This document shows positions 1 through 60,553 of a DNA stretch of 60,553 nucleotides, one piece after another. The stretch is from Candidatus Pacearchaeota archaeon. GTDB taxonomy: Archaea; Nanobdellota; Nanobdellia; Pacearchaeales; GW2011-AR1. The stretch lies in the NCBI GenBank assembly GCA_016181895.1, contig JACOYL010000010.1, forward strand, positions 1-60,553, in the 5' to 3' direction. The translations under genes and the position numbers were made by a program. The number at the start of each line of letters is the position of its first letter. Within the stretch, counting starts at the first letter, position 1. The notes under the pieces were generated by a model, which saw only the letters and a list, made by a program, of their open reading frames with translations, was not told where the DNA came from and made no database searches.

Positions 1-50
1 TATTGAAAAAAATAAACCTGAATTAAGAGGAACATTCAGATGAAATTAAA

Positions 51-203
51 ATGATTCCTTTAAAATGTGGATGCGCCATCAAAGACGATGGAACATTCGT
101 CCTCGGAGAAAGATGCAAATATTGCCTAGAATGCAACACGATTTCCGAGATGCATCCCTTTACAGAGAAAAGATTGGATGACCTTGGATTCCACAACCCT
201 TAA
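51..203 (+). CDS. small Cys-rich hypothetical protein (50 aa)
   Basis: Hand translation MIPLKCGCAIKDDGTFVLGERCKYCLECNTISEMHPFTEKRLDDLGFHNP; followed by a T-rich tract; not in the ORF track. Confidence 0.5.
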   Translation: MIPLKCGCAIKDDGTFVLGERCKYCLECNTISEMHPFTEKRLDDLGFHNP

Positions 204-257
204 AAACCATTTTTTCGTTTTTTTCTAAATTTTTATATTTTAAAGAGGTGAAAAAAA

Positions 258-371
258 TTGCTGGCTTGGAACGGAGAGCATTATGTTTGCCAAAAACATG
301 AGATGGAAAGATATTATAGCCATGTTTTAAAGGGATGGGTTTGTGTGGAATGCGAGATGGAAAAGAAATAA
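258..371 (+). CDS. small putative Zn-binding protein (37 aa, TTG start)
   Basis: GAGGTG SD 7 nt before TTG; MLAWNGEHYVCQKHEMERYYSHVLKGWVCVECEMEKK with CxxH...CxxC. Confidence 0.5.
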   Translation: MLAWNGEHYVCQKHEMERYYSHVLKGWVCVECEMEKK

Positions 372-401
372 GTTTTTAAATAATCAAATTTACGAGATTG
401 C

Positions 402-1136
402 ATGAATAAGTATCTTTTATTTTTGGGAATTTTTCTTTTAATGAATGTTGTAAGCGCGGAACAAGTCTGTCAAACCTACGATGATTTTTCTTCAGGAGTT
501 TTGGATGAAAGTAAATGGGAAGTTCGCCAAGACATAGAAGGTCAACCTCTTATGGATGAATATGGTGTTAGATTAGAAGACGGAAATTATCTTTTCCACA
601 CACAACAAAATACTAGCGGAGATAAAAGAGTTTACTTAGTGCCAAAATATAAGTTTGGAGTTGGAGATATATTGGAGTATGATGTTAGCATGAATTCTGG
701 TGCAAATGTAAATTTATTAGTCGGGGGTTCGTGTAGCAGATGTGCCTTCGGAATTATTCCAAGTTCAGTGGGCAATCATCATGTTGCTGTTATTTTTAAC
801 TCAGATCAGATTGCAGTTGAGGTTGACAATAATTTTTTAGGGAATGCTCCAATTGGTAGCACAGAGCATGTGCACGATTTATACGTAGGTGCTATGTTTG
901 GTAATCATATCGATTTCGATAATTTTGTGATTTGTTCGGAACAAACATCCCCATCGCAAAATGATTTGGAACAAAGAATAACTGAACTTGAAAAAAGAGT
1001 CCAAGAGTTGGAAAATAGAACATCTTCACTTGAATCGCTTGTTTCCAATTTTCAGGAAGCATTGGATAACTTTATAGAAAAAGTTGAAAGTTTTATAAAA
1101 AAACTGCCTAAGGGACTGAGAAAATCTTGGAATTAA
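402..1136 (+). CDS. secreted beta-rich (lectin/ConA-like) protein with C-terminal coiled coil
   Basis: N-terminal signal peptide; beta-strand pattern ending DFDNFVIC; heptad LEQRITELEKRVQELENR. Confidence 0.7.
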   Translation: MNKYLLFLGIFLLMNVVSAEQVCQTYDDFSSGVLDESKWEVRQDIEGQPLMDEYGVRLEDGNYLFHTQQNTSGDKRVYLVPKYKFGVGDILEYDVSMNSGANVNLLVGGSCSRCAFGIIPSSVGNHHVAVIFNSDQIAVEVDNNFLGNAPIGSTEHVHDLYVGAMFGNHIDFDNFVICSEQTSPSQNDLEQRITELEKRVQELENRTSSLESLVSNFQEALDNFIEKVESFIKKLPKGLRKSWN

Positions 1137-1861
1137 TCCATTAATTTTCTCACTTTCCCGAAATTCAAGGTTTTCCCGTCGTCTGAAATCGCATGAACTT
1201 CGAAATTTTTCAGCTCTGAATTTGGAATTATTGAAAATCCTTCTCTCTCATAACCATCTTCATTTACAGGAGTTCCTTCGATTATTCCGAAAAAGCTTGG
1301 AACAATAATAATTTCTTTTTCTTTAAATTTTCCTGTGAGAAAACATTTGTATTTTTCTCTCTTGATATTCGCCTTGTCTGACAAAGTTACAGACGGATGC
1401 AGGTGCCCTAAAACCCATGTTTCAACTCTTTCATCATTAATTTGCTGAAAATCCATGTGCCCGTGAAAAAACATAATTCCTTTATTGAAATAATAATTCT
1501 TCATTTTCTTTCCCGCGAAATCAAACTTGTCGTGATTTCCTTTAACCAAAATAATGTTGGAATCTTTTACATATTGTCTGAGAAAATCCAAGATTTTTTC
1601 AAAGTTGAATTTCTCTTTCCATTCATAGTTGAAATAATGCTTTATGTCGCCGAGAAAAACGATTTTTTTTAGTCGGAATCCAAAGTTTTTTATTTCTTCA
1701 ATTATTTTTCTCAAATCCTCGATTATCTCCTTGACTTGCATTTCTGGAACCAAGATTCCAGATTCAATCAATGATTGCTCGTAGCCGACATGCAAGTCTC
1801 CGATTGCCAAAATCCCATGCTCCGGGAAAAACACGGATTTTGAGATGAAGATGTGATTCAT
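1133..1861 (-). CDS. calcineurin-like metallophosphoesterase (Lhr-associated type)
   Basis: DLH, GD, GNHD, FHGH, GHLHP motifs. Confidence 0.9.
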   Translation of the reverse strand: MNHIFISKSVFFPEHGILAIGDLHVGYEQSLIESGILVPEMQVKEIIEDLRKIIEEIKNFGFRLKKIVFLGDIKHYFNYEWKEKFNFEKILDFLRQYVKDSNIILVKGNHDKFDFAGKKMKNYYFNKGIMFFHGHMDFQQINDERVETWVLGHLHPSVTLSDKANIKREKYKCFLTGKFKEKEIIIVPSFFGIIEGTPVNEDGYEREGFSIIPNSELKNFEVHAISDDGKTLNFGKVRKLMD

Positions 1862-1911
1862 GAAAAATTAATTATATAAATGTTTAAAAAGATTAACTTG
1901 TAGATTAAATC

Positions 1912-2226
1912 ATGGTTGCTAATCCCGCCGGACCTGTTCCAAAAGAAAGAAGATATGTTGTTCATTACATGGATGGAAAAACTGAAGAATTAGACCCGCA
2001 AAGAATTATCTCTTATGATTATTTAGATGGACATATTAACATTAGTGGTGTTGGTCCATCAGAAGATTATATGGTTTCTCTAGTAGCAAAAAGAGAACCT
2101 ATTCTTGTATCTAAGGAGAAATTTTCATCAAAAATAGAAAGGATAATAAATATGGAAAATGTCAGATTTGTTAGAATTTCTGAAGAATTCCCAAACAAAC
2201 CTTACAAAACTATAGGGGGTAATTAA
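1912..2226 (+). CDS. hypothetical protein
   Basis: 104-aa ORF divergent from the phosphoesterase; no recognised motif. Confidence 0.6.
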   Translation: MVANPAGPVPKERRYVVHYMDGKTEELDPQRIISYDYLDGHINISGVGPSEDYMVSLVAKREPILVSKEKFSSKIERIINMENVRFVRISEEFPNKPYKTIGGN

Positions 2227-2273
2227 CTTTTAGTCTCCTTCAATCTCTGCAATACAATTTCTGCGCAAATCCG

Positions 2274-2552
2274 TTAAAGTCTTTTCCTGTAAATATTGTC
2301 ATGATGGTCAAAATCCTCGAACGAAATAAGATTTTTACTTTTATCAAATTTAAAAACCAAAACAAAATGTCCTGCATGAATTCTTTTAAATTCCTTTAAA
2401 TCATGCCTTAAATTTTTGTAATGTTCAACGCTTTCAGAATTGACAATTTCCTCAATTTTTTTGATAACCTGCCTGTATAATTCCCTGTTCTTTTTGGAAA
2501 GTTTGTCCAGAATTCTTTGAAATTTTTCTGAATACTCAAATAAGTAAGGCAT
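2274..2552 (-). CDS. RelE/ParE-family toxin
   Basis: 92 aa; YLFEYSEKFQRILDKL...KRIHAGHFVLVF...DFDHHDNIY; coupled to an upstream small gene. Confidence 0.85.
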   Translation of the reverse strand: MPYLFEYSEKFQRILDKLSKKNRELYRQVIKKIEEIVNSESVEHYKNLRHDLKEFKRIHAGHFVLVFKFDKSKNLISFEDFDHHDNIYRKRL

Positions 2553-2553
2553 T

Positions 2554-2793
2554 TTATCCTTCTATTTGTCTTCTTAAATCATTAATGTCCTTGAAAGGGA
2601 TATGTTTTCCTTTGCTGATTTTTTTCAGCTTTTCCAAATATTCCGGTCTTAATTCTGGTTCTAGAAAACTTTCTTCGTATATTTTTGCAATCATTGCGAC
2701 TGCCTGCGACTTGTTTTTAAATCCGTATTTGGCTTTCACTATGTTTAGAATTCTATCCTCGTCTTCTCCTATATCAATTATGCTTTGGACCAT
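2554..2793 (-). CDS. antitoxin (DUF2683-like)
   Basis: MVQSIIDI...ILNIVKAKYGFKNKSQAV; stop-A-ATG junction to the toxin. Confidence 0.75.
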   Translation of the reverse strand: MVQSIIDIGEDEDRILNIVKAKYGFKNKSQAVAMIAKIYEESFLEPELRPEYLEKLKKISKGKHIPFKDINDLRRQIEG

Positions 2794-2870
2794 TTTACTT
2801 TATTATACTTTATAATGAATTATAATATTTATAAATTTATTGATTTTCATTGAGAAATCATGTTCTGTTT

Positions 2871-3695
2871 TCATCGTAAATAACCCGCATTTCTAAGATT
2901 TCTTTTAATTCTTTTTTCACTATTATCTTTTTCAGGAACAAATTTTGTTCCGATGACGGCTTCATAAAATCTCGCATATCTTGAGAATAATTCTGATTTT
3001 ACATCCTCTGGAATTTCAGGAATTGCTCCGTTTCCTGAGTATCCTCTTTCTTTTAGCCACGTCCTCAAAAATTCCTTGTCATATTGTCCTTTTGTCCTTG
3101 AAGAATCCGGTGTATGAATTTCATCTATAAGAACTAATTTTCCGTCGGCACCTCTAGCAAATTCATATTTGGTGTCCAAGAGCGTGAATTCTTCGCCTTT
3201 GCTCAGTGTTAAATTTTTTCCAAAATTAAACAATTCAAGGGCTTTGTATTTGATTTCTTCGTATTCTTTTTCCGTCAATACCCCCGTCCCAATAATTTCT
3301 TCTTTGGTTATTGGTTGGTCGTGAAAACCTTTTGCGGCTTTTGTAGTTGGGGTTACAATCGGCGTTTCAATTTCTTTCCAAGAATTATCTGGCCTTCTTA
3401 TGTGTCCCCTTACAATAATTTCCAAAGGGATGGGATTGCATCTTTTAACGACTAAAGTGTTTGGGTCTGGAACTTCAATTAAATGATTTTGAATTATGTG
3501 TTCTGTTTCTCCAAACCAAAAAGCCGAGAGTTGATTTAAAATTTGCCCTTTGCAAGGAATTGTGCCAAGCACAACATCAAATGCGGAAATCCTGTCTGTG
3601 GTAATCATGATAATTTTATCTTCCAGAAAATAAGAGTCTCTCACTTTCCCTTCGTGTTTTTTTCCAATATCTAAATTTGTTTTTTCAAGATTCAT
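2871..3695 (-). CDS. purC: SAICAR synthase (compact form)
   Basis: GKVRD, TDRISAFD, TPTTKA, DTKYEF, DEIHTPDSSR motifs; start reassigned to ATG 3695, overlapping the lhr stop. Confidence 0.9.
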   Translation of the reverse strand: MNLEKTNLDIGKKHEGKVRDSYFLEDKIIMITTDRISAFDVVLGTIPCKGQILNQLSAFWFGETEHIIQNHLIEVPDPNTLVVKRCNPIPLEIIVRGHIRRPDNSWKEIETPIVTPTTKAAKGFHDQPITKEEIIGTGVLTEKEYEEIKYKALELFNFGKNLTLSKGEEFTLLDTKYEFARGADGKLVLIDEIHTPDSSRTKGQYDKEFLRTWLKERGYSGNGAIPEIPEDVKSELFSRYARFYEAVIGTKFVPEKDNSEKRIKRNLRNAGYLR

Positions 3696-6297
3696 CCTCA
3701 ACTCCCAATTTTCCAAACCATTTCTGCGCAATCACGCGAACATGCTCCTCGTGCATTCTCCTTAAAAAATCCTGCCTGTCTTCGATTCTTATCAAATCGC
3801 TGTATCCTTGAAGAATAAGATTTGACGCAAACGGGCTTGGAACTTCTGTTTCAATGATCTTTGTTTTTACTTTTCCTTCCTTAATCCAGGCCAGGACTTT
3901 TTTCGCGTTTTCAATGTCCATCAAATCCTCCAAAACCTCCCTTCTCGCCTCGCGCAAAATCGGAAATTCGTTTGTTATCTTTTTTACGGCGTGCAAAAGA
4001 AAATGACTTTTCATCTGCTGTTTTCCGACTGTTTTGCTTCTTCCCTTGTAATTTCTCAAAATCATCAAGGCCCTTGAAGCGCAGTGCCGGAATCTGCGAG
4101 TCAAGACGTCTGTTTTTTCAATTGCTTCATTTAAAATCTCCGGAAGATTCTCGGGAGTCAAATATTCCAAAGGCGTTTTTATCTGCAGTCTTTCTCCGGC
4201 TATGTAAAACCCATTATCATTGATTCCTATCTCAATGTCCCTTCCGCCAAGCCTTCCAATCAAAAATCCAAAAGCCCTTGACAAAACGTCATTTACTCTT
4301 CTTCCGTAAGCGCTGTGAAAAATAAGAAAGTTTTTTTGCGATTTGTATTTCTCGACAATCATCAAATCCTCATGGGGAATTTCCAAAAACCTGTGTTGCT
4401 CCTCGAAATAATTGTAAATCGTTTCAGCCGTGTGTTCTTTTACATAAAGATGCTTCATGATGAATTCAATTGTTTTTTTCTTCGGTTTTTCGGAATCCAA
4501 TTGCTCATGCATCAGTTTCCTGAATTTTAAAATTTCAAGCCCCGAATCAAAACTCAAAGGAAGCATTTCACTGAACCATGAGGGGATTGTCGGGGACAAA
4601 TGTTCTGCGCTGTTTACATAAAGATTCATTCCTTTTGTGTATCTGTAAATGTATTTTTTTCCTCCAAGAACAAAAACATCACCCCGTTTCATTCTTTCCA
4701 TGAAACTTTCGTCGATGAACCCGATTTGCTCGTCCGGATGGATTTTTACGGTAATGAAAGACTCGTCCGGAATCGTGCCGATGTTTGTCAAGTAAAGGAC
4801 ACGAGCCAATTTTCCCTTTTTTCCGATTTGCTTTGTTTCTTTGTCGTACCATATTTTTCCGTAAACGTTGTTTTTTTCAAGGGCATAATCTCCGGACAGA
4901 TAACTGATGACGTCAAGAAAATCGTTTCTCGTCAGTTTTGAATAACAATAGCTTTTTCTTGTCAATGCAAACAATTCATCAATGTCCCAGATTTTATAGA
5001 TTGCCATGCCGAAAATTTGCTGGCTCAAAACATCAAGGCAGTTTTTCGGAAAAGTGATTTTGTTTATTTTTCTTTCAATCATTTCTTTCTGTATTACACT
5101 ACACTCTACCAAGTCGTCCCTGTCTGTTACTATGAATCTTCCCTTTGCAGTGTCATGAAGTTTGTGCCCTGCTCTTCCAAGTCTTTGCAATGCCCTCGCC
5201 GAAGATTTTGGAGAGCCAATCATTATGACCAAATCAATATATCCTATGTCAATTCCCAATTCCAAACTCGTGGAGCAAACAACAACCTTCAATTTTCCCT
5301 GTCGCAATCTTTCCTCTATGTCAAACCTGTGGCTCTTGCTCAGCGAAGAGTGATGCGCCGCAATATTGTCGTCGCCGTATTCTGTTGGAAACCTGGATTT
5401 GAGATGATTCACAACCCTTTCCGTCGCAGAGCGCGTGTTCGTGAAAATCAATGTTGTCCTGTGTTTTTTCAGAAGAGCATCAAGGAGATTGTACAAATTC
5501 CCTGTGATTTCGGTGTCTTCAATCAAATCCTCTACAGGAGTTAAAACATCAATGTCTATTTTTTTGTCCAAAGGCACGCGGATAAATTTCACTTTTCTTT
5601 CTTTGCTTTCGCCAACCAAATATCGCGCAACCTCTTCCATCGGTTCTACTGTTGCTGAAAGCCCGATTTTTGCCGGAAATATTTTCGATACCTCATTCAA
5701 TCTTTCCAAAGTCAAGGAGAGATAAACACCCCTCTTGTTGTCCAATGCGTGAATCTCATCAACAATGCAAAATTCAACGGCTTTCATTTTCTCGACGAAA
5801 TTTTTTGATGTAAGAATTATTGCCAACGACTCAGGGGTTGTTACAAGAATGTGCGGCGCTTTTCTGAGCATTTTCGCCCTCTCGCTCGTCGTTGTATCTC
5901 CTGTTCTTAATCCAACACGAATTTGCTGAAGTTTTATTCCTTTTTTTTCCGCAAGCGCATATATTTCTTCCAAAGGCTCGACGAGGTTTTTGTGGATGTC
6001 ATTGCTCAATGCCTTCAAAGGACTTGTGTAAACCGCGTAAACTTTTTCCTCGAGCTTGTTTTCCTCGGCAAGAAAAACGAGATAATTCAGGATTGAAAGA
6101 AAAGCAGTGAGTGTTTTCGTCCCCCCTGTGGGAGCCGAGATTAAAATATTGTTCCTGTTCCAGATTTCATAAACCCCGTAAAGTTGAGTCAAGGAAAATT
6201 TATTGAATTTCGAAAAAAACCATTCTTTAACAAGAGGATGCAATATTTTCTTTGTCTCTGCGTTACCGTATTTTTTTCCTTCTGTTATTGTTGTCAT
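3685..6297 (-). CDS. lhr: ATP-dependent helicase Lhr (Lhr-core)
   Basis: APTGGTKT, PLKAL, DEIH, GLSAT, TSLELGIDIG, QRLGRAGH, IPSWFSE. Confidence 0.95.
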   Translation of the reverse strand: MTTITEGKKYGNAETKKILHPLVKEWFFSKFNKFSLTQLYGVYEIWNRNNILISAPTGGTKTLTAFLSILNYLVFLAEENKLEEKVYAVYTSPLKALSNDIHKNLVEPLEEIYALAEKKGIKLQQIRVGLRTGDTTTSERAKMLRKAPHILVTTPESLAIILTSKNFVEKMKAVEFCIVDEIHALDNKRGVYLSLTLERLNEVSKIFPAKIGLSATVEPMEEVARYLVGESKERKVKFIRVPLDKKIDIDVLTPVEDLIEDTEITGNLYNLLDALLKKHRTTLIFTNTRSATERVVNHLKSRFPTEYGDDNIAAHHSSLSKSHRFDIEERLRQGKLKVVVCSTSLELGIDIGYIDLVIMIGSPKSSARALQRLGRAGHKLHDTAKGRFIVTDRDDLVECSVIQKEMIERKINKITFPKNCLDVLSQQIFGMAIYKIWDIDELFALTRKSYCYSKLTRNDFLDVISYLSGDYALEKNNVYGKIWYDKETKQIGKKGKLARVLYLTNIGTIPDESFITVKIHPDEQIGFIDESFMERMKRGDVFVLGGKKYIYRYTKGMNLYVNSAEHLSPTIPSWFSEMLPLSFDSGLEILKFRKLMHEQLDSEKPKKKTIEFIMKHLYVKEHTAETIYNYFEEQHRFLEIPHEDLMIVEKYKSQKNFLIFHSAYGRRVNDVLSRAFGFLIGRLGGRDIEIGINDNGFYIAGERLQIKTPLEYLTPENLPEILNEAIEKTDVLTRRFRHCASRALMILRNYKGRSKTVGKQQMKSHFLLHAVKKITNEFPILREARREVLEDLMDIENAKKVLAWIKEGKVKTKIIETEVPSPFASNLILQGYSDLIRIEDRQDFLRRMHEEHVRVIAQKWFGKLGVEDES

Positions 6298-6737
6298 CTT
6301 CTTTGTATAAGTTTTAATAATTGACTAGCAAATTCATCACAAAATTTTTCTTCTTCAATATTTTTTGTGATTATACTTTGCTTAAGTAATTTTATTTTAC
6401 TCTTTCTATCATAAAAAAAAGAATGTCCTATTTCATGCGCAATCCGCATATATCTCTCTTCATTGGAATTTCCACTAACATAAGAATCTGCTAAAATCAT
6501 AAATTTATCATTATCGTAACCAGGAAAAAGTAATGCTTCAAATCCTCCATTAACCGCTTCCAATTTTGTTAGTTTTACATTAAATCTTCCTAATCCATAC
6601 ATCACTGCGAAAGCCTCTTCGGTTTCTAAATCTTTTAACCTACATGATTTGTAAACTAGGTCTGCAATTTCTCTAGCCCTTTCTAAAGAAGGAACTTGGG
6701 CAAGTTCAACTCTTGGCCATTCACTTGAAGTTGTCAT
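6294..6737 (-). CDS. ImmA/IrrE-family (DUF955) Zn metallopeptidase
   Basis: R..IAHEIGH and EE.FCDEFASQLL motifs; ATGA overlap with lhr. Confidence 0.8.
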   Translation of the reverse strand: MTTSSEWPRVELAQVPSLERAREIADLVYKSCRLKDLETEEAFAVMYGLGRFNVKLTKLEAVNGGFEALLFPGYDNDKFMILADSYVSGNSNEERYMRIAHEIGHSFFYDRKSKIKLLKQSIITKNIEEEKFCDEFASQLLKLIQRR

Positions 6738-6852
6738 ATTAGGATTTTCAGGATTTTGTTTAATAAACTATCTGTTGATTGCCTCTGCAAAAAACCACTC
6801 TGCAATAGTTATAAAACTTTAAATACTTCTTTCTTTCATAGATTAGGTTGAA

Positions 6853-6868
6853 ATACAATTTATAGTAA
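6853..6868. promoter_or_regulatory. NrdR box 1, overlapping a TTTATA TATA-like box
   Basis: ataCAAttTaTAGtaa resembles the acaCwAtATaTwGtgt consensus; 32 bp upstream of box 2. Confidence 0.65.
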
Positions 6869-6884
6869 TAAAAAGAGTGTGGAT

Positions 6885-6900
6885 ATACAACATATTGTAT
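6885..6900. promoter_or_regulatory. NrdR box 2
   Basis: ataCAAcATaTTGtat, inside a 22-bp palindrome GATATACAA-CATA-TTGTATATC (6882-6903), 13 nt before the nrdR ATG. Confidence 0.8.
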
Positions 6901-6913
6901 ATCGATTGAAACC

Positions 6914-7357
6914 ATGAATTGCCCATATTGCGGAAATACAAGTTTAAAGGTTACTGACAAGCGCCCTTATAACCGCGGAGAGGGGATAAGGCGAAGAAGA
7001 GAATGCCTGAAGTGCAGGAAAAGATTCACGACGCATGAAAAAATCGACCAGGGCGATTTTTACGTCATAAAAAAGGACAGTACTAGGGAAAAATTCAGCA
7101 GGGAAAAACTTGAACGCGGGGTTCAAAGGGCGTTTGAAAAGCGCCCGATTTCAAAGGAGCAGATTGAAAAAATGATAAACGAGGTTGAAGAGCAGTTGAG
7201 AAGAAAGGGAAAGAAGGAAATAAAGAGTTCTGTCATCGGGGAAATAATCATGAAGAAAATGAAAAAAATCGACAATGTGGCTTACATAAGGTTCGCCTCT
7301 GTTTACAGGAATTTTCAGGATGTTCAAGATTTTAAAAAAGAATTAAAGGAATTGTAA
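6914..7357 (+). CDS. nrdR: transcriptional repressor NrdR
   Basis: CPYC...[17 protein letters not shown] Zn ribbon plus ATP cone; AYIRFASVY. Confidence 0.95.
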
Positions 7358-7359
7358 AA

Positions 7360-8547
7360 ATGCTGCAGGAATTTGAAATACTCGACGATTGGGAAAAGGA
7401 AATTGTTTATGAAAAGCTTGACAAGGAAAAAGAAAAAACAATTGATTTGGAATTTGAAATCCTGGAAGAATGGGAAGAGGAATTGAATGACAGGTTGTAC
7501 GAGGAAAAACCTGTTTCTGCTTTGCAGGAATATGTTCCCGAGGTTTTTCACGAACAAAAAACTTTTCAAAGCGAGGAGGAACTTCAAAAAATAAGCCCCG
7601 ACAGGTTTGTTTTGTTTCCGATTGAAAACCACAAGATTTGGGAATTTTACAAAAAAGCGGAAGCCTCGTTTTGGACGACAGAGGAAATAGATTTGCATCA
7701 GGATTTGACAGACTGGAACAAATTGAACGAAAAAGAAAAGCATTTTCTCAAGCATGTTCTGGCTTTTTTTGCAGCCAGCGACGGAATCGTGACTGAGAAT
7801 TTGGCTGTGAATTTCATGAAAGACGTAACAAATCCCGAGGCAAGATGTTTCTACGGATTCCAAATTGCAATGGAAAACATTCACAGCGAAACCTATTCTC
7901 TTTTGATTGACACATACATAAGGGACAAGGAAGAGCAGGATTATCTTTTTAACGCGCTTGAAAACATTCCGGTAGTTAAGAAAAAAGGCGAGTGGGCTTT
8001 GAAATGGCTCAATGAAAAAAACACGACTTTCGCGGAAAGATTGATTGCCTTTGCCGCCGTCGAGGGAATTTTTTTCTCCGGAAGTTTTTGCTCGATTTTC
8101 TGGCTGAAAAAAAGAGGTTTGATGCCCGGCTTGAGTTTCAGCAATGAATTAATTTCCAGAGACGAAGGCATGCACTGCGATTTTGCGTGCCTGCTTCACA
8201 GCATGCTTAGAAATCCGACAAACGAAAAAAGAATAAAGGAAATAATCGACGAAGCCGTGAAAATAGAAAGGGAATTCGTCACTTCCGCCTTGCCTGTTGA
8301 TTTGATTGGAATGAACAACAAGCTCATGGCGCAATACATTGAATTCGTCGCCGACAGATTACTGGTTGCGTTGGGATGCACAAAAATTTATAATTCGTCA
8401 AATCCGTTTCCGTGGATGGAACTTATTTCCCTCGAAGGAAAAACAAACTTCTTCGAAAAAAGGGTTTCAGACTATCAAAAAGCAGGAGTGATGGAAAAAA
8501 ACAAGGAGGTGTCTGTGAAGGTATTTCGCCTGGACGAGAGTTTTTGA
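7360..8547 (+). CDS. nrdB: class Ia ribonucleotide reductase beta subunit with acidic N-terminal extension
   Basis: [17 protein letters not shown] (radical Tyr), [23 protein letters not shown]. Confidence 0.95.
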
Positions 8548-8553
8548 TTAAAA

Positions 8554-8859
8554 ATGGAAATAAAAGAAACACAAGAAAAAGTGGATAAAATAATAAAACA
8601 GTATGGAGGATATTGGGAACCTCTATCAATGCTGGCTCGACTTGTAGAAGAAGTTGGGGAATTGTCCCGAGAACTGAACATAGAATATGGAGGCAAAAAA
8701 AAGAAATCTGAATCAGATGGAAGAGAAATCCAAAAAGAATTAGCAGATATAACATTCACTATTCTAGCAATTGCAAATGCACTTAAAATTGATTTAAATA
8801 AAGAAATAAATGAAAAAATAGAAAAAGATTTGCAAAGAAACAGGGGGATTTATTATTAA
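8554..8859 (+). CDS. MazG-like nucleotide pyrophosphohydrolase
   Basis: [13 protein letters not shown]...ELADI. Confidence 0.9.
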
Positions 8860-8860
8860 A

Positions 8861-11308
8861 ATGACAATGCAAGTTATAAAGCGGGACGGAAGGAAGGAAC
8901 CAGTGAGTTTCGACAAGGTTTTAGAAAGAGTTCAAAGACTTTGCGACGGTTTGAACAGGCAATTTGTGGATCCTTCAGAGATAGCGAAAAAAGTCATCGA
9001 GGGGATTTATGACGGAGTCACGACATCTGAATTGGACGAACTCGCGGCGGAAACAGCGGCGAGTTTGAGCACCGTTCATCCCGATTATTTGAAGCTTGCG
9101 GCGCGGATTTCAATAAGCAATCTTCAAAAACAAACGAGCAATTCCTTCTCGGAAACAGTTGACATTCTTTACAATTATGTGCATCCTGAAACCGGAAAAC
9201 AGGCGGGAATGATTGGCGACGGAACCTACAAGGCTGTGATGGAAAACAAGGATTTGCTCGACGGAGTTATCGATTACAAGAGGGATTACAATTACGATTA
9301 TTTCGGATTCAAAACTCTTGAAAGGGCGTATCTTTTGAAAGTCAACGGAAAAGTCGTTGAAAGGCCGCAGCATTTGCTTATGCGCGTCGCGGTTGGAATC
9401 TGGGGAAGCGACATACAAAACGTGATTAAATCCTATGAATTGTTCAGCCAGGGATATTTCACGCATGCGACGCCGACATTGTTCAACTCCGGAACAAAAA
9501 GGCCGCAGTTGTCAAGCTGTTTCCTTGTTGCAATGAAAAGCGACAGCATAGACGGAATTTATGAAACACTGAAAAACATAGCCGTGATTTCAAAATATGC
9601 CGGAGGGATTGGAGTTCACATGCACAACATTCGCTCAAGCGGTTCATACATAAGGGGAAGCAACGGAATGAGCAACGGATTGGTTCCGATGCTTCGCGTT
9701 TACAACGCAACGGCAAGATATGTAGATCAGGGAGGAGGAAAAAGAAAAGGCGCGTTCGCCGTTTATTTGGAGCCGTGGCATTCTGATATTTTTGAATTTC
9801 TTGATTTGAGAAAAAACACGGGAAGCGAGGAGCTCAGGGCCAGGGATTTGTTTTATGCTCTTTGGATTCCGGATTTGTTCATGAAAAGAGTCGAGGAAAA
9901 CGGCAACTGGAGTTTATTCTGTCCTGATGAATCCCCCGGATTGTCGGATGTTTACGGAATTGAATTTGAAAGATTGTACTTGAAATACGAATCTGAAAAA
10001 AAAGCGAGAAAAATTGTAAAAGCCAGGGAGCTATGGGCGAAAATCGTCGAGAGCCAGATAGAAACTGGAAATCCCTACATGCTCTACAAGGATTCTGTAA
10101 ACAGAAAATCAAACCAGAAAAATCTCGGGACGATAAAATCCTCGAATCTTTGCACAGAAATTGTTGAATACACAGACTCCGATGAAACAGCTGTCTGCAA
10201 TCTTGCCTCCATTGCCTTGAATAAATTCGTAAGGGAAGACAGGAGTTTTGATTACAAGGACCTTTATGAAGTTGCCTATCAAGTCACGAAAAATCTCAAC
10301 AGGATTATCGACGTGAATCACTATCCGATTCCGGAGGCAAGGAAATCGAATCTCAGGCACAGACCCATAGGAATCGGAGTCCAGGGATTGGCAAACGCGT
10401 TTGCATTAATGAGGTTTCCCTTTGCATCGGACGAGGCAAAGGAAATCAATAAAAAAATCTTTGAAACAATTTACTTTGCCGCTTTGACCGCAAGCAAGGA
10501 CCTGGCAAAAACCGAAGGCACTTATGAAACTTTCCAAGGCTCTCCCGCTTCAGAGGGAATTCTGCAGTTTGACATGTGGAACGCAAAGCCGAGCAACATG
10601 TGGCCCTGGAATTCTTTAAGAGAGGAAATAAAAAAATACGGTTTGAGAAACAGCCTTCTTGTGGCTCCGATGCCCACTGCATCGACTTCGCAAATTCTCG
10701 GAAACAACGAATGCTTCGAGCCTTTCACGTCAAACATCTATACAAGAAGAACGCTTTCAGGAGAATTCATAATGATAAACAAATATCTCGTCGAGGATTT
10801 GATAAAACTCGGATTGTGGAACAACGAAATAAAAAACAAGATAATTTCCGGAAACGGAAGCATACAAAACATCCAGGAAATACCGAAAGAAATAAAAGAA
10901 TTGTACAGGACTGTTTGGGAAATAAAACAGAAGGACTTGATTGACATGGCTGCCGATCGCGGGGCTTTCATAGATCAAAGCCAGTCATTGAACATCTGGA
11001 TGAAGGATCCGACTTTTGCAAAAATCACAAGCATGCATTTTTACGGCTGGAAAAAAGGACTGAAAACAGGTATGTATTATTTGAGGACAAAGGCGGCGTC
11101 GCAGGCGATACAATTCACAGTCGACAAGTTTTTGGAAAAAACTTCCGAGACAAAAATAATTCCTGAAAATAAGTTGGATTCTTTCCCTAACAAATCCTTG
11201 AATGATTTCACGGGGCAAAACACAACGGAGAAAAATTCCTTGGAAAAAAAAGACAATGCATTTTGCACCTTGGATAATCCTGAAGATTGCGAGGCTTGCA
11301 GCAGCTGA
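8861..11308 (+). CDS. nrdA: class Ia ribonucleotide reductase alpha subunit (eukaryote-like subtype)
   Basis: ATP cone, [34 protein letters not shown]-terminal CEAC. Confidence 0.97.
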
Positions 11309-11329
11309 AAAACCGAGGAAAATTCGAAA

Positions 11330-11482
11330 ATGAAAAATGAATTTGATGAGGAAATTGATTTAACAAGAGAAGAAATTGATGGGTTGGAAGAAACAACTGA
11401 ATCTTTAAGAAATTATGGTAAATTTCATTTTAATTTTGATAAAAAGGATATTATAATTAATTGCAGGGGGTTGCAAATTTAA
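11330..11482 (+). CDS. small acidic hypothetical protein (50 aa)
   Basis: Hand translation MKNEFDEEIDLTREEIDGLEETTESLRNYGKFHFNFDKKDIIINCRGLQI; fills the nrdA-nrdD gap. Confidence 0.5.
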   Translation: MKNEFDEEIDLTREEIDGLEETTESLRNYGKFHFNFDKKDIIINCRGLQI

Positions 11483-11517
11483 GGAATTAAATTTTAAAAT
11501 AAACAAAGAAAATAAAA

Positions 11518-13560
11518 ATGGTGAAAAAAGTAAGAAAAAGGGATGGAAGCGTCGTGCTTTTCGACGGCAACAAAATCACGGAAGCAATTTGGAAAGCCGC
11601 GAAAGCAGTTGGGGGAAAAGACAGGGAAAGGGCGGAAAATGTTTCAGGTTTGGTTGTAAAAGAACTGGAAAAGAAACACGGGGAAAACGGAATTCCCGGA
11701 GTCGAGGAAATCCAGGACATCGTGGAAAAAATGCTGATAGAAGAGGGGCATGCAAAAACCGCGAAGGCTTACATATTGTACAGAAAAAGCCACGAGGAAT
11801 TGAGGAGCATAAAGGAATTGTTCGACACGATTGAAGTCGTCGAGGATTACATCGGATTGAACGACTGGATGATAAAGGAAAATTCCAACATGGGTTTCTC
11901 TCTGCAGGGATTGAACAATTACATAACGACGAAAATAATCACGAATTACTGGATCAGGAGAATTTATCCGGAAGTGATAAGAAAAGCCCACGAAAACGTC
12001 GACTTGCATCTGCATGATTTGGGAACCCTTGGAGCGTATTGCGTCGGCTGGGATTTGAAGGACTTGCTTACAATCGGATTCAAGGGAGTTCCGGGAAAAG
12101 TCGAGTCAAAACCCGCAAAACATTTGAGGTCTGCTCTCGGGCAGGTTGTGAATTTTTTCTACACGCTTCAAGGAGAAACCGCGGGAGCGCAGGCATTTTC
12201 AAATTTTGACACGCTTCTCGCTCCCTTTGTAAGATACGACGATTTGAATTACCCGCAAATAAAACAGGCGATGCAGGAATTTCTTTTCAATTTGGCTGTT
12301 CCCACAAGAGTCGGATTTCAAACGCCGTTCACAAACATAACTTTGGACTTGAAAGTTCCGGAATACATGAAAGACGAACCGGTAATCATCGGAGGGGAAA
12401 TGAAAAAGGAAACCTACAAAGAATTCCAAGAAGAGATGAACATGCTCAACAAGGCATTTGCGGAAATCATGATTGATGGCGACGCCGCCGGAAGGCCTTT
12501 TACTTTTCCGATTCCGACGTACAACATAACAAAAGATTTCGATTGGGACAATCCTTCCTATGAACCCATATGGGAAATGACTGCAAAATACGGAATCCCT
12601 TATTTTTCAAATTTCATCAATTCGGACATGAAACCAGAGGATGCAAGAAGCATGTGCTGCCGTCTCAGATTGGATCAAACGGAATTGAGAAAAAGGGGCG
12701 GAGGGCTTTTTGGAGCGAATCCGCAAACAGGTTCCATAGGCGTTGTCACGATAAACATGGCGAGAATCGGATTCACTTCCGGAGATGAGGAAGAATTTTT
12801 CAAAAAACTCAACGAGCTGATGGAGCTTGCAAAGGAAAGCTTGGAAATAAAAAGAAAAGCGCTTGAAAAATTCACAGACTTAGGACTTTACCCCTATTCG
12901 AAATTTTATTTGAGCAACATCAAAAAAAGATTCAACGGATACTGGAAAAATCATTTTGCCACGATAGGATTGCTGGGAATGAACGAGGCAATAGTGAATT
13001 TCATGCCGGGAGAAAACATCGCCTCTGAAAAAGGAAGAAATTTTGCCTTGAGGGTTTTGGATTTCATGAGAAAAAAACTCGAGGAATATCAGGAAGAAAC
13101 CGGCAACATATACAATCTGGAAGCAACTCCCGGAGAGGGAACAACTTATCGCTTCGCCAAGAACGACAAGAAAAGATTCGGAAGAATTATCGTCGCCAAC
13201 GAACACGCTGTAAAAAACGGGGGAAATCCCTATTACACTAATTCAACCCATCTTCCTGTAAATTACATGGACGACGTTTTTGAGTCCCTTGAACTGCAGG
13301 ACGATTTGCAGACAAAGTACACGGGAGGAACGGTTTTGCACATTTTTATAGGGGAAAAACTTGAAAAAAACGACGTCAAGATTTTAATCAAAAAAATCGC
13401 GGAAAATTTCAGGCTTCCTTATTTTACCCTGACGCCGACATTTTCCATTTGCCCGAATCACGGTTATCTTGCCGGAGACCACGAGTATTGTCCGAAATGC
13501 GACGAGAAAATCGGTTATCTTGAAAAAGAATTAAACTTGAAAATAAAACAGGGAGGTTAA
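11518..13560 (+). CDS. nrdD: class III anaerobic ribonucleotide reductase, large part (lacks glycyl-radical loop)
   Basis: ATP cone, HLHDL, AYCVGW, SMCCRL, LEATPGE, KYTGGT, CxxH...CxxC; ends without RxxGY. Confidence 0.95.
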   Translation: MVKKVRKRDGSVVLFDGNKITEAIWKAAKAVGGKDRERAENVSGLVVKELEKKHGENGIPGVEEIQDIVEKMLIEEGHAKTAKAYILYRKSHEELRSIKELFDTIEVVEDYIGLNDWMIKENSNMGFSLQGLNNYITTKIITNYWIRRIYPEVIRKAHENVDLHLHDLGTLGAYCVGWDLKDLLTIGFKGVPGKVESKPAKHLRSALGQVVNFFYTLQGETAGAQAFSNFDTLLAPFVRYDDLNYPQIKQAMQEFLFNLAVPTRVGFQTPFTNITLDLKVPEYMKDEPVIIGGEMKKETYKEFQEEMNMLNKAFAEIMIDGDAAGRPFTFPIPTYNITKDFDWDNPSYEPIWEMTAKYGIPYFSNFINSDMKPEDARSMCCRLRLDQTELRKRGGGLFGANPQTGSIGVVTINMARIGFTSGDEEEFFKKLNELMELAKESLEIKRKALEKFTDLGLYPYSKFYLSNIKKRFNGYWKNHFATIGLLGMNEAIVNFMPGENIASEKGRNFALRVLDFMRKKLEEYQEETGNIYNLEATPGEGTTYRFAKNDKKRFGRIIVANEHAVKNGGNPYYTNSTHLPVNYMDDVFESLELQDDLQTKYTGGTVLHIFIGEKLEKNDVKILIKKIAENFRLPYFTLTPTFSICPNHGYLAGDHEYCPKCDEKIGYLEKELNLKIKQGG

Positions 13561-13561
13561 A

Positions 13562-13729
13562 ATGGAAATTAAACGAACAAGATGCGAAAGATACTCAAGA
13601 ATTGTCGGGTATCTGAGACCCTTGGAACAATGGAACGAAGGAAAAAGGGCTGAATGGGACGACAGGAAAATGTTCAAGATAGCGATTGAAAATGTTAATA
13701 AAAGGGCTGCAAAAAACAACGCTGATTGA
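13562..13729 (+). CDS. stand-alone NrdD C-terminal glycyl-radical domain (55 aa)
   Basis: GGAGG SD; MEIKRTRCERYSRIVGYLRPLEQWNEGKRAEWDDRKMF...; not in the ORF track. Confidence 0.9.
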   Translation: MEIKRTRCERYSRIVGYLRPLEQWNEGKRAEWDDRKMFKIAIENVNKRAAKNNAD

Positions 13730-14393
13730 TTATCCCGGGAAAGTAGCCTGCACGATTTTCTTGTTCGGCTGCAATTTTCGCTGCGGTTACTGCCACAATC
13801 CTGAATTAGTCGCAACCCCTGAAAATTTTTCATATTCTGAAAATGCAATTCTTGATTTTCTTGAAAAACGAAAAAGGTATCTTGAAGGAGTTTGCATAAC
13901 AGGCGGAGAGCCTTTGATGAATATTGATTTGGAATTCCTGAGGAAAATAAAAAATCTTGGATATAAAATAAAATTGGACACAAACGGGAGTTTTCCCGAA
14001 AAACTGAAAAAGATAATTGAAGAAGAACTTGTCGATTACATTGCAATGGACATAAAAGCCTCAAAGGAAAACTATGAAAAAGTTGTCAATTCGAATGTTT
14101 CAATTGAAAAAATCGAGGAGAGCATTGCGATAATTTCAGATTTTCCCGAGCATGAATTCAGAACCACGATTGTTAAAAGATTTCACAATGCCGAGGAAAT
14201 AAAGAAAATCATGATTTGGCTCAATGAAATTAGCAAAAAGAAGGATTTAAAGTACTATCTTCAGGGATTTAAAAACTCGGGAAAACTTCTGGATTCGGGA
14301 TTTTCATCAGAGAAGAATGTTGATGAAGTTTATTTGCTGGAATTGAAAAAAATTTGCGAGCCAAACTGCAAGGAAGTGATTGTAAGAGTTTGA
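13692..14393 (+). CDS. nrdG: anaerobic RNR activating radical-SAM protein
   Basis: CNFRCGYCHN, ITGGEP, KLDTNG, EFRTT. Confidence 0.92.
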   Translation: MLIKGLQKTTLIDYPGKVACTIFLFGCNFRCGYCHNPELVATPENFSYSENAILDFLEKRKRYLEGVCITGGEPLMNIDLEFLRKIKNLGYKIKLDTNGSFPEKLKKIIEEELVDYIAMDIKASKENYEKVVNSNVSIEKIEESIAIISDFPEHEFRTTIVKRFHNAEEIKKIMIWLNEISKKKDLKYYLQGFKNSGKLLDSGFSSEKNVDEVYLLELKKICEPNCKEVIVRV

Positions 14394-14443
14394 TTGAGAA
14401 CATAAATTTTTATAAATTTGCTTTTAGTTTTTTTCAAATGCCC

Positions 14444-14863
14444 ATGGAAATAAAAGTTCAAAAAATTCACCCGGATGCAAAAATCCCTATGTATGCTCAT
14501 CATGGAGATGCCGGTATGGATTTGTTTGCTATTGAAAATTACAATTTAAAATCTGGAGAAAGAAAAATATTCGGAACGGGATTGAAAATAGAAATTCCTA
14601 AAGGATATGTAAGTTTGATTTGGGACAAAAGCGGAATTGCAAGTAAGGGGATAAAAACGATGGGAGGGGTTATAGAACACACTTATCGAGGGGAATATAA
14701 AGTTATTTTAGTGAACCTTTCAAATGAGAGTTATGAAATAAAAACAGGCGATAAAATAGCGCAATTGCTTATTCAACCGGTAGAAACGGCAACTGTTATT
14801 GAAGTTAATGAATTGGGCGAAACACAAAGAGGAGACGGCAGTTTCGGAAGCACGGGAAGATAA
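14444..14863 (+). CDS. dut: trimeric dUTPase
   Basis: AGMDL, DKSG, GVIEHTYRGE, IAQL, RGDGSFGSTG; TTTATAAA about 30 nt upstream. Confidence 0.9.
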   Translation: MEIKVQKIHPDAKIPMYAHHGDAGMDLFAIENYNLKSGERKIFGTGLKIEIPKGYVSLIWDKSGIASKGIKTMGGVIEHTYRGEYKVILVNLSNESYEIKTGDKIAQLLIQPVETATVIEVNELGETQRGDGSFGSTGR

Positions 14864-14944
14864 TACATAACCTCTCAAAAGTAATCAAAAAATCATATAT
14901 AATTTTATAATAGGTTTATTTCTTAGGTTTTATAAGAGAGGAAA

Positions 14945-17122
14945 ATGGCTTCGGAAAAATTCATTCAAAATTTAAAGGAAATGAAATGGCCGCAGGAATT
15001 CGGCGAGAAACTCGAATTGGGAAATCTCGACAGCAACATCGGAATAGCTGTCTTGTGGTCTTTCAAAGATGTTGTTTCAAAAAATCTCGACAAAAAAGAC
15101 TATGCGATTTTGGGAAATTATTATGACAGGAAAAACGGGCTCGAGCCCCTGATAAGAAACTGCCTTGCAAATCCCAACATAAGATACATAATTCTTCTCG
15201 GAAACGACAAGGCCCAAAGCAAGGATGTTTTAAGGAATTTTTTTGAAAAGGGATTTGATGAAAAAGGTTTTGTCGTGGGAACAGAGGCTCGGATTCCAAG
15301 GGGAATTCCTTTTGAGGATTTGGAAAAACTGAAACAAAACGTGAAAATTTTTGACGTCACGGAAAAAGTAAAGGATCAAAACAACTCCGAGGACTATGCA
15401 AAAGCGATAAAAGAAATCCTGGCTTCCTTGGAAAAAAAAGAGCCTTATGACGAGCCGAAATTGTACGAGAAACAAGCATTGGAAACAGATTCTTTTCCCT
15501 CGGAAAAAGTAGGATTTGTAGCAAGAGGAAAAACCATAGGGGAAGTTTGGTTGAAATTGTTGCACAATGTTTACAATTACGGGACGATAACCAAAATGAA
15601 AGTAAAGGATTCCGAACAAATCAGAGTAATCACAGACATAATTTCTGTTGTTTCCGATGAAGATCCCGACAATCCAAAAATGGAGCCATATTTCAGGTTT
15701 GATGAAAAATATCTCAAATCATATTATGATGAAATCTGCACAGACAAAATTCCTGAGGGCACAATTTATACATACGGTTCAAGATTGAGGAGATGGGAAG
15801 GAAAAAACGGAATGAAGATTGACCAAGTCATTGATGCAATAGAATATTTAAAACCGGACATTCTAAGAACCTCCGCGGTCATGCAAACATGGATTGTCGA
15901 AGATGAATTGACAAGAAGGTATCTAAACAAGGATAAAAACAGCCCGTGCATTGTTCTCGTTCATCCTTTTGCTCCGGACGGAAAATTGCACATGACTTCC
16001 TATATAAGAAGCAATGACATGTTTCGTGCATGGCCTTTAAACGCATTCGGCTTGAGAAAACTGCAGAAAATAATTGCTCAGGGTTTGGAAATTGATATGG
16101 GGGACTTGATTATAATTTCATCAAGCGCGCACATTTATCAGGACTGTTGGAACGACACAAAAGAAATTCTGAAAGAATATTATAAGGAAGAAAACACTTT
16201 TTCAGATCCAAGGGGATATTACACGATAGTTTTGAAACAGGGAAAAATAAAAGTTGACCATTATTCTCCGGACAGCCAATTGCTGAAAGAATACTCTGGG
16301 ATTTCGGCGAGGGAAATAAACAATCAGATAAACTCAAGTCAGCATCCTTCCGATTCCTTTCATTCTTCTTACTTGGGCGAAGAGTTGATGAAAGCCCAGA
16401 TTGCATTGGAAAACGGGCTTGAATACACTCAGGATTCGCCCCTGAAAATTTCTTTAAATCAATTAAATCAGCAATCATGTGATACAAATTCAAATGCGAT
16501 AAAAATCAATCTGGAAAAAAATGAAACCTATCTTGAAAAAGAGATGACAAAATTGGATGAAATATTCAGGGAGCATATTGAAGAATCCAAAAAAAAGGGA
16601 AAGGATTTGTTTGAGCACTGGAAAAAGCCGGAGTGGGACGAATATTTCATGTCAATGGCTGTTCTTATCTCGATGCGTTCAATAGATCCAAGCCAAAAAA
16701 ACGGATGCGTTATCGTCGACGAAAACCACAAAGTTCTCAGCATAGGTTACAACGGATTTCCCCGCGGTTCTCAGGACGAATTGATTCCTCTTACACGCCC
16801 GGAAAAATATCTTTTCATAGAACACGCCGAGAAAAATGCGATATTGAACAAGCAATTCGACATAAAGGGCTCGACTTTATACAACGTGGGTTTTCCCTGT
16901 TTGCCGTGTTTCAGGTCGATAATACAATCGGGAATAAAAAGAGTTGTTTACCTTGACAAAATAAAATCAAGGATAATTTCGGAAGAGGACGAGGAAGCGA
17001 TTAAAAAATTGATGATTGGGCGAGAAGATTTAACCCTGGAAAAATTTGAAAAAGACCCTTTGCAATGCTTGTACAAGGCGATTGAATATTACAAGATGAA
17101 AACAATGTCGAAGGAAAAATAA
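14945..17122 (+). CDS. MtrA-like / thymidylate synthase / DUF4346-like / dCMP deaminase fusion
   Basis: LANPNIRYIILLG; YTYGSRLR, SPC, RSNDMFRAWPLN, SAHIY; DPRGY...HSSYLGEEL..A..AL....YTQD; WDEYFM, GYNG, HAEKNA, PCLPC. Confidence 0.85.
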   Translation: MASEKFIQNLKEMKWPQEFGEKLELGNLDSNIGIAVLWSFKDVVSKNLDKKDYAILGNYYDRKNGLEPLIRNCLANPNIRYIILLGNDKAQSKDVLRNFFEKGFDEKGFVVGTEARIPRGIPFEDLEKLKQNVKIFDVTEKVKDQNNSEDYAKAIKEILASLEKKEPYDEPKLYEKQALETDSFPSEKVGFVARGKTIGEVWLKLLHNVYNYGTITKMKVKDSEQIRVITDIISVVSDEDPDNPKMEPYFRFDEKYLKSYYDEICTDKIPEGTIYTYGSRLRRWEGKNGMKIDQVIDAIEYLKPDILRTSAVMQTWIVEDELTRRYLNKDKNSPCIVLVHPFAPDGKLHMTSYIRSNDMFRAWPLNAFGLRKLQKIIAQGLEIDMGDLIIISSSAHIYQDCWNDTKEILKEYYKEENTFSDPRGYYTIVLKQGKIKVDHYSPDSQLLKEYSGISAREINNQINSSQHPSDSFHSSYLGEELMKAQIALENGLEYTQDSPLKISLNQLNQQSCDTNSNAIKINLEKNETYLEKEMTKLDEIFREHIEESKKKGKDLFEHWKKPEWDEYFMSMAVLISMRSIDPSQKNGCVIVDENHKVLSIGYNGFPRGSQDELIPLTRPEKYLFIEHAEKNAILNKQFDIKGSTLYNVGFPCLPCFRSIIQSGIKRVVYLDKIKSRIISEEDEEAIKKLMIGREDLTLEKFEKDPLQCLYKAIEYYKMKTMSKEK

Positions 17123-17144
17123 TCTGACAAATAAATCATATTGG

Positions 17145-17236
17145 TTCGCTTCGCTCACGATTAATAGATTATATTAATGACAACCCTGTGATTTTAATTA
17201 ATACCATCATCAATTACGAACGAACTTGTGAGTGAA
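17145..17236. repeat. dispersed intergenic element, copy 1, with terminal inverted arms
   Basis: TTCGCTCAC (17150) pairs with GTGAGTGAA (17228-17236); core resembles 26711, 37393 and 59363. Confidence 0.5.
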
Positions 17237-17306
17237 TAAATTTAAGGTTGCATAAATACCTGAAAGGAAAAGAAACTTTTATAAATTCTTTTTTTGAGTT
17301 ATTAAA

Positions 17307-17630
17307 ATGGCAAACAATGGAATTCCAGAATTGAGCAAGGGCGAATTTGAGAACTACATAAAAGAGGGCAGCATCCTCATAGATTTCTTCGCGGACTGGT
17401 GCATGCCCTGTGTAATGATGTCTCCTGTTCTCGAAGAGCTTTCTGAAAAATTTCATGGAAAGATAAAATTCGGCAAGATAAATGTCGATGACAATCAGGC
17501 TCTCGCCCAAAAGTTCAACGTGGTTTCGATTCCCAATTTTGTTTTATTCAAGGATGGAAAAAAGGCGGAGCAGTTCATAGGGGCGATGCCTCTCGAGGAA
17601 TTTGAGAAAAGGCTGAGAAAGATTGTGTGA
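17307..17630 (+). CDS. trxA: thioredoxin
   Basis: DFFADWCMPC, SIPNF..FKDG. Confidence 0.95.
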   Translation: MANNGIPELSKGEFENYIKEGSILIDFFADWCMPCVMMSPVLEELSEKFHGKIKFGKINVDDNQALAQKFNVVSIPNFVLFKDGKKAEQFIGAMPLEEFEKRLRKIV

Positions 17631-17640
17631 AGATTTGGTT

Positions 17641-17652
17641 ATGGCCCCGATG
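17641..17652. repeat. att-like 12-bp duplication of the tRNA-Lys 3' end
   Basis: ATGGCCCCGATG is identical to 18528-18539. Confidence 0.7.
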
Positions 17653-17684
17653 ACCTTTAATATAAAGTGTAACACCTGATTTAA

Positions 17685-18449
17685 TTAACCTTTCTCCACA
17701 ATTAGCAATGCGTCTTTAAAATCAAGATAACCATTCTTCTGGAATTTCCTTATTTTTGTTCTAAATCTTTCACTTAGTCTTTTATTAGGATATTTGTTAG
17801 TATTATGAATAAACCTATAAAAATTATTCAAATCAAATAGATGATGGTTTCTAACCATGTCTCCCACATACATTCTCATTCTAAATCTTTTTACTCTCAC
17901 GTTTAATCCTCTTTTTCTGTAAAAATTAGCAATATACTCAGAATAGTTAAATTTAGGATAAACTTGTTTTAGCATTATATTATAATGGTCGCTTTTTTCT
18001 GGTAATGTTAATATCATAAGCTTCCCCCCTTTCTTAACAAACGAAAGAATTTTAATCAGCTGTTTTCTATAACCTTTTTCATTAATAGCCCAATAGTAAT
18101 TAGTATGAGAAGTAAAAACAAGATCATACTGCTTTTTTAGTCTAAGGGTGGAGAGAGTATTGACATAAGAATTTCCTATCTTATTTTCAAACTTCAAAAA
18201 TTTCTTTGCTGAAATAAGTGCCTTCTTATTTGGTTCAACTAAATCACAAATATATTTATTTTTGACTCTATCAAGTATTTGTTTAGTGGTATGTCCTTCC
18301 CCACAGCCAATATCAATAATTTTACCTCCTTTAATTTCTTCAGATATTTTTTGAACTATTTTGAACCAATCCTCTACAAAAGTTCTGATATAGATATTTT
18401 CATAAATATCTGCAAATTGTTTATCTCCCCAGAAATACCATTGAGTCAT
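17685..18449 (-). CDS. class I SAM-dependent methyltransferase
   Basis: IIDIGCGEG motif I; visibly AT-rich. Confidence 0.85.
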   Translation of the reverse strand: MTQWYFWGDKQFADIYENIYIRTFVEDWFKIVQKISEEIKGGKIIDIGCGEGHTTKQILDRVKNKYICDLVEPNKKALISAKKFLKFENKIGNSYVNTLSTLRLKKQYDLVFTSHTNYYWAINEKGYRKQLIKILSFVKKGGKLMILTLPEKSDHYNIMLKQVYPKFNYSEYIANFYRKRGLNVRVKRFRMRMYVGDMVRNHHLFDLNNFYRFIHNTNKYPNKRLSERFRTKIRKFQKNGYLDFKDALLIVEKG

Positions 18450-18528
18450 AATTTCTTCAAGAATTTTATATTAAAAAAGGTTAGCTTTTTGAATCCACCT
18501 TTAATACTATTGTTACAGAAATTATGGA

Positions 18529-18644
18529 TGGCCCCGATGGGATTTGAACCCACGACACCTGGATATCTTCGCACCTGTGCGAATCTTGTCATGTTCCGTG
18601 ATGCGTAAAAGTCCAGTGCTCTGACCAAGCTGAGCTACGGAGCC
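18529..18644 (-). tRNA. tRNA-Lys(UUU) with a 41-nt intron (18565-18605)
   Basis: GGCTCCG/CGGGGCC acceptor, CTGGA/TCCAG anticodon stem, TTT anticodon, GTTCAAATC; BHB helix CUUU:GAAG and intron stem GCATC:GGTGC. Confidence 0.95.
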
Positions 18645-18784
18645 TCTATTTTTAAAAATGAAAAGACAATTTAAAAGATTATCCTTCGCAAAAAAAACCG
18701 CAAGCTTTTTAAACTAATTTTTAGTTTCTTTTATTATCCTTAAGTTGCTAAATTAAACCACAAACTTTTTAAAGCCCTTCTAAG

Positions 18785-18994
18785 ATGCATGCCCTCCAAT
18801 CGAAACATTCCAAACTCAGCGAAAAAGACGCTGTTGAACTTTTGAAAAAACTCAATATTTCCAAATCGCAATTGCCCAAAATTCTTTTATCTGATTCAGC
18901 ACTGACGGAAAACTGCAAAGTCGGAGACGTTATAAAAATCGAAAGAGCATCCCCCGACGGCAAACCCGTATTGTATTTCAGGGTTGTCGTATAG
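18785..18994 (+). CDS. rpoH: RNA polymerase subunit H (Rpo5)
   Basis: QLPKILLSD...GDVIKIER...YFRVV. Confidence 0.9.
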   Translation: MHALQSKHSKLSEKDAVELLKKLNISKSQLPKILLSDSALTENCKVGDVIKIERASPDGKPVLYFRVVV

Positions 18995-19011
18995 TAAAAA
19001 CCTCGGGCGGG

Positions 19012-19104
19012 TTTTTACGAATCCCGCGACCGTTGATTTTTACAAATCCAGCAACCAATGAATTTACGAATCCAGCAATCGTGAACGAATCCCGCAACCA
19101 TCAA
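19012..19104 (+). repeat. 4 degenerate tandem units of about 19-26 bp in the rpoH-rpoB spacer
   Basis: core (tttta)CRAATCCMGCRAYC at 19012, 19037, 19063 and 19086; preceded by hairpin AAAAACC...GGTTTTT. Confidence 0.8.
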
Positions 19105-19122
19105 TTAAAGTCAAAACAAACC

Positions 19123-22100
19123 ATGCAAAACAAGCACCTGATAGTAAAAAAATATCTTGAAGAACATTCTCTTGTCGAGTCAAATATCATTTCTTTCAAC
19201 AACTTCATTGAAAAAAGAATGCAGGAAATTGTTTCCGAGATTTCCGAAACCATAATAAACGATGAGTTTGAAATAACTCTGGGAAGAATAAAAATAGGCA
19301 AGCCAAACATCATAGAATCCGACGGAAGTTCTTCCCTTGTGATGCCCTATGAAGCAAGATTGCGAAACCTTACCTATTCCGCCCCACTAACATTGGAGAT
19401 AACGATAAAAAAAGACGGGCAAATAGATTCCGACGATGTTGAAATCGGAAGGATTCCGATAATGGTTGGAAGCAAGGTTTGCAACACCCATGGAATGTCA
19501 AAAGAAGATTTGATAAAGCATTACAACGACCCCATAGACCCGAAGGGATATTTCATAATCAACGGAAACGAAAGGGTCATGATTATGTCAGAGGACCTGG
19601 CTGAAAACCAGCCGTTCATAGAGGAAAACGCAAAGGGAAATCTTCATTTGAGAATTTTTTCTTCAAAGGGAACGTACAGGATTCCGACGACGATTTTGGA
19701 AGACAAGGAGGGAATTTTGCAGGTTTCTTTCTCAAGGTTCAGGGATTTGCCGGCGGTGGTTTTGCTGAAAACTCTTGGAATGGTAAAAGAATCAGAAATA
19801 GCAAAATACATCGGAAAGGAAACAGATTCCGTCATCGTGAATCTTTATGAATTCGTCAACATAAACAGTTCGGAAGACGCGATGCTTTACATTGCGGAAA
19901 AAGCCGCGCTGCAGGGAACAAAAAAGGAAATTCTCGACAGAGTCAAGAACAGGATTGATTCCTATCTTTTTCCGCACATAGGGCAAAAAAAAGAAGACAG
20001 GATGAAAAAAGCGGTGACTCTTTGCAAATTAATCAAGCAATTTCTCATTGCAAAAGAAAAACCTGAACTGAAAACAGACAAGGACCATTATGCAAACAAG
20101 CGTGTTCGACTTTCAGGAGATTTGCTCGCAAGTCTTTTCCGCGTCAATTTGGGGGTTTTGATAAGGGACATCCAATATTCTTTGCAAAAATCGACAAAAA
20201 GAAAAAAATTGTTCTCCATAAAAACAATCGCGAAATCAACCTTGTTTTCCCATCGTGTCGAATCCGCGATTGCGACGGGAAGCTGGACCGGAGAAAGGTC
20301 TGGGGTTACGCAGAACATGGACAAGACAAATTATCTTGCAATAATCTCGCAGCTCCAAAGAGTTTCATCCATGCTTTCCTCGGAACAGGAAAATTTCATG
20401 GCGAGAACTTTGCATCCGACTCATTACGGAAAATTCTGTCCGATAGAAACTCCCGAAGGAACGGAAATCGGGCTTAGAAAAAATCTCGCAATTCTCTGCA
20501 GAATTTCAACTCGCGTGGATTTGGACGAGGAAAAATTCATAAAAAATCTAGAATCAGAGGGATTGAACAAGGAAGGAATAGAAGGCGGCGATGTTTTTTT
20601 CAACGGAAGATTCATAGGAAGCGCGAACAATCCTTCTGAATTTGTAAGAAAAATCCGGGAAAAAAGACGGGATTCCGAATTGCCCCAGCAATTGAATGTA
20701 AAATACGACGACGGTTTTGGCTTGGTTTCAATTTCAACAGAATCCGGAAGGGCTTTGAGGCCTTTGATAATCGCGGACAATGGGATATCAAGGCTGAACA
20801 AAGACCATCTTGTGAAATTGCAGCAAAACGAAATAAGATGGAACGACTTGCTCAAGCAAAAAATCATAGAATATCTCGACACCGCGGAAGAGGAAAACGC
20901 ATTGATTGCATTGTATGAAAATGAATTAACTCCAGAACATACGCATCTTGAAATAGATCCAATGGATTTGCTCGGCGTCGTGACAAGTTTGGTTCCGTAT
21001 GGAAACCACGACCAGAGTTCCAGGTTGAATCGCGGGAGCAAAACGCAAAAACAATCCCTTGGATTGTACGCGACGAATTATCTTGTTCGATTGGACACGG
21101 ATGTTTCGATTCTTCAATATCCACAAAAGCCGATTGTAAGAAGTTTTGTTTACGACACACTGCAAACATATCCCGCGGGACAAAACCTGATTGTCGCGAT
21201 AATGACTCACGAGGGTTACAATATGGAGGATGCATTGGTTTTGAACAAGGGAAGTCTTGACCGAGGTGTGGGAAGAAGTTTTTATTTCCGCCCTCATTCA
21301 TCTGTTGAAATGCATTACATGGGAAACATCAAAGACGAGATAATTGTTCCGACAAAGGACACTTCGGGGTACAAGACAGAGGAAAGTTACAGGTTTCTCG
21401 ACGATGACGGCGTTGTTTCTCCCGAATCTGAAATAAACGAAGGCGAGGTCCTGATAGGAAAAGTTTCCCCTCCGAAATTCTTTTCAGAGGCGAGGGAAAT
21501 TTCGGTGAAGACAAAAAAAGAATCTTCCGTTACAATGAGGCAGGAGGAAAAGGGAACTGTTGAATCCGTTTTCATAACTCAGGATTCTGAAGGGAACAAA
21601 ATAGTTCAGGTAAAAACAAGGGATTTGAGAATTCCGGAATTCGGCGACAAGTTTGCAACATCCCACGGACAAAAAGGGATAATCGGAGCCATAGTTCCGG
21701 AAAACGATGTTCCTTTTACATCAAGGGGAATCAAGCCCGATGTCATTTTCAATCCCCACGGCCTGCCGAGCAGGATGACTGTCGGTTATTTGCTTGAATT
21801 GCTTGCCGGAAAAGTCGGCTGTCTAAGAGGAGAGATGGTTGACGGAACTCCTTTTTCCGGAGAAAGCAAAAAAGATTTGGAAAATCAATTGTCAAATCTT
21901 GGATTCAGATACGACGGAAAAGAAACAATGTACAATCCGGTTACAGGGAAAAAAATCGTCGCAAAAATTTTCATCGGAAGCCTGTATTATTTGAAACTGA
22001 AATACATGGTTGCAAACAAGCTTCATGGAAGGGCTTCCGGAAAAATCGCGCTGCTTACAAGGCAGCCGATTGAAGGACGTTCCCGAGGCGGAGCATTGAG

Positions 22101-22374
22101 ACTTGGAGAAATGGAGCAGCAGGCTCTTGTGGCTCATGGAGCTTCATTGCTGTTGAAAGAAAGATACGACTCCGACAAAATAACTCTCTACATATGCGAA
22201 AAATGCGGTTCTGTTGCGATAGAAGACACGATAAGAAACAAAATTTATTGCCCTGTCTGCAATTCCGAGGACACGGAACCTGTTGAAATTTCATACGCGT
22301 TCAAGTTGCTGCTGGAAGAATTGCAAGGATTGCACATTCAAACTAAATTCAAGCTGAAAAACAAATATGAGTGA
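19123..22374 (+). CDS. rpoB: RNA polymerase subunit B (single-chain Rpo2)
   Basis: GYFIING.ERV, CPIETPEG, GDKFATSHGQKG, GGALRLGEME; start reassigned to MQNKHLIV. Confidence 0.97.
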   Translation: MQNKHLIVKKYLEEHSLVESNIISFNNFIEKRMQEIVSEISETIINDEFEITLGRIKIGKPNIIESDGSSSLVMPYEARLRNLTYSAPLTLEITIKKDGQIDSDDVEIGRIPIMVGSKVCNTHGMSKEDLIKHYNDPIDPKGYFIINGNERVMIMSEDLAENQPFIEENAKGNLHLRIFSSKGTYRIPTTILEDKEGILQVSFSRFRDLPAVVLLKTLGMVKESEIAKYIGKETDSVIVNLYEFVNINSSEDAMLYIAEKAALQGTKKEILDRVKNRIDSYLFPHIGQKKEDRMKKAVTLCKLIKQFLIAKEKPELKTDKDHYANKRVRLSGDLLASLFRVNLGVLIRDIQYSLQKSTKRKKLFSIKTIAKSTLFSHRVESAIATGSWTGERSGVTQNMDKTNYLAIISQLQRVSSMLSSEQENFMARTLHPTHYGKFCPIETPEGTEIGLRKNLAILCRISTRVDLDEEKFIKNLESEGLNKEGIEGGDVFFNGRFIGSANNPSEFVRKIREKRRDSELPQQLNVKYDDGFGLVSISTESGRALRPLIIADNGISRLNKDHLVKLQQNEIRWNDLLKQKIIEYLDTAEEENALIALYENELTPEHTHLEIDPMDLLGVVTSLVPYGNHDQSSRLNRGSKTQKQSLGLYATNYLVRLDTDVSILQYPQKPIVRSFVYDTLQTYPAGQNLIVAIMTHEGYNMEDALVLNKGSLDRGVGRSFYFRPHSSVEMHYMGNIKDEIIVPTKDTSGYKTEESYRFLDDDGVVSPESEINEGEVLIGKVSPPKFFSEAREISVKTKKESSVTMRQEEKGTVESVFITQDSEGNKIVQVKTRDLRIPEFGDKFATSHGQKGIIGAIVPENDVPFTSRGIKPDVIFNPHGLPSRMTVGYLLELLAGKVGCLRGEMVDGTPFSGESKKDLENQLSNLGFRYDGKETMYNPVTGKKIVAKIFIGSLYYLKLKYMVANKLHGRASGKIALLTRQPIEGRSRGGALRLGEMEQQALVAHGASLLLKERYDSDKITLYICEKCGSVAIEDTIRNKIYCPVCNSEDTEPVEISYAFKLLLEELQGLHIQTKFKLKNKYE

Positions 22375-22630
22375 GACAGTTATTTTTGATCTTGGAAGAG
22401 AAAGAAGATTAAATGTATATCTTATCGAAGGTGAATTTGACAATGAAATTTTGATGAGAGGAAAAGAAGGAGTCACGGAATATAGTGCCAGAAGTTTTAG
22501 AGAAGCAGAAAGAATTGCAAAATCAATAGGACTTAAAAGATTAAAATTTGGCATGAGAACCCCTTTAACAAATGAAAATCCTGAACCATGTAAAGTCATT
22601 GACATAAACACAAGACAGTATATAAACTAA
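22367..22630 (+). CDS. hypothetical protein inserted in the rpo operon
   Basis: 87-aa ORF overlapping the rpoB stop. Confidence 0.6.
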   Translation: MSETVIFDLGRERRLNVYLIEGEFDNEILMRGKEGVTEYSARSFREAERIAKSIGLKRLKFGMRTPLTNENPEPCKVIDINTRQYIN

Positions 22631-22631
22631 A

Positions 22632-22859
22632 ATGACGCACATTGATTTTCAAGTTATAGAAAGAGAAAGACCGGAAGATTTTAGTATAAATATGCTAAAT
22701 TATTGCCCCTTAATAAACGATTGCAAATTTGTTGATAAAGTATTATCAAAAGAATTTTGTAACGAAGGAAAATATCAAAAATGCAGCTTTTATCAAATTA
22801 GATTGCAGAATTATCAGAGAACTTTAAGGCGCAAATTAGAAAGGAGTGTAAGAAGATAA
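22632..22859 (+). CDS. hypothetical Cys-containing protein
   Basis: 75 aa; CP...C...C...C pattern; TAA-A-ATG junctions. Confidence 0.6.
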   Translation: MTHIDFQVIERERPEDFSINMLNYCPLINDCKFVDKVLSKEFCNEGKYQKCSFYQIRLQNYQRTLRRKLERSVRR

Positions 22860-22860
22860 A

Positions 22861-23079
22861 ATGGGAGAGATAATACAATTAAATTGGTATAGCATTAGCG
22901 GAAGAAGATATATTCCAGCAAGTTTTACTCCTAAAGGAGAGTTTGAAGTATTCTGTGACTTTGACGATACAAAATTATATCTCGCAAGAACCTCTGAAGA
23001 AGCAATAAGAAAAGCTTACAGAAATGGTTTCGGAATAATAAGAGATATTTTTGAAATAAGTTTGGACAAGGAAAACTAA
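22861..23079 (+). CDS. hypothetical protein
   Basis: 72 aa; TAA-A-ATG junction to rpoA. Confidence 0.6.
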   Translation: MGEIIQLNWYSISGRRYIPASFTPKGEFEVFCDFDDTKLYLARTSEEAIRKAYRNGFGIIRDIFEISLDKEN

Positions 23080-23080
23080 A

Positions 23081-26000
23081 ATGAAACAAATAAAAAAGCA
23101 AGTTGATGAAATAAAATTTGCATTGCTCAGTCCTGAACAGATTAAAAAAATTTCCTGCGCGAAAATCGTCACCCCTGAATTGTACGACATCGACAGTTAT
23201 CCCGTCGACGGGGGCTTGATGGACTTGAGGCTTGGAGCCATAGATCCTGGAGTAAGATGCAGAACATGCGGGGGAAGATTGAAGGAATGCCTTGGGCATC
23301 CGGGAAGAATAGAACTAGCAAGGCCGATAATACATTTGAAATATGTTCCCTTGATTGAAACGGGATTGAGATGCTTCTGCCACGAATGCGGAAAACTTCT
23401 TCTTAATGAAAGCGATTTGAAAAAATACCCCGCGAATGAAAGGGCGAAAAAGGCAAAGGATGCAAAACGATGCCCGCATTGCAACGCAAGCCATGAAAAA
23501 GTCAAATTGGAAAAGCCGACAAGTTTTTACATCGGAAAGAAAAGGCTTTTTCCCACAACGATAAGGGAAATCCTGAGCAGGATTCCCGACGAGGAACTGA
23601 AAAAGATTTCCGTTGACGCGGAGAGTTGCAGGCCCGAATGGGCTGTTCTTACATTGTTGCTTGTTCCTTCCGTCACGATAAGGCCGAGCATAATTCTTGA
23701 ATCTGGAGAAAGAAGCGAGGACGATTTGACTCACAAGCTCTCCGACATAATAAGGGCGAACCAAAGACTCTGGGAAAATTTAAATGCCGGCGCTCCCGAA
23801 GTCATAATCGAGGATTTGTGGGATTTGCTCCAATTCCACGTGACAACTTTCTTTGACAACACCGTTTCCAAAATTCCGCCGGCAAGGCACAGAAGCGGGC
23901 AGCCGTTGAAAACAATTACCGAAAGAATAAAGGGAAAAGAGGGAAGAATAAGAAAAAATCTCGCGGGCAAAAGAGTGAATTATTCCGGGAGAACAGTCAT
24001 TTCTCCAGATCCGTCAATGGAATTGAATGAAGTCGGAATTCCGTTTGAAATCGCCCGCGTCGTAACGGTTGCTGAGATGGTAAACGACGTGAACATGGAC
24101 AAGCTGAAAAAATTGATTGAAATGGGAGAAAAATATCCCGGCGCAAATTATGTCATTCGTCCCGACGGAAAAAAGAAAAAAATAACTCCCGACTTGAAAG
24201 AGGAAATAATAAGTGAAATAACTCCGGGATACAAGGTTGAAAGGCATCTTCAGGACGGAGATATTGTTCTTTTCAACAGGCATCCGAGTTTGCACAAAAC
24301 CAGTTTGATGGCTCACATTGCCAAAATCCTGCCCGGAAGAACATTTCGTTTGCATCCCGGAACCGCGTTTCCTTACAATGCTGATTTTGACGGGGATGAA
24401 ATGAACATTCACTCTCCTCAAACAGAAGAGGCGAGGGCGGAAGCAAAAATCCTCCTCGACGTGAAAAAAAACCTGATGTCCTCTAAAAACAATACGAATT
24501 TTCTCGGTTGTTCGCAGGACGCGATAACGGGAAATTATCTTCTCGGATTGGAAGAATTTTCCTCTGATTATGCAAACCAGATTCTCTACAGGGCTGGAAT
24601 ATTAAAACCCTCGACAAAGAAAAACATTTCCGGTTTCGAATTGTTTTCAAATATTCTTCCTGAAATAAATTTTTCAAACAGCTCGATAAAGATACAGGAC
24701 GGAAAAATCCTGAAAGGAAAAATAGACAAAACTCTTTTCGGACAGGAGGACGGGGAATTGATAACAGAACTCGACAAAAAACTTGGAAGGGACGAGACGA
24801 TAAAGGCGATAAAAAATGCGTTTGATTTGGGAATCCATTACATTACGGAAAGAGGAATAACAATTTCAATAGAGGATTTGAATTTGAAGAAAAAGGTGAT
24901 AGAGCAGGGAGAAGAAATAATAAAGAAGGCGGAGAAAAAAACAGAAGAGCTGATTGAATTGTACAATCAGGAAGATTTTGAAATCATACCCGGAAAGACA
25001 AAAGAGGACACGAGGGAAATAAAAATCCTTCAGGCTTTGAACGAGGTGAGGACAAAAATAGGGGAGATTGTAAAGCAGGAATTTCCCGAGGACAATCCCG
25101 TGAATCACATGATAATTTCCGGAGGCGGAGGAAACATATTGAACATAACCCAAATTGCATGCTGCGTCGGACAGCAGGCTTTATGGGGAAAAAGAATCGA
25201 CATAGGATACAACAAAAGAACGCTGTCATTTTTCAAAAAAGAGGAATTAAGCCCGGCGTCAAGGGGATTCATAAAAAGTTCCTTCATGCGCGGATTAAGA
25301 CCGGATGAATTTTTTTTCGGGGCTATTGCCGGACGCGATTCCCTGATGGATACTGCATTGAGAACCCCGAAATCGGGATACCTTTACAGAAGATTGGCAA
25401 GCGCGCTTCAGGATTTGAAAGTCGAATACGACGGGACAATAAGGGACAGCAACAACAATATCATCCAGTTCAAATACGGCTCTGATGGAATTGATGTTTC
25501 CAAATCTCATTTGAACGGAAAAATAGAACCCGGAGAAGCGATAGGAATCATAACCGCGCAGTCTTTCGGGGAACCTTCAACGCAAATGGCTTTGAACGTT
25601 TTCCACTTCGCAGGAGTCCAGGAAATGCAGATTACAGCAGGGCTTCCGAGGCTGATTGAAATTTTCGATGCGAGAAAAAAACCAAGCTCCCCGAAAATGG
25701 AAATTTATCTCACAAAGGAACATAACAATGAAAAAGATGCGAGGGCTTTCGCGGAAAAAATAAAGGAAGTGAAAGTTTCCGAGCTTGCCTCCGAAATAAA
25801 CTTGAACTTTTCCGACAAGCACATTGAAATAAAAATAGACAAGAACAAATTGAGGCACGCGCACATTTCCCTGAAGACGGTTGTCGACAGGCTTAACGAA
25901 ATCGGCTACAAATCAAGGGAAAAAGGGGAATCAATCTCGTTGAATGTTTCAGACATGGGCTTCAAGGAAATTTATAAAATGAAGGAAAAAATAAAAAGAG

Positions 26001-26566
26001 AAATCATCTCCGGAGTCAAGGGAGTCAGCCAGATTCTCATTGTCAAAAGAGAAAGGGATTATGTCGTGACGACTCTTGGAACAAATCTCAAGAAAATAAT
26101 AACGTTGAAGGAAGTCGACAAAAACAAGACGATTTCAAACGACTTTTACGAAGTCGCGGGAATATTTGGAATCGAGGTTGCAAGACAATTGATAATAGAG
26201 GAAATAAACAAGGTTCTCAGTACGCAGGGATTGGACATTGATTTGAGGCATTTGGAATTGGCCGCGGATTCCATGAGCAACACCGGAGAAATAAAGGGAA
26301 TTACAAGAATGGGAATCATAGCGCAGAAATCCTCTATACTTGCAAGGGCGACATTCGAAACCCCTGTAAAGCAATTTGTGAACGCATCGATAAAGGGAAG
26401 CAGGGACAAACTGGCCAGCGTCGTGGAAAACATAATTCTCAATCAGCCCGTTCCTGTCGGCACCGGTCTTCCTGGATTGCTTGTAAAAGTCGTCGGTCCG
26501 ATGTCAAAACCGGAGAGCGAATTGAAAAAAGCAAAAAAAGAAGTTGTTGAAAAGGTGAATGAGTGA
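23081..26566 (+). CDS. rpoA: RNA polymerase subunit A, fused A'+A'' (Rpo1)
   Basis: CLGHPG, NADFDGD, then in the same ORF the A''-type PGEAIG..AQSFGEPSTQM and NIILNQPVPVGTG. Confidence 0.97.
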   Translation: MKQIKKQVDEIKFALLSPEQIKKISCAKIVTPELYDIDSYPVDGGLMDLRLGAIDPGVRCRTCGGRLKECLGHPGRIELARPIIHLKYVPLIETGLRCFCHECGKLLLNESDLKKYPANERAKKAKDAKRCPHCNASHEKVKLEKPTSFYIGKKRLFPTTIREILSRIPDEELKKISVDAESCRPEWAVLTLLLVPSVTIRPSIILESGERSEDDLTHKLSDIIRANQRLWENLNAGAPEVIIEDLWDLLQFHVTTFFDNTVSKIPPARHRSGQPLKTITERIKGKEGRIRKNLAGKRVNYSGRTVISPDPSMELNEVGIPFEIARVVTVAEMVNDVNMDKLKKLIEMGEKYPGANYVIRPDGKKKKITPDLKEEIISEITPGYKVERHLQDGDIVLFNRHPSLHKTSLMAHIAKILPGRTFRLHPGTAFPYNADFDGDEMNIHSPQTEEARAEAKILLDVKKNLMSSKNNTNFLGCSQDAITGNYLLGLEEFSSDYANQILYRAGILKPSTKKNISGFELFSNILPEINFSNSSIKIQDGKILKGKIDKTLFGQEDGELITELDKKLGRDETIKAIKNAFDLGIHYITERGITISIEDLNLKKKVIEQGEEIIKKAEKKTEELIELYNQEDFEIIPGKTKEDTREIKILQALNEVRTKIGEIVKQEFPEDNPVNHMIISGGGGNILNITQIACCVGQQALWGKRIDIGYNKRTLSFFKKEELSPASRGFIKSSFMRGLRPDEFFFGAIAGRDSLMDTALRTPKSGYLYRRLASALQDLKVEYDGTIRDSNNNIIQFKYGSDGIDVSKSHLNGKIEPGEAIGIITAQSFGEPSTQMALNVFHFAGVQEMQITAGLPRLIEIFDARKKPSSPKMEIYLTKEHNNEKDARAFAEKIKEVKVSELASEINLNFSDKHIEIKIDKNKLRHAHISLKTVVDRLNEIGYKSREKGESISLNVSDMGFKEIYKMKEKIKREIISGVKGVSQILIVKRERDYVVTTLGTNLKKIITLKEVDKNKTISNDFYEVAGIFGIEVARQLIIEEINKVLSTQGLDIDLRHLELAADSMSNTGEIKGITRMGIIAQKSSILARATFETPVKQFVNASIKGSRDKLASVVENIILNQPVPVGTGLPGLLVKVVGPMSKPESELKKAKKEVVEKVNE

Positions 26567-26710
26567 ATTCTAACAGTTTTGTTTAAAAAGCAATCGTTTG
26601 CGAAGTCATATCTTTTTTATTGACGAAAAAATTAACCAAAAAGCCATTACGCATAGCGATCAGCCATAGCGATTACGAATACGCATCGCGAGACACGGAA
26701 AATTAATTAT

Positions 26711-26758
26711 TTTTGTATTAACACCATTATTAATATGCGGGCGAATGAAGTGGGTGAG
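26711..26758. repeat. dispersed intergenic element, copy 2 core
   Basis: TTTTGTATTAACACCATTATTAATATGCG is 28/29 identical to 37393-37421; GTGGGTGAG at 26750. Confidence 0.65.
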
Positions 26759-26882
26759 CCATTTTGTTTAATCAAAACAATCCAGGATTTTTTAAAAAAA
26801 GCCAACTTCAACAGAATGTTTATAAAAGATTTTCTCTTTACCGAGTTTACAAGGGAAACGGTTTAACCAAATTTAATTTAAA

Positions 26883-27299
26883 ATGATTAATACAATCAAC
26901 ATGCAGGACATGAGATACTTGAATTTGTTCGCGAAAACAACCGGCGTTTCAACAAGATTTTGCTTCAGATACAACGACTTCATAATTTTTTCTGTTCCAA
27001 AAGAACTTGTTTCAAAAGCAATCGGGGAGAGCGGAAAGAACGTGAAGAGATTGAATGAAATTCTCGGCAGGAAAATAAAAGTTGTTTTTGCGCCCCATGG
27101 ATTTCAAGATGCAAGGGAATTCATGGAAGACGTGATAAGCCCTGTCGGATTCAAGGATTTTGAAATGAATCCAAGGGAGATAATAATAACAGCCGGAAGC
27201 CAAAACAAAGCGGCGCTGATAGGAAGAAACAAAAGAAGGCTTTACGAATTGCAAAAAATCGCCAAGGATTTCTTTGGCAGGGAATTAAGAGTTGTATAA
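26883..27299 (+). CDS. nusA: archaeal NusA (KH-domain) transcription factor
   Basis: KAIGESGKNV, AALIGRNKRR; position after rpoA. Confidence 0.9.
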   Translation: MINTINMQDMRYLNLFAKTTGVSTRFCFRYNDFIIFSVPKELVSKAIGESGKNVKRLNEILGRKIKVVFAPHGFQDAREFMEDVISPVGFKDFEMNPREIIITAGSQNKAALIGRNKRRLYELQKIAKDFFGRELRVV

Positions 27300-27539
27300 T
27301 CGGATTTGTGAGAATTATTTGCTCTCCCTAATACATAAAACCATAAGTTTGTATAATATGACTTCTACATGGATAATTTGTTCAAGTCCTATTAGAATTG
27401 TTGGTGAAGGGATAAAACACGGAAATAATCAGGATTGCATAAAAAATCAAGGAAGAAAAAATAGTCAGTTAATATTAATGGATTTTCTCTGATGCCCCAT
27501 GGTCTTGCCGTTCTTCATTCATCTTATTTTGCGGCAGAA

Positions 27540-28541
27540 TTATATTTTTTTTTCGGAAAAGAATTGAGGATTAACCGAGGAGTAATCAGTCGGAATCCGC
27601 CTCTGTTTATAAAATCTGTCTATAAAAAGAACCACTATCAATATCATGTTGATTAATATTGCTATAATAAGATAATAAACCAAATACCCTAGGGAAATCA
27701 CTCTCTCGACAACCTCGAAATGCGCGCTTGATGTTGCGACTCCGTTTGGATAAACAAGTTCAAGCCCGACAATGTATTGTCCAAGAGGCAAAATGCCGGT
27801 GTCGAAATCACGACGGAAATCAATTCTCTTGTCAACAAGAAGGGTTTCTGATTTTGTCAGGTAAATTTTGCCATTGTAATCCTGAATCACGTAATTCAAA
27901 GCAACATCAAGCCTGTTTTCATCGCCAAGAGGAATCAGCGTGACTTCTGTTTTCAATTTCCTCCCTTGACCTACAATATAATTTTTGTTCAAAACAACAA
28001 TGTTTGAATCAAACAGAAGAAGTTTTGTTCTTACATTTATCGAAACCGGAATCTCCTTGTTTCCAATGAGAATTTTTCCCGTAAAGATTCCTGTTCTGTT
28101 CAATGCAACAAAAACAACGTTGAAACTTTTCGTTTCTCCCGGATTCAAAGTCAGCAAAGACTCTGAAATAATAATCATGTTGTCAAGATTTGACTGCCGA
28201 ATATTCACATTGTTCACGGTGCTTTTCAGATTCTTCACAGTTATTGTTTTTTCTATGTTCGTATTGACTGCAAGTTCAATGTTAAACTCTGTCGGAGAAA
28301 CTTCAACACTTGGAACAATTATTCCTCCCCCGCCCGCACCTCCGGAAGGCGCGGCTTCTTCTTCTGTTACAGGCAAATCTCCGGGAATGTTCCCTTCAAA
28401 AAAAGGGTCTGAACTGGCTGTGATTCCCGCTTCTCCTCCCGAAGTCACTGAAATAATATCCAAACCGGTAAGAACAAAATATCCGAAAAAGCTGTCCAAC
28501 AAAATCAGCAAAATTATGACATAAGTTGACGCTTTCATCAA
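27540..28541 (-). CDS. membrane-anchored surface protein with Gly-rich linker and Ig-like domains
   Basis: N- and C-terminal hydrophobic helices; PSGGAGGGG linker; beta-rich domains. Confidence 0.75.
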   Translation of the reverse strand: MMKASTYVIILLILLDSFFGYFVLTGLDIISVTSGGEAGITASSDPFFEGNIPGDLPVTEEEAAPSGGAGGGGIIVPSVEVSPTEFNIELAVNTNIEKTITVKNLKSTVNNVNIRQSNLDNMIIISESLLTLNPGETKSFNVVFVALNRTGIFTGKILIGNKEIPVSINVRTKLLLFDSNIVVLNKNYIVGQGRKLKTEVTLIPLGDENRLDVALNYVIQDYNGKIYLTKSETLLVDKRIDFRRDFDTGILPLGQYIVGLELVYPNGVATSSAHFEVVERVISLGYLVYYLIIAILINMILIVVLFIDRFYKQRRIPTDYSSVNPQFFSEKKI

Positions 28542-28607
28542 TTCAAATAAATTAAGAACTCTTTAAAGTTTTCTCGGTTTCAACACAATATGATACAGCC
28601 TTTATAA

Positions 28608-28655
28608 TTAACACCAAGAATAAGAATTGTTTTTGATGCAGAGTTCTTTAAATCT
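28608..28655. repeat. cassette-boundary repeat A
   Basis: shares AAGAATAAGAATTGT with B and C, GCAGAGTTC with C and D. Confidence 0.75.
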
Positions 28656-28761
28656 TTGCTCATAAATCTGTATCGTCTGATTTTATTCTTCAATCATTTA
28701 TTGCTGTTCTTGGATTGCCTAACAAGAAAAGATTTATATAGTTTTTAAGCCAAGAACTGAT

Positions 28762-28959
28762 ATGGCTGAAATAAAAATAAAAATTCCTGATGAAATAAGA
28801 GAGAGAATGCAAAAAGAGAGTATAAATATTTCTGTATTAATTGAGAGACTGATAAAACATTTAGAGGAAGAAAAGGAAATGATAGACTGGTCGGTTAAAT
28901 TGCAAAGGGCTTCTAGAAAAGGCAGATTTGATGAACTGAAAAAAAGAGGATTAATATGA
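28762..28959 (+). CDS. VapB-like antitoxin
   Basis: 65 aa; MAEIKIKIPDEI; directly before a PIN gene. Confidence 0.7.
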   Translation: MAEIKIKIPDEIRERMQKESINISVLIERLIKHLEEEKEMIDWSVKLQRASRKGRFDELKKRGLI

Positions 28960-28962
28960 ATT

Positions 28963-29367
28963 ATGAAATTTGTAGTGGACACAAACGTTTTATTTACATT
29001 TTTTTGGGATAATTCTTTTACCCGAGGAATATTACTTGACCAAGATTTTGAATTTTTTGCGCCGGAATATGCCTTGGAAGAAATCAATGATAAAACCAAT
29101 GAAATAATTAGAAAAACAGGGATTTCACACGATAAATTCAAGGAACTAAGAACAGATTTGGCAATATGCGTTGAATTCATTCCAACAGGAGAATATTCGG
29201 ATTTTTTACAAAAAGTTTCGGACATTCCTGACAAAAATGATGCTGATTTCGTTGCATTGGCATTAAAACTTAAACTTCCTCTTTGGTCCAATGATAAACA
29301 ACTTAAAAAACAATCGTTGGTTAAAGTTTATTCAACAAAAGAAATTCTTAAACTATTATACAAATAA
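28963..29367 (+). CDS. PIN-domain (VapC-like) toxin
   Basis: VVDTNVL, DKNDADFVALA, LWSND. Confidence 0.9.
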   Translation: MKFVVDTNVLFTFFWDNSFTRGILLDQDFEFFAPEYALEEINDKTNEIIRKTGISHDKFKELRTDLAICVEFIPTGEYSDFLQKVSDIPDKNDADFVALALKLKLPLWSNDKQLKKQSLVKVYSTKEILKLLYK

Positions 29368-29374
29368 TTTTTCC

Positions 29375-29428
29375 TCAAGCATCTCCAATGTCTGTGAATT
29401 CTTAGCAGAAAGAATAAGAATTGTCTTT
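29375..29428. repeat. cassette-boundary repeat B
   Basis: 30/33 nt identical to D; 23 nt identical to C. Confidence 0.8.
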
Positions 29429-29468
29429 CTTAAAGTCTGATTATATTTATGCAATGCTTATATAATTC

Positions 29469-30098
29469 CTAATCAATTTGAAATAATTCTCTTTCTTCAT
29501 CAAGTCCATCTACTTCCTTTTTTCCGTCTGTACCGCAATGCAAAAGGGCTGCATAAGGATACATAAAGTCTTCTGGATTTTCTGAATGCCCATATCCAAG
29601 ATGATGTCCCTGTTCATGGACCGAAACATGGTAAAAAGGAAGTCCTGTTTCCGAAAGATTTAATTCAGGGCTTCTTTCTCTTATAACGCAATCAGTCCAT
29701 TCAGAGTAAAAGGGATATCCGGAAGATGAAAAAGTTGTATTATATACGATGTTTTTTATCCCTACAAAAGGGTCTCCCCCTGCATAAGCCATGACTTGAT
29801 GATTTAATTCCCCCAAATCCATAAAAAACGCCCTGTTCTCGGAAGTTTCATCAGATATATTTTCAATCTTCCAGTATCTTCCCGCTTCTATAAATAATTC
29901 CTGTTGCCAGCGTTCTAATTCCAATAGGTTAAATTCCAATGAGGGCTTTTCTTCCGGATAATTATCTCCTGTTTTAACATCGGGGTCATCCTTGCATGAA
30001 GAGAATCCAATTGCCAAAGCACCAATCAATAAGGTTCCCCCTAAAATTCTTGCCAGTCCGTTTGCAAACTTCCCATGCTCTCTGACCGATTTATTCAT
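29469..30098 (-). CDS. metzincin (matrixin-like) metalloprotease, lipoprotein-like
   Basis: HEQGHHLGYGH plus Met-turn FMYP; GFSSC lipobox-like signal. Confidence 0.8.
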   Translation of the reverse strand: MNKSVREHGKFANGLARILGGTLLIGALAIGFSSCKDDPDVKTGDNYPEEKPSLEFNLLELERWQQELFIEAGRYWKIENISDETSENRAFFMDLGELNHQVMAYAGGDPFVGIKNIVYNTTFSSSGYPFYSEWTDCVIRERSPELNLSETGLPFYHVSVHEQGHHLGYGHSENPEDFMYPYAALLHCGTDGKKEVDGLDEERELFQID

Positions 30099-30145
30099 TC
30101 AAAGGCAAAAAAAATCAGGTTTAAAAACAATGCGGTTTTAGTTTT

Positions 30146-30194
30146 CAACAGAAAGAATAAGAATTGTCTTTTGGGCAGAGTTCTAATTTTAATC
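30146..30194. repeat. cassette-boundary repeat C
   Basis: CAGAAAGAATAAGAATTGTCTTT...GCAGAGTTC; abuts the PemK stop. Confidence 0.8.
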
Positions 30195-30524
30195 TTATTT
30201 GATTAATTCTTTTAATTTTTTTGTTAATTCATCAAACACTTTCTTCTTTTTTTCAGAATTTAAATGGAAAAGGATTTTTGAAGCCATTTTCTTGGAAATT
30301 GTAAAGATATAATTCAATTTTATTACGCTATCTTTTATTGCTCCGTCTTTTCTGGATATAAAAATTCCTTCCATTTTTATATTGCTTGTAATTCCTGCCA
30401 CAACTATGTTATCATATTCTTCAAATAAAACAAGAACAGGTCTTTTTTTAATTTCAAATGTGTCTGTAAACTGAGTTTCAGCCAGAATTACATCTCCTGA
30501 CCTAAGCATTTTCCCATTCTTCAT
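30195..30524 (-). CDS. PemK/MazF-family toxin
   Basis: GDVILAETQFTD...KKRPVLVL...ITS...DSVIKLNYIFTI. Confidence 0.85.
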   Translation of the reverse strand: MKNGKMLRSGDVILAETQFTDTFEIKKRPVLVLFEEYDNIVVAGITSNIKMEGIFISRKDGAIKDSVIKLNYIFTISKKMASKILFHLNSEKKKKVFDELTKKLKELIK

Positions 30525-30726
30525 CCTCTTTATTATTCCAGAGTTCTCTCATTTTCTGCTGTTGTATTTTATGGAGAAATTCATCATATTGATTTCTTTT
30601 TCTCAAGGTTTTGAAAATATCAATCATTTTCTTAATTAATTCTTCATATGTTTGTCTTGGATGCTCTCTTATTTCCTTTAATGCCTCTAGTACGGATTTA
30701 TTTAATTGAATTGTTGTTTTTTCCAT
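30502..30726 (-). CDS. antitoxin partner of the PemK-like toxin
   Basis: MEKTTIQL...TYEELI; acidic tail LWNNKEDEEW; overlaps the toxin start. Confidence 0.7.
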   Translation of the reverse strand: MEKTTIQLNKSVLEALKEIREHPRQTYEELIKKMIDIFKTLRKRNQYDEFLHKIQQQKMRELWNNKEDEEWENA

Positions 30727-30776
30727 ATATAATTAACTATAGAGAATTATATAAAGTTTTCTGTTTTCAATTATTT

Positions 30777-30850
30777 TCAAGCATCTCCGATGTCTGTGAA
30801 TTTTTAACACCAACTATAATTCTTGTTTTGAGAGCAGAGTTCGTTAATCT
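30777..30850. repeat. cassette-boundary repeat D (longest)
   Basis: TCAAGCATCTCCGATGTCTGTGAATT...GCAGAGTTC. Confidence 0.8.
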
Positions 30851-30852
30851 AA

Positions 30853-31152
30853 CTAACCTGCAAGAATGTTCTCGCAAAAATCAATATGTTTTGCTCCGTC
30901 TTCAACATTTAACTGGCAGCATGTTACTATTTCTTTACTATTTTGCAATGATTTTATATAATCCAAATCATGATTTTTGCATGTTAATTCTCTTTCCTGA
31001 TGATTCAAATTTTCAGTTTTTTCAAAATAATAGCTCTGATAATTAATCAGGATTTTTTGGGAATTTAAAATCCCAAACAAAAGAACTAAATTAGCAATTA
31101 AAATTATAATTAAAATAATTATTCCGAGAATATATTTTTTTTCTGTTTTCAT
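30853..31152 (-). CDS. small membrane-anchored hypothetical protein
   Basis: N-terminal TM helix; 4 Cys in the C-terminal half. Confidence 0.6.
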   Translation of the reverse strand: MKTEKKYILGIIILIIILIANLVLLFGILNSQKILINYQSYYFEKTENLNHQERELTCKNHDLDYIKSLQNSKEIVTCCQLNVEDGAKHIDFCENILAG

Positions 31153-31165
31153 GTTAATAAATCCT

Positions 31166-31315
31166 TTAATTTATTTGTTGAATTTTCAATAACTTTTTTA
31201 TTATTTCATTTATTTTATCTAAATAATGACTTTCAATATCCCCTATTTTTGATACGAGCCTTTTCTTATCAAGCGTTTGAAGTTGAAATACTAATGCTGC
31301 GGAATCTTTTTCCAT
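31166..31315 (-). pseudogene. C-terminal fragment of a PemK/MazF toxin
   Basis: EKDSAALVFQLQTLDKKRLVSKIGDIE..YLDKINEIIKKLL; N-terminal half absent. Confidence 0.7.
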
Positions 31316-31316
31316 T

Positions 31317-31952
31317 TCATTGTCTTATGCAAACCAAATATTGAACATAAGGTGCGTTTGTCAATGCAGTTGAACCTCCGTCGCTTGGTTTCTGGGAAGA
31401 AACATTTACAACATCTACTGCGTGGGTATGGATTGATTCAGTTGAAGTTGAACCAGTAACATCATGAATGTGCGCCGCAGATGTGTGTGTATGGTCTGCG
31501 CTTTGCCACCCGCCGTTGAAATCAAATGTTCCTGTCACAGAAGTGTTGAATGGAAAGAACGCGCTTGATTCATAACCGTTAAGATATTTTGAATTGAAAG
31601 AATAAGGAACTCTTGCAAGTTGCGAAGTGCTTTGCAATGTTCCGTCACGATAATAGCAAAGCCAGTACTGGTCTGTGAAATTCAAATTAACATTTTCAAG
31701 ATAATAACTTACAATTCCTCTTACATCTGTGGCTTGCGTTGTCGCATTTGCAAAAACAATATTATCCACATTGGTGCAACCGTTGGTTGTTGAAATGTTA
31801 AATCCAAACTTGAAAGTTCCCGTTTGAATGTTTCCCGAAGAATCGCGGACTTGAATGTTAAGATGCATGTCGTCTTCTATCGCGGCAGATGAAATCAAAG
31901 TTATTGAAAATAATAATGCGATTAACAGCAGATAGTTCAACCCCTTTTTCAT
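31317..31952 (-). CDS. secreted protein with tail-fibre-tip-like C-terminus
   Basis: signal peptide; HxH repeats; ends NAPYVQYLVC like the 36505 ORF. Confidence 0.7.
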   Translation of the reverse strand: MKKGLNYLLLIALLFSITLISSAAIEDDMHLNIQVRDSSGNIQTGTFKFGFNISTTNGCTNVDNIVFANATTQATDVRGIVSYYLENVNLNFTDQYWLCYYRDGTLQSTSQLARVPYSFNSKYLNGYESSAFFPFNTSVTGTFDFNGGWQSADHTHTSAAHIHDVTGSTSTESIHTHAVDVVNVSSQKPSDGGSTALTNAPYVQYLVCIRQ

Positions 31953-31969
31953 TGAAAGCCAAGGAAAAA

Positions 31970-31986
31970 GAAATTTATAAATTTAT
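31970..31986 (-). promoter_or_regulatory. TATA-box promoter (leaderless)
   Basis: GAAATTTATAAATTTAT, 18 nt from the ATG at 31952; same offset as 32461 and 33286. Confidence 0.65.
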
Positions 31987-31998
31987 TGAGAGGTTTCT

Positions 31999-32202
31999 CT
32001 ATTCAGAAAGGTTCATAGAGAATTCTTTTAGATTTCCTTTTGGAATCCTGTCAGAAGCGTCTATAATTTCTATCGCGATAATCTTATTGTTTTTATCCAT
32101 ATCAACTATTATGCCTTCGTCTATTTCTTTGCTAATTTCATATTCTCCGTCCTGGAACTTTATACGCATAATATCGTTTTTTGCATCAAAATTGATTTTC
32201 AT
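31999..32202 (-). CDS. DUF2283-family putative antitoxin
   Basis: INFDAKNDIMRI...DMDKNNKIIAIEI. Confidence 0.8.
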   Translation of the reverse strand: MKINFDAKNDIMRIKFQDGEYEISKEIDEGIIVDMDKNNKIIAIEIIDASDRIPKGNLKEFSMNLSE

Positions 32203-32443
32203 TTTTCATATATCTTTTAGGCCCAGCATAATATGCAGTTATAACTATATAAGTTTTTGCATTCTCATTCTCTTCAAATACAACTCTAAGCAATTTATTT
32301 TTGATAATCTTATGGGCAATTTTTCTATTCCTTTTGCCTTTTACAATTTCGTCAGGATTTTTTAAAGCATCTTCAATAATTTCTTTACTAAATTTTCTGT
32401 CTTTAATTGTATCCTCAGCATAATCAGTATAGATTATCTTCAT
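32186..32443 (-). CDS. DUF4258-like putative toxin
   Basis: MKIIYTDYAEDTIKDR...LRVVFE...IVITAY; start reassigned to ATG 32443. Confidence 0.75.
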   Translation of the reverse strand: MKIIYTDYAEDTIKDRKFSKEIIEDALKNPDEIVKGKRNRKIAHKIIKNKLLRVVFEENENAKTYIVITAYYAGPKRYMKNENQF

Positions 32444-32460
32444 AAACTCAAAAAAGAGGG

Positions 32461-32477
32461 GAAATTTATAAATTTGT
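32461..32477 (-). promoter_or_regulatory. TATA-box promoter (leaderless)
   Basis: GAAATTTATAAATTTGT, 18 nt from the ATG at 32443. Confidence 0.65.
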
Positions 32478-32498
32478 TGCCCCATAAAACATTGGTTC

Positions 32499-32861
32499 TT
32501 AAACACGATGTATCGCCTGCTCCTCCCAAAGTTTTTCAAAGGAATAAAAATAATATGAAAGCTCTGATAAACTTTTTGATAAAATAACTTCCCCTTCTTT
32601 CATGACTTTTATTTGCATATAAAGAGGCATTAGTTCAAAAATGTGTATGTCATATTTTGGTTTTTTTCCTTGAATTATAAGAGTATCGCGATATATTTCT
32701 CTTGCTTTACCAATATTCCCAGCGATAATACAAATATCAATATCGCTTTTCGGGGTGCTGTTTTCTGTGGCATAGGAGCCATAAACTAAAACACCTAAAG
32801 ATTCGTTTTTAAATTTGCCAAAATCTTTTTTTATTTCATGTTTTATTGTTTTGGGTATCAT
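32499..32861 (-). CDS. minimal nucleotidyltransferase (MNT antitoxin)
   Basis: YGSYAT....KSDIDI. Confidence 0.88.
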   Translation of the reverse strand: MIPKTIKHEIKKDFGKFKNESLGVLVYGSYATENSTPKSDIDICIIAGNIGKAREIYRDTLIIQGKKPKYDIHIFELMPLYMQIKVMKEGEVILSKSLSELSYYFYSFEKLWEEQAIHRV

Positions 32862-33268
32862 TATGTTAATTTTTTAAAAACATTTTTTAAATGAGGCATG
32901 ATTTCAACAATTGATTTTTTAGCCAGAATATCATCAATATTATTATATTTATGAATTATCCTGTTTCTCAAGCCGTTTGCTTCATTCAAAATCTTCGCAT
33001 CTTTTTTATCTATTATCTTGACATTAACTAATTTCTCTGTGTTTTTATAATCATCTTCAACAATTTTATCACTATCTTTTATTTTCATTGCAACAATGTC
33101 AAATATCGCCTCAACAATTTCTTGAAACGCTTTATAGCATGCGAGTTTTGTTTTTTCATCATCTTCCGCAATCCACTCCCTTATTTCAGATAATCTCTTT
33201 TCAACAAGTTCTGCTTTTTCCTTGTATCTTTTTTCTCTTATTTTTATGGGTGTTTTATTCTCATTCAT
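32861..33268 (-). CDS. HEPN (DUF86) ribonuclease toxin
   Basis: GLRNRIIHKY (Rx4H). Confidence 0.88.
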   Translation of the reverse strand: MNENKTPIKIREKRYKEKAELVEKRLSEIREWIAEDDEKTKLACYKAFQEIVEAIFDIVAMKIKDSDKIVEDDYKNTEKLVNVKIIDKKDAKILNEANGLRNRIIHKYNNIDDILAKKSIVEIMPHLKNVFKKLT

Positions 33269-33285
33269 TTAATTTACAAAATAAG

Positions 33286-33302
33286 GAAATTTATAAATTT
33301 AT
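33286..33302 (-). promoter_or_regulatory. TATA-box promoter (leaderless)
   Basis: GAAATTTATAAATTTAT, 18 nt from the ATG at 33268. Confidence 0.65.
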
Positions 33303-33377
33303 TGTAAAATTTATTGTCGCAAGTTTTATAAATGATTTTCAGCAACATTAAATATGTAAATTTTTTACAAAATTTCC

Positions 33378-33800
33378 ATGGGAATCAAAAACGCGCTGAA
33401 ATTGAAAAAGAACAGGAAAAAGCTTAGATGGAAGGACCATAAATACAAGTCGAAAACGCTCAATTTGTATGCAAAGGCGGACCCGCTCGAGGGAAAAAAT
33501 CAGGCAAAGGGAATCGTCCTGCAAAAAATCCAGAAGGAGGCGAAGCAGCCGAATTCCGCGATGAGAAAGTGCTGCAAGGTTCAATTGACAAAAAACGGAA
33601 AAACAGTCACTGCTTTCATTCCGGGAAATCTTGCGCAAAAATTCATCGACGAGCACGATGAAGTCATGATTGAAAGAATCGGCGGAAAACAGGGAAGGTC
33701 AAAAGGAGACATTCCCGGCGTCAGGTTCAAAGTCATAAAAGTAAACGACCAGCCCCTGCATTTGCTGTGGCAGGGAAAAATAGAAAAGGGAAGAAGATGA
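33378..33800 (+). CDS. rps12: 30S ribosomal protein S12 (uS12)
   Basis: [20 protein letters not shown]. Confidence 0.97.
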
Positions 33801-34153
33801 ATGCTCAAAAACATGAACAAGTTGAAAAAGAACTTGAAAGATTAGTAAGCGTTATAATAGAAGTTGTTCCTTCATTAACAGAAGTTAGAGTTTTTGGAAG
33901 TTATAATAATGGAAATTGGAATCCTGAAACTTCAGACATTGATGTTTTTGTGGAACTTGAAGAAGGGACATTATCTATAATGAAAAAGGAAGAAATTGAA
34001 AAAATAGCTAGAGAAAGAATTAACGGCACACATTCTCATAAGTTTAGCATTGCTTTAGGGACTGAAATTAGTTTTTGTCTTTATCACTATAGTCTATATA
34101 GAAATATGAAATCAGGCAGACTTTTATATTCAAGTCAGGAGACAGCGGCTTAA
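33797..34153 (+). CDS. nucleotidyltransferase-domain protein (orphan MNT)
   Basis: VFGSY...SDIDVFV; ATGA overlap with rps12. Confidence 0.8.
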
Positions 34154-34154
34154 A

Positions 34155-34424
34155 ATGCAAGAACAAAAATATGTTTCTGGAGAAATTGAAGTGACACAAA
34201 GGCATTATGGATTGTCAAATTGCATTCTTTCAAAACTTTTGGATAGCGAGCTTAGGATTTATCAGACAGGAAAGAACGGAACCGTCTACTTGCTTGATTT
34301 TTTGCGGGGAAGAAGTAATGTTCTCGTCACACAAAATAAAATTAAATTGAATCATGTGCCTAGAAGAGTTTTTTCAAAATTAGAAGAATTTTTTGGAACA
34401 TCTAGAGAAGGAGAATTAAATTAA
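34155..34424 (+). CDS. hypothetical protein
   Basis: 89-aa ORF with TAA-A-ATG junctions on both sides. Confidence 0.6.
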   Translation: MQEQKYVSGEIEVTQRHYGLSNCILSKLLDSELRIYQTGKNGTVYLLDFLRGRSNVLVTQNKIKLNHVPRRVFSKLEEFFGTSREGELN

Positions 34425-34425
34425 A

Positions 34426-35040
34426 ATGTCAGAGCAAAAAACAATTCAAAATTTCAAAATATTCGACTTGTATGACTTGTCGGAGGTTTCAGTTTCGGAT
34501 TTGGGATTAAAACCAGTGATAAATCTTCAACCGAAATTGATTTTGAAGAGTCATGGAAGAAACGTGCAAAAAATGGGGCAGACAAAAGTCAATGTTGTCG
34601 AGAGATTGATGAACAAGCTTGCTGTCGCAGGACATCGGGGAAAAAAGCACAAAATAGAATTGGGAAGAATCACTGGAAAATACACGAAAAACATGGGAAT
34701 AATTCTCGAAGCATTAAAACTTGTTCATGAAAAAACAAAACAAAATCCCGTGCAGATTCTTGTGAAGGCGATTGAAAACGCCGCGCCAAGAGATGAAATA
34801 ACAGTGATTGAATACGGCGGTGCGCGTTATCCTCAGGCGGTTGACGTTTCTCCATTGAGGCGCGTGAATCTTGCATTGAAGCACATCATTCATGGAGCAT
34901 CGGACAAGGCTTTCAATAAAAAGAAGACGATTGTCCAGGGGCTTGCGGAGGAAATAATTCTTGCCTCCGAGAACAACGGAGAAAGTTTTGCAATCAGGAA
35001 AAGAAACGAGGCCGAGAAACAAGCAGACAGTGCGAGATAG
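34426..35040 (+). CDS. rps7: 30S ribosomal protein S7 (uS7)
   Basis: AIENAAPRDE, AVDVSPLRRV, E.QADSAR end. Confidence 0.97.
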   Translation: MSEQKTIQNFKIFDLYDLSEVSVSDLGLKPVINLQPKLILKSHGRNVQKMGQTKVNVVERLMNKLAVAGHRGKKHKIELGRITGKYTKNMGIILEALKLVHEKTKQNPVQILVKAIENAAPRDEITVIEYGGARYPQAVDVSPLRRVNLALKHIIHGASDKAFNKKKTIVQGLAEEIILASENNGESFAIRKRNEAEKQADSAR

Positions 35041-35078
35041 ACAGTTAGTTTTATAAAATATGAACGTTTTGTTCGTTA

Positions 35079-35255
35079 ATGGAAAAAGTAAATGTAAGTA
35101 AATCTGCAATAAATGATTTGATAAGGTTAAAAGAAGAATTTGATTCTGTAATTGAATCTCTTGAATTGATTAATGATGATAAATTTATGAGTTCTTATAA
35201 AAAATCCAAGGAGCAGATTAAAAAAAGAGATTTTGATAATTGGGATGAGTTATAA
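35079..35255 (+). CDS. RelB-like antitoxin (58 aa)
   Basis: Hand translation MEKVNVSKSAIND...IESLELINDDKFM...WDEL; overlaps the toxin start. Confidence 0.7.
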   Translation: MEKVNVSKSAINDLIRLKEEFDSVIESLELINDDKFMSSYKKSKEQIKKRDFDNWDEL

Positions 35256-35493
35256 AATTCTTCCTACAAAGGAATTTTCAAACGATTTTAAAAAGATTAC
35301 TTCAGATTTTCAGAAAAGAATTAAAAATAAAATTGAAGAAGTTGCTGAAAATCCTGAAAGATATAAACACCTGCATTATGATTTAAAAGGGAGTTGTAGG
35401 ATAAGGGTTGGAAAATTAAGAGTTATTTTTTCTTATGATATTGATAAAAAGGAACTTTATCCCGAGAAAATAGTTTTTGGACATAATTATTGA
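35245..35493 (+). CDS. RelE/ParE-family toxin
   Basis: YKIL.TKEFSNDFKK...RIRVGKLRVIF. Confidence 0.88.
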   Translation: MSYKILPTKEFSNDFKKITSDFQKRIKNKIEEVAENPERYKHLHYDLKGSCRIRVGKLRVIFSYDIDKKELYPEKIVFGHNY

Positions 35494-35501
35494 AAGTTCT
35501 A

Positions 35502-35528
35502 AAAAAGCAGGCCGATAGCGCGAGATAA
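35502..35528 (+). repeat. displaced rps7 3' end, copy 2
   Basis: AAA AAG CAG GCC GAT AGC GCG AGA TAA = KKQADSAR*. Confidence 0.85.
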
Positions 35529-35566
35529 TTCAATAGATTTTTAATAATTGTTTTTTTAATTTATTT

Positions 35567-35860
35567 ATGAGTTATATTTTTGAGATTAAAGACAAGACAG
35601 GAAGAAAAATTCGTTTAACAAAGAAGCAATGGAAGCATATTACAACAAAACATCCCGATATGTCTGGAAAAGAGGAAGAAATAAAACAAGTTTTGGAAAG
35701 GCCCGATATTATCCTGCCGCATAAATTTGATGAAATGTCAAGAAATTATTATTTGTATGATAAAAATGAAAAAGCATATTTATTTGTTTCAGCAAGATAT
35801 TTAAACGGCGAGGGTTTTATTATAACGGCATTTTATACTCAACATATTAGGAAAAAATGA
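35567..35860 (+). CDS. putative RNase toxin (BECR/DUF4258-like)
   Basis: RLTKKQWKHI..KHP...YLNGEGFIITAFY; coupled to a DUF2283-like gene. Confidence 0.7.
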   Translation: MSYIFEIKDKTGRKIRLTKKQWKHITTKHPDMSGKEEEIKQVLERPDIILPHKFDEMSRNYYLYDKNEKAYLFVSARYLNGEGFIITAFYTQHIRKK

Positions 35861-36096
35861 CAGACAGAAAAATAGAATTAAACTATGAACCTGAAACAGA
35901 TTTACTGGAGATTTTTATAGGGGACCCTGTGCCGTCTTATTTTAACGAGATAGATGATGATTTGTTTGAGGGACATAGTAAGGAGACAAATGAATTAACA
36001 GGATATAAAATATTTAATCTGAGCAAGAGAAAAAAACAGGAATGGATTAAAAGCGTTAAAATCTCTTTGCCTGCTAATGTTAACATAACTTCTTGA
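35857..36096 (+). CDS. DUF2283-like antitoxin
   Basis: NYEPETDLLEIFIG. Confidence 0.7.
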   Translation: MTDRKIELNYEPETDLLEIFIGDPVPSYFNEIDDDLFEGHSKETNELTGYKIFNLSKRKKQEWIKSVKISLPANVNITS

Positions 36097-36097
36097 T

Positions 36098-36154
36098 TAT
36101 TTAAACGGCGAAAGTTTTGTTATAACAGCATATTTTGTTAGAAATATAAGTTAA
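36098..36154 (+). pseudogene. 18-codon tail of a homologous toxin gene
   Basis: YLNGESFVITAYFVRNIS*; exactly 300 bp after the same motif at 35798. Confidence 0.75.
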
Positions 36155-36155
36155 A

Positions 36156-36395
36156 ATGGAAGGGAAAATGAGTATTTATTATGACGAGGAAGGAGATTAC
36201 TTGGAGATATTTATAGAGGGACAAAGCCCAACATATGGGGAAGATATTGGAGATGACATTACATTGTTTAAGAAAGAAGAAAATAATGAAGTTGTGGGCG
36301 TTGGAATCTTAAATTTTAAAGAGAGGGCAAAATCTCTTAATGACATAAAACTCAATTTGCCGTTTAATGTTAATTTTTCCATGTTAAAAGTTTAG
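36156..36395 (+). CDS. orphan DUF2283-like antitoxin
   Basis: YYDEEGDYLEIF...GVGILNF. Confidence 0.75.
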   Translation: MEGKMSIYYDEEGDYLEIFIEGQSPTYGEDIGDDITLFKKEENNEVVGVGILNFKERAKSLNDIKLNLPFNVNFSMLKV

Positions 36396-36462
36396 ACAAG
36401 GTTTTGAGTGCAAAAACCCTTTCCGAAGTGAATGTTTAAATAAATAGTTTTATTTATTCTGA

Positions 36463-36486
36463 AAGCGGGCTGATAGCGCGAGGTGA
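36463..36486 (+). repeat. displaced rps7 3' end, copy 3
   Basis: AAG CGG GCT GAT AGC GCG AGG TGA = KRADSAR*. Confidence 0.8.
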
Positions 36487-36504
36487 TTTAAGAATTCAAT
36501 AAAT

Positions 36505-37254
36505 TTAATTTTTCCTGCAAACAAGATATTGGATGTAAGGAGCATTTGTTCCTGTAACACTTCCTGTGTTTGCAGTAGAGCCACTAATTGTGTGTGCGTG
36601 TGCGCCGGTTGTACTAGTAGTCACAGTCGAACTTCCAGCTGATCCGGTTTTTACATAAACATTTCCGCTACCAGAATCTGCTCTAAAGGTGTGTGAATGC
36701 CCTCCTGTATTATATGTATATAATGTCCCAACTCCATGATTATGCTGTCCGACTACCCTCTCCTCTCTATTCCCCAAAATTGTTCCAACAGTTCCTGCCA
36801 AAATTCCACCAGAAGGCAAGCCAACCAAATATCTTCCTCTTGCAGCCGTCACTGCTGCCCATCCTGTAGGACAGGAAGTCGCATCAAAAAACATAATTGC
36901 GCCGGAAGGAACCGTATCATCAATTCCATCACATAATGCTGCTCCCCCTGTTATAGCGGCACAACTTCCTTTATCTTTAACATAAGAATTTACAGTCGGA
37001 TCGGTTTCAACACTAGATGGCAAATTACTACAACTCCAAGCACTTCCAGACATTTTCAAAATTTCACCATTTGAACAAGGTTGAAGTTGAGATAAAGAAT
37101 GACCCGGGTTTGGAGTTGTTCCCGCAACAGCCCAAACCCCGACTCCGACAATCAATAAAATCAAAATCGCAATTAATGTATATGCAGTTCTTTGAGAAAT
37201 TGAAAGGTTAAATGTAAAATTATATTTGCCTCTTTTTCGAGTTTGTTTTCTCAT
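36505..37254 (-). CDS. membrane-anchored protein with phage tail-collar-like domain
   Basis: TM helix; VPSGAIMFF....CPTGW; GRYLVG; HxH repeats; NAPYIQYLVC. Confidence 0.75.
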   Translation of the reverse strand: MRKQTRKRGKYNFTFNLSISQRTAYTLIAILILLIVGVGVWAVAGTTPNPGHSLSQLQPCSNGEILKMSGSAWSCSNLPSSVETDPTVNSYVKDKGSCAAITGGAALCDGIDDTVPSGAIMFFDATSCPTGWAAVTAARGRYLVGLPSGGILAGTVGTILGNREERVVGQHNHGVGTLYTYNTGGHSHTFRADSGSGNVYVKTGSAGSSTVTTSTTGAHAHTISGSTANTGSVTGTNAPYIQYLVCRKN

Positions 37255-37351
37255 TAATAATAATAATAATAATAATATATAAAGTTTTCTAAGAAAATTC
37301 TTTGTTTAATAAGTAGCCACTGTTTAAACTCATACAATTAATTTGGCTTGT

Positions 37352-37421
37352 TTCGCTCGCAATTGATAAATATGATAACTATAAATTTGGGGTTTTGTAT
37401 TAACATCATTATTAATATGCG
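37352..37421. repeat. dispersed intergenic element, copy 3
   Basis: TTCGCTC at 37352; 29-bp core at 37393 nearly identical to 26711. Confidence 0.65.
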
Positions 37422-37670
37422 AACCGTGCCAGAACACAAGGTAAATCCTGACGGATTTAGCATCGGCGTTCGAGGAGAAGTCAATTTTATTTTGTTTAAT
37501 GAGTCAAAGCAATTCAGATTTTTTAAACAAAGCCTAAGAAAAAGGAAATGTTGAAAAATTTATTTAACAATTTTAAACACTCCAATTTAAGGCGAAAGAT
37601 GGATTGTATTGTATTAATTAACAAATTAACATTCAATAAAATTTATAATCTCTTTTTCCTTTCTCTTAAT

Positions 37671-39368
37671 ATGAAAGAAGTGATTTCTCAAATCTTGAAA
37701 AAAGCCCTGAAAGAATTAAATATTAATTTGAAAGAAGAGGAAATAATAAAATTCATTGAAGTTCCCCCTTCTTTTGAAATGGGCGATTACGCGTTTCCGT
37801 GTTTTTTTCTTTCTCGGATTTTAAAAGAGGAACCAAGGGAAATAGCCATTCAAATACGGGAGAAAATAAAGGAAATTCCCGAGGAATTCGAGGACATTGA
37901 AACTCTTGGGGGTTACGTTAATTTTTTTGTTGACAGAAAAAATCAAATTTCGGAAACGATCAATGAAATTCTTTCAAAAAAAGAAAGGTTCGGCAAGCCA
38001 AAACTTGACGAAAAAAACAAGACAATGGTTGAATTCTCGCAGCCGAACACACACAAGGCGTTTCATGTGGGACACATAAGAGGAACTTCGCTTGGAGAAA
38101 GCATCTCGCGGATTTTGGAATTTTCAGGGGATAGGGTTACAAGGGCGAATTACAGTGGAGATACTGGAATGCACGTTGCAAAATGGCTTTGGTGCTACAC
38201 AAAATATCACTCAAAAGAAAAATTGACAAACGACGAATCTTGGATTGCAAGAATTTATGTGGAAGCCATAAAAAAACTTGAAGACAACAAGAAATTCCAG
38301 GAGGAAGTCAATGTGATAAACTGGGCTCTTGAAGGAAAGAAAAACAAGAAATTAAGCCAAGTGTGGAAAAAATCCCGAAAACTCTCGATTGATTCATGGA
38401 AGAAAATTTACAAGGAACTTAATGTGAAATTCGACGTTCAGTTTTTTGAAAGCGAGATGGAAAAAAGGGCGAAGAAAATCGCCTATGAATTAAGAAACAG
38501 AAAAATAGCAAGCAAAAGCGAGGGAGCAATAATTGTTAATCTGAAAAAATACAATTTAGGAGTCTGGGTTTTATTGAGAAAAGACGGCACGGTTCTCTAC
38601 TCCGCAAAAGACCTGGCTCTTGCAGAAAAAAAGATTTCAAGATACAAGATAAACAAGAACGTTCTTGTAATCGGCGCCGCACAATCGCTTCATATTTCCC
38701 AATTGTTCAAAACTCTTGAATTGATGAAATTGAATTCAACAAAAAACATTTTCGTTCCTTTTTCCGAAGTTCGTTTGCCTTCGGGAAAAATGTCTTCGCG
38801 AACAGGAGAAAACATTCTTTATTCCGAATTCATGAAAGAAATGAATGATTATGCAAAAAATGAAATCAAGAAAAGGGAAAAAGAAATTTCAAAAGCCGAA
38901 TTGGAAAAACGCTCATTGAAAATTTCAATAGCGGCGATAAAATATTCAATGCTGAAGCAAAATTCTGGAAAAAACATAATTTTCAGCAGGGAAGAATCTT
39001 TGAATTTTGAAGGGGACTCCGGCCCATATCTTCTTTACAGTTATGCAAGGGCAAAATCAATTTTGAGAAAATCAAAAAAGAAAAATCAAGAAGATTTTTT
39101 GGAAGAAATGGAAGACGAGGAAATAAAACTTGTGAAAATGTTTTCTCTTTTTCCCGAAACAGTTTTTAATGCATACAAAAATTTGAATCCGAGCCTGATT
39201 GCGAATTATTCCTACAAGTTGGCTCAAAGTTTCAATGAATTTTATCATTCCTGTCCTGTGATAAATTCAAAAAATGAAAATTTCAGGATAAAACTTGTGA
39301 AATCTTTTGTTCTTGTCATGAAAAATTGTTTGAATTTGCTTGGAATTCAAACTCTCGACAAAATGTGA
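37671..39368 (+). CDS. argS: arginyl-tRNA synthetase
   Basis: SQPNTHKAFHVGH, KMSSRTG, GDSGPYLLYSYAR; start reassigned to MKEVIS. Confidence 0.96.
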   Translation: MKEVISQILKKALKELNINLKEEEIIKFIEVPPSFEMGDYAFPCFFLSRILKEEPREIAIQIREKIKEIPEEFEDIETLGGYVNFFVDRKNQISETINEILSKKERFGKPKLDEKNKTMVEFSQPNTHKAFHVGHIRGTSLGESISRILEFSGDRVTRANYSGDTGMHVAKWLWCYTKYHSKEKLTNDESWIARIYVEAIKKLEDNKKFQEEVNVINWALEGKKNKKLSQVWKKSRKLSIDSWKKIYKELNVKFDVQFFESEMEKRAKKIAYELRNRKIASKSEGAIIVNLKKYNLGVWVLLRKDGTVLYSAKDLALAEKKISRYKINKNVLVIGAAQSLHISQLFKTLELMKLNSTKNIFVPFSEVRLPSGKMSSRTGENILYSEFMKEMNDYAKNEIKKREKEISKAELEKRSLKISIAAIKYSMLKQNSGKNIIFSREESLNFEGDSGPYLLYSYARAKSILRKSKKKNQEDFLEEMEDEEIKLVKMFSLFPETVFNAYKNLNPSLIANYSYKLAQSFNEFYHSCPVINSKNENFRIKLVKSFVLVMKNCLNLLGIQTLDKM

Positions 39369-39446
39369 AACAAAACATATTTAAACATATATTATCTGAT
39401 GTATATTATAATTACGCCGTTTGGCGGGATGAAAGGAGGTGAATAA

Positions 39447-39653
39447 ATGGCAAAAAGACAATCTGGAAAAGTTTTGAATTTGGTCGTCTGGCTTACAGGA
39501 GTGATTGTATCATTGGCAGTTGGATTTGCGATGGTAGGTGGAACATTGACACTTCCTTGGTGGCTCGGCGGTGACACGGTTTCAATGATTGCGGGATGGG
39601 TAGTTGTCGTAACAACACTTGTAAGCGCCGTCCTTGCGTTGTTGAACCAATGA
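39447..39653 (+). CDS. small two-TM membrane protein
   Basis: strong AAGGAGGTGA SD; two hydrophobic helices. Confidence 0.75.
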   Translation: MAKRQSGKVLNLVVWLTGVIVSLAVGFAMVGGTLTLPWWLGGDTVSMIAGWVVVVTTLVSAVLALLNQ

Positions 39654-39716
39654 ACCAATTTTTTATTTTTTTATTTTTATTAATTTTTAGTTCTTGAATG
39701 TTTGAAGAATTAAATT

Positions 39717-41273
39717 TTAATCATAAGTTATTCCATCACTAATAATTATTAATTTGGGTTGGGCATTTCTTATATCAACTCCCCCCACATATTCTTGAGG
39801 TATTTGTCTCATAGGATAATAATCTGTTGTTTCTATAAAACAATAATCTGTTCCATAATTTCCGTTATTGCATTTTATACCCACCGCTCTATGACTTTCC
39901 TTTTCAAATTCAAAGATGGCTACTCCAAAACCAAGTTCCTTAAGAAGATATGCTAAAAGTTCCGATTTTTCACCACAAACACCAGTATTCTCATATAAAA
40001 CTTCATATGGATATTTTCCATTCAATTCTCCTGAAGTGAAGCCATCCCAGTCGTAAGGAATATTCTGAACAAGACTAATAGCCATATCTGCCTGTTCCTT
40101 TTTGGTAGATTTTCTATTTTTAATTTCCTCTACTAACGGGATTAAAAATTCATGCTGAACTTCATTATCCAAATCTTTCATAATAAAATCTCTATTTGTT
40201 GGAGGAATATAATAATAACTTATACTTCTATCCAAATTAGACAAATAATTATTCAAGCCACCATAAACGGTAAAATCAAAATAAGTTAATTTTACAATTT
40301 TTTCATTAGTTTTATATTTTGAGAACCTATCATTTTCCAGAGATTTATTAGAAATTAAATTTGTATTAGAAGTATTTTCATTTATAACATTTCCTGTCAG
40401 AAAAGATTTAACTTCTTCACCAAGAATCAAAACGCACGCTTCTTTGTAACAACCTAAAGCCCCATCACTAAAACTTTTATTAAGTATTTTCTTAGAAAAA
40501 ATTTCTTTATTAGTCCAAGAATTTAACATAGAATCAAATTGGCTTTCATTAAGATTATCTAATTTTATAGTTAGTATTTCAATATTTGATAAACTATATT
40601 TTGATTGGATGTCTTTTAATTCTTTTTCTGAGATAAAATAATTATTGGTATCATAAAAACGATTTGCTAAATAAATTGTCATTTTATAAGCATCTTGATT
40701 ATATATCAAACTCGGTAGATTATTCTGTCTTCTGAAATCATTAATATCTCCAAATATTGAATTAGTTATGTTTTTTGATTCAAAACTTATCTTCGTCTCA
40801 AAATTTCCAAGAAAATATACCAAAAAACCAAATACCAAAATAAAAATAATAAAATAAATAAGTTTTCTATAATTTATTATGGGTTCATTAATAGGCTGGC
40901 TCAATTTTTTTAGTTTTTTTGTTGGTTTAGATATAAAAACATTCTCTTCAGAAGAAGTGGATTTCAAAACAATAGATTTTCCGACTTTCTTTTTCCACTC
41001 ATCATATCTTTTCCATGCTTCATCATTCTTCTCTTTTTCTTTTCTTTCTTTTTCATCTAAAGTCCTTGTATAAGGAAAACAAGGATGTCCAAAGTCTTTA
41101 TGAAACCCCTCCATAAATTTTTGAGCTTCAGGGTTTGTATCTCTAAATCTTGGCAAACCTGCAGGCTCTGGTTTTAAATGTTCCTTACAGAAATATTCTT
41201 TACAATATTTACACTCAAACAAATCAGCTTTTTTCCTGTGTAAATGATAAAAACATTTTCCTATCTTAACCAT
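39717..41273 (-). CDS. AN1-like Zn finger / TM / CAP-like / transglutaminase-like fusion
   Basis: CKYCKEYFCKEH; TM; INDFRRQNNL; GVCGEKS...HRAVGI...IETT. Confidence 0.7.
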   Translation of the reverse strand: MVKIGKCFYHLHRKKADLFECKYCKEYFCKEHLKPEPAGLPRFRDTNPEAQKFMEGFHKDFGHPCFPYTRTLDEKERKEKEKNDEAWKRYDEWKKKVGKSIVLKSTSSEENVFISKPTKKLKKLSQPINEPIINYRKLIYFIIFILVFGFLVYFLGNFETKISFESKNITNSIFGDINDFRRQNNLPSLIYNQDAYKMTIYLANRFYDTNNYFISEKELKDIQSKYSLSNIEILTIKLDNLNESQFDSMLNSWTNKEIFSKKILNKSFSDGALGCYKEACVLILGEEVKSFLTGNVINENTSNTNLISNKSLENDRFSKYKTNEKIVKLTYFDFTVYGGLNNYLSNLDRSISYYYIPPTNRDFIMKDLDNEVQHEFLIPLVEEIKNRKSTKKEQADMAISLVQNIPYDWDGFTSGELNGKYPYEVLYENTGVCGEKSELLAYLLKELGFGVAIFEFEKESHRAVGIKCNNGNYGTDYCFIETTDYYPMRQIPQEYVGGVDIRNAQPKLIIISDGITYD

Positions 41274-41312
41274 AACTAAATAAAATAATCTCGTATAAAA
41301 AAGTTTCTAGAT

Positions 41313-42119
41313 TCACTTCACGTTCTTCATATCCTTCCAAGCCAAATCAAAAAGTTGTTCAAGCGCGGAGGCGAAAAACTCCGTGTTTATCCAGACTCCC
41401 GTGTCGTAATTCGGATGGAATTTTTCGTCATCAAGAAGCATGAACATGACTTGATTGCTGTCGATGATTGCAAATCTTGCCTTGATTTTTTCCATGTTTC
41501 TTATTTCCGCGACTTTCTTCAAGTCCCTTGCAACTTTTACATTGTTGTTGTCGACAGGCGCGGCAATTCTTACTTTCACGCCGCGCTTTTTCAGTTTTTC
41601 CAAACTAGGCATCAATGCTTCAAACTTTCTGTTCAAGCCTTCTTTTGTCGTGACAATCACAACTGATTTCTCCGCGTTTCTTATCATCATGTCAAGATGA
41701 TTGTACAGGTTTTGTCTTCCTTTCAGGCTTCCCGACAAATCAGTTGGCTCGATGAATTTTATTCCCTGCGTGAAAATCGTGTTCAGTTCTTCCAAAACCT
41801 CGTCGGTTTTCAATGTCTCAAGCCTTTTTGTTTTTTCCTGCGCGTCCTTTACAAGATTTTTTTTCACCCTTTCAATGACCTCTTCCGGTTTTAGAGCCAC
41901 AAATTTAATCGGCTTCCCCAATTTCATCACAATGAAACCTTTTTTCTCCAAGCTCTCAAGAATATCATAGGTTCTGCTTCTTGGCACGTCGGAAATGTTG
42001 CTTAATTCTCCCGCAGTGCTCGTTCCCCTCGACAATAAGGCGGTCCAAACCTTTACCTCATAAAGATTCAAATCAAAAATTTTTCGTAGACGGCTTAGAA
42101 ATTCTTCCTTTACTATCAT
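41313..42119 (-). CDS. TrmB-family transcriptional regulator
   Basis: LNLYEVKVW..LL..G..TAGELS..SDVPRSRTYDILESL. Confidence 0.9.
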   Translation of the reverse strand: MIVKEEFLSRLRKIFDLNLYEVKVWTALLSRGTSTAGELSNISDVPRSRTYDILESLEKKGFIVMKLGKPIKFVALKPEEVIERVKKNLVKDAQEKTKRLETLKTDEVLEELNTIFTQGIKFIEPTDLSGSLKGRQNLYNHLDMMIRNAEKSVVIVTTKEGLNRKFEALMPSLEKLKKRGVKVRIAAPVDNNNVKVARDLKKVAEIRNMEKIKARFAIIDSNQVMFMLLDDEKFHPNYDTGVWINTEFFASALEQLFDLAWKDMKNVK

Positions 42120-42256
42120 TTTAATTTATTAAATATAATTACAGACTTTTTAATTAGATGAAGATTTTGTTCCACTATCATTTTATGGGTTGGGGTGTTT
42201 TACTTTTAAAGTTTGTTATGATAAAAGAGTAAAGTGTTAGGAGTACCAATCAGTAA

Positions 42257-42286
42257 CTATTTTGCGATAATTACGATTTTTCCTCT
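42257..42286 (-). repeat. displaced ileS 3' end
   Basis: AGA GGA AAA ATC GTA ATT ATC GCA AAA TAG (RGKIVIIAK*) repeats RGQIVI at 42319-42336. Confidence 0.7.
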
Positions 42287-45132
42287 GCCTGAACCTTTGG
42301 GCGATGCGACGGACTTAAAATTACAATTTGTCCTCTTTTATCTTTTATCTGAAAATCAATCTTATTTTTAAATCTTTCCTTGATAGTTGTAACATTTTCG
42401 GGAATTATCTGGATTTTTCTGGAATTCGTCCTTTCTTGAATGAATTTTTCATGGAATTTCAAAATCTCCCTGAAATCCGCGCTTGTTTCAATTATCAATT
42501 CAATCGTGTCTTTTTTGACAAGCCCGAGTTTTTTCCTGAATGCTTGAATCTGCCTTGATAATTCTCGGGCATATCCTTCTGCTTCCAATTCAGGAGTTAT
42601 TTTGGTGTCGAGTTCAACCATAACTCCAATACCCTTTCTTACTCTAGCGGCGGCATTTTGAAAAACAATATTTTTAACATTAAGTTGGCTTTTGATTATC
42701 TCTTTTATATCATCATAACCAAAATTGCTAACTTTTGTTACTACTGCTTTTGCCAAAGGCCATCTCAAACCAATTCCTGCTTTGTCTCTTTGAGCAAGTC
42801 CTTCTTCTATTATTATCATTGCTCTATGCATTTCAGATTCCAAAGCTTTCAAAATTTTTTTCTTATCTGCTTTCGGCCAATTTGAAAGATGCACTGAATT
42901 GTTTGAAAAATTCCGGTAAATGAATTCCGTTATGTAAGGCGCGAACGGAGCCAAAAGAAGGGAAACCTTTTCCAGAACTTCTCCGATTATTTCCTTTGTG
43001 TCTTCCCTGTCTCTTGTGATTTTTATGTAGCCGCGGGAAAAATCATTCACGACAAAATCCGAAATGCTCAAAAATGCCTTGTCTATTGAATAACCCTCAA
43101 GTTCTTTTGTAACTTTGTCAATCAAGGAATTTAATTTGCTTAAAATCCATTTGTCTTCAATTTGCATTTTGCATTTTTTGTTTCCAAGCTGCTTGTGGTA
43201 ATTGTTGCAATTGTAAAGAATTGTAAGGAAAGGAATCACGGATTCCGCCATCAGATTAAATGAAAATCTTTTCGGTTCTCCTGGATTTGTCGTGCAAAAC
43301 TGAAGCCTTATTGAATCAACGCCGGATTGCTCAATCATCTCCTTTGGATTTATCACATTTCCCTTTGACTTTGACATTTTTTCTCCTTTCTCGTCGACAA
43401 CATGCCCCGCGCAAATCACGTTTTGATATGCCTTGCTGTTGAACAACAAAACGCCGAGAACATGCAAAGTGTAAAACCATCCTCTTGTCTGGTCTATGGC
43501 TTCTGAAATAAAATTATAGGGAAAATGTTTCTTGAAAAGTTCCTTGTTTTCAAAAGGATAATGAAACTGCGCAAAGGAAGCAGAGCCGGAATCATACCAG
43601 CAGTCAATCACGTCCAAAACCCGAGACATTTCGCTTTTGCATTTAGGACATTTCAATTTTATCTTGTCAATTTCCGGTTTGTGCAAATCAATATCTTCTA
43701 TTTTTCTTGTTGATTTCTTTTTCAATTCGTCAATGCTTCCGATAATTTCCTCGTTTCCGCATTTGCATTTCCAAACAGGCAACGGAGTTCCCCAGAATTT
43801 AAACCTGGAAAGCGCCCAGTCTTTCGCGCCTTCAAGCCAATTTCCAAATCTGCCGTCCTTTATGTGTTCGGGAAACCAGTTTATTTTCTTGTTTTCCTTC
43901 ACAAGCTTGTCTCTTATTTTTGAAACTTTGATAAACCAGGAATTTATCGCATAATAAAGCAAGGGCGCGGAGCATCGCCAGCAAAAAGGATATGAGTGCG
44001 TTATTTTTTCTTTCTTGTAAAGAAATTTCCTGTCTTTCAAATCCTGAATTATTTTTTCCTCCGCGTCTTTGACAAAAATTCCTCTGAACCTTGGAACTAT
44101 GTCCAAAAACTTTCCGTCCTGTCCGACCGTGTGGATTTTTGGGAGATTCAATTTTGTTCCCAAGTTGTAATCGTCTTCCCCGTACATCACGGCGGTGTGG
44201 ACAATTCCGGTTCCTTCATCTGTTGTGACAAAATCTCCCGAAACAATTTTGTGCGAGTTTTTATTTTGCAGTTGTTTTATGTCATACAAAGGCTCGTATT
44301 CAATTCCGACAAGTTTTTTTCCCTTCATCTCGTCGACAACATTGTATTCGTCTTTAAGAATTGAAAGCCTTTCCTTGCTCAAAATAAATTTTTCTCCGTT
44401 CTTCAGTTTTACTTTCACATAATTTATTTTTTCTCCGACTGCAAGAGCGGCATTTCCAGGAAGAGTCCAGGGAGTTGTTGTCCATGCCAAAAAATATTCG
44501 TCTTTTTTGTTCTTCACCTTAAAAGCTATGTAAATTGAATCCTCGCTCACATCCTTGTATCCGAGAGCCACTTCGTGGCTTGACAAAGGTGTGGAACAAC
44601 GGGGGCAAAAAGGCACCACTTTTTTTCCCTCGTAAAGCATTTCTTTTTTGTACAATTCCTTCAAGCTCCACCAAACGCTTTCAATGTATTTGTTGTCAAG
44701 AGTAACATAAGGATTTTCCAGGTCAATCCAGTATCCCAATTTCTTCGTGGATTTCTCCCAGTCGGAAATGTTTGAAAAAACGCTTTCCCTTGCTACTTTA
44801 ATGAATTTCGAAATCCCAAGATTTTCAACGTCTTTTTTTGAATTCAATCCGAGCTGTTTTTCAACCTGAACTTCAACAGGCAAGCCGTGGCAATCCCAGC
44901 CGCCTTTTCTAGGAACAGAGAAACCCTGCATGTATTTGAATTTGCAGATTACATCCTTGAAAGTACGAACTTCGAAATGATGCAGTGCAGGCGGAGCATT
45001 CGCAGTCGGCGGTCCTTCAAGAAAAGAAAACAGCGGTTTTTTCTTATCGTAAAGAACTGCTTTTTTTATTTCCTTCTCGTGCTTTTTCCAGACTTTCTCT
45101 GATTCCTCTTCAACTTTCTTGAAATCGTACAT
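42271..45132 (-). CDS. ileS: isoleucyl-tRNA synthetase (IleRS2-type, ALHH motif)
   Basis: GPPTANAPPALHH, GWDCHGLP, WTTTPWTLP, KMSKS; start reassigned to MYDFK. Confidence 0.96.
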   Translation of the reverse strand: MYDFKKVEEESEKVWKKHEKEIKKAVLYDKKKPLFSFLEGPPTANAPPALHHFEVRTFKDVICKFKYMQGFSVPRKGGWDCHGLPVEVQVEKQLGLNSKKDVENLGISKFIKVARESVFSNISDWEKSTKKLGYWIDLENPYVTLDNKYIESVWWSLKELYKKEMLYEGKKVVPFCPRCSTPLSSHEVALGYKDVSEDSIYIAFKVKNKKDEYFLAWTTTPWTLPGNAALAVGEKINYVKVKLKNGEKFILSKERLSILKDEYNVVDEMKGKKLVGIEYEPLYDIKQLQNKNSHKIVSGDFVTTDEGTGIVHTAVMYGEDDYNLGTKLNLPKIHTVGQDGKFLDIVPRFRGIFVKDAEEKIIQDLKDRKFLYKKEKITHSYPFCWRCSAPLLYYAINSWFIKVSKIRDKLVKENKKINWFPEHIKDGRFGNWLEGAKDWALSRFKFWGTPLPVWKCKCGNEEIIGSIDELKKKSTRKIEDIDLHKPEIDKIKLKCPKCKSEMSRVLDVIDCWYDSGSASFAQFHYPFENKELFKKHFPYNFISEAIDQTRGWFYTLHVLGVLLFNSKAYQNVICAGHVVDEKGEKMSKSKGNVINPKEMIEQSGVDSIRLQFCTTNPGEPKRFSFNLMAESVIPFLTILYNCNNYHKQLGNKKCKMQIEDKWILSKLNSLIDKVTKELEGYSIDKAFLSISDFVVNDFSRGYIKITRDREDTKEIIGEVLEKVSLLLAPFAPYITEFIYRNFSNNSVHLSNWPKADKKKILKALESEMHRAMIIIEEGLAQRDKAGIGLRWPLAKAVVTKVSNFGYDDIKEIIKSQLNVKNIVFQNAAARVRKGIGVMVELDTKITPELEAEGYARELSRQIQAFRKKLGLVKKDTIELIIETSADFREILKFHEKFIQERTNSRKIQIIPENVTTIKERFKNKIDFQIKDKRGQIVILSPSHRPKVQAEEKS

Positions 45133-45176
45133 GAAGAAATAAAGTGAGAAGGGATTTTTAAAAGTAATCAAAACAA

Positions 45177-48100
45177 CTATTGAACCCCTTCCATTAAATC
45201 GTCCAAGCTTGGTTCTGTAAAAAGACTTGGTGATATGCCACGATGACGCAGAATATTATTTATTTTTTGTTCAAGTCGCACAAATTCTATATTCTTTTCA
45301 AGAGTTTCAACAGGAATGCCTGTTTTGGCAGAATAAGATTTTAAGAAAGAACTCTTCAGCCTTCCAATTTGATTTACTGGAACCGATGCCGCATTCCCAT
45401 AAGAATCAATGCTTCCTGTAAATTTCCATAAATCGTAGCCTAAAGTGCTTATCTCTGATTTTTCAACATCAAAAATGGTTGCCTTTCCATCTGGAGTAAC
45501 ATGAACATTTCCACCATGAAAATCGCCATGACTTCTAACATATTTTAAAGATTGTTTTAAATCATTCTCTAAATTTTCAATATTATTCTTTATTATATCA
45601 AAATCTCTTTGAGAAAGATAATTATTGTTTAAAGAAGCTTCCAAAGCTTTTTTCATTTCCAAGGCTTTCTCCCTAATTAGAATATCAGAGGACTTCGAGA
45701 GTTCAGATGGTGAAAGAGTATTATGGAATTTTCCAAGTTCTGTTCCTATGTTCTCAATCTGACTCTCCAATTTTACCATTGCAAGATTTCTAGCAGGTCC
45801 TTTAAGTTTTGTTGCCTCTTGAATTAGATTTGCTATGTTATCTCCGGGTGCAATTTCTGTTACCAACATTGGAACTGGTTTTGAAATCCCGGGATATGCA
45901 GTATTTATTATGTCTACAACTTTTGGGGAATTTATGTCAGAAAATGTTAATTCAGTTAATATTCCTGCTTCTCTGAAAGCTGCGTCTTCATTTCCTGTAA
46001 ATATCTTTACAGCCAAAGCATCGCGCGTTACTCCATCAGTTCCAGTATGTTTCAAGATAATAACATCGCTATCTGAAGGAACACCTGTAGGAGGATGAAC
46101 AGACAGGGAATTTACAGATAAACCCATCTCTCTTTCATAATATCTTGCAATATCATCATAATATTTGTTTAATCCTTCCCCCGTTTCAGGCAGTATGAAT
46201 TTTAATTCCGGAGTTTTTCTTGCGGCAATTTGAAGTAATGTCTTTGTTTCAGGAATTTGTTTCAGACTACCTTCCGCAATAGTTAATGGCGCGGTTTCAG
46301 GAACAAATCCTATAGTCAGTGCTGCTCCTGTTTTTAATCCAAGCTTTCCAGAAGCCAATAAAGTCTCTGTTAAACCAACAGCTCTGTATACCCCCTTAGC
46401 TCCTTTTGTTAATTGTAATACTTGCCCAGTTCCAAGAGTAGCAACATTAAACGTAACTTCTTCTAAACTCTCTGGAACAAGAGATTTAAAAATTATTTTT
46501 GTTATTTCATTAAATCTTTTCGTATTTTCATATGCTATGACTTTATTATTATACTCTCCAAAAAGAATAAGTTCATTAACGCTAATTTTTCCGCTATCAA
46601 TCATTTTTATTATTTCAGGATTTCTAATTACCATAAATCTTCCTTGAGGTTGCAATTGGATTATTCTCTCATTTTCTCTTGGAATATATTCGCCAATTAC
46701 AGGGATATTTCCGTCTCTTCCTGTTTTCATATCTTCAACAAATAATGAAAAAGCAGTCTTATCATTTTCGGAAAGCTTATTGATAATATTTAATCCCGCC
46801 GCTGCTCTTTTTTCGGCCAAATCTCTATATTTTTTGTATTCGTCTATTTCATCTTGCGTTACTTTTTCCATAGCAACAAAACTGTCGCTTCTCACAGAAT
46901 AAACGTTTGTAACATCTCCTTTTTCATTTATTATATTGATGTTTCTCGTGTAATCTTCCGTTATCGGAAACGCGGGATTCATCTGAATAATATCGAAATT
47001 TTGTTTTCCTTCTTCAATTTTATTTTTTATCCTGAACGGCTGTCCGTTTAAATCCAGAAATGCAACTTCTCCCTCTTTGCATCCATCGCAACTTTGCAGT
47101 TTAAATCCGGCTTGGCTCGGACTTGAATCAAAGGTTAACAATAAATTCCTGTCAGTTCCAAGATGCCCTGCATCATTTTGAAATTTAACTCCAACTTTTC
47201 CTTTTATTTCAGAAGAAAATAAATTTTCGCAGGATACAAAATCCGCATAGCACAATTCTGATTTTTTCAAATGAACATATCCGTCGTATTTCTCGACATG
47301 CTTTATGAAATCAGTGCAGTCAAAGCATGCAATTACCTTGTCGCTTGAAGAACTTCTGATTTCAGTTTTTCCGTAATCCTTGGAATCTGTTTGAATGGAA
47401 CTGTCAATGTTTTTTGCCTTGTCATTTATTTTTCCGATTGCCGCTTTGTCGCCAAGATTTTTCCTGTCTTTGTCTGTTGATAATTCAAAGTTTCCCGAAA
47501 GCAAACTGTTTCCGATTTTCATCTTTCCGTCGAGGACTGAAAACCTGTTTCCTCCGAGGTTGTTGAAAATCCCGTTTTGTTTTAACTCAAATTCCATAAA
47601 CCCAATGGAATAAATGCATTTTACAGACAGGCATCCAATTGAATTTTCTTGAACATCAAGTTTTCCAAATCCGTTTTTCAAGCCGAGGATTGTTCCGTCG
47701 TTCAAAATCAATCTTCCAAAAGTGTCTGTTTTTATCACATTGTCTTTTAAATGAATTGAATCCTCGCCAAAAAACAAGTCAATTGTTCCGTCGTCCCTTG
47801 ACTGGATTTTGTCAAGTTTTTTCTCTCCTATTGAAAGAGAATTGAAAACATCCAGATTCCATTTCTGATTGTCTGATGAAACAAGAAAAAGATTATTATC
47901 TTCTTTTTTCAGCGAGATTCCCTGTCCTTTCGACAAGTCAATTTGTACCTTGTCAAGAGTGTGGTATCTCATCAAGTCTTCCAAAAATTTCCTGTCATTA
48001 TTTGCTGAAATTGTCCCTTGATTTACAAGATAATTTTCAACAGTTTCCTTTTGTTCCAAATCACGCAAATCTATGTTGTCTGGATTGTCCAAAATCCACT

Positions 48101-48224
48101 TTTGTTTTTCCTCGTCTGTGCCGCTTGACGGAAAATCAGCAGCATTCAGATTAATTGATAATATTTGAATTAAGGCAATCGTAATTATAAAGATAGTAAG
48201 AATTTTTACATTAACCATTTTCAT
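45177..48224 (-). CDS. large secreted protein with C-terminal APH/choline-kinase-like domain
   Basis: signal peptide; AVKIF, REAGIL, HGDFHGGNV, IFDVE, DL. Confidence 0.75.
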   Translation of the reverse strand: MKMVNVKILTIFIITIALIQILSINLNAADFPSSGTDEEKQKWILDNPDNIDLRDLEQKETVENYLVNQGTISANNDRKFLEDLMRYHTLDKVQIDLSKGQGISLKKEDNNLFLVSSDNQKWNLDVFNSLSIGEKKLDKIQSRDDGTIDLFFGEDSIHLKDNVIKTDTFGRLILNDGTILGLKNGFGKLDVQENSIGCLSVKCIYSIGFMEFELKQNGIFNNLGGNRFSVLDGKMKIGNSLLSGNFELSTDKDRKNLGDKAAIGKINDKAKNIDSSIQTDSKDYGKTEIRSSSSDKVIACFDCTDFIKHVEKYDGYVHLKKSELCYADFVSCENLFSSEIKGKVGVKFQNDAGHLGTDRNLLLTFDSSPSQAGFKLQSCDGCKEGEVAFLDLNGQPFRIKNKIEEGKQNFDIIQMNPAFPITEDYTRNINIINEKGDVTNVYSVRSDSFVAMEKVTQDEIDEYKKYRDLAEKRAAAGLNIINKLSENDKTAFSLFVEDMKTGRDGNIPVIGEYIPRENERIIQLQPQGRFMVIRNPEIIKMIDSGKISVNELILFGEYNNKVIAYENTKRFNEITKIIFKSLVPESLEEVTFNVATLGTGQVLQLTKGAKGVYRAVGLTETLLASGKLGLKTGAALTIGFVPETAPLTIAEGSLKQIPETKTLLQIAARKTPELKFILPETGEGLNKYYDDIARYYEREMGLSVNSLSVHPPTGVPSDSDVIILKHTGTDGVTRDALAVKIFTGNEDAAFREAGILTELTFSDINSPKVVDIINTAYPGISKPVPMLVTEIAPGDNIANLIQEATKLKGPARNLAMVKLESQIENIGTELGKFHNTLSPSELSKSSDILIREKALEMKKALEASLNNNYLSQRDFDIIKNNIENLENDLKQSLKYVRSHGDFHGGNVHVTPDGKATIFDVEKSEISTLGYDLWKFTGSIDSYGNAASVPVNQIGRLKSSFLKSYSAKTGIPVETLEKNIEFVRLEQKINNILRHRGISPSLFTEPSLDDLMEGVQ

Positions 48225-49007
48225 TTATTGATTTCCTCCCGAACAATACTGCTCTTCAAAGCCCGCGGCAAATGAAAATGCAAAAGGCTCGTTGTTTATT
48301 TGAGATTGCTCGTCAATTAAAATGTAAATCTTGTTGCATTCGTCATAATTATCAATTGAGATGCCGACATCCTGATTCAGCAAAAACGTCAAGTCTGTTT
48401 CTCCGGGATTTTCTTTTATTTTTTCAACTAAAATTCTGGAAACATCAATTATATGACCCAATCTTGCGGGAATTTCATAGGAAAATTCAGAAAAGCCTGT
48501 TGAACTCCCATTTGTTGTTATGAAAACAGGATAATCAACATTAACTTCAACTTTGTCTTCTGAAATTTTTGTCTCGGAATTTATTCTTTCAATGTTTGCA
48601 TTTATGTAATAACCGTCTTCCTCAAAAATGGAAAAGTCAGAACACGATTCAGAAATCTTGTCATTTATGATTTTCGCAAGTTCTTTTTCGAAAAAACTTG
48701 TTTCTGGAATTAAAATCGCGCCTTCAAGATAATAATAATCTATTCTTGTAAATCCCGTATCCAGAGACTTGCTAGAAGATTCATAATATCCTTGCTGCAA
48801 TCCGAAGATTTCAAAGGAATCATAAATCGCCGATTCGATGCACTCATTAACATAAGCGTAAAGCGGAGAATCTAATTTTTCAGGGATTGTTTTAAAAATG
48901 GTTGTCTTAAAAACTTCCGGTTTTGCAATGAAAAAATAAACTCCAACGCTTGCAACTAAAACTATTGCAAGAATTACAAAAATCGCGATTTGTCCCTCCT
49001 TCTTCAT
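48225..49007 (-). CDS. class III signal-peptide (pilin-like) protein
   Basis: MKKEGQIAIFVILAIVLV N-terminus. Confidence 0.7.
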   Translation of the reverse strand: MKKEGQIAIFVILAIVLVASVGVYFFIAKPEVFKTTIFKTIPEKLDSPLYAYVNECIESAIYDSFEIFGLQQGYYESSSKSLDTGFTRIDYYYLEGAILIPETSFFEKELAKIINDKISESCSDFSIFEEDGYYINANIERINSETKISEDKVEVNVDYPVFITTNGSSTGFSEFSYEIPARLGHIIDVSRILVEKIKENPGETDLTFLLNQDVGISIDNYDECNKIYILIDEQSQINNEPFAFSFAAGFEEQYCSGGNQ

Positions 49008-49045
49008 GATTAAACAAAGGTTTATGCATTTTTTAAAATTGTGTG

Positions 49046-49480
49046 TTATTCTATCTTAATAACTGAAGGCAAATAAACCCCTAAAGAATTTGGATTTCCA
49101 TAAATTTCACCAAGCAAAAGCAATTTTTCCCAGCCGGCATTTCTTAAATGCACTAGGGCGTGTTTTTTTCTATGCTTGTCCTTATCTTTGGATTCCAGCA
49201 TATGTATAACGTCTTCAAGTTTTTTTGCCTCGATGTAATGCACCTTTCCAAAAAATTGCAATTCTTGGCGTATCTCTTCATCTAATGGTTTCCCGCCAAG
49301 CAATCTAATCGGCTTATAAGTATAAAAATGCATTTCTTCAGTTAACTCGCGCGCAAAAATATGTACGTCTGAATCTCTAAATCTGAATTCCTTAACAAAA
49401 GGAGTTATGTTTTCCATATTTGTCAGGAAAATCGTCGGTTTATAAAACCTATCTTTTGTTGCCGCCAACAAAATAACCAT
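49046..49480 (-). CDS. hypothetical protein
   Basis: 144-aa ORF; no motif recognised. Confidence 0.55.
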   Translation of the reverse strand: MVILLAATKDRFYKPTIFLTNMENITPFVKEFRFRDSDVHIFARELTEEMHFYTYKPIRLLGGKPLDEEIRQELQFFGKVHYIEAKKLEDVIHMLESKDKDKHRKKHALVHLRNAGWEKLLLLGEIYGNPNSLGVYLPSVIKIE

Positions 49481-49513
49481 AATCTTTAAAAACTAAAAAT
49501 TTAGATTAAAAGG

Positions 49514-49654
49514 ATGTGCGGAAGCGGTTTGGAACACAAGGCAGAAGGAAATTATGAAATTTCTCCAAGTGTAATAAAGGGAAGAACAGTTGATTATAGC
49601 GATTTCAGCATTTATTCAAAAGGAAAAAGTTATTCTTCAAATAATGATTATTAG
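49514..49654 (+). CDS. possible 46-aa protein
   Basis: Hand translation MCGSGLEHKAEGNYEIS...; precedes the 49668 ORF. Confidence 0.3.
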   Translation: MCGSGLEHKAEGNYEISPSVIKGRTVDYSDFSIYSKGKSYSSNNDY

Positions 49655-49667
49655 GAATTAAGAGAAA

Positions 49668-49925
49668 ATGAAAGACGTGCAAAAAATAGCGACTTACAAA
49701 GTAATAGGCAGTGATGAGATAGATTTTGAAAACGAATTGAAAAGACTCCCGGAAAGGCAGAGATTCATAATAGAAAATGAATCTTTTGATTTGCTCAGAA
49801 AAGAACATTCAATTCCCGAAATTAACAATATGAGTTCTGAAAATTACAGAGCATTAAAAATGGCTGCCATGAAAAGTGTTTTTGTAGATATGTATTCTGA
49901 ACATCTTGCCGGAAATATTTATTAA
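49668..49925 (+). CDS. hypothetical protein
   Basis: 85-aa ORF with AAAATG start context. Confidence 0.55.
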   Translation: MKDVQKIATYKVIGSDEIDFENELKRLPERQRFIIENESFDLLRKEHSIPEINNMSSENYRALKMAAMKSVFVDMYSEHLAGNIY

Positions 49926-50635
49926 AAACTGTCCAAAATCTCCTGTTCCAGAAAATGCAATTTCCCTGGAATAATAATACAAAACGGATTTTTGATAGTT
50001 ATATTATATAATTTTTCAAGTTTATTATAAAAAATCCTGCTATCCTTTGTTCCAAGCCTGCTGCATATAACTATCTTGTCCAATTTCAAATTTTTATCTT
50101 TAGCTGAAACTTTAAGTTGAGTTATAGAATCTTTTAATCCTAAATCAATATCAATTAAAATTAAAGTATGTGCGTTAATTAACTTGTTCTCCTTGATAAT
50201 TTCTATAAAACTATTCGGTGTAAAGTTATTGTCCCATTTCGGCATGCTCGCGATTTTGCCGAATTTATAAATCTGCAACCCTGTTTCCGCGACGGCGTCA
50301 AGAATCGAGGCAGAGTGAATTACCTTTGTTTTGATTTTTCTTTTCTTCGCCTCCTGAATCAAGGAAATGTGCGTCGTCGCCGTCAAAGGGCTCCCGTAAA
50401 CAAGAAGCGCAATATTGTATTTTTTTGAACCATCAAGAATTTTCAGGCTTTCAACAAATTCCCTGTCGGCGGGAATAAATTTCTTTTTTGGAAACTGTTT
50501 TTCCAAATCCTTGATTTTGTATGGAAATTCAACAGTATAAACTTCAATATAAATTTTCTTGGATTTCAATATTGCATCGTAAGCTTCTCTGCTGTATCCT
50601 TTTTCATTCAATCCCAAACCGATGAGGTAGAACAT
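49922..50635 (-). CDS. dph5: diphthine synthase
   Basis: MFYLIGLGL, YGSPLTATTH, GLQIYKFGK, HTLILID. Confidence 0.9.
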   Translation of the reverse strand: MFYLIGLGLNEKGYSREAYDAILKSKKIYIEVYTVEFPYKIKDLEKQFPKKKFIPADREFVESLKILDGSKKYNIALLVYGSPLTATTHISLIQEAKKRKIKTKVIHSASILDAVAETGLQIYKFGKIASMPKWDNNFTPNSFIEIIKENKLINAHTLILIDIDLGLKDSITQLKVSAKDKNLKLDKIVICSRLGTKDSRIFYNKLEKLYNITIKNPFCIIIPGKLHFLEQEILDSF

Positions 50636-50685
50636 GAAAAAACAAACTCTGTAATATTTATAAACCTTAAAATTCTAAATTAAAT

Positions 50686-51378
50686 ATGAAAAATTTTATC
50701 TTTTTTGTGACAATTTTGTTGTTTTTAGTCGCGCCGGTAATCGCCCAGGAAAATGAATTGGGAGATCCGGGAATAACTCCCGACAGCCCTTTTTATTTTT
50801 TAGACAGGATGTTTGACGGATTTCAAAGTGCCGAAGCTGTAGCAAATGAAAAAGCCGCGGAAACTCTGGCAATGGCAAGAGAAGCAAACGCAGAAGCATT
50901 GGGAAAAGCCGTTGAAAATTACAACAAGGCAATGGAAAGAAGACAGGCTCAATCGGAAGACGATGAAGAAGTTGCCGAAGAAATTGCAAGACAGGCGAGC
51001 ATGCATCTTGAAGTCTTGGCAAGAGTAAGGGGAGAAGTTCCCCAAGAAGCTTTGTTCGGAATTGACACCGCTCTGGAAACCAGCGCTAGAGGAAGAGAAA
51101 GTTCTATTGATTCTTTAAGGGAATTAAATCCTTCAAGAGGCGAAGAAGTTGCAAGGGAAACAATCCAAACAATAATGCAAGATGCTCCCGAAGAAGCATT
51201 GGAGGGATTGAATAAAACCCTATCGTCAATCGGTTCGCAAGATTTGAATGTGGTAAGAGAAAGAAATCAAGAAACAGACACTGAAGGAGAAGCAACGGAA
51301 AATTCATCTACACAACAAGAAACAGCGACGGCGCAAACAAATCAACCAATCCCTGTAAATCAGGGTTCTTCATATTGA
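50686..51378 (+). CDS. secreted helical protein (DUF5667-like)
   Basis: signal peptide; PGITPDSPFYFLDR. Confidence 0.7.
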   Translation: MKNFIFFVTILLFLVAPVIAQENELGDPGITPDSPFYFLDRMFDGFQSAEAVANEKAAETLAMAREANAEALGKAVENYNKAMERRQAQSEDDEEVAEEIARQASMHLEVLARVRGEVPQEALFGIDTALETSARGRESSIDSLRELNPSRGEEVARETIQTIMQDAPEEALEGLNKTLSSIGSQDLNVVRERNQETDTEGEATENSSTQQETATAQTNQPIPVNQGSSY

Positions 51379-51728
51379 CTGTAATATAATAATTATAAAT
51401 CTTAAAATTATAGTAATAAAAGCGAAGGTTTGGATTTTTCGCGACAACTTCTCTCAGAAGTTTTCTGTGGGAAGGAAAATCAATAAATCTTTATTTGTTC
51501 AACAATGCATTCAATCTTCTCAATATATTGATGGTTTCCGGAATTCTTAGCGTTTGGCAGCAGAATTATTTCCGGGATATTTTTTCCGCGTCTTCTTTAA
51601 TCAATGGAGCGAGATTATTGGAAGTGATTGTACAGCTTTGGTCTGAAGAACCGAGCCTGGCATATTCCAAGATATCAACCAAAACCATTTCCGGATGCAT
51701 GGTTTGAAGTTTTCCGAGATATGAAAAA

Positions 51729-52088
51729 TTATCTTGTAGAAACTCTTTTATCAAAACCTGGCAAGATGCTTCCTTTAGGTAAACTCTTACCGCTAACTAA
51801 AAAAGCCCCATAACTTGCCAACTCTTTAGCCGTAAGTTTGTTATCAAAATCAGTTAACCTATCGGCACTGTCCAAGATTTCAGCGGTTGACATTCTTGGT
51901 TCTTTATAATTAATCATATCAGAAATTATACCAAGAGCAAGCATTGCTTTTTCTTCAACCAAATACCTCCCTATTATTACATATTCCGGAGAACTTTGGG
52001 CATAAACATTTCCTGCAGTTTCCGCAAGCATCGCGATTCCCGCGGCAAAAAGAACAACCCTTTTTGCAATTTTTCCTGTTAAACTCAT
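51729..52088 (-). CDS. hypothetical secreted protein
   Basis: signal-like N-terminus ending VYA. Confidence 0.55.
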   Translation of the reverse strand: MSLTGKIAKRVVLFAAGIAMLAETAGNVYAQSSPEYVIIGRYLVEEKAMLALGIISDMINYKEPRMSTAEILDSADRLTDFDNKLTAKELASYGAFLVSGKSLPKGSILPGFDKRVSTR

Positions 52089-52198
52089 AAAAAAACTTTC
52101 AAATAAAACTATTTAAATCTTTCTATTGTAACTACTTTAAAATTAATAAAATATTATATAAAACTGAGTATCTTAAAAATAGATAAGAGGTGATAAAG

Positions 52199-52231
52199 GT
52201 GGCTAAAAAGAAAAAGAAGAAAAGCAGATAA
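52199..52231 (+). CDS. putative lysine-rich micropeptide (MAKKKKKKSR)
   Basis: GAGGTGA SD 5 nt before GTG; TATA-like ATTATATAAAA upstream. Confidence 0.35.
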   Translation: MAKKKKKKSR

Positions 52232-52263
52232 TTGCTTGGAAATCCTTATTACTTCTTAATTTT

Positions 52264-52503
52264 TTATTTTTTTCTCAAACTTCTGCTTGCTGTGATTGCA
52301 ATAAAAAGAAACGTGAAAAGAAGGTAATCGTTTTTTAAATAAAGTGAAACCCCGGCTCCGAAAATCCCAATCAATATCAAAACCTTGAACCATTTCTGTC
52401 CTTCTTTCAATTCTTCCTTCGTTAGTCTCGCTATGAAAGAGCCTATTGGAATTCCGAGAAGGAGGACAGCAATTCCGATGAGTAATTTCAATAATTCAGA
52501 CAT
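52264..52503 (-). CDS. small three-TM membrane protein
   Basis: hydrophobic helices; ELKEGQKWF. Confidence 0.7.
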   Translation of the reverse strand: MSELLKLLIGIAVLLLGIPIGSFIARLTKEELKEGQKWFKVLILIGIFGAGVSLYLKNDYLLFTFLFIAITASRSLRKK

Positions 52504-52553
52504 ATATCTTTTTGTGCGAATAAGTTTATAAATTTCTCTGAGAAATTAGAAAA

Positions 52554-53453
52554 ATGCAAACCCTGAAAGAAAAATGGCTTGAATCTGTTGAAAGAAAAAA
52601 TTCTATTCTTTGTGCCGGTTTGGATCCTGCTGAATTTGGATTGAAAAGAAGAAACAAAGGACTGCCTGAAGGTGTGGACAAGGTTGAATGGTCATTAAAA
52701 TATCTTGAAGCAGTCGCCCCTTATTGCGCCGCACTGAAGCCAAATATTAAATATTGGGGAGGTGAAAAAGATATAATAGGATTGAAAGCCGAGATAATTC
52801 CAAAGGCTCATGAATTGGGATTGATTGTAATTGACGATTACAAAGCCGCGGATTTGAATGAAACAAATGAATCTGGAATATACTTTAATGTACAAATGGG
52901 TTTTGATGCTTTGACAATTGCTCCTTACGGGGGAAACATGGAAGGGACTGCAAAGTTATGTAAGAAATGGGATATCGGAGCAATAACAATGTGCTTGATG
53001 AGCAATCCAGAAAATAAAAGAGAAAAAGATATGCTGGTTGGCTTAACATATGACGAGGAAAAGGAATATGACAAAGAGGATATTTACAAATACGAGGTGT
53101 ATGGCGGAGAATCTCGTTTCGTTAGTAGGTACATCCAACTTGCGCATGATGCCGCTAAATTCGGATTGGATGGGGTTGTCGTTGGAGCGCCAAGTCCTGA
53201 TAATCATATAACAAACAAAGAATTGTTAAATATTAGCAGATATGTTAATGACAAAATGCTTGTTTTATGTCCTGGTCTTGGAGAGCAAGGAGGAGAAGCC
53301 CACTCTATTCTGAATTGTTTTGGCAGAGATAATGTAATAGTAAATGTCGGAAGAGGATTGATGTTTCCAAAAGGTTCTTATTCAACTCCTGAAGAACAGG
53401 CGAAAGCCGCGAGATTTTACAAGGATATGCTGAACGAAAAGAGAACAATATAA
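52554..53453 (+). CDS. pyrF: orotidine 5'-phosphate decarboxylase
   Basis: LCAGLDP, LKPN, DYKAAD (DxKxxD), SNP, PGLGEQGG, NVGR. Confidence 0.88.
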   Translation: MQTLKEKWLESVERKNSILCAGLDPAEFGLKRRNKGLPEGVDKVEWSLKYLEAVAPYCAALKPNIKYWGGEKDIIGLKAEIIPKAHELGLIVIDDYKAADLNETNESGIYFNVQMGFDALTIAPYGGNMEGTAKLCKKWDIGAITMCLMSNPENKREKDMLVGLTYDEEKEYDKEDIYKYEVYGGESRFVSRYIQLAHDAAKFGLDGVVVGAPSPDNHITNKELLNISRYVNDKMLVLCPGLGEQGGEAHSILNCFGRDNVIVNVGRGLMFPKGSYSTPEEQAKAARFYKDMLNEKRTI

Positions 53454-53504
53454 TCAAAAATTGAATTCAATAATCTTTAAATCCCCGCCTTTTCTAAAAA
53501 TTTC

Positions 53505-54338
53505 ATGTACAGAAAATTTTTAATCGTGGCGAGCAAGAAGGACAAGGCGGGAATAAACATAACCACGCAACTTTCACAATTCAGGAAAAATCCGCTTGTT
53601 TCTGTTCTGCAAAAAGATGAAAAAGGGTTTGACTTTTACCTTGTTGACGACGAAATTCTCTACAATAAAAACCTGGATATGGAGAAAATCAACAAGTATG
53701 ATTTTATAATTTTCGCATCAAGGCACAGTTCCGGGAAAGGGGAAAAGGCGATAACAATTCACACGCCCGGAAATCCAAGAGATGCAAAATTCGGGGGAGA
53801 ACCGGGAAAGATTTCAAAAACCTCTGCGTTGTTTCTTAAACAATTGTTTGAAAAACTCAATGCAAATGCGGAAAAGCATTTGCTGAAAGAATATGACATA
53901 ACAATGGAAGCAACCCATCACGGGCCCTTGATTGAAACAAAACCCTGTTTGTTCATTGAAATCGGAAGCACGGAATTTGAATATTCAGACAGAAGAATAG
54001 GATTCATCGTCGCTAAAACTCTTTCCGATGCAATTGATTCTTTCCGCGAAAATCCGTACAATGAAATCGCCATAGCCTTGGGCGGTCCGCATTACTGCCC
54101 GAACTTCAACAAAATCCAGGAAAAATCAAACGTCGCGATTTCCCATGTGATTCCGTCTTACATTGGCGAAATAACAGAGGCGATGATTTTGGAAGCGATA
54201 AAAAAAACAGAAGAGGAAATCGACTTTGCGATTTTGGATTGGAAGGGTTTTAAAAATTCAGAGGAAAGGGACAAAGTCGTTAAAATTCTGGAAAAAAATT
54301 ACATTCCGTGGAAAAAAACAAGCGAGATAAGAAAGTGA
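53505..54338 (+). CDS. dtdA: archaeal D-aminoacyl-tRNA deacylase (DTD2)
   Basis: FASRH, HTPGN, EATHHGP, FIEIGS, GGPHY. Confidence 0.92.
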   Translation: MYRKFLIVASKKDKAGINITTQLSQFRKNPLVSVLQKDEKGFDFYLVDDEILYNKNLDMEKINKYDFIIFASRHSSGKGEKAITIHTPGNPRDAKFGGEPGKISKTSALFLKQLFEKLNANAEKHLLKEYDITMEATHHGPLIETKPCLFIEIGSTEFEYSDRRIGFIVAKTLSDAIDSFRENPYNEIAIALGGPHYCPNFNKIQEKSNVAISHVIPSYIGEITEAMILEAIKKTEEEIDFAILDWKGFKNSEERDKVVKILEKNYIPWKKTSEIRK

Positions 54339-54674
54339 TTATCTATATCCCCTATAACCTATTGCTACTCTGCCCGTTACTCTTTCAAGATATATAAAAC
54401 CGCGTTTTTCATAATCAAATTCTTGTGTAACAGTTATTGTCTTGCAAACTTCCAATCCTTCATCAAACGTTCTAACGAGATTCATATTGTAAAATTTTTT
54501 GGCAACCTCTTCTTCGGTTAAAATAATTCTTCTTTTTTTGCCCAACAATTTCTTCATATAAATTGCAAAAGTTTCCATTCCTTCATCTCTTAATTGTTCT
54601 GAGGTTATACCTCGTCCGTTATTTCTATGAGAACGCGCTAATTTTTTAAAGAGGCTATCCAAAGTAACAACCAT
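54339..54674 (-). CDS. hypothetical protein
   Basis: 111-aa ORF downstream of cstA. Confidence 0.55.
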   Translation of the reverse strand: MVVTLDSLFKKLARSHRNNGRGITSEQLRDEGMETFAIYMKKLLGKKRRIILTEEEVAKKFYNMNLVRTFDEGLEVCKTITVTQEFDYEKRGFIYLERVTGRVAIGYRGYR

Positions 54675-54722
54675 AAGTTTCTTCAGAATTATTTATTTAT
54701 AAGTTTTTATCTACTGGAATAG

Positions 54723-56357
54723 TTATTTCCTTCCTTTCCAAAGATGCTCAAAACCTTCCCACGCAACCAAAAGCCCGAGGACAAACATTCCCATTGAAAT
54801 CACGGCAAGAACATAATTGCCGCTGAAGAAATAACCTTCTGCTCTGAAAGTCAAATAAAGCAAAGCAGACATCGTGGTTATTAGGACAAACAATGCCGGA
54901 ATGATGATGAATTTCACTTTCTTGATTCCCTTTGAAACGAAATAAGATGAAACAGTTATCATTGTTATCGAAGCAATAAGTTGGTTTGAGCTGCCGAAAA
55001 GCCTCCATAAAACTTCGTAAGAATTTGTCACGGCAAGAAACCAGGAAGGAACCAAAATTAAAAGAGTGATTAATATCTTGTTTTTTCTCAATTTCGGAAT
55101 TAAAGTTTCAGAGACAATGAACCTGCTCAGTCTTGCCGAAGTGTCGACAGAAGTCAAAATAAATTGGTTAACCATGAACGCCCCGAGCAGGCTTGCGACG
55201 GAAATTGTAATCAGTGGAATTCCAATGTCTCCGACGATGTTTCCGTATCCCGAGGAGAATAAAACAATCCAACTTTTGCCGAATTCAAACTGGAAGCTTC
55301 CTTCTCCGGAACCCCAAGCCAATCCCGCTATTGCAACAAGAGTCACCAAAACAGCCAATGTTGCCTCGCCGAGCATTGAACCATATCCGACAGATTTCCC
55401 GTGCGATTCTTTTGCCAACTGCTTGCTCGTCGTTCCGCTTGCGACAAGCCCGTGAAAACCAGAAATCGCGCCGCACGCAACCGTAATAAATAAAATCGGC
55501 CACAAAGGAAAAACAGAATTTGAAATCAGCGAAGGCGCATTTATTATCGGCTGAACAAGCAGAATTCCCAAAACCCCCAAAACTAAAATCACGGACATTT
55601 GAATCGCGCTCAGATAGTCCCTCGGCCTTAGGAGCATCCACACCGGAGCAATGGATGCAATTCCCGCATACAACAAGATAATTGTTATCAGCAAATTTTT
55701 CAGCAGCGCCTGATTCATGAAAGACAAATCAATCGGATATTTCACGCCTATGAAAACAGACGCGAAAATCAATATCAACGCAACCAATGTGGAAATTCTG
55801 TAATCCCATTTGTATTTCTCAACGCCGATTCCAAGAATCAAGGCGAGGATTGTTATGGTTATTAGGGGAATTATCAAATCTGTTTTGTATATTATGCTCT
55901 CTGCGGTTGAAACGGAGAAAACAGTTATTATCAAGATCAAAGTCACTAAAATCATAATACCGGCAAGAATCCCGGATTTTTTGCTCAATGTTTTTTTCGC
56001 AATGCTTGAAATTCCCTCTGCTTTGTTCCTGACGGAAGCAATAAGGCTTGTGTAATCGTGCATCGCTCCGATGAAAACCGAGCCGATTGCGACCCACAAG
56101 AGGGTTGGAAGCCAGCCGAAATAATTCACCGCAAGAATCGGCCCTATAATCGGCCCCGCTCCCGCAATCGAAGCAAAATGATGTCCGATTAAAAAAGGCT
56201 TTCTCGACGGAGAAAAATCAACATTGTCTCTTTTCGATACGGCGGGAGTTTTGTTCCTGTCGCTGATTTTCAACCTTTTCTCTATGAATCTTCCGTAAAA
56301 TCTGTAAGCCAAAAAAAACCAAACCCCCACAATTACCACAATCCAGATTGAATTCAT
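54723..56357 (-). CDS. cstA: carbon starvation protein A family transporter
   Basis: GHHFASIAGAGPI, DYTSL, TVACGAISGFH, YGSML.E. Confidence 0.93.
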   Translation of the reverse strand: MNSIWIVVIVGVWFFLAYRFYGRFIEKRLKISDRNKTPAVSKRDNVDFSPSRKPFLIGHHFASIAGAGPIIGPILAVNYFGWLPTLLWVAIGSVFIGAMHDYTSLIASVRNKAEGISSIAKKTLSKKSGILAGIMILVTLILIITVFSVSTAESIIYKTDLIIPLITITILALILGIGVEKYKWDYRISTLVALILIFASVFIGVKYPIDLSFMNQALLKNLLITIILLYAGIASIAPVWMLLRPRDYLSAIQMSVILVLGVLGILLVQPIINAPSLISNSVFPLWPILFITVACGAISGFHGLVASGTTSKQLAKESHGKSVGYGSMLGEATLAVLVTLVAIAGLAWGSGEGSFQFEFGKSWIVLFSSGYGNIVGDIGIPLITISVASLLGAFMVNQFILTSVDTSARLSRFIVSETLIPKLRKNKILITLLILVPSWFLAVTNSYEVLWRLFGSSNQLIASITMITVSSYFVSKGIKKVKFIIIPALFVLITTMSALLYLTFRAEGYFFSGNYVLAVISMGMFVLGLLVAWEGFEHLWKGRK

Positions 56358-56434
56358 TTAGCACCTCGGTAAAGAAAAAAGAAAATGAATTTATATAGTT
56401 ACCTTTAAAAACAAATCTCTAATGTCTTTATTAT

Positions 56435-56552
56435 AGCAGGGTGGAGCAGTCTGGAGTGCTCGTGGGGCCCATAAACACGTTTAATTCAAAAATGAAAAAA
56501 CAAAAAGTTTAGGAAACCCCAAGGTCGCGTGGTTCAAATCCCGCCCCTGCTA
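56435..56552 (+). tRNA. initiator tRNA-Met(CAU) with a ~42-nt intron (56474-56515)
   Basis: A1:U72 acceptor AGCAGGG/CCCTGCT, A11:U24, consecutive G:C pairs in the anticodon stem, CAT anticodon. Confidence 0.88.
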
Positions 56553-56658
56553 TTTTTGCCTGCAAAAATGTTGTGTGACAAATTTTCGGGTCTGCTATTT
56601 TATAATTATCAAAATTCTGTTTCATAATTTTTATATATCCTCTTATTTCAAAAATATC

Positions 56659-56889
56659 ATGGGTTCAGTGGAAGACGCGGTTAACAAATATCTGAAAGGA
56701 CTTTCCCATGGAACTTATTTATGCGCGGTGGCTATTGCCGAAGATATTTCCCAAGACACGGGATACGCTCCCAAAGAAATATTGGACGCTTTCGAGCAAA
56801 TAAGTCATCAAGAAAACAATGGTTTTAATCTGTTGGGATTTAAAGGATTTAAAAGAGAAGTGTATTACTTTGAAAGAAAAACCAAGTGA
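56659..56889 (+). CDS. hypothetical protein between two tRNAs
   Basis: MGSVEDAV..., 76 aa, start reassigned. Confidence 0.5.
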   Translation: MGSVEDAVNKYLKGLSHGTYLCAVAIAEDISQDTGYAPKEILDAFEQISHQENNGFNLLGFKGFKREVYYFERKTK

Positions 56890-56928
56890 GAAAACCTTAA
56901 AAGTTGCTAATTCTGTATTTTTGTATCG

Positions 56929-57009
56929 GCCCAGTTCGCATAATGGTATTGCACCGGATTGCTAATCCGGGCCCTTCGGGGCTCGCAGGTTCGATTCCTG
57001 CACTGGGCG
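56929..57009 (+). tRNA. tRNA-Ser(GCU)
   Basis: GCCCAGT/ACTGGGC, CCGGA-TT-GCT-AA-TCCGG, long variable arm GCCC-TTCG-GGGC, G73. Confidence 0.95.
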
Positions 57010-57027
57010 TAAAACCTAAAAAAGAAA

Positions 57028-57753
57028 ATGGATGAAGATTTAAATCTTTGGAAAAAAGAATTTAGAGAAAGTAAAGATTGGAAAGAAAAAAGGGAAAAAT
57101 TTATTGTAGAAAAAGGGAGAAAATGTGAATGGTGTGGTTCCACAGAATTTTTAACACCAGCTCATAAAGATTGTTGTATTCCATTAAAGATTCAATTTAA
57201 CGATAAAGAATTTAATACAAACTTTATAATTCTTAATAGCGCATTAAAAACTAATTATTATATGATTTTTAATGATTATTTAAGAGAGATAATAATTAAA
57301 GACTTACCAAAAGAATATTTTAAGAAAGATAAAAATTCTGAAAATGGAACTTCATCAAGCAAATTAAAAAAAGACGCTTGGAAGAATCTTTACCAAAATG
57401 AAGAAATTAGAAGAATTCTCAATCCAGTTGTAGAGAAAACAAATAACATTTTCAAAGAATGGTATTCAAATTTTGATAATTGTTTATTATTATGTAGAAG
57501 ATGTCATTATGCACAGAGTAAAGGTCAGTTTTTATGTGGATGCAAAAAAAGTTATTATTTCATTGAACATGGTTCTTGCCCAAACTGTTATCCAAAAGAG
57601 AAAAAAGAAAAGATAACAAAAAGGAAGAAAGAAGAAGAGGAATTTATAAAAGAACAAGAAAAATTTGAGAGAGAAATAGATGAAAGGGAAAAAAGGATGT
57701 TTGAAAAGTTAGAAGCAATGGAAAAGCAAAATAAAAGGATAAAAAGAATTTAA
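57028..57753 (+). CDS. HNH-like Zn-binding protein with a large insertion
   Basis: WKEKR...CEWCG...H and distant LLLCRRCH; extra Cys cluster; charged tail. Confidence 0.6.
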   Translation: MDEDLNLWKKEFRESKDWKEKREKFIVEKGRKCEWCGSTEFLTPAHKDCCIPLKIQFNDKEFNTNFIILNSALKTNYYMIFNDYLREIIIKDLPKEYFKKDKNSENGTSSSKLKKDAWKNLYQNEEIRRILNPVVEKTNNIFKEWYSNFDNCLLLCRRCHYAQSKGQFLCGCKKSYYFIEHGSCPNCYPKEKKEKITKRKKEEEEFIKEQEKFEREIDEREKRMFEKLEAMEKQNKRIKRI

Positions 57754-57755
57754 CA

Positions 57756-57821
57756 TCACTTCCCCTTCACCATCTTCCCCAATTTCCCCTTCCCCACCAA
57801 TTCAATCATTATGTCCGCGCC
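57756..57821 (-). repeat. displaced grxD 3' end
   Basis: GADIMIELVGKGKLGKMVKGK* versus the grxD end GADILVELAGKGELGKMVGK*. Confidence 0.85.
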
Positions 57822-57871
57822 AGTTAGGAACAAATTCACTCCGATAACAACAAAGGCATTAATTAACGCAA

Positions 57872-58120
57872 CTAAGAATCAGAGATGGAGATGTCCAAAG
57901 GAATAGACATGTTCAATCTTTTAAGAATTGTTTTCAGTATTTCTGTTCTTTTTCCGAACGCCACAATGCCTATGCTCTTCACTTCATTTGTTTTTGAATC
58001 TCGAGTTATCAAAACTTCCGAATCCAATTTTTCAGTATATTCTGTTTTTGGCGGAACTCCAAATGATACTTCCAAATAATCTCCTTCTTCATCGTAATAA
58101 ATGTCAACCGATTCTTTCAT
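57872..58120 (-). CDS. orphan DUF2283-like antitoxin
   Basis: IYYDEEGDYLEV...SIGIVAF. Confidence 0.78.
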   Translation of the reverse strand: MKESVDIYYDEEGDYLEVSFGVPPKTEYTEKLDSEVLITRDSKTNEVKSIGIVAFGKRTEILKTILKRLNMSIPLDISISDS

Positions 58121-58227
58121 TCGATCCTCTGCGCGAAATATGCGGATATGATAAATCCTTCTCCGTTTAAATATTTAACTAAGACAATCATGAATTTATT
58201 TGAAGAGTTTCTTTCTTTATAATATTT
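58117..58227 (-). pseudogene. C-terminal fragment of the YLNGEG-type toxin
   Basis: KYYKERNSSNKFMIVLVKYLNGEGFIISAYFAQRIE*; ATGA overlap with the antitoxin. Confidence 0.7.
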
Positions 58228-58360
58228 CTCTTGGGTCTAATTCTCCTGTTTTTAACCCTTGGATTATTTTCTCAAATTCTTCATAAACTTTATCAGGAAG
58301 ATTGTTAATTTTTTTATTAATTTCTTCGGAGAATTCAATCTTCCATTTTTTATTTTTCAT
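58217..58360 (-). pseudogene. N-terminal fragment of a RelE-like toxin (47 aa)
   Basis: MKNKKWKIEFSEEINKKINNLPDKVYEEF..., truncated. Confidence 0.5.
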
Positions 58361-58444
58361 AAAAAATTAACATAATTATATTATAAAAATATTTAGGGAT
58401 TGTAAAAAGGGATAAACGTGAAAGAGTTTATGATTAACAAGAAC

Positions 58445-58759
58445 TTATTTCCCCACCATCTTCCCCAACTCGCCTTTCCCAGCGAGTTCAACCAATATAT
58501 CGGCTCCGCCGATGAATTTTCCATTGACGAATAATTGCGGAATCGTCGGCCAGTTCGCGTATTCTTTCACGCCTTCGCGAATTGAATTGTCCGAAAGAAC
58601 ATCGAATGATTCAAACTGAATTCCCAAATCCTTTAATGTGTCCGCAGATTTCATTGAAAATCCGCACATAGGATTCTCAGGGGTTCCCTTCATGAAAAGA
58701 AAAACCTTGCTTGATTTTATCAGATTCTCTATCTGTTTTTTTGTTTCTGTCGTTAACAT
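58445..58759 (-). CDS. grxD: monothiol glutaredoxin (Grx4 family)
   Basis: FMKGTP..PMCGFS, WPTIPQLFV.G.FIGGAD. Confidence 0.95.
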   Translation of the reverse strand: MLTTETKKQIENLIKSSKVFLFMKGTPENPMCGFSMKSADTLKDLGIQFESFDVLSDNSIREGVKEYANWPTIPQLFVNGKFIGGADILVELAGKGELGKMVGK

Positions 58760-58767
58760 TTTAATTT

Positions 58768-58941
58768 TTATTGTTTAATGTAAGCGCACAAGACAACATC
58801 TGGTTTTTTAATTCCTCTGAAATACCTGCATATCGAGATATTTTTAATCGCGCATTTGTGTTCATTAGTATTTTCTTCTTCATTCCAAGGACACTTATCT
58901 TGTTCCCAACTTACATCAGCAGGCAACAAATCAATATCCAT
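58768..58941 (-). CDS. small 4-Cys protein (57 aa) between bolA and grxD
   Basis: AAAGGTGG SD; MDIDLLPADVSWEQDKCPWNEEENTNEHKCAIKNISICRYFRGIKKPDVVLCAYIKQ. Confidence 0.7.
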   Translation of the reverse strand: MDIDLLPADVSWEQDKCPWNEEENTNEHKCAIKNISICRYFRGIKKPDVVLCAYIKQ

Positions 58942-58981
58942 ATTTCCACCTTTTAACTTATTTATTTTTTTTTCATCTCAT

Positions 58982-59209
58982 TTACTCCTTTGTTTCAATC
59001 GACAAGGAATGTAGGTTTTTATTTTTAAAATCTTCCTTTAAAACGTCAAGAACCATCCTGTGCTGTTCAACAAGCGATTTATTCAGGAATTTTTTGTTCT
59101 TCACAATCGCCTTGTAATGCATTCCGTCGTTTCTTTCATCAATGATTTCAACCTTGGATCCCAAAAGATTCTTCTCAATTTTTTCTTTTAATTCTTGAGG
59201 ATTTGTCAT
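58982..59209 (-). CDS. bolA: BolA/IbaG-family protein
   Basis: DGMHY, F....LVEQHRMV..VL, LHSLSI. Confidence 0.9.
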   Translation of the reverse strand: MTNPQELKEKIEKNLLGSKVEIIDERNDGMHYKAIVKNKKFLNKSLVEQHRMVLDVLKEDFKNKNLHSLSIETKE

Positions 59210-59240
59210 ATCAATAACTATTGTTAATATTTATAGATTT

Positions 59241-59399
59241 TTCGCTCGCCTTCGGCTCGCTTATTAATTGCTTCGCGTCGGAATTCTTCACGATGTTCAG
59301 CCGATATGAAAATTGATAATGAAGAAAATTTTATCGCAAGACCAATAATTGATGAACTAGGTTTTTGCATTATCACTCAGTTTTCTTGGGGTGGGTGAG
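59241..59399. repeat. dispersed intergenic element, copy 4
   Basis: TTCGCTC at 59241, GCC-TTCG-GC hairpin, TTTTGCATTATCAC at 59363, GTGGGTGAG at 59391. Confidence 0.45.
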
Positions 59400-59517
59400 T
59401 GCTTTGATTTTGACTGTCTTTAAAATTAATAACAAAATCGGGGCGCAAGTGGGGGTAGAAATTTATTTTCGCATTTTTCGCATAAATCTTTAAAAACAAA
59501 CTTTATTTTGATTTCAT

Positions 59518-60186
59518 ATGCTGAAACTTGGAATTGACGATGCGGGGCGAGGCCCTGTTATTGGTCCCATGGTTCTCGCGGGATGTTTGATTAATGAAGA
59601 AGTTGAAAAGGAATTCAAAAAAATCGGAGTGAAGGACAGCAAGCAATTAACTGATAAAAGAAGGGAGTTTCTTGCTGAGATAATAAGGGAAAAAGCCGAG
59701 ACATTTGAAATTGTCGTCGTTCATCCAGAGGAAATCGACGGGAAAAACAAGGAAGGAATAAATTTGAATGCCGTCGAGGCTTTTGCATGCGCGCAGATAA
59801 TAAACAAAATAAACAAGGGTTTCGGAAAAATAAAAGTCATTCTCGACTGTCCTTCAACAAATTTGGAAAAATGGAAGGATTTTTTGAAAACAAAAATAAA
59901 CAATCTGTCAAATCTTGAAGTTGTCTGCGAGCACAAGGCGGACGTGAATCATATCTCTGTTTCCGCGGCCTCAATTCTTGCAAAAAGCACGAGAGAGAAA
60001 GAAATGTCAAAATTAAAGGAAAAGTACGGAAATGAAATCGGTTCAGGATATTCCTCTGATCCCTTGACGATAAGATTTCTTGAAAACAACATAAGAAAGC
60101 ACGGGCACGACGGAATTTTCAGGAAATCCTGGGCGACTTGGAAGGAAGCCGTGGGAAAACACGAGCAGAAAAAACTGGGGATATGA
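59518..60186 (+). CDS. rnhB: ribonuclease HII
   Basis: GIDDAGRGPVIGPMV, VKDSK, EHKAD, AASILAK, GSGYSSDP. Confidence 0.96.
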   Translation: MLKLGIDDAGRGPVIGPMVLAGCLINEEVEKEFKKIGVKDSKQLTDKRREFLAEIIREKAETFEIVVVHPEEIDGKNKEGINLNAVEAFACAQIINKINKGFGKIKVILDCPSTNLEKWKDFLKTKINNLSNLEVVCEHKADVNHISVSAASILAKSTREKEMSKLKEKYGNEIGSGYSSDPLTIRFLENNIRKHGHDGIFRKSWATWKEAVGKHEQKKLGI

Positions 60187-60202
60187 ATTATTCTTCCCTG
60201 AT

Positions 60203-60526
60203 TTAGCTTTTTAAAATTTTGTATCCTGTTTTAAGATAATCTCCAATCTCCTGCCTGGGAATCCCGGCATTCACAAATTCTATTAATGGGACAAGCGCGT
60301 GTTTGCCGGACAAGGACAATTCATAATGAATCCTTACTCTCCCTTTAACTTCTTCTTCCTTAAGGGGCGGTTTAAAAACAAAAATTATTTCCGAGTCTTT
60401 CAGCAAAATCATCGAGACCAAGTCTCTTATCTCTTTATTATAAGAGGATATTTCATGATGCCCAACAACTCCTTCAACAAAGGGAAGTTCTTTGTTGTTG
60501 TGATTGTAAACCCTCAAAGATTCCAT
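60203..60526 (-). CDS. hypothetical protein
   Basis: 107-aa ORF convergent with rnhB. Confidence 0.5.
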   Translation of the reverse strand: MESLRVYNHNNKELPFVEGVVGHHEISSYNKEIRDLVSMILLKDSEIIFVFKPPLKEEEVKGRVRIHYELSLSGKHALVPLIEFVNAGIPRQEIGDYLKTGYKILKS

Positions 60527-60553
60527 GAAAACTCTTTCATCCGAAACCTTAAA

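Follow-up and report, generated by a model that had tools for sequence, protein, structure and literature searches.

NrdR is found in 77% of bacterial and 22% of archaeal genomes (PMC13584703), and a small number of archaeal RNRs have been described as being under its control (PMC12051234). Its published operator consists of two 16-bp partial palindromes with conserved C4, A6, A8, T9, T11, and G13, which are separated by a linker of 15-16 bp (PMC13584703). In S. coelicolor NrdR, D15 and R17 provide DNA specificity, and R26-29 and R37 make backbone contacts (PMC9110341). Bacterial NrdR loaded with ATP and dATP forms a tetramer that binds both boxes and bends the DNA sharply, whereas the ATP-only form is unbound (PMC9110341; PMC12051234). 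The occurrence of NrdR in archaea and its link to RNR operons are already published, and the locus described here leaves the current picture of NrdR unchanged.

Among the archaeal repressors whose binding after BRE/TATA keeps RNAP from being recruited are MDR1, LrpA, Phr, and NrpR, the last with two operators in Methanococcus maripaludis. Such binding across the start, with steric hindrance of RNAP recruitment, has been described as common among archaeal repressors (PMC6746942). In the literature that we searched, we found no paper joining NrdR and DPANN, no description of NrdR box placement on an archaeal promoter, and no report of nucleotide-dependent DNA binding by an archaeal NrdR.

The locus lies in a window of 60,553 nucleotides (the whole stretch of DNA that was analyzed, from a Candidatus Pacearchaeota archaeon), in which nrdR is preceded by an intergenic region of 176 bp (6738-6913) and followed by RNR genes.

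6914..7357, + strand: nrdR, 147 aa, ATG at 6914, with Zn ribbon and ATP-cone
7360..8547, + strand: nrdB, class I RNR small subunit (PF00268, 390.8 bits), starting 2 nt past the nrdR stop
8554..8859, + strand: MazG-like nucleotide pyrophosphohydrolase (PF03819, 35 bits)
8861..11308, + strand: nrdA, class I RNR large subunit with ATP-cone (TIGR02506, 737.7 bits; PF02867, PF00317, and PF03477)
11518..13560, + strand: nrdD, class III RNR (NF006126, 1047.8 bits), 209 bp past nrdA

The product of nrdR is a full NrdR, which covers model positions 1-147 of 147 in TIGR00244 and scores 193.5 bits against an equivalog cut-off of 124.65. Its N-terminal Zn ribbon (PF22811, Zn_ribbon_NrdR, 63.2 bits) contains two CxxC motifs, in which the zinc cysteines C3, C6, C31, and C34 are all kept as judged from the translation, and is followed by an ATP-cone at residues 50-136 (PF03477, 81.3 bits). 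The protein aligns over its full length with the E. coli NrdR structure 9fvr (E 4.5e-43). In S. coelicolor numbering, D15, R17, R26-R29, and R37 are all kept, and position 12 is a Lys, not an Arg. An earlier note on this DNA had named the protein a bacterial-type NrdR repressor, and the family score bears this out.

Gaps of only 1-6 nt run along nrdR-nrdB-mazG-nrdA. Neither reading of the 209-bp nrdA-nrdD gap (11309-11517) nor a genome-wide scan for box pairs revealed NrdR boxes belonging to nrdD itself, and because this gene lies 209 bp past nrdA without boxes of its own, it may be co-transcribed with the four genes upstream. The same gap holds a small ORF starting at 11331, and the only TATA-like sequence in it is a weak run, TTTAAAAT, at 11493, 25 bp before the nrdD ATG. 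On the other side of the nrdR intergenic region is a divergent ORF of 147 aa (6294-6737, - strand), for which no Pfam or NCBIfam family was found and which overlaps the start of an Lhr-type helicase gene (3685-6297) by 4 nt.

The host genome (736 kb, 24 contigs) encodes a two-repeat TBP, and in a profile search TBP family matches were restricted to the archaeal ones among the control genomes. The host is an archaeon (DPANN), and close relatives of its NrdR come from MAGs labelled Candidatus Woesearchaeota or Pacearchaeota. Elsewhere in the window, a 116-nt tRNA (18529-18644, - strand), which was found by Rfam and not by ARAGORN, probably contains an intron, as is usual in archaea.

To place the nrdR promoter, we used a model drawn from the host itself. 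In the host genome, a strict TATA motif (TTTAWAWA) occurs 24-33 bp upstream of 153 ORF starts, and in 114 of these it begins exactly 29 bp upstream of the ATG and is preceded by an A-rich BRE; most host transcripts are therefore predicted to be leaderless, as is the transcriptome at large. We also trained a BRE/TATA matrix on the host's own ORF starts, with no motif set beforehand and over a fixed stretch from -37 to -20; among 911 candidate ORF starts, it detects a good promoter at 271. A - strand match of this matrix at 6766 (TATA 6759-6766) serves as an internal check of the model, since it predicts a start that coincides exactly with the divergent gene's ATG at 6737. Within the nrdR intergenic region the only strong + strand match, at 12.3 bits, is TTTAAATA at 6818-6825. 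Given this TATA box and the host's 29-bp rule, the transcription start is predicted near 6847.

6811..6825, + strand: nrdR core promoter, with BRE at 6811-6817 (ATAAAAC) and TATA box TTTAAATA at 6818-6825
6845..6849, about 6847, + strand: predicted transcription start (6818 + 29 = 6847)

The nrdR ATG would thus fall at about +68, and the operon is predicted to be an exception to the leaderless rule, with a leader of about 67 nt in which no clear Shine-Dalgarno sequence precedes the ATG. Just upstream of the BRE, at 6794-6811, is the sequence ACCACT-N8-ATAGTTA, which is conserved in several genera. It resembles an NrdR box, except that the distance from C to G exceeds that of a box by 1 bp; a degenerate "box 0" and a binding site for some other factor are both conceivable.

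Between the predicted start and the ATG lie two NrdR boxes whose starts are 32 bp apart, the operator ending 13 bp before the nrdR ATG at 6914.

6853..6868, unstranded: NrdR box 1, ATACAATTTATAGTAA, 14.8-15.3 bits, 5/6 conserved positions (T at position 8), about +7 to +22 of the predicted start
6869..6884, + strand: linker, TAAAAAGAGTGTGGAT, 16 bp, purine-rich and Shine-Dalgarno-like
6885..6900, unstranded: NrdR box 2, ATACAACATATTGTAT, 21.5-22.2 bits, 6/6 conserved positions, about +39 to +54 of the predicted start

The classical consensus ACACWATATATWGTGT, allowing up to 2 mismatches, has no match in the host genome. Boxes of this lineage, unlike that consensus, carry T/A at positions 2 and 15, and we therefore used a weight matrix built from relatives, all of them outside the window's own genus. 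With this matrix, box 2 (21.5 bits) and box 1 (14.8 bits) are the two best matches in the whole 736-kb genome and form its only pair spaced 30-33 bp; the scan found no second tandem pair anywhere in that genome that would point to other regulon members. Single matches of at least 15 bits occur by chance 0-5 times per shuffled genome, and the case for the operator therefore rests on the pair, its position, and its conservation. Both 16-mers that the earlier note had reported 32 bp apart, directly before nrdR and the RNR operon, are thus read at 6853-6868 and 6885-6900, in front of an nrdR gene that heads nrdR-nrdB-mazG-nrdA.

Conservation was assessed in 61 related genomes, 49 of which encode NrdR, and in 48 nrdR loci (the window's own and 47 related ones). 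In each of the 47 related loci, a tandem pair with a spacing of 30-32 bp precedes nrdR, and RNR genes come after it. The earlier note had named boxes not conserved before orthologues as an outcome that would refute it, and this test does not refute it. The linker is 16 bp long in 32 of the 48 loci, 15 bp in 14, and 14 bp in 2. C4 and G13 are kept in 175/176 half-sites, and A6 and T11 in 173/176. A strict tandem pattern, ACWANNNNTWGT-N19-20-ACWANNNNTWGT, has exactly one match in each of 26 of the 61 related genomes (about 42 Mb in total), in every case beside nrdR, whereas a reversed control pattern has 2 matches in the same genomes. Strict matches occur in 26/49 related genomes with NrdR and in 0/12 without it. 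These findings confirm that the tandem NrdR operator is real and strongly conserved.

The association extends beyond the close relatives. In a phylum-wide sample of 201 genomes, 155 encode NrdR and 50 have the strict pattern, namely 48 of the 155 with NrdR vs 2 of the 46 without. Of 18 fetched phylum matches that are away from nrdR, about 15 immediately precede an RNR gene (class II-like, class I, or class III); of the others, two look like chance and one has an RNR-like gene about 2 kb away. In this phylum, NrdR is the usual case and not a rarity. The statement that NrdR is uncommon in archaea, also made earlier, agrees with the literature overall ("rare," or 22% of genomes), but does not hold here. 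A transfer, if there was one, would be old within the phylum, not recent. As judged from sequence, an entire archaeal phylum shares a classical NrdR regulon, which in the window's genome consists of a single operon.

Tandem boxes precede nrdD-nrdG at two loci, L085 (G168) and L086 (G235), in genomes where no nrdR was found at E <= 1e-20; these are either orphan operators or cases in which the assembly missed nrdR. A related genus has an in-frame fusion of NrdR to the class III reductase (L091, 765-3242, - strand; also L092), in a protein of 825 aa with Zn_ribbon_NrdR, two ATP-cones, and NRDD. In seven genomes of the phylum sample, NrdR lies inside open frames of 802-875 aa.

The position of the operator relative to the promoter falls into a few layouts among the 48 loci, and that of the window is the commonest.

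Class A: strict TATA 31-37 bp before box 1, 31/48 loci
Class B: strict TATA 22-26 bp before box 1, 5/48 loci
Class C: strict TATA 11-16 bp before box 1, 5/48 loci
Class D: strict TATA inside the linker, 3/48 loci
Other: strict TATA lacking within range or at a different distance, 4/48 loci

Named Pacearchaeota and Woesearchaeota MAGs show the same layout of boxes and TATA. Bacterial nrdR loci of Dehalococcoidales have the boxes and lack such a TATA box. In every layout seen, the stretch occupied by the archaeal initiation complex contains or adjoins one or both boxes. The earlier note had set the boxes over TATA and start, with the second box near the start site; this placement is not supported, as both boxes are downstream of the start predicted at about 6847.

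We consider that the boxes probably serve this DPANN archaeon as a functional operator, at which RNAP would be blocked on a BRE/TATA promoter and through which the NrdR regulon would be autoregulated. The regulon would be one operon, nrdR-nrdB-mazG-nrdA, possibly continuing into nrdD, and transcription would proceed from the canonical archaeal BRE/TATA at 6811-6825 with a start near 6847. By analogy with bacteria, we infer that an NrdR tetramer loaded with dATP and ATP would bind box 1 and box 2 together and bend the DNA sharply. Since box 1 is within the stretch that archaeal RNAP must occupy, NrdR would block recruitment or promoter escape by steric hindrance, TBP/TFB presumably still being able to bind the TATA box. 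When dATP falls and ATP alone is bound, NrdR would come off its boxes, allowing expression of the whole operon with nrdR among its genes, so that repression would feed back on nrdR itself. The footprint expected for the polymerase takes in no more than about 14 bp of box 1, and a block after recruitment is therefore equally possible as the affected step.

This last point leads to a reading with the same operator and promoter, in which NrdR acts after recruitment, as a roadblock to escape or early elongation within the 67-nt leader. It would suit the commonest layout (31/48 loci), in which both boxes lie wholly downstream of the predicted start, and NrdR is known to bend DNA sharply, across about 48 bp (PMC9110341). 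However, in classes B, C, and D (13/48), box 1 falls between TATA and start, or the TATA lies in the linker, and such placements are easier to reconcile with NrdR hindering the initiation complex from assembling than with a roadblock alone. We regard this reading as unlikely overall, although it has a modest chance of being right.

The linker offers a further possibility. An A-run followed by GRG, or a Shine-Dalgarno-like motif, is present in 22 of the 48 linkers vs 4.2% of control 16-mers, and linkers of bacterial NrdR operators are reported as unconserved (PMC13584703). In the window the motif lies at 6870-6879; AAAGAGG, and even GGAGGTGAT, are found among the linkers of L007-L060. We also considered a role for it in ribosome binding at an upstream ORF that is coupled to nrdR, and rejected this because any such ORF is present in only 10/48 loci and the ORFs are inconsistent. 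Combined with a TATA-to-box-1 distance that stays at 31-37 bp across many genera, the conserved purine-rich linker suggests that, in these DPANN archaea with their mostly leaderless mRNAs, control by NrdR may have become fitted to the archaeal machinery and was not just carried over. The operon would then have gained a rare leader of about 67 nt with the operator as its only content, and the linker motif could be a contact with the initiation complex, a site for a second factor, or an element of RNA-level control. We hold this idea very tentatively and think it doubtful.

It is improbable that the promoter lies within the operator itself. According to the earlier note, box 1 overlaps a TTTATA that acts as the promoter TATA. 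That hexamer is indeed within box 1, at 6859-6864, but the role assigned to it did not stand up, being outscored by the TATA box at 6818 (12.3 bits). Were it the TATA box, transcription would start in box 2 (about 6888), and NrdR would compete with TBP/TFB. The octamer TTTATAGT does match the host TTTAWAWA consensus at 6/8 bases, and a strict TATA in the linker is found in the 3/48 loci of class D, which belong to a few order-level relatives. On the other hand, no window using the box 1 TTTATA as TATA is among the eight best + strand matches of the matrix, the lowest of which, a neighboring window with its TATA start at 6865, scores 0.1 bits. In addition, the base 3 bp before this TTTATA is a C, whereas 127/153 host promoters have an A there. 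Among relatives, the center of box 1 varies (TTTGTA, CTGATA, TAATCT, and TTTGGT), whereas the upstream TATA box TTTAAATA is kept at a fixed distance. For the window, the host-trained promoter matrix led us to reject a TATA in box 1 or in the linker. The distance from the first base of box 2 to the nrdR ATG is exactly 29 bp, which is the TATA position for a leaderless transcript, but as a TATA box for such a transcript of nrdR it was rejected, as its sequence misfits the promoter model. Its position stands as a caveat to the start predicted near 6847, as does the long leader in a mostly leaderless genome.

Nor do the palindromes look like elements that act mainly as hairpins in the 5' leader RNA, affecting stability or translation, with NrdR binding secondary or absent. 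Both boxes would be transcribed from the predicted start and would fold as hairpins, and the conserved Shine-Dalgarno-like motif of the linker lies between them. However, it is base identity that is conserved and not pairing, as the counts for C4/G13 (175/176) and A6/T11 (173/176) indicate, and the boxes fit the bacterial DNA consensus position by position. Moreover, the boxes co-occur with the nrdR gene, in some relatives they are upstream of the predicted start, and coupling to an upstream ORF failed as described above. All of this makes an RNA role of this kind very improbable.

Chance resemblance or a decayed, functionless relic is effectively refuted, because although single boxes of at least 15 bits do turn up in shuffled genomes, the tandem pair is unique in its genome, one is carried by each of the related loci, and every strict match in the 61 genomes is beside nrdR.

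The reading that we favor, a working NrdR operator on a BRE/TATA promoter, adds a host-specific 29-bp rule and the box coordinates that result from it, classes of operator placement, and a conserved purine-rich linker. The locus shows that NrdR and its operator function, or are in any case strictly maintained, on an archaeal TBP/TFB promoter across a whole DPANN phylum. It offers a template with defined geometry for how a repressor, which in the literature that we read has been studied only in bacteria, would interfere with archaeal initiation. Annotation of the host's dNTP-supply cluster gains a fixed promoter, a predicted start, and a defined regulon.

Compared with the nrdRJ operon of S. 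coelicolor (7P3F; PMC9110341), the locus shares an nrdR gene that comes first in the RNR operon and is autoregulated (here by inference). The operator is likewise composed of two 16-bp partial palindromes with a 15-16-bp linker, the boxes are at or over the transcription start, and NrdR has the same Zn ribbon and ATP-cone, with D15/R17 and the arginine cluster kept. In contrast to the sigma-70 -35/-10 promoter of S. coelicolor, the promoter here is an archaeal BRE/TATA served by TBP, TFB, and archaeal RNAP, and the boxes are wholly after the predicted start. The RNR genes downstream are of class I and class III here and of class II there, and the lineage consensus, AyACAAnATnTTGTrT, and the purine-rich linker also set the operator apart.

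The haloarchaeal operons (Lundin et al. 2010, PMC3019208) resemble the window in having the gene order nrdR-nrdB-nrdA in an archaeon and a class I RNR, rare in archaea, linked to NrdR. They were interpreted as having been transferred recently from halophilic bacteria, and some lie on plasmids, whereas NrdR here is old, being present in 155/201 genomes. As for YtrA of Sulfolobus acidocaldarius (PMC6746942), the operator comes after the TATA box and either spans the start or lies just past it, and like archaeal repressors of this kind NrdR would be metabolite-responsive and is encoded in its own target operon. Those repressors have HTH or wHTH folds, whereas NrdR combines a Zn ribbon with an ATP-cone and, unlike them, would act as a tetramer that needs both boxes and wraps the DNA.

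What the first reader, a model, noticed from the sequence alone, without database searches (positions are those of the whole stretch)
14945..17122. Four-domain thymidylate factory: MtrA-like + ThyA + DUF4346-like + dCMP deaminase
Seen: one 725-aa ORF carries an MtrA-like N-domain, a ThyA-type core with its catalytic Cys (SPC), a DUF4346-like domain and an intact Zn deaminase (HAE, PCxxC). The MtrA-like segment NPNIRYIILLGND lacks the downstream His that ligates cobamide in methanogen MtrA. No DHFR is in the window. Inference: dCMP to dUMP to dTMP channelling, with the accessory domains possibly binding or recycling a non-standard C1 carrier such as a host-derived pterin.
Basis: partly seen in the sequence, partly recalled or inferred. 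Interest (0 to 1): 0.7.

Follow-up and report, generated by a model that had tools for sequence, protein, structure and literature searches.

The report
Long thymidylate synthase fused to deaminase
This gene of a tiny symbiotic archaeon joins the enzyme that makes the DNA letter T to the enzyme that feeds it. It also carries two extra domains of unknown role, and the same core enzyme in hundreds of other microbes occurs without the usual folate-recycling partner, so it may use its cofactor in an undescribed way.

Summary
ORF 14945..17122 (+, 725 aa) carries four Pfam domains, all above their gathering scores: MtrA-like, ThyA, PterinBD-DUF4346 and dCMP deaminase. The ThyA and deaminase catalytic residues are intact. 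The MtrA cobalt ligands His84 and Glu54 are replaced, as they are in all 86 aligned relatives.

The 725-aa protein is a variant of a larger family. The roughly 500-aa core (MtrA-like + short archaeal ThyA + DUF4346) is large and, as far as I could find, unstudied. It gives 461 loci in GTDB species representatives and 313 clusters at 50% identity, from DPANN archaea, CPR bacteria and a few cyanobacteria. The deaminase is an occasional add-on, fused at least three separate times. Other members carry thymidylate kinase or dUTPase instead.

Neighbouring genes are almost all dTTP-pathway genes. No folate, pterin, B12 or reductase family appeared among the 25 commonest. This genome has no FolA, ThyX, SHMT or FolD. 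Across 22 genomes whose only ThyA-type enzymes are non-canonical, none has a clear FolA. In the five that also have a canonical thyA, FolA lies next to that gene.

Most likely reading: this is the cell's only dTMP synthase with a built-in dUMP supply, and its accessory module replaces the canonical cofactor lid and the FolA cycle. Which cofactor it uses is unresolved.

The parts
14945..17122 (+). Whole 725-aa ORF: MtrA-like + ThyA core + DUF4346 + linker + dCMP deaminase
   Evidence: ORF list. Pfam and NCBIfam. AF2 model with mean pLDDT 85.
14981..15421 (+). MtrA-like Rossmann-type domain (residues 13-159) without the MtrA cobalt ligands
   Evidence: PF04208 at 41.3 bits. PDB 5LAA E=3.7e-9, with His84 aligned to Lys93 and Glu54 to Arg62. 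The His84 column is K/G/R in 86 relatives; Y60, D88 and S92 are conserved instead.
15521..16189 (+). Short archaeal-type ThyA core (residues about 193-415) with the catalytic Cys335 (SPC, nt 15941-15949)
   Evidence: TIGR03283 matches 193-403 over profile positions 3-199 of 201, at 111 bits. PF00303 scores 69 bits. Foldseek top hits are ThyA structures at E about 1e-13.
16205..16435 (+). PterinBD-DUF4346 domain (residues 421-497), three strands then two helices, with signature D421, G424, H473, E480, A484, Y494, Q496, D497
   Evidence: PF14251 at 65.7 bits. Same coordinates in the genome scan. Signature from alignments A1 and A2. Domain model pLDDT 90. No PDB relative by sequence or fold.
16436..16630 (+). 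Linker between DUF4346 and the deaminase, partly disordered
   Evidence: pLDDT below 50 for residues 507-528. Three-domain relatives end at about residue 505.
16631..17047 (+). dCMP deaminase domain (residues 563-701) with HAE (nt 16823-16831) and PCxxC (nt 16895-16909)
   Evidence: PF00383 at 66.6 bits. Human dCMP deaminase 2W4L E=1.7e-26 over 563-701. Motif positions.
14864..14944 (+). AT-rich spacer before the ORF with TATA-like runs and a GAGAGG just upstream of the ATG
   Evidence: Read directly from the sequence. Promoter function not tested.
14354..14863 (+). dUTPase gene directly upstream (context)
   Evidence: PF00692 at 105 bits.
6914..14393 (+). Upstream dNTP-supply genes (context): nrdR, class I nrdB, MazG-like, nrdA, class III nrdD, nrdG
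Evidence: Pfam for all but nrdD. ORF list.
17307..17630 (+). Thioredoxin gene downstream (context)
   Evidence: PF00085 at 96.5 bits. Thioredoxin is a neighbour in only 3 of 148 neighbours elsewhere.

Best explanation
This ORF is the organism's only thymidylate synthase. It belongs to a 'long' archaeal type: an MtrA-like domain, a short methanogen-type ThyA core and DUF4346. A dCMP deaminase has been fused to its C-terminus.

Shown:
- All four domains and both catalytic centres are intact.
- The genome holds no other ThyA or ThyX, and no FolA, SHMT or FolD.
- The three-domain core is a large conserved family embedded in dTTP-pathway operons.
- Its carriers lack FolA unless a second, canonical thyA is present.

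Inferred:
- The deaminase turns dCMP into dUMP beside the synthase.
- Cys335 attacks C6 of dUMP as in classical ThyA, and C5 receives the one-carbon unit.
- The short ThyA core lacks the C-terminal strands and tail that close over the folate in canonical ThyA, and DUF4346 is grafted at exactly that point.
- The MtrA-like and DUF4346 domains therefore act together as a built-in cofactor module. It holds the one-carbon or reducing cofactor at the active site, so the enzyme does not depend on a FolA-type dihydrofolate cycle.

My preferred cofactor is a scavenged reduced pterin kept on the enzyme and re-reduced by something other than FolA. A His-on cobamide of the MtrA kind is excluded by the sequence.
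For: Domains and residues:
- Domain calls, ThyA residue mapping and conservation.
- The ThyA fold is confirmed.

Sole thymidylate synthase in the genome:
- One PF00303 match and no ThyX.
- No FolA, SHMT or FolD.

Family size: 461 loci in GTDB species representatives and 313 clusters at E<=1e-30. All 80 fetched loci have the three-domain order.

Neighbours: of 148 same-strand neighbours, 27 are Tmk, 16 dCTP-deaminase-like, 16 dCMP deaminase and 8 dUTPase. None of the 25 most frequent families is a folate, pterin, B12 or reductase family.

FolA pattern:
- 15 of 15 census genomes with the long ThyA and no canonical ThyA lack FolA, and 13 of these 15 also lack SHMT.
- Seven further carriers, including two large cyanobacterial genomes without ThyX, have no clear FolA.
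- All five genomes with both ThyA types keep FolA next to the canonical thyA.
- 43 of 48 canonical-ThyA genomes have FolA.

Position of DUF4346: the methanogen-type profile ends at residue 403, while three canonical ThyA profiles run on to 442-444, into the first hairpin of DUF4346.

Recurrent fusion: dTTP-pathway enzymes have been fused to the core repeatedly. The deaminase needs 5 changes on the tree and has at least 3 separate lineages. Tmk and dUTPase fusions also exist.
Against: - No ligand is identified. DUF4346 has no solved relative, and I could not read the inter-domain geometry of the model because coordinates are not exposed.
- Stand-alone short archaeal ThyA genes in the same phylum also occur without FolA. 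FolA-independence may therefore belong to the archaeal ThyA core, or to unknown reductases, rather than to the accessory module.
- DUF4346 also occurs alone or fused to unrelated partners: a BtuF-like binding protein, ferredoxin, and a gene coupled to an AP-endonuclease-type TIM barrel. Its role may be generic.
- Paralogues that keep the MtrA-like domain and DUF4346 but have lost the ThyA catalytic core exist (L007, L009, L013). This hints at a non-catalytic role.
- The genome is only 90% complete.
- Non-FolA dihydrofolate reductases (FolM/PTR1-type, DmrX-type) were not searched.
Confidence: 0.55

Rival explanations
1. Ordinary chemistry with decorative domains. The ThyA core uses scavenged methylene-tetrahydrofolate or a methanopterin-like carrier exactly as classical ThyA does. 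The dihydro product is recycled by an unrecognised reductase or by the host. The MtrA-like and DUF4346 domains serve only assembly, stability or allosteric regulation, for example sensing dNTPs.
For: - The short stand-alone archaeal ThyA also lacks FolA in this phylum.
- DUF4346 has heterogeneous partners and contexts.
- Paralogues without a catalytic core keep both accessory domains.
- The His, Glu and Tyr residues that bind cobamide in MtrA are gone.
Against: - The module is constant in all 80 loci and in 313 clusters.
- Both domains have invariant polar residues, which looks like a binding site (Y60, D88, S92; D421, H473, E480, Y494, Q496, D497).
- No reductase gene is among the 25 families most frequent in the neighbourhood.
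- Two free-living cyanobacteria with megabase-scale genomes carry it as their only thymidylate synthase, without FolA.
Confidence: 0.2
2. Corrinoid-linked thymidylate synthesis. The MtrA-like domain still binds a cobamide, either His-off or ligated by the invariant His473 of DUF4346. The cobamide hands a methyl group or electrons to Cys-activated dUMP, so no dihydrofolate is made.
For: - The domain is homologous to the cobamide carrier MtrA.
- A related CPR protein, L097, fuses an MtrA domain that keeps the histidine ('GKESGH', 113 bits) to a divergent ThyA, between dCMP deaminase and Tmk genes.
- DUF4346 is fused to a BtuF-like binding protein and to ferredoxins, and one of this genome's free DUF4346 genes lies between two B12-binding radical SAM genes.
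- His473 and Glu480 lie seven residues apart on one helix, so probably on the same face.
- Earlier notes of this scan raise the same idea, but they are not independent evidence.
Against: - In all 86 relatives the His84, Glu54 and Tyr18 positions are non-conservatively replaced.
- No methyl-loading enzyme (MtrH, AcsE or MetH type) and no B12 gene is among the 25 families most frequent in 148 neighbours.
- Other free DUF4346 genes have no B12 context.
- A later check recorded in the scan's notes found no enrichment of the B12 route (not tested here).
Confidence: 0.15
3. Not a dTMP synthase. The ThyA-fold core is a pyrimidine hydroxymethylase or another base-modifying enzyme.
For: Foldseek also finds ThyA-fold hydroxymethylases and hydroxylases: MilA, and the phage enzyme AfhB with target-normalised TM-score 0.80. 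The score against the methanogen-type ThyA model is below its cut-off (111 against 174.55).
Against: - It is the only thymidylate-synthase candidate in a genome that needs thymine.
- Asn366, the equivalent of E. coli Asn177 that selects dUMP, is invariant, as are the equivalents of Tyr94, His207 and Tyr209.
- Thymidylate kinase is the commonest neighbour and a fusion partner.
Confidence: 0.05

Closest known systems
Classical thymidylate synthase ThyA (EC 2.1.1.45; E. coli, L. casei)
   Same: Same fold (Foldseek E about 1e-13). Same nucleophile and dUMP-binding residues: Cys, Arg-Ser-x-Asp, Asn, His-x-Tyr and Tyr94.
   Different: - The core is the short archaeal form, without the C-terminal strands and cofactor-closing tail.
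- It is flanked by an MtrA-like domain and DUF4346.
- It is not coupled to FolA or SHMT.
Methanogen-type thymidylate synthase (NCBIfam TIGR03283, about 200 aa)
   Same: This is the best-matching family. The match is end to end (profile positions 3-199 of 201). These enzymes also occur in organisms without FolA. [quoted passage not shown]
   Different: The score of 111 bits is below the equivalog cut-off of 174.55. The methanogen enzyme is a single domain, whereas here the core sits between two extra domains and carries a deaminase.
Bifunctional DHFR-TS of protozoa and plants
   Same: A thymidylate synthase fused on one chain to another enzyme of the same cycle. It is the precedent for channelling between fused partners.
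   Different: The partner there is DHFR. Here there is no DHFR domain anywhere in the genome; the fused partners are a dCMP deaminase and two uncharacterised domains.
Flavin-dependent thymidylate synthase ThyX
   Same: Occurs in genomes without FolA ('Life without dihydrofolate reductase FolA', cited in PMC9931769). The long ThyA shows the same distribution.
   Different: The fold is unrelated and no PF02511 match exists. No flavin-binding domain is recognised here.
MtrA, the cobamide subunit of methyl-H4MPT:coenzyme M methyltransferase (PDB 5LAA, 5L8X)
   Same: Homologous Rossmann-type domain, including the NPNIR(Y/F) motif.
   Different: The cobalt ligand His84, its partner Glu54 and the base-stacking Tyr18 are all replaced. 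There is no membrane anchor.
dCMP deaminase (human DCTD 2W4L; phage and bacterial ComEB-type enzymes)
   Same: HAE and PCxxC zinc site; E=1.7e-26 to 2W4L.
   Different: It is fused behind a thymidylate synthase. The closest free relatives are deaminase-NUDIX proteins (P0087, P0089, P0100).

Membership tests
ThyA thymidylate synthase (PF00303) | Profile and fold match | tested here: met
   69.1 bits against a cut-off of 24.3. Foldseek E about 1e-13 to many ThyA structures.
ThyA thymidylate synthase (PF00303) | Catalytic Cys and dUMP-binding residues (E. coli C146, R166, S167, D169, N177, H207, Y209, Y94) | tested here: met
   They map to C335, R355, S356, D358, N366, H396, Y398 and Y277, all invariant or nearly invariant in 86 relatives.
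ThyA thymidylate synthase (PF00303) | C-terminal strands and tail that close over the folate cofactor | tested here: not met
   The core ends like the 201-position methanogen-type profile, at residue 403. DUF4346 follows from residue 421. There is no canonical C-terminus.
ThyA thymidylate synthase (PF00303) | Functional coupling to FolA (DHFR) and SHMT | tested here: not met
   No PF00186, PF00464 or PF02882 in the genome. None of 22 genomes with the long ThyA and no canonical ThyA has a clear FolA.
ThyA thymidylate synthase (PF00303) | dTMP formation from dUMP | not testable with these tools
   Needs an enzyme assay or complementation.
Methanogen-type ThyA (TIGR03283 equivalog) | Score above the curated cut-off | tested here: not met
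   111.4 bits against 174.55, although the match covers positions 3-199 of 201.
MtrA cobamide-binding subunit (PF04208) | Profile match | tested here: met
   41.3 bits against 25. 5LAA E=3.7e-9.
MtrA cobamide-binding subunit (PF04208) | His84 lower axial cobalt ligand with its Glu54 partner | tested here: not met
   His84 aligns to Lys93 and Glu54 to Arg62. The columns are K/G/R and R/K/V in 86 relatives. Residue roles are from PMC4915002.
MtrA cobamide-binding subunit (PF04208) | Part of a membrane MtrA-H complex (C-terminal anchor, mtrB-H genes) | tested here: not met
   The domain is N-terminal in a soluble fusion. The neighbours are dNTP-supply genes. No genome-wide search for mtrB-H was made.
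PterinBD-DUF4346 (PF14251) | Profile match and signature residues | tested here: met
   65.7 bits against 29.6. D421, G424, H473, E480, A484, Y494, Q496 and D497 match the family signature.
PterinBD-DUF4346 (PF14251) | Pterin binding (implied by the Pfam name) | not testable with these tools
   No paper found for the domain. No solved relative. The only link seen here is that it is also the C-terminal part of the archaeal dihydropteroate-synthase-like profile TIGR00284.
dCMP deaminase (PF00383, EC 3.5.4.12) | Zinc-site motifs H-A-E and P-C-x-x-C, and similarity to solved dCMP deaminases | tested here: met
   Motifs at 627-629 and 651-655. 66.6 bits. 2W4L E=1.7e-26.
Bifunctional DHFR-TS | DHFR domain on the same chain | tested here: not met
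   No PF00186 match in the protein or the genome.

The most novel reading that the evidence does not exclude
The long ThyA is a third cofactor logic for making thymidylate, beside folate-oxidising ThyA and flavin-dependent ThyX. It would be a ThyA-fold enzyme whose MtrA-like and DUF4346 module keeps and recycles its own one-carbon or reducing cofactor: a retained pterin re-reduced in place, or a corrinoid ligated by the DUF4346 histidine. It would release no dihydrofolate. This would explain how hundreds of DPANN, CPR and some cyanobacterial species make dTMP with no FolA, no ThyX and often no SHMT.
Probability: 0.3. Interest if true: 0.9.

Novelty: new variant of a known kind. Interest (0 to 1): 0.62.

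Why it matters
Thymidylate synthesis is essential and is a classic drug target. The textbook rule is that ThyA and FolA form one coupled unit, and that ThyX is the only FolA-free alternative.

Here a ThyA-fold enzyme with two conserved extra domains is the only thymidylate synthase found, in genomes that lack FolA, ThyX and mostly SHMT. This holds across DPANN archaea, CPR bacteria and two free-living cyanobacteria.

If the extra domains supply or recycle the cofactor, three things follow:
- It would be a new way of running the reaction.
- It would bear on the old question of how archaeal short ThyA enzymes work.
- It would show how ultra-small symbionts, which cannot make folate, still make DNA.

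The four-domain version in this window is a convenient single-gene construct for testing this, because it carries its own dUMP supply.

Tried and rejected
- **Literature:** searches for DUF4346, PF14251, PterinBD, MJ0301, and for MtrA or DPANN together with thymidylate synthase, found nothing on this architecture. Two older papers could not be opened.
- **DUF4346 against the PDB:** a profile search found no hit at E<=10. Foldseek of a confident domain model found nothing at E<=0.001, only weak ribosomal-protein and sugar-kinase fragments that I treat as noise.
- **Whole-protein Foldseek:** it returned only ThyA-fold hits. Model coordinates are not exposed, so domain contacts could not be read.
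- **Word-based searches:** searches with the DUF4346 region or the N-domain alone recovered only the same family or fragments.
- **Home-made deaminase HMM:** it was contaminated by thymidylate-kinase tails and mislabelled L038 and four P-entries. This was corrected with Pfam. The neighbour counts given in this report are the Pfam ones.
- **A single theme for DUF4346 contexts:** the partners are heterogeneous (BtuF-like, ferredoxin, MtrA-like, and an adjacent AP-endonuclease-type gene), so I draw no conclusion from them.
- **Assembly artefact as the cause of the fusion:** rejected, because independent assemblies carry the same fusion.
Full report
**1. What is in the sequence**

The ORF at 14945..17122 (+) encodes 725 residues. 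Pfam finds four domains in this order, all above gathering score:
- MtrA, residues 13-159.
- Thymidylat_synt, residues 276-443.
- PterinBD-DUF4346, residues 421-497.
- dCMP_cyt_deam_1, residues 563-670.

The best NCBIfam model is the methanogen-type thymidylate synthase TIGR03283. It matches end to end (residues 193-403 against profile positions 3-199 of 201) but scores below its cut-off. An AlphaFold2 model built on 86 relatives is confident (mean pLDDT 85), apart from a linker at 507-528 and a loop in the deaminase. Foldseek places the core firmly in the ThyA fold.

**2. Catalytic residues**

The mapping is:

| E. coli | This ORF |
|---|---|
| Tyr94 | Tyr277 |
| Cys146 | Cys335 |
| Arg166 | Arg355 |
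| Ser167 | Ser356 |
| Asp169 | Asp358 |
| Asn177 | Asn366 |
| His207 | His396 |
| Tyr209 | Tyr398 |

All are invariant or nearly so in the family. Asn at the Asn177 position is the dUMP-selecting residue (established knowledge of ThyA).

The deaminase has HAE (627-629) and PCLPC (651-655). Its best solved relative is human dCMP deaminase (E=1.7e-26).

In the N-domain the MtrA motif NPNIRY is kept. The cobalt ligand His84, its hydrogen-bond partner Glu54 and the base-stacking Tyr18 align to Lys93, Arg62 and Lys22. In 86 relatives the His column is K/G/R and never His. Y60, D88 and S92 are conserved instead.

**3. It is one variant of a large family**

- The roughly 500-aa core (MtrA-like + ThyA + DUF4346) dominates the homologue list. 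Where a source names it at all, the name is usually 'thymidylate synthase'.
- A scan of one genome per GTDB species found 461 loci.
- The 80 best loci are from Woese-, Pace-, Nano-, Aenigm- and Micrarchaeota, from Kerfeld-, Nealson- and Parcubacteria and other CPR bacteria, and from three cyanobacteria. All 80 have the same three-domain order.
- An exhaustive HMMER search gives 313 clusters (50% identity) at E<=1e-30.
- In the window's own phylum, 18 of 151 genomes carry it.

The fourth domain varies:
- dCMP deaminase in the window's clade of 12, in L033 and in P0115.
- Thymidylate kinase in P0023, P0026, P0035, P0102 and L038.
- An N-terminal dUTPase in P0034.

On a FastTree of 180 cores, the deaminase fusion needs five changes and sits in at least three separate lineages. 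The fusion is real, because independent assemblies carry it.

**4. Genomic context**

In the window the gene closes a dNTP-supply cluster: nrdR, nrdB, a MazG-like gene, nrdA, nrdD, nrdG, dut, this gene and trx.

Across the 80 loci I scanned 148 same-strand neighbours within 1.2 kb with Pfam:

| Family | Neighbours |
|---|---|
| Thymidylate kinase | 27 |
| dCTP-deaminase-like | 16 (8 also match the DCD N- and C-terminal domain models) |
| dCMP deaminase | 16 |
| dUTPase | 8 |
| Thioredoxin | 3 |
| Canonical ThyA | 3 |

No DHFR, SHMT, FolD, pterin, cobamide or flavin-reductase family is among the 25 most frequent. This makes a role in dTTP synthesis hard to doubt. It also gives no hint of an outside cofactor-recycling partner.

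**5. The FolA pattern**

The window's genome (736 kb, 90% complete) has one ThyA-family gene and no ThyX, FolA, SHMT or FolD.

In the 151-genome census:
- Canonical bacterial-type ThyA is present in 48 genomes, and 43 of them have FolA, usually adjacent.
- Of the 18 genomes with the long ThyA, only three have FolA (G005, G097, G109). In each, FolA lies next to a second, canonical thyA; in G005 and G109 glyA is in the same cluster.
- The 15 genomes with the long ThyA and no canonical ThyA have no FolA, and 13 of them have no SHMT.

Among nine further carriers:
- The two with a clear FolA (G156, G157) again have it next to a canonical thyA.
- Two cyanobacterial genomes (7.5 and 3.7 Mb) have the long ThyA as their only ThyA-family match, with no ThyX and no FolA.
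- One CPR genome (G151) has a weak partial DHFR_1 match (27.9 bits). One cyanobacterial MAG (G155) has a sub-threshold DHFR_1 match and a fragmentary ThyX hit.

Two caveats apply. Short stand-alone archaeal ThyA genes in the phylum are also FolA-free, and alternative reductases were not searched.

**6. What the accessory domains might do**

The methanogen-type ThyA profile stops at residue 403. Three canonical ThyA profiles run on to 442-444, into the first hairpin of DUF4346. So DUF4346 is attached where canonical ThyA has the C-terminal strands and the tail that closes over the folate (established knowledge of ThyA).

DUF4346 is also the C-terminal part of the archaeal dihydropteroate-synthase-like profile TIGR00284. 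It is present in M. jannaschii, M. acetivorans, S. acidocaldarius and Synechococcus elongatus.

Its signature, D..G…H..YLG.EL.KA…Y.QD, is kept in the ORF. The domain model is confident: three strands then two helices, pLDDT 90. It has no solved relative by sequence or fold.

Elsewhere in the phylum DUF4346 occurs in several forms:
- Alone. This genome has two free copies, one of them between two B12-binding radical SAM genes.
- Fused to a BtuF-like binding protein.
- Fused to a 4Fe-4S ferredoxin.
- Fused to an MtrA-like domain plus a ThyA remnant that has lost the catalytic core.
- Translationally coupled to an AP-endonuclease-type TIM-barrel gene.

These contexts do not point to one ligand.

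A CPR protein, L097, fuses an MtrA domain that keeps the histidine to a divergent ThyA without DUF4346, between dCMP deaminase and Tmk genes. So a corrinoid link exists somewhere in the wider group, but this family has lost the MtrA ligand set.

**7. Conclusion**

I am about 80% sure that this is the cell's dTMP synthase with a fused dUMP-producing deaminase.

My preferred mechanism for the extra domains has a confidence of about 55% for the whole statement. They form a built-in cofactor module that replaces the canonical lid and makes the enzyme independent of FolA, most likely by retaining a reduced pterin.

Rivals:
- Ordinary chemistry with structural or regulatory domains and an unknown reductase (0.2).
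- A His-off or DUF4346-ligated corrinoid relay (0.15).
- A base-modifying enzyme rather than a dTMP synthase (0.05).

**8. Earlier notes of this scan**

This scan has met the family many times (139 notes hold the searched words), and some notes favour a B12-dependent route. I treated these as leads only. My own data confirm the architecture, the distribution and the existence of a His-retaining relative. They also show that in this three-domain family the MtrA cobalt ligands are uniformly absent.

No paper describing the architecture was found.

Noticed in passing
L007:934-2109 (+), L013:457-1596 (+), L009:572-1606 (+): Paralogues of 344-391 aa keep the MtrA-like domain and DUF4346, but the ThyA part between them is reduced to a remnant without the catalytic Cys region, and Pfam sees no ThyA. 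G007 (source of L007) also carries FolA, a full-length ThyA and a short archaeal ThyA; G016 (L013) has only a short ThyA and no FolA; G013 (L009) has ThyA matches but no FolA.
   Followed up: partly
L008:1297-2427 (-); L011:467-1069 (+); L012:559-1137 (-): DUF4346 is fused to a BtuF-like periplasmic-binding-protein domain (PF01497) in L008. It is fused to a single-cluster 4Fe-4S ferredoxin in L011 (by Pfam) and apparently in L012 (by similarity, not scanned).
   Followed up: partly
Own genome C8:20611-21069 (+) and C10:78312-78638 (+), outside the window: There are two further free-standing DUF4346 genes in the same genome. The C8 copy lies between two B12-binding radical SAM genes (PF02310 + PF04055).
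   Followed up: partly
L097:1327-3003 (+): A 558-aa CPR protein fuses an MtrA domain that keeps the cobalt-ligand histidine (GKESGH; PF04208 at 113 bits) to a very divergent ThyA-like C-terminal part without DUF4346. It is flanked by a dCMP deaminase gene and by a downstream gene that reads like thymidylate kinase (not scanned with Pfam).
   Followed up: partly
L082, L095 (cyanobacterial genomes G153, G154): Free-living cyanobacteria (7.5 and 3.7 Mb MAGs) carry the long ThyA followed by a separate dCMP deaminase gene. Neither has a ThyX, canonical ThyA or FolA match.
   Followed up: partly
L002:698-1776, L003:1483-2557, L004:1483-2560: A free DUF4346 gene overlaps the end of a roughly 255-aa gene. 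In L002 that gene is a xylose-isomerase-like / AP-endonuclease-2 TIM barrel by Pfam; the L003 and L004 genes look the same by sequence. The pairing is conserved in three genomes.
   Followed up: partly
window 6914-14393: nrdR with an ATP-cone, class I nrdB and nrdA with a small MazG-like gene between them, then class III nrdD and nrdG, all on one strand ahead of dut and the fusion gene. This is an unusually complete dNTP-supply cluster for a 0.7-Mb genome.
   Followed up: partly
P0087, P0089, P0100: The closest free relatives of the deaminase domain (71-83% identity) are deaminase-NUDIX fusion proteins, which suggests where the fused domain came from.
   Followed up: no

Follow-up and report, generated by a model that had tools for sequence, protein, structure and literature searches.

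Toxin-antitoxin (TA) modules have long been known as highly mobile without machinery of their own. DNA transposons and casposons are marked by terminal inverted repeats, a target duplication of fixed length and a transposase or Cas1, and the attC sites of integrons are imperfect palindromes with R''/R' cores at the cassette ends. Insertion with long target duplication was described for restriction-modification complexes (Nobusato et al. 2000; Furuta, Abe & Kobayashi 2010, PMC2853133), in which the duplications are long and variable and mobility genes are absent. Furuta et al. required a duplication of more than 30 bp, which separates such insertions from att sites, and zero archaeal cases passed their screen (PMC2853133).

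Direct repeats that lie at the 3ʹ end of a tRNA or protein gene are classically taken as the signature of an integrase (PMC6563490). The att sites of archaeal integrated elements, 8–69 bp long, lie in the 3ʹ-distal regions of tRNA or protein genes, with ef-2 and a diphthamide-synthesis gene among the targets; tandem arrays occur, and sometimes the element provides a new stop codon (PMC6563490). Archaeal 3ʹ-end integration is credited to She et al. 2002 in the part of Krupovic et al. 2019 (PMC6563490) that treats it. Displacement of effector-immunity modules at Rhs, CDI and T6SS loci is attributed to Jackson 2009 and Poole 2011 in the relevant passages of Kirchberger et al. 2017 (PMC5361080), and that paper proposes homology-facilitated illegitimate recombination for T6SS and Rhs loci, with no integrase involved. 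Integrons have been extended to archaea by Ghaly et al. 2022, who reported attC arrays in Nanoarchaeota/DPANN (PMC9668308).

The window analyzed here, a stretch of 60,553 nucleotides, comes from a Candidatus Pacearchaeota archaeon, a tiny symbiotic member of the DPANN with a 0.74-Mb genome, available as a 24-contig MAG that is 89.8% complete. In this genome, compact cassettes of 0.4–0.9 kb, mostly type II TA pairs, have been inserted at the very 3ʹ end of conserved genes. The insertions in the window each duplicated the last 12–66 nt of the target; the gene-attached copy leaves the gene intact, and the distal copy stays beside the old downstream neighbor.

Displaced gene ends in the window

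The tRNA-Lys(UUU) gene, which ARAGORN missed, ends in the 12-mer CATCGGGGCCAT (18528–18539), and the same sequence recurs on the far side of a methyltransferase gene (Table 1). In the sister genomes G001 and G004, 3ʹ fragments of tRNA-Lys also lie downstream of tRNA-Lys, giving three genomes of the genus in all, and the repeat measures 11, 12, or 41 nt in the different events.

Table 1. Coordinates of the features discussed, with the basis of each assignment
Feature	Position	Strand	Basis
Displaced tRNA-Lys 3ʹ end, 12/12 nt	17641..17652	-	2 matches in window vs 0.01 expected
254-aa SAM-dependent methyltransferase, cargo between the tRNA-Lys ends	17685..18449	-	Pfam Methyltransf_23, Ubie_methyltran
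tRNA-Lys(UUU) gene with intron	18529..18644	-	Rfam RF00005, 57.6 bits; anticodon read from sequence
4.8-kb cassette block, membrane-protein gene to S12	28542..33377		Pfam; low G+C
Ribosomal protein S7 gene	34426..35040	+	ORF; orthologues in 35/41 relatives
Cassette 1: ParD-like antitoxin 35079–35255, ParE toxin 35233–35493	35079..35493	+	Pfam ParE_toxin
Displaced S7 tail copy 1, KKQADSAR*, in frame	35502..35528	+	After cassette 1
Cassette 2, four parts behind S7 copy 1	35567..36395	+	Pfam, repeat D5
PBECR2/DUF4258-like toxin	35567..35860	+	Pfam
First DUF2283-like antitoxin	35857..36096	+	Pfam
Remnant, last 19 codons of the PBECR2/DUF4258-like toxin	36098..36156	+	Repeat D5; peptide match
Second DUF2283 antitoxin	36156..36395	+	Pfam
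Displaced S7 tail copy 2, KRADSAR*, in frame	36463..36486	+	After second TA cassette
ileS	42271..45171	-	Pfam tRNA-synt_1, Anticodon_1
Displaced glutaredoxin tail, 24 codons + stop, peptide FLTGADIMIELVGKGKLGKMVKGK*	57756..57830	-	BLOSUM local score 83
Cargo behind glutaredoxin: 82-aa gene 57872–58120, 47-aa ORF or TA debris	57831..58444	-	ORFs
Monothiol glutaredoxin gene	58445..58759	-	Pfam Glutaredoxin

At the S7 locus, the working tail (35014–35040) encodes EKQADSAR*, and two further tails follow, each behind a cassette. Cassette 1, a ParDE pair with a TATA-like box at approximately 35050, is absent from G001, where a single S7 tail is followed 152 nt later by ArgRS with no cargo between them. 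Between copy 2, the outermost, and the stop of a convergent 249-aa gene (36505–37254) there are 18 nt. In G004, the homologue of this gene ends about 15 nt from the real S7 stop, which places copy 2 in the ancestral position and context. Among the S7 tail pairs, 14 of 17 differences fall at third codon positions, and at six third-codon positions, the same six in both comparisons, the working tail departs from the displaced copies, indicating that it is a different allele from them. Copies 1 and 2 remain alike for about 20 nt past the stop codon; the duplication behind them therefore ran across the gene end and involved no replacement. No mosaic 3ʹ part was seen in the S7 gene.

At the DNA level, the S7 cassette shares 84% identity in its ParE gene with the ParE gene behind S7 in archaeon GW2011_AR19, whereas identity between the two S7 genes is only 72.5%; the lower divergence of ParE suggests that the cassette was transferred to the same S7 site. 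Two other genera also have displaced S7 tails. Repeated events at one gene stack cassettes: G399 has two at S7, and G261 has a 7.5-kb island there, with repeats of approximately 60 nt and Pfam-scanned genes that include no integrase. Across the different S7 events, the repeats are 15, 20, 24, 27, and ~60 nt long.

The working tail of the glutaredoxin gene (58454–58507) recurs at 57768–57821 with 76% identity over 54 nt (repeat D6), and the displaced tail ends 3 nt from the stop of a convergent gene (57028–57753). The 82-aa protein encoded in between has no Pfam match; by eye, it resembles DUF2283 antitoxins. In G002 and G003, the glutaredoxin orthologue lacks a tail copy and is followed by different genes.

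The 4.8-kb block contains a PIN TA pair, a matrixin-like lipoprotein gene, and MazF, DUF4258/DUF2283, and MNT/HepT TA pairs. It is absent from G001, in which the corresponding gap is 132 nt, and is bounded not by a recognized gene tail but by a separate four-copy repeat.

An earlier note on this DNA had listed five loci with displaced ends. Those at tRNA-Lys, S7 (two copies), the PBECR2/DUF4258-type toxin gene, and glutaredoxin hold, and ileS does not: its best downstream match, 11/12 nt, is at chance level, and no peptide match was obtained. The C-terminus of ileS is altered relative to the sister genome G004.

Gene-tail copies across the genome and in relatives

The 60-nt tail of each gene was compared with the 4 kb downstream at a score of at least 32, with reverse-complement sequences and internal gene segments as controls. 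Ten genes genome-wide had a tail copy within this distance, compared to 0–1 in the controls. At a score of at least 28, by our own count from the list, 13 of 27 matches were 600–800 nt from the gene, compared to approximately 1.4 expected. The targets outside the window in the same genome included Pop5-like, GatB-like, SRP54-like, and OGG-like genes, and the cargo in the genome-wide set was typically 630–800 nt. Cargo coincided with G+C troughs of 25%–29%. The duplications measured 12, 24–27, 54–66, and 59 nt in the window and 28–36 nt elsewhere in the genome, and reached 110 nt in relatives. According to Pfam, most cargo consisted of TA pairs (ParDE, PBECR2/DUF2283, PIN, MazF, and MNT/HepT), together with a methyltransferase, a hydrolase, and surface proteins. 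The GatB locus has its own empty site: in G003, which like G001 belongs to the genus of our archaeon, a single GatB tail lies 2 nt from the convergent neighbor with no cargo, and the distal GatB copy in our genome sits in native context, its flank CCTCCAA being common to G001. The cassettes are thus insertions at gene ends, neither chance matches nor artefacts.

In the Pop5-like gene, the duplicated stretch lies entirely within the coding region; in an EF-2 case, as in S7 copies 1 and 2, it spans the stop codon; and in C7, it covers the gene start and not the gene end. Distal copies at loci elsewhere have lost their stop codons. For pairs detected only at the DNA level, the differences at the first, second, and third codon positions numbered 15, 8, and 26, and the pooled pattern was compatible with duplication at insertion followed by drift (p = 0.16). 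No motif was common to the at least 15 unrelated repeat sequences compared, no attC-like palindromes or inverted repeats were found at the tail copies, and Rfam at gathering threshold returned tRNAs only.

Other DPANN genomes and metagenomes yielded 113 loci homologous to the ParDE cassette. Direct repeats of 17–110 nt flanked about 20 of 98 ParDE loci, compared to 1 in the null, with cargo of 419–840 nt. The family occurs in both orientations and in many targets, among them EF-2, a diphthine-synthase-like gene, and S7. It is present at S7 in three genomes (the window, L112, and L129) and behind the diphthine-synthase-like gene in three (L136, L122, and L134), and cassettes that share a target are not each other's closest relatives. 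Some flanking repeats were perfect or nearly so (48/48, 27/27, 24/24, and 62/63). Ten ParDE events showed no inverted termini; together with duplications of 12–110 nt and a genome without Cas1 (PF01867), this differs from DNA transposons and casposons.

A profile search with working positive controls found no tyrosine recombinase (PF00589) in the whole genome, which is about 90% complete, and tblastn with 30 Xer-like proteins of the family gave zero matches. There was no credible serine recombinase (PF00239) in the whole genome and no recombinase among the cargo ORFs scanned with Pfam. Of 151 related genomes, 139 have 1–5 Xer-like recombinases each. The assembly may lack viruses or plasmids; no circular contigs were found, and neither a donor nor an empty/filled polymorphism within one population was seen.

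Two observations of the earlier note agree with these results: nothing contradicted the absence of an integrase from the 60 kb, and the cargo is mostly TA modules. Its view that displaced ends differ mostly at synonymous positions and look like orthologous alleles rather than fresh duplications suits S7, and its model, in which a donor allele replaces the 3ʹ end, suits S7 and one EF-2 case. Neither is supported as a general rule in view of the ileS result, the codon positions of the DNA-only pairs, the perfect repeats, the decayed distal copies, the span of S7 copies 1 and 2, the S7 gene without a mosaic 3ʹ part, and the gene-start duplication.

The scar at gene ends has previously been described only for bacterial restriction-modification genes. 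Like those insertions, the present ones are small addictive complexes flanked by long direct repeats of target sequence that vary in length, with no mobility genes in the Pfam-scanned cargo, no inverted repeats in the ten ParDE events, and a repeat that aligns once to the empty site (S7 in G001 and GatB in G003); the restriction-modification repeats, too, often overlap the 3ʹ end of the neighboring gene. Here, however, the cargo is type II TA pairs and other small genes instead of restriction-modification genes, which makes the cassettes a variant of insertion with long target duplication and not a member of it. The hosts are DPANN archaea, the repeats are shorter, at 12–66 nt in the window, cassettes stack at one gene, and many events are found in one 0.74-Mb genome. 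The scar with TA cassettes may show how "addiction" genes move.

How the cassettes may have been inserted

As a tentative first choice, we read the gene-end copies as scars of duplicative insertion by host recombination acting on DNA that carries short homology to the target. The inserting agent would be the host's own recombination and repair machinery, and the incoming DNA a circularized fragment or a fragment with one-sided homology, bringing the cassette together with a short match to the target. The ends of conserved genes and of tRNAs would be the best targets because perhaps nothing else has stayed similar in lineages that diverged; in a compact genome, the survivors would be boundary insertions that restore both neighbors; and TA pairs may dominate because addiction modules would resist deletion promoted by the flanking direct repeats. 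In favor of this reading are the excess of tail copies over controls, the empty sites at S7 and GatB, the native context of the distal copies there, the recurrence at S7 in other genera, the repeat-flanked ParDE loci, the ten ParDE events without inverted termini, the lack of recombinase genes in the genome, repeat boundaries that vary at one target, the AR19 cassette, and the separate allele of the working S7 tail. Against it, a prior event joining the target fragment to the cassette is needed, the presence of one cassette family in many targets is poorly explained by pure homology guidance, the S7 gene lacks a mosaic 3ʹ part, the genome is incomplete and most related genomes have Xer-like recombinases, and repeats at gene 3ʹ ends are the classical sign of an integrase. 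It is possible, though doubtful, that TA cassettes in ultra-small archaea are recombinase-free mobile elements, with the copy of a gene or tRNA end as a portable homology arm for host recombination. If so, integron-like arrays would form behind essential genes, held there by addiction, and this would account for how TA modules actually move.

Site-specific integration, in which the repeats are att sites and the cassettes are mini-elements moved by integrases in trans or addictive remnants of larger elements, seems unlikely to us. Archaeal integrated elements have exactly such a layout (PMC6563490), with direct repeats from a gene 3ʹ end, tRNA, ef-2 and diphthamide-type targets, re-use of a site in tandem, and inserted DNA that can bring a new stop codon; the tRNA-Lys remnants in three genomes of the genus and the Xer-like recombinases of most family genomes are in line with it, as is the incompleteness of our own genome. 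Those elements, however, have a tyrosine integrase or a casposase and measure several kb or more, whereas none of more than 25 events here has an integrase inside or adjoining, a Xer-like recombinase is nearby in only 1 of 33 genome-derived ParDE loci (chance level), and our own genome has none. The lack of a common motif, the absence of a fixed crossover position at a single target (S7 and tRNA-Lys), and repeats of up to 110 nt also argue against it. The cargo is uniformly 0.4–0.9 kb even where the repeats are identical, so no decay intermediates are seen, and no viral contig with the ParE of the S7 cassette or an S7-tail attP was found.

Duplicative insertion without homology, by a long break of variable stagger or by template switching, would make both copies the recipient's own, diverging later. 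We know of no enzyme that makes staggers of 12–110 nt. This and two further observations lead us to rate it as rather improbable: the S7 and EF-2 pairs differ at synonymous sites, and the ParDE family recurs at S7 and at the diphthine-synthase-like gene, contrary to what random targeting predicts. It would nevertheless account for the perfect and near-perfect repeats, the pooled codon-position pattern and lost stops, the duplications within a coding region (Pop5-like), across a stop (S7 copies 1 and 2, and EF-2), or over a start (C7), and the spread of one cassette family over many targets in both orientations, and double-strand breakage was proposed for the restriction-modification cases by Furuta et al. 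(PMC2853133).

The earlier note had called the arrangement integron-like, which survives as an analogy only. TA-rich arrays of single-function cassettes, which in integrons can also lie far from an integrase, the attC arrays of DPANN, and the four-copy repeat that punctuates 28.6–30.8 kb and recurs on another contig would suit a true integron platform, in which an IntI-like integrase captures cassettes at attC-like sites. Such a platform is very improbable given a genome without a tyrosine recombinase or IntI, tail copies without attC-like palindromes, repeats that are the local gene end and differ at each locus, and a promoter-like box of its own in at least the ParDE cassette. Chance matches or assembly artefacts, which a 24-contig MAG and some short repeats (12–27 nt) might suggest, are scarcely credible beside the control counts and the tRNA-Lys expectation, copies in frame with stop codons, the same architecture in assemblies of unrelated studies, and repeat copies that differ from each other, unlike the products of assembly errors.

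The PBECR2 toxin locus in cassette 2 is the closest fit to the displacement at Rhs, CDI, and T6SS loci, where, in the account cited above, an incoming module gives a new gene end and the old end is pushed downstream, leaving arrays of orphan ends. In that account the partner gene moves along and the displaced ends are the variable toxin domains that polymorphic toxins carry, whereas in our genome they are conserved and come from housekeeping genes and a tRNA, with cargo that bears no relation to the target gene. Tandem duplication followed by deletion would yield an identical layout at the PBECR2 locus, namely toxin, antitoxin A, toxin-tail remnant, and antitoxin B. The last 59 nt of the toxin gene (35798–35856) are 76% identical to the remnant, and the corresponding peptides read YLNGEGFIITAFYTQHI and YLNGESFVITAYFVRNI, respectively.

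Tail copies behind conserved genes

Compact cassettes without a recombinase are inserted at gene boundaries, mainly at 3ʹ ends, each with a target duplication of 12–110 nt; the insertions stack, are missing from sister genomes and recur across DPANN archaea. The source genome of the window comprises 736 kb in 24 contigs (36% G+C, ~90% complete), and the window itself carries the archaeal rpoH-rpoB-rpoA-NusA...S12-S7 cluster, with Pacearchaeota, Woesearchaeota and Nanoarchaeota MAGs as the close relatives of its genes. Troughs of 25–29% G+C coincide with the cargo, in which Pfam found toxin-antitoxin (TA) components (ParE; PBECR2/DUF4258 with DUF2283; PIN; MazF with DUF7557; MNT with HepT), together with a matrixin-like protein, a nucleotidyltransferase and a methyltransferase.

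The earlier note had listed five loci at which the tail of a gene, that is, its last codons or nucleotides, is repeated beyond inserted DNA (tRNA-Lys, rps7 twice, a toxin gene, ileS and grxD), and four of the five were borne out. The final 12 bases of tRNA-Lys had two matches in the window against 0.01 expected, and the S7 tail (rps7) recurs after two successive cassettes. The final 59 nt of the PBECR2/DUF4258-type toxin gene are repeated 300 nt downstream, and the final 24 codons of the glutaredoxin gene, including its own stop codon, 629 nt downstream. The ileS locus did not hold, as the best downstream match to its tail was 11/12 nt, on par with controls, and no peptide match was found. The IleS C-terminus differs from its orthologue in the same-genus genome G004 by an extra ...LSPSHRPKVQAEEKS*, and the ancestral stop context (AAATAG then TTAC) is still present 14 nt past the current stop; the difference could be a small indel or an excision footprint.

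Positions of tail copies and other features in the window
Feature	Position	Remark
tRNA-Lys	18529-18644 (-)	Intron-containing; found by Rfam, anticodon read as UUU; ARAGORN reports tRNA-Ser only
Copy of tRNA-Lys end, CATCGGGGCCAT	17641-17652	Past a 254-aa SAM-methyltransferase gene
rpoB-rpoA gap	22367-23079	Three small ORFs (87, 75 and 72 aa)
Possible NusA-like displaced tail	27549-27572	FFGKELRI vs working FFGRELRVV*; 250 nt after the gene
Four-copy repeat	28608-30847	~45-70 nt, core AAGAATAAGAATTGTCTTT...GCAGAGTTC
S7 working tail	ends 35040	EKQADSAR*
S7 displaced tail, copy 1	35502-35528	KKQADSAR*; after ParDE cassette
S7 displaced tail, copy 2	36463-36486	KRADSAR*; after PBECR2/DUF2283 cassette
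518-aa gene	39717-41273	Weak transglutaminase-like match
TrmB-family regulator	41313-42119	Marginal Resolvase match
ileS 3ʹ-end difference	42230-42330 (-)	
241-aa ORF	57028-57753	Beside tRNA-Ser

A downstream search similar to that proposed in the earlier note was run across the whole genome with crude ORF calls, comparing the last 60 nt of each gene with the following 4 kb. Ten genes had tail copies scoring at least 32, compared to none in the reverse-complement control and one in the control with internal gene segments. Further clear copies lie behind Pop5-, OGG-, FtsY-, GatB- and SRP54-like genes, identities that were read from the sequences and not via a Pfam scan, and the cargo behind these five reads as MazF-, PIN/VapC- and AbrB-type TA pairs. 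By our own count, 13 of the 27 matches scoring at least 28 are located 600–800 nt from the gene, compared to an expectation of about 1.4, indicating that the cargo has a characteristic size. Insertion scars of this uniform type number at least 10 in the 0.74 Mb, and chance or an assembly artefact was rejected on the basis of these controls and the recurrence in unrelated assemblies. Scanning gene starts for duplications yielded a weaker signal and a single clear case, L241 (contig C7 of the same genome, 19000-22000), in which a 27/28-nt copy lies 655 nt upstream. The duplicated unit spans the initial 25 nt of a 165-aa gene and the stop of the preceding gene, which overlaps them, and the repeat surrounds a 200-aa gene that is NYN-like by eye; this is the same scar type, at a gene start.

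Related genomes and the ParDE cassette family

The empty sites that the earlier note had called for exist in same-genus genomes, for S7 in G001 and for GatB in G003. G001 is collinear with the window, and its S7-ArgRS spacing is 152 nt vs 2.5 kb in the window, its interval before S12 is 132 nt vs a 4.8-kb cassette block, and its rpoB-rpoA spacing is 198 nt vs 706 nt; in G003, GatB adjoins its convergent neighbor without a cassette. In G004, a gap of ~15 nt separates the S7 stop from the end of a convergent gene, and the homologue of this gene in the window is 18 nt away from S7 copy 2, indicating that the outermost copy is in the ancestral position. The ~20 nt past the stop codon are common to copies 1 and 2. 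Among 401 genomes of the order, 88 matched a degenerate ADSAR* pattern and the reversed control gave 0. Multiple matches occurred in the genome under study (three) and in G399, G261 and G113 (two each). Displaced S7 tails surround a hydrolase in G399 and a 7.5-kb surface-protein island in G261, with no integrase among the scanned genes of the island, while the double match in G113 was rejected as contig-end overlap only. At tRNA-Lys, G001 and G004 carry 3ʹ-half fragments 75–180 nt past the gene (loci L228 and L227, respectively), and the motif GAAATTGCATnnTATGAATnAnGATTTGAA between the fragments is common to both.

The displaced tails had been read as orthologous alleles, not fresh duplications, which held for S7 and the EF-2 pair and failed as a general rule. 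In the loci first collected, a set including the S7 copies that were themselves found via peptide, 39 of 64 differences fell at third codon positions. For pairs found at the DNA level only, the differences by codon position were 15, 8, and 26; the third-position share was above one third (p = 0.003) and not different (p = 0.16) from the ~45% expected when copies start identical, the working one gains synonymous changes and the displaced one drifts. These pairs, and the stop codons lost in several distal copies, fit duplication followed by drift. S7 copies 1 and 2 agree at six third positions against the working tail, indicating that the latter is a distinct allele, and all five differing sites of the EF-2 pair are third positions. 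Sliding-window identity of S7 to G001 and to a further relative, G002, was flat at ~78%, and since all relatives are equally distant, it is uninformative on a mosaic 3ʹ part. Matches of displaced tails to sister alleles gave weak hints only, with synonymous sites saturated within the genus: the distal GatB copy and its flank resemble the tail and flank of G001, and the displaced S7 copies are similar to the most frequent allele of the family.

The S7-linked ParE has 113 homologous loci with 52–83% identity in genomes and metagenomes. Among the 98 with enough flank, flanking direct repeats scoring at least 16 were found at 20 (a few being one locus sampled in both collections), compared to 1 in the reversed-sequence null; across DPANN archaea, roughly one in five loci of this cassette family therefore bear the same scar. 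The repeats are 17–110 nt long and every sequence is different, with cargo of 419–840 nt. Many are the ends of long ORFs, stop codon included, such as the EF-2 end at locus L121 and the end of a diphthine-synthase-like gene at L136 (the same kind of gene lies upstream in L122 and L134); at L139 four copies of the tail of a 223-aa gene lie between four cassettes. Other repeats do not obviously coincide with gene ends. No terminal inverted repeats were found on the ParDE cassettes, nor homologues of the cassette inner flanks in other contexts. Archaeon GW2011_AR19 carries the same cassette behind S7, and a displaced ...DSAR* copy comes after it. DNA identity between AR19 and the window is 84% for the toxin genes vs 72.5% for the S7 genes, indicating that the cassette is younger than the host split, yet occupies the same site. 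At L121 (3330-3860 of a Woesearchaeota contig), a TTTTAAATA box past the stop is part of the duplicated EF-2 end, whose two copies are now 5ʹ of the antitoxin and 5ʹ of the native downstream gene, respectively. A promoter may have been copied along with this gene end.

Candidate routes of insertion

As to the enzyme responsible for insertion, we infer that host machinery is the best candidate and favor host recombination, which would act on incoming DNA bearing short target homology, through a Campbell-type single crossover or one-sided homology-facilitated recombination. Five observations favor this route: repeat length varies even at one target, neither a shared motif nor a recombinase was found, conserved sequences serve as targets, S7 is hit again by the same cassette in hosts that have diverged, and the S7 tails represent distinct alleles. 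The proposal that a donor allele replaces the 3ʹ end is one admissible version of this explanation and not a general rule. Host recombination does not account for the first event at each new target.

A serious rival is an integrase that moves the cassettes in trans. Archaeal integrated elements are classically recognized by this very layout (PMC6563490), Xer-like genes (1–5 each) occur in 139 of 151 related genomes, and the genome bin under study is 90% complete; however, PF00589 had no match in this bin, with 14/14 control genomes positive, and a tblastn search with 30 of the family's Xer-like proteins found nothing in it. Beside ParDE loci, an Xer-like match occurred at 1 of 33, which equals the chance expectation. 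There were no circular cassette contigs among 41 whole short contigs, and no viral contigs with this ParE or an S7-tail attP, except for one chance match within a phage ribonucleotide reductase gene. The absence of integrases and transposases reported for the window also extended to the Pfam-scanned cargo, and the genome lacks PF00589, Cas1 and a credible Resolvase. Homology-independent duplicative insertion is also a serious rival, to which the perfect repeats at some ParDE loci (48/48, 27/27, and 24/24), the many targets and the gene-start case point. TA enrichment is expected in every model, since direct repeats promote deletions that only addictive cargo withstands.

The remaining element classes were rejected. 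The sole Resolvase match, inside the TrmB-family regulator, was marginal (23.8 bits, cut-off 23.3) and was taken as spurious; the regulator is conserved and syntenic in G004. A diversity-generating retroelement, considered because of the repeats at gene 3ʹ ends, was rejected by reasoning on three grounds: insufficient repeat length, housekeeping genes as targets, and differences without adenine specificity. A transposon or casposon was rejected owing to absent inverted termini, variable duplication length and absent Cas1, and an integron owing to the absence of IntI and of attC-like palindromes at the tail copies.

To our knowledge, TA modules encode no mobility function. They are among the most horizontally mobile genes (PMC2701414), and in the literature examined we came across no description of their insertion into chromosomes. 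The closest described kind to the cassette scars is insertion with long target duplication by restriction-modification systems, in which the duplications are long and variable, mobility genes are absent and the mechanism is unknown; a screen for it returned zero archaeal cases (PMC2853133). The significance of the scars lies in their bearing on how TA modules move: they tie TA mobility to this little-studied kind of insertion, known so far from bacterial restriction-modification systems, and broaden it to include archaea and arrays stacked behind essential genes. If host recombination alone suffices, it would be a general, testable gene-capture route in organisms without integrases and would explain the variable regions just behind conserved genes in streamlined genomes. 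The PBECR2 toxin locus also resembles the C-terminal displacement of Rhs, CDI, and T6SS systems (PMC5361080).

Other genes and repeats in the window

The small ORFs that fill the rpoB-rpoA gap had no Pfam match, and no rpoB tail copy was found in the gap. The possible displaced tail behind the NusA-like gene has no stop codon and a weak score. The 518-aa gene lies where the G+C content of the window is lowest (25%); G004 lacks it in the syntenic TrmB-ArgRS interval, and no repeat was found flanking the gene. The stop of the 241-aa ORF lies 3 nt from the displaced glutaredoxin tail, and its CxxC...H...CxxCH spacing is HNH nuclease-like by eye, with no Pfam match at E < 0.01. The four-copy repeat, of a different kind, sits between the PIN, matrixin-like and MazF cassettes and reads ...NSAxKTILIxxxxN... 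on the minus strand. Two more copies surround an MNT/HEPN-like pair on contig C1 of the same genome, at about 6498 and 7614, indicating that this repeat, unlike the gene tails, moves between loci.

Follow-up and report, generated by a model that had tools for sequence, protein, structure and literature searches.

Toxin-antitoxin cassettes stacked between copies of the rps7 gene end in a Candidatus Pacearchaeota genome

Introduction

How do small gene cassettes come to lie one after another behind a conserved ribosomal protein gene, each followed by a further copy of that gene's end? The question is raised by the rps7 locus of an archaeal contig, and the window analysed here is the whole stretch of 60,553 nucleotides. 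An earlier interpretation made without database searches (the sequence-only reading) described three rps7 termini with toxin-antitoxin cassettes between them and proposed at least two sequential integrations at the rps7 tail. How chromosomal toxin-antitoxin modules move without an integrase or a transposase is still largely unexplained. We compared the locus with those of related genomes and with known systems that accumulate cassettes at gene ends.

Results

Table 1. The rps7 locus and its flanks; positions are those of the window.
Feature	Positions	Strand	Basis
rps12 (ribosomal protein S12), upstream partner in the conserved rps12-rps7 pair	33378..33800	+	Pfam PF00164, E=8e-40
Inserted genes between rps12 and rps7	33797..34424	+	Comparison of relatives
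MNT-like nucleotidyltransferase	33797-34153	+	Pfam PF01909, E=1e-9
89-aa ORF between rps12 and rps7	34155-34424	+	No Pfam family
rps7 (ribosomal protein S7), 204 aa, C-terminus EKQADSAR-stop	34426..35040	+	Pfam PF00177, E=1e-34
Tail 1, functional rps7 end, last 7 codons and stop, AAACAAGCAGACAGTGCGAGATAG	35017..35040	+	
Cassette 1 putative antitoxin, 58 aa, TATA-like TTTATAAAATA upstream	35079..35255	+	ORF; no Pfam family
Cassette 1 ParE/RelE-family toxin, 86 aa with the TTG start, 82 aa with the ATG start at 35245	35233..35493	+	Pfam PF05016, E=4e-7
Tail 2, orphan rps7-end copy, AAGCAGGCCGATAGCGCGAGATAA, KQADSAR-stop	35505..35528	+	
Cassette 2 PBECR2-like toxin (barnase/EndoU/RelE-like nuclease), 97 aa	35567..35860	+	Pfam PF18810, E=2e-6
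Cassette 2 DUF2283-like putative antitoxin no. 1, 79 aa	35857..36096	+	Likeness to Pfam-positive copy no. 2
3'-terminal remnant of a second toxin gene, related to the first, 59 nt	36098..36156	+	76% identical to 35798-35856, repeat search
Cassette 2 DUF2283 putative antitoxin no. 2, 79 aa	36156..36395	+	Pfam PF10049, E=6e-6
Tail 3, orphan rps7-end copy, AAGCGGGCTGATAGCGCGAGGTGA, KRADSAR-stop	36463..36486	+	
Convergent 249-aa surface-type protein	36505..37254	-	Homologue in G004
Arginyl-tRNA synthetase (ArgRS) homologue, conserved rps7 downstream neighbour in the genus	37548..39368	+	Homology

The three termini lie where the sequence-only reading had placed them, at 35023-35040 (GCAGACAGTGCGAGATAG, the true rps7 end), 35511-35528 (GCCGATAGCGCGAGATAA) and 36469-36486 (GCTGATAGCGCGAGGTGA), all on the forward strand. 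That reading was also right that the stop codons are all different (TAG, TAA and TGA) and that within ADSAR-stop the copies differ only synonymously. The match runs two codons upstream beyond ADSAR-stop, giving a repeat unit of 24 nucleotides that encodes K-Q-A-D-S-A-R-stop. Tail 2 differs from tail 1 at six nucleotides, all of them synonymous, and tail 3, which is preceded by an in-frame stop codon, carries a single replacement (Q to R). The longest identical runs common to the three tails are only 8-11 bases. Six-frame translation of the 736-kb genome revealed ADSAR-stop in these three tails and nowhere else. Chance expectation, which had been named as a possible ground for refutation, is negligible, as none of 100 shuffled versions of the window matched a degenerate pattern.

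The content of both cassettes agrees with the earlier description. Cassette 1 had been called relBE-like, and Pfam supports a small partner gene followed by a ParE/RelE-family toxin. Cassette 2 had been read as a toxin and two DUF2283-like genes, which Pfam likewise recovers; the two 79-aa proteins share 38% identity, and the 59-nt toxin remnant sits between their genes. The 58-aa partner and the toxin of cassette 1 are always found together in at least 20 relatives, and in other DPANN MAGs a DUF2283-type gene always comes after the relatives of the PBECR2-like toxin. The cargo, adjacent small genes of which one belongs to a recognised toxin fold family, thus appears to fit type II toxin-antitoxin modules.

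The cassettes are foreign and mobile. Homologues of the cassette-1 toxin have a patchy spread, occurring in 37 of 401 family genomes and in 32 genera. Relatives of cassette 1 lie directly behind rps7 in six genomes, behind EF-2 tails in two, and at other repeats elsewhere. In G224, which belongs to a different genus, the same cassette 1 lies between perfect 30-bp repeats of that genome's own rps7 end; the DNA of the cassette genes is 82-83% identical to that in the present genome (G000), whereas the rps7 genes are 73% identical. The cassette measures 0.48 kb in both genomes and has the same tight boundaries. The cassette-1 tree, which is poorly resolved, hints at an rps7 pair (G000 and G224) and an EF-2 pair (G150 and G066). 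A search for viral relatives of the cassette-1 toxin found none.

Comparison with the same genus indicates what the locus may have looked like before the cassettes arrived. The 249-aa convergent gene ends 19 nt beyond tail 3, and in same-genus G004 its homologue ends 15 nt beyond the stop codon of rps7; this gene marks the old downstream flank. Beyond it is a gene whose product we take to be an arginyl-tRNA synthetase from the HVGH motif in its translation and which shares 61-64% amino acid identity with the ORF after rps7 in G001, G004 and G030. The same-genus genomes G001 and G004 have no cassettes, and rps7 is followed by ArgRS either directly or with one gene between. EF-2 had been noted as absent downstream of rps7, and it is indeed encoded on another contig of this genome. 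This is a lineage trait, as ArgRS comes after rps7, at most one gene away, in both same-genus genomes with downstream sequence (G001 and G004), and it is unrelated to the cassettes. On the upstream side, rps12 shows 74-94% amino acid identity in relatives; in several of these it abuts rps7, and in others unrelated small ORFs lie between the two genes.

The sequence-only reading had called for a survey of the region downstream of rps7 in relatives, and variability is present there, both in cassette content and in extra tails. In most sampled relatives rps7 ends in EKQADSAR-stop, and a few carry single substitutions (E[AS]QADSAR-stop, EKQADAAR-stop). Extra rps7 tails on the same strand near rps7 were found in 12 of 288 family genomes (~4%) and in 8 of 80 metagenome loci; in the same genomes and loci, no extra tail occurred on the opposite strand and the reversed control pattern gave no match. 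Three multi-tail cases (G070, G389 and L213) adjoin runs of N and may be scaffolding artefacts, and were left out as evidence. A winged-helix gene that reads into the orphan tail constitutes a second cassette type, common to G212 and G337. The segments between tails range from very short, gene-less stretches of 40-150 nt to 7.5 kb in G194, where two long rps7-end copies enclose surface proteins and an IS200-like fragment. In most genomes, and across different cassettes, the left edge of the orphan tail falls at the same codon (E|K).

The repeats are of coding origin. Seventeen pairs of functional and orphan tails contain 100 base differences, and the changed codons are synonymous in 77 cases and non-synonymous in 2, a ratio that is inflated by the peptide-based pattern with which the tails were found. 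In most pairs 25-40% of the bases differ while the encoded peptide is the same, and among the differences are serine switches between AGY and TCN and arginine switches between AGR and CGN, which decay in place could not produce. The almost exclusively synonymous divergence of functional and orphan tails indicates that both formerly served as the working ends of different alleles. Identical or near-identical duplications do occur in some genomes (G224, 30 bp; L155; G194). When the tails of the present locus were compared among available relatives, the nearest rps7 neighbours were 73-88% identical and synonymous sites were saturated.

The architecture is not confined to rps7. We scanned this genome with k-mers, as tblastn with 24-aa gene ends is too insensitive for 7-codon tails, and found cassettes with tails also behind ogg (MazEF), ftsY (VapBC), gyrB and grx, as well as behind EF-2 (ParE/RelE) on a possibly foreign contig, C16. 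This one genome uses at least five or six distinct gene ends. Strong tail matches were confined to the downstream side of genes, with none upstream, and the duplicates are similar in length at different genes (24-30 nt) within an overall spread of 15 to 106 nt. A dedicated attachment site at the rps7 tail, which the earlier reading implied, does not survive this result, and specificity for rps7 is contradicted further by the EF-2 tails that precede the same cassette family in two other genomes.

Integration by an integrase, which the sequence-only reading implied, found no support. This genome contains no match to the tyrosine recombinase family PF00589, no true member of the serine recombinase family PF00239 (the one match is a TrmB regulator) and no Cas1; as it is ~90% complete, a recombinase gene may lie in the missing remainder, or the enzyme may be of an unknown family. 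No Xer-like or integrase gene was present in ~200 related rps7 or cassette loci. A resident integrase was rejected on these grounds. A viral attP was rejected as well, as no viral contig carries the EKQADSAR-stop tail and the cassette-1 toxin has no viral relative among the matches, and so were attC-like folded sites, as the tail regions showed no folding beyond that of their shuffled versions (z = -0.3, +1.4 and -0.5). Neither terminal inverted repeats nor a transposase was found in the cassettes or at their ends.

Discussion

Of the proposal of at least two sequential integrations at the rps7 tail, the part that stands as the best reading is that two foreign cassettes were added separately; a dedicated rps7 site and an integrase are the parts that do not. 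At least two separate additions are indicated by the lack of cassettes in the same genus, by the variability among relatives and by a cassette that is more conserved in G224 than rps7 itself. We lean, with limited confidence, toward a model in which addictive cassettes accrete at the conserved rps7 end by homology and without a dedicated recombinase. Two horizontally acquired, self-stabilising toxin-antitoxin cassettes would have been stacked one after the other behind rps7. The incoming DNA would bring an rps7 end copied from the working gene of another lineage, and recombination within the conserved last ~24 bases would join it to the resident rps7 end, either through a single crossover of a circular cassette or, in the case of a linear fragment, through one homologous and one short-homology join. 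Such an event would leave rps7 intact, with the cassette after its stop codon and a second tail beyond the cassette, and repeated events would generate the order tail-cassette-tail-cassette-tail. The recombination route, the circular intermediate, the identity of the native tail and the sequence in which the cassettes arrived are what we infer under this model.

The agent would most likely be the host's own homologous recombination rather than a dedicated integrase, and conserved gene ends would then be portable homology arms; this would account for the highly conserved housekeeping genes among which the targets are found. The predominance of toxin-antitoxin cargo would follow from the instability of DNA flanked by direct repeats, which is readily lost if its loss carries no penalty. 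Two features of the tails count against accretion by homology. Stretches of 24-30 nt at 75-90% identity are very short for homologous recombination, and a left edge that falls at E|K in most genomes would be more readily expected from a site-specific enzyme or from a common origin than from crossovers at random points. Recombination in these archaea has not, to our knowledge, been described.

That left edge, which is nearly constant, is one reason to consider the cassettes as minimal non-autonomous integrative elements that a site-specific recombinase moves in trans. The rps7 tail would then be a genuine att site, and the enzyme would come from a virus, a plasmid, the part of the genome that is not assembled or a protein family not yet recognised. 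In streptococci, ICEs, IMEs, CIMEs and microCIMEs accrete in tandem at the 3' ends of rpsI, rpmG, rplL and fda (PMC7563491; reviewed in PMC5704250). As in those stacks, ribosomal-protein and other housekeeping 3' ends are targeted here and direct repeats of the target gene's end bracket each unit; the integrase-less CIMEs and the gene-less microCIMEs of 130-220 bp are mirrored by our cassettes and by the short inter-tail segments of relatives, and the perfect repeat in G224 also fits. We nevertheless consider this explanation unlikely. Streptococcal units have a cognate tyrosine integrase on a neighbouring ICE or IME, whereas none was found in this genome or in the related loci, and the tail is on no viral contig. 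Each streptococcal integrase has one target, whereas here a cassette family has several, and the number of gene ends per genome, with one family at both rps7 and EF-2, would require many specificities. In addition, the three tails here have too few consecutive identical bases in common (8-11) to sit easily with a shared site.

A less probable explanation still is that the cassettes are leftovers of larger viruses or plasmids that integrated at the rps7 end and lost all but their addictive toxin-antitoxin genes. Such modules withstand deletion better than any other part, and the long insert in G194, with its IS200-like fragment, would fit. However, that insert carries surface proteins rather than element genes, the 0.48-kb cassette has equally tight boundaries in two genera and similar units occur in many genomes, and remnants of integrase or viral genes are absent from every locus checked, just as the tail is from viral contigs. 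A transposition-like insertion of unknown mechanism that duplicated a 24-30 bp target, with later divergence of the tails, would suit the identical duplicates and the similar duplicate lengths at different genes, but we give it very little credence and rejected target-site duplication by a transposase, because the tails of most pairs specify one and the same peptide despite differences at 25-40% of their bases, with multi-base serine and arginine switches that untranslated decay cannot produce, the duplicates range from 15 to 106 nt, and the cassettes lack terminal inverted repeats and a transposase.

Accretion by homology would have a precedent in rhs/cdiA arrays, for which homologous recombination of laterally acquired circular intermediates has been proposed, with no dedicated recombinase and with the newest unit beside the gene (Jackson et al. 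2009, PMC2935791). In C-terminal displacement at those loci, as here, an intact gene is followed by co-oriented displaced 3' ends and small cargo genes. The rhs ends encode different toxic tips, whereas all tails here read K(Q/R)ADSAR-stop; the homology in rhs is a long conserved core, whereas here it spans only ~24 nt; and the cargo here consists of toxin-antitoxin pairs unrelated to S7, in an archaeal host that uses many unrelated housekeeping genes. The tandem islands at ssrA (tmRNA) of Dehalococcoides also carry repeated gene 3' ends that mark successive integrations at one site, but they are large, integrase-associated islands at an RNA gene in a bacterium (PMC3146451). Integrons share the ordered, small, mostly promoter-poor cassettes rich in toxin-antitoxin genes, the repeat after each cassette and the single anchored end; unlike integrons, the present locus has no IntI, its repeats are coding gene ends without an attC-like hairpin, and it is anchored at a housekeeping gene instead of attI. 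Casposons and transposons do not fit, as Cas1, a transposase and inverted repeats are all missing and the duplicates are divergent but synonymous. Among known systems, the proposed accretion is closest to C-terminal displacement at rhs and to CIME accretion.

It is possible, although we hold it to be somewhat short of probable, that conserved gene ends are universal, enzyme-free landing pads for toxin-antitoxin modules and other small selfish cassettes in DPANN archaea. If so, a cassette would become mobile once bracketed by the last ~7-10 codons of a conserved housekeeping gene; circles would exit by recombination between the repeats, cross genera and re-enter genomes whose orthologue keeps the tail. 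Host recombination would suffice, and integron-like ordered arrays would build up behind essential genes, rps7, EF-2, gyrB and ftsY among them.

The locus and its parallels offer a concrete and testable route for the movement of such modules, in which conserved gene ends act as short homology arms and leave an ordered fossil record. Orphan gene tails provide an easy signature for integrase-less islets and for dating and ordering their acquisition. If the model is correct, DPANN archaea, whose genomes are smaller than 1 Mb and in the present case contain no detectable site-specific recombinase, would exchange cassettes across genera, and their ribosomal-protein operons would be insertion hotspots.

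Three copies of the rps7 end

The window is contig C11 of a genome (G000) that comprises 736 kb in 24 contigs, has a G+C content of 36%, and is about 90% complete. Relatives retrieved through protein similarity are labeled as Pacearchaeota, Woesearchaeota or Nanoarchaeota MAGs. The last codons and stop of rps7, designated the tail, recur twice downstream as displaced copies that we call orphan tails. The repeat unit is 24 nt in length and encodes K-Q-A-D-S-A-R-stop; similarity runs two codons beyond ADSAR-stop. All three termini lie exactly where the sequence-only reading had placed them. That reading had also asked how often such a match arises by chance; 100 shuffled versions of the window yielded none. 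When all of G000 was translated in six frames, ADSAR-stop appeared only in the three rps7 tails.

Coordinates and contents of tail-bearing loci in G000
Feature	Contig	Position	Description
rps12	C11	33378-33800	Pfam
rps7	C11	34426-35040	Pfam; ends in ...EKQADSAR-stop
Tail 1	C11	35017-35040	functional rps7 copy; stop TAG
Tail 2	C11	35505-35528	orphan rps7 copy; stop TAA
Tail 3	C11	36463-36486	orphan rps7 copy; stop TGA; one Q-to-R replacement
grx locus	C11	57756-58759	minus strand
Glutaredoxin gene (grx)	C11	58445-58759	
DUF2283 gene of grx locus	C11	57872-58120	
Displaced grx tail	C11	57756-57821	21 codons
ogg	C5		between tails: MazF and antitoxin, opposite strand
ftsY	C9		between tails: antitoxin and PIN/VapC
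EF-2	C16		between tails: antitoxin and ParE/RelE
gyrB	C21		between tails: 71 nt only

Tails 1 and 2 enclose a 58-aa ORF for a putative antitoxin together with a ParE/RelE-family toxin (cassette 1). Tails 2 and 3 enclose, in order, a PBECR2-like nuclease toxin, a DUF2283-like gene, a 59-nt toxin remnant, and a second DUF2283 gene (cassette 2). The remnant (36098-36156), which corresponds to the final ~19 codons of another PBECR2-like toxin (YLNGESFVITAYFVRNIS, then stop) and lies between the two DUF2283 genes, shows that cassette 2 is a composite of two related pairs; in one of them most of the toxin has been lost.

In the same-genus genome G001, rps7 is followed by ArgRS after about 150 nt. 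In G004, also of the same genus, a convergent 269-aa gene ends 15 nt past the rps7 stop and precedes ArgRS; the homologous convergent gene of the window (36505-37254) ends 19 nt past tail 3. By comparison with these layouts, the 1,446 bp that extend from tail 1 to tail 3 are an insertion relative to the genus. EF-2 follows rps7 in many other genera and lies on contig C10 in G000. Its absence behind rps7, correctly remarked on in the sequence-only reading, is a lineage trait that has no bearing on the cassettes. Two surface-type proteins (31317-31952; 36505-37254, minus strand) both contain the C-terminal motif NAPY(V/I)QYLVC, and a homologue of the latter follows rps7 in G004.

Between rps12 and rps7, which lie end to end in several relatives, the window contains an insertion (33797-34440) with an MNT-type nucleotidyltransferase gene, whose start overlaps the rps12 stop (ATGA), and an 89-aa ORF. 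The initial 20 nt of this ORF (TTAAAATGCAAGAACAAAAA) are similar to the rps7 start (TTAAAATGTCAGAGCAAAAA), a likeness that could reflect a duplicated gene "head" or chance.

Extra tails and related cassettes in other genomes

A degenerate 24-nt tail pattern was searched in 401 genomes of the family, with the reversed pattern as a control. Most contain one rps7 tail, and 12 contain two or three on the same contig and strand, at intervals of 52 nt to 7.5 kb; the reversed pattern had no match anywhere in this survey. Two to four tails are present at 8 of 80 metagenome rps7 loci, with none on the opposite strand. The region downstream of rps7 in relatives contains extra tails and varied cassettes, the variability that the sequence-only reading had proposed to look for. 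Two genomes (G070 and G389) and one fetched locus (L213) were not counted as evidence because runs of N lie beside their repeats.

Three cases are especially informative. In G224, a genome of another genus, rps7 is followed by a perfect 30-bp repeat, the antitoxin and ParE/RelE toxin of cassette 1, and the same 30-bp repeat again. DNA identity between G224 and the window is 82-83% for the cassette genes and 73% for rps7. The closer relationship of the cassette genes indicates that cassette 1 was transferred after the two hosts had split. Another cassette is common to genomes G212 and G337; its winged-helix-like ORF runs into the orphan tail and ends in KQADSAR-stop. Many rps7 loci have merely 40-150 nt from tail to tail. 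Local duplications also arise readily at this site, as seen at two metagenome loci: in L183 (2173-2345) an rps7 tail lies within three 50-nt tandem units, and L209 (1686-1960) has four tails inside 270 nt.

The cassette-1 family occurs in 37 of the 401 genomes, representing 32 genera. It lies directly behind rps7 in six genomes and behind EF-2 tails in G150 and G066; the G150 duplication comprises a 33-nt tail plus 9 nt, with four synonymous differences. Elsewhere the family is flanked by other repeats of 15-106 nt, and relatives of cassette 2 occupy varied contexts. Cassette-1 copies at three loci from different genera (L108 of G094, L116 of G397, L123 of G347) share conserved sequence on either side (left, CCTCAGAGACTAYACGC; right, GAAGATAYAGTCCGAAC), which may belong to a conserved RNA gene or to a different carrier element. 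In L213, from a Woesearchaeota MAG, a 74%-identical cassette-2 relative (~2440-3250) lies between perfect 55-nt repeats that resemble the 5' half of a tRNA gene; this pair may be a scaffolding artefact, as one copy adjoins the run of N.

Other gene ends used in the same way

G000 was scanned for stop-terminated 7-mers in which the end of a gene recurs ≤6 kb downstream of that gene; four further genes (ogg, ftsY, EF-2 and gyrB) showed the same architecture as rps7. The upstream control gave 0 high-scoring matches; all such matches lie downstream of genes. The grx locus of the window, in which the displaced tail (GADIMIELVGKGKLGKMVKGK, then stop; functional end GGADILVELAGKGELGKMVGK, then stop) lies beyond toxin-antitoxin debris consisting of a RelE-like fragment and a DUF2283 gene, has the same architecture as rps7 with a longer tail. 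The EF-2 contig C16 (2.4 kb; EF-2 end, ParE/RelE cassette and orphan EF-2 tail) is syntenic with C10:82020-86147 at 72-80% identity and may be a mis-binned contig from a related organism. EF-2 tails (KGL(A/S)ENQ-stop) are multiplied in about 11 of the 132 family genomes that have a match.

The window also has four copies of a 44-nt repeat (28608, 29402, 30145 and 30804; region 28608-30847), which separate a VapBC-like pair, a metzincin-like lipoprotein, a PemK pair, and a small membrane protein. Read on the minus strand, the repeat gives a peptide that ends in a stop (…NSYSWC-stop). No source gene was found for it, and the neighboring 31317-31952 gene ends in a different sequence.

Divergence between functional and orphan tails

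The rps7 end is EKQADSAR-stop in most of 20 sampled relatives, with a single substitution in a few (E(A/S)QADSAR-stop, EKQADAAR-stop), and synonymous codon choice varies freely. Compared with such ends (G030, GCCGATAGCGCGCGTTAA; G028, GCTGATAGTGCGAGATAA), the orphan tails in the window look like rps7 ends from other lineages. Across 17 functional/orphan pairs, 100 base differences change 77 codons synonymously and 2 non-synonymously, where some 64 non-synonymous codons would be expected from random changes. Ascertainment inflates this ratio, since a peptide-based pattern was used to find the tails. Nevertheless, neutral decay of a duplicate that is not translated cannot explain pairs in which 25-40% of bases differ and AGY/TCN and AGR/CGN switches occur; each tail must have diverged when it still formed the end of a working gene. 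Functional and orphan tails are therefore alleles of different lineages united by recombination. Degenerate tails (the third tail of G224; also G234 and L209) indicate that decay follows.

Cassette 1 has nearly the same distal tail in G000 (GATAGCGCGAGATAA) and in G234 (GATAGTGCGAGATAA), although the host tails differ, which suggests that a tail may travel with its cassette. The cassette common to G212 and G337 exhibits the opposite pattern, which would be expected of crossovers at variable positions.

Proposed mechanism of accretion

No Phage_integrase and no tyrosine recombinase of any kind, XerA-type included, was found in G000 (about 90% complete), nor was Cas1. Its sole Resolvase match is spurious and corresponds to a conserved TrmB-type regulator (41313-42119, minus strand), which is 85-88% identical in protein sequence across genera and more conserved than rps7. 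Most relatives checked have Xer-like genes, located on other contigs; these proteins had no match in roughly 200 fetched rps7 or cassette loci. Neither an EKQADSAR-stop tail nor any relative of the cassette-1 toxin was found on the viral contigs searched. Tail regions fold no better than shuffles, and cassette ends contain no inverted repeat pairs.

The best-supported reading of the rps7 locus is homology-anchored accretion. Incoming DNA, in which a cassette is linked to a copy of a conserved gene end, would recombine with the resident gene end through a single crossover of a circle, or through one homologous and one short-homology join. The gene end would still work, the cassette would lie after the stop codon with a second tail distal to it, and a further event would add the next unit. 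Toxin-antitoxin cargo would become enriched because DNA between direct repeats is easily lost unless its loss is penalised. Points against homology-anchored accretion are the very short homology, the nearly constant left boundary of the orphan tails at the E and K codons, and the incomplete G000 assembly. The sequential integrations at the rps7 tail proposed in the sequence-only reading are right in outline; rps7 is one of several conserved gene ends used, and no integrase is in evidence.

In streptococci, CIMEs and microCIMEs, integrase-less units stacked at gene 3' ends, accrete at rpsI, rpmG, rplL and fda (PMC7563491). The rps7 arrays look like these but are without a cognate integrase and without a single target. 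They also resemble rhs-type displacement, an array of displaced rhs 3' ends (PMC2935791), but differ from it in that the tips here do not differ from one another. Tail-cassette stacking is a variant of a known structure, and the present case is the first that can be documented in DPANN archaea. It points to a general, possibly enzyme-free spread of toxin-antitoxin cassettes.
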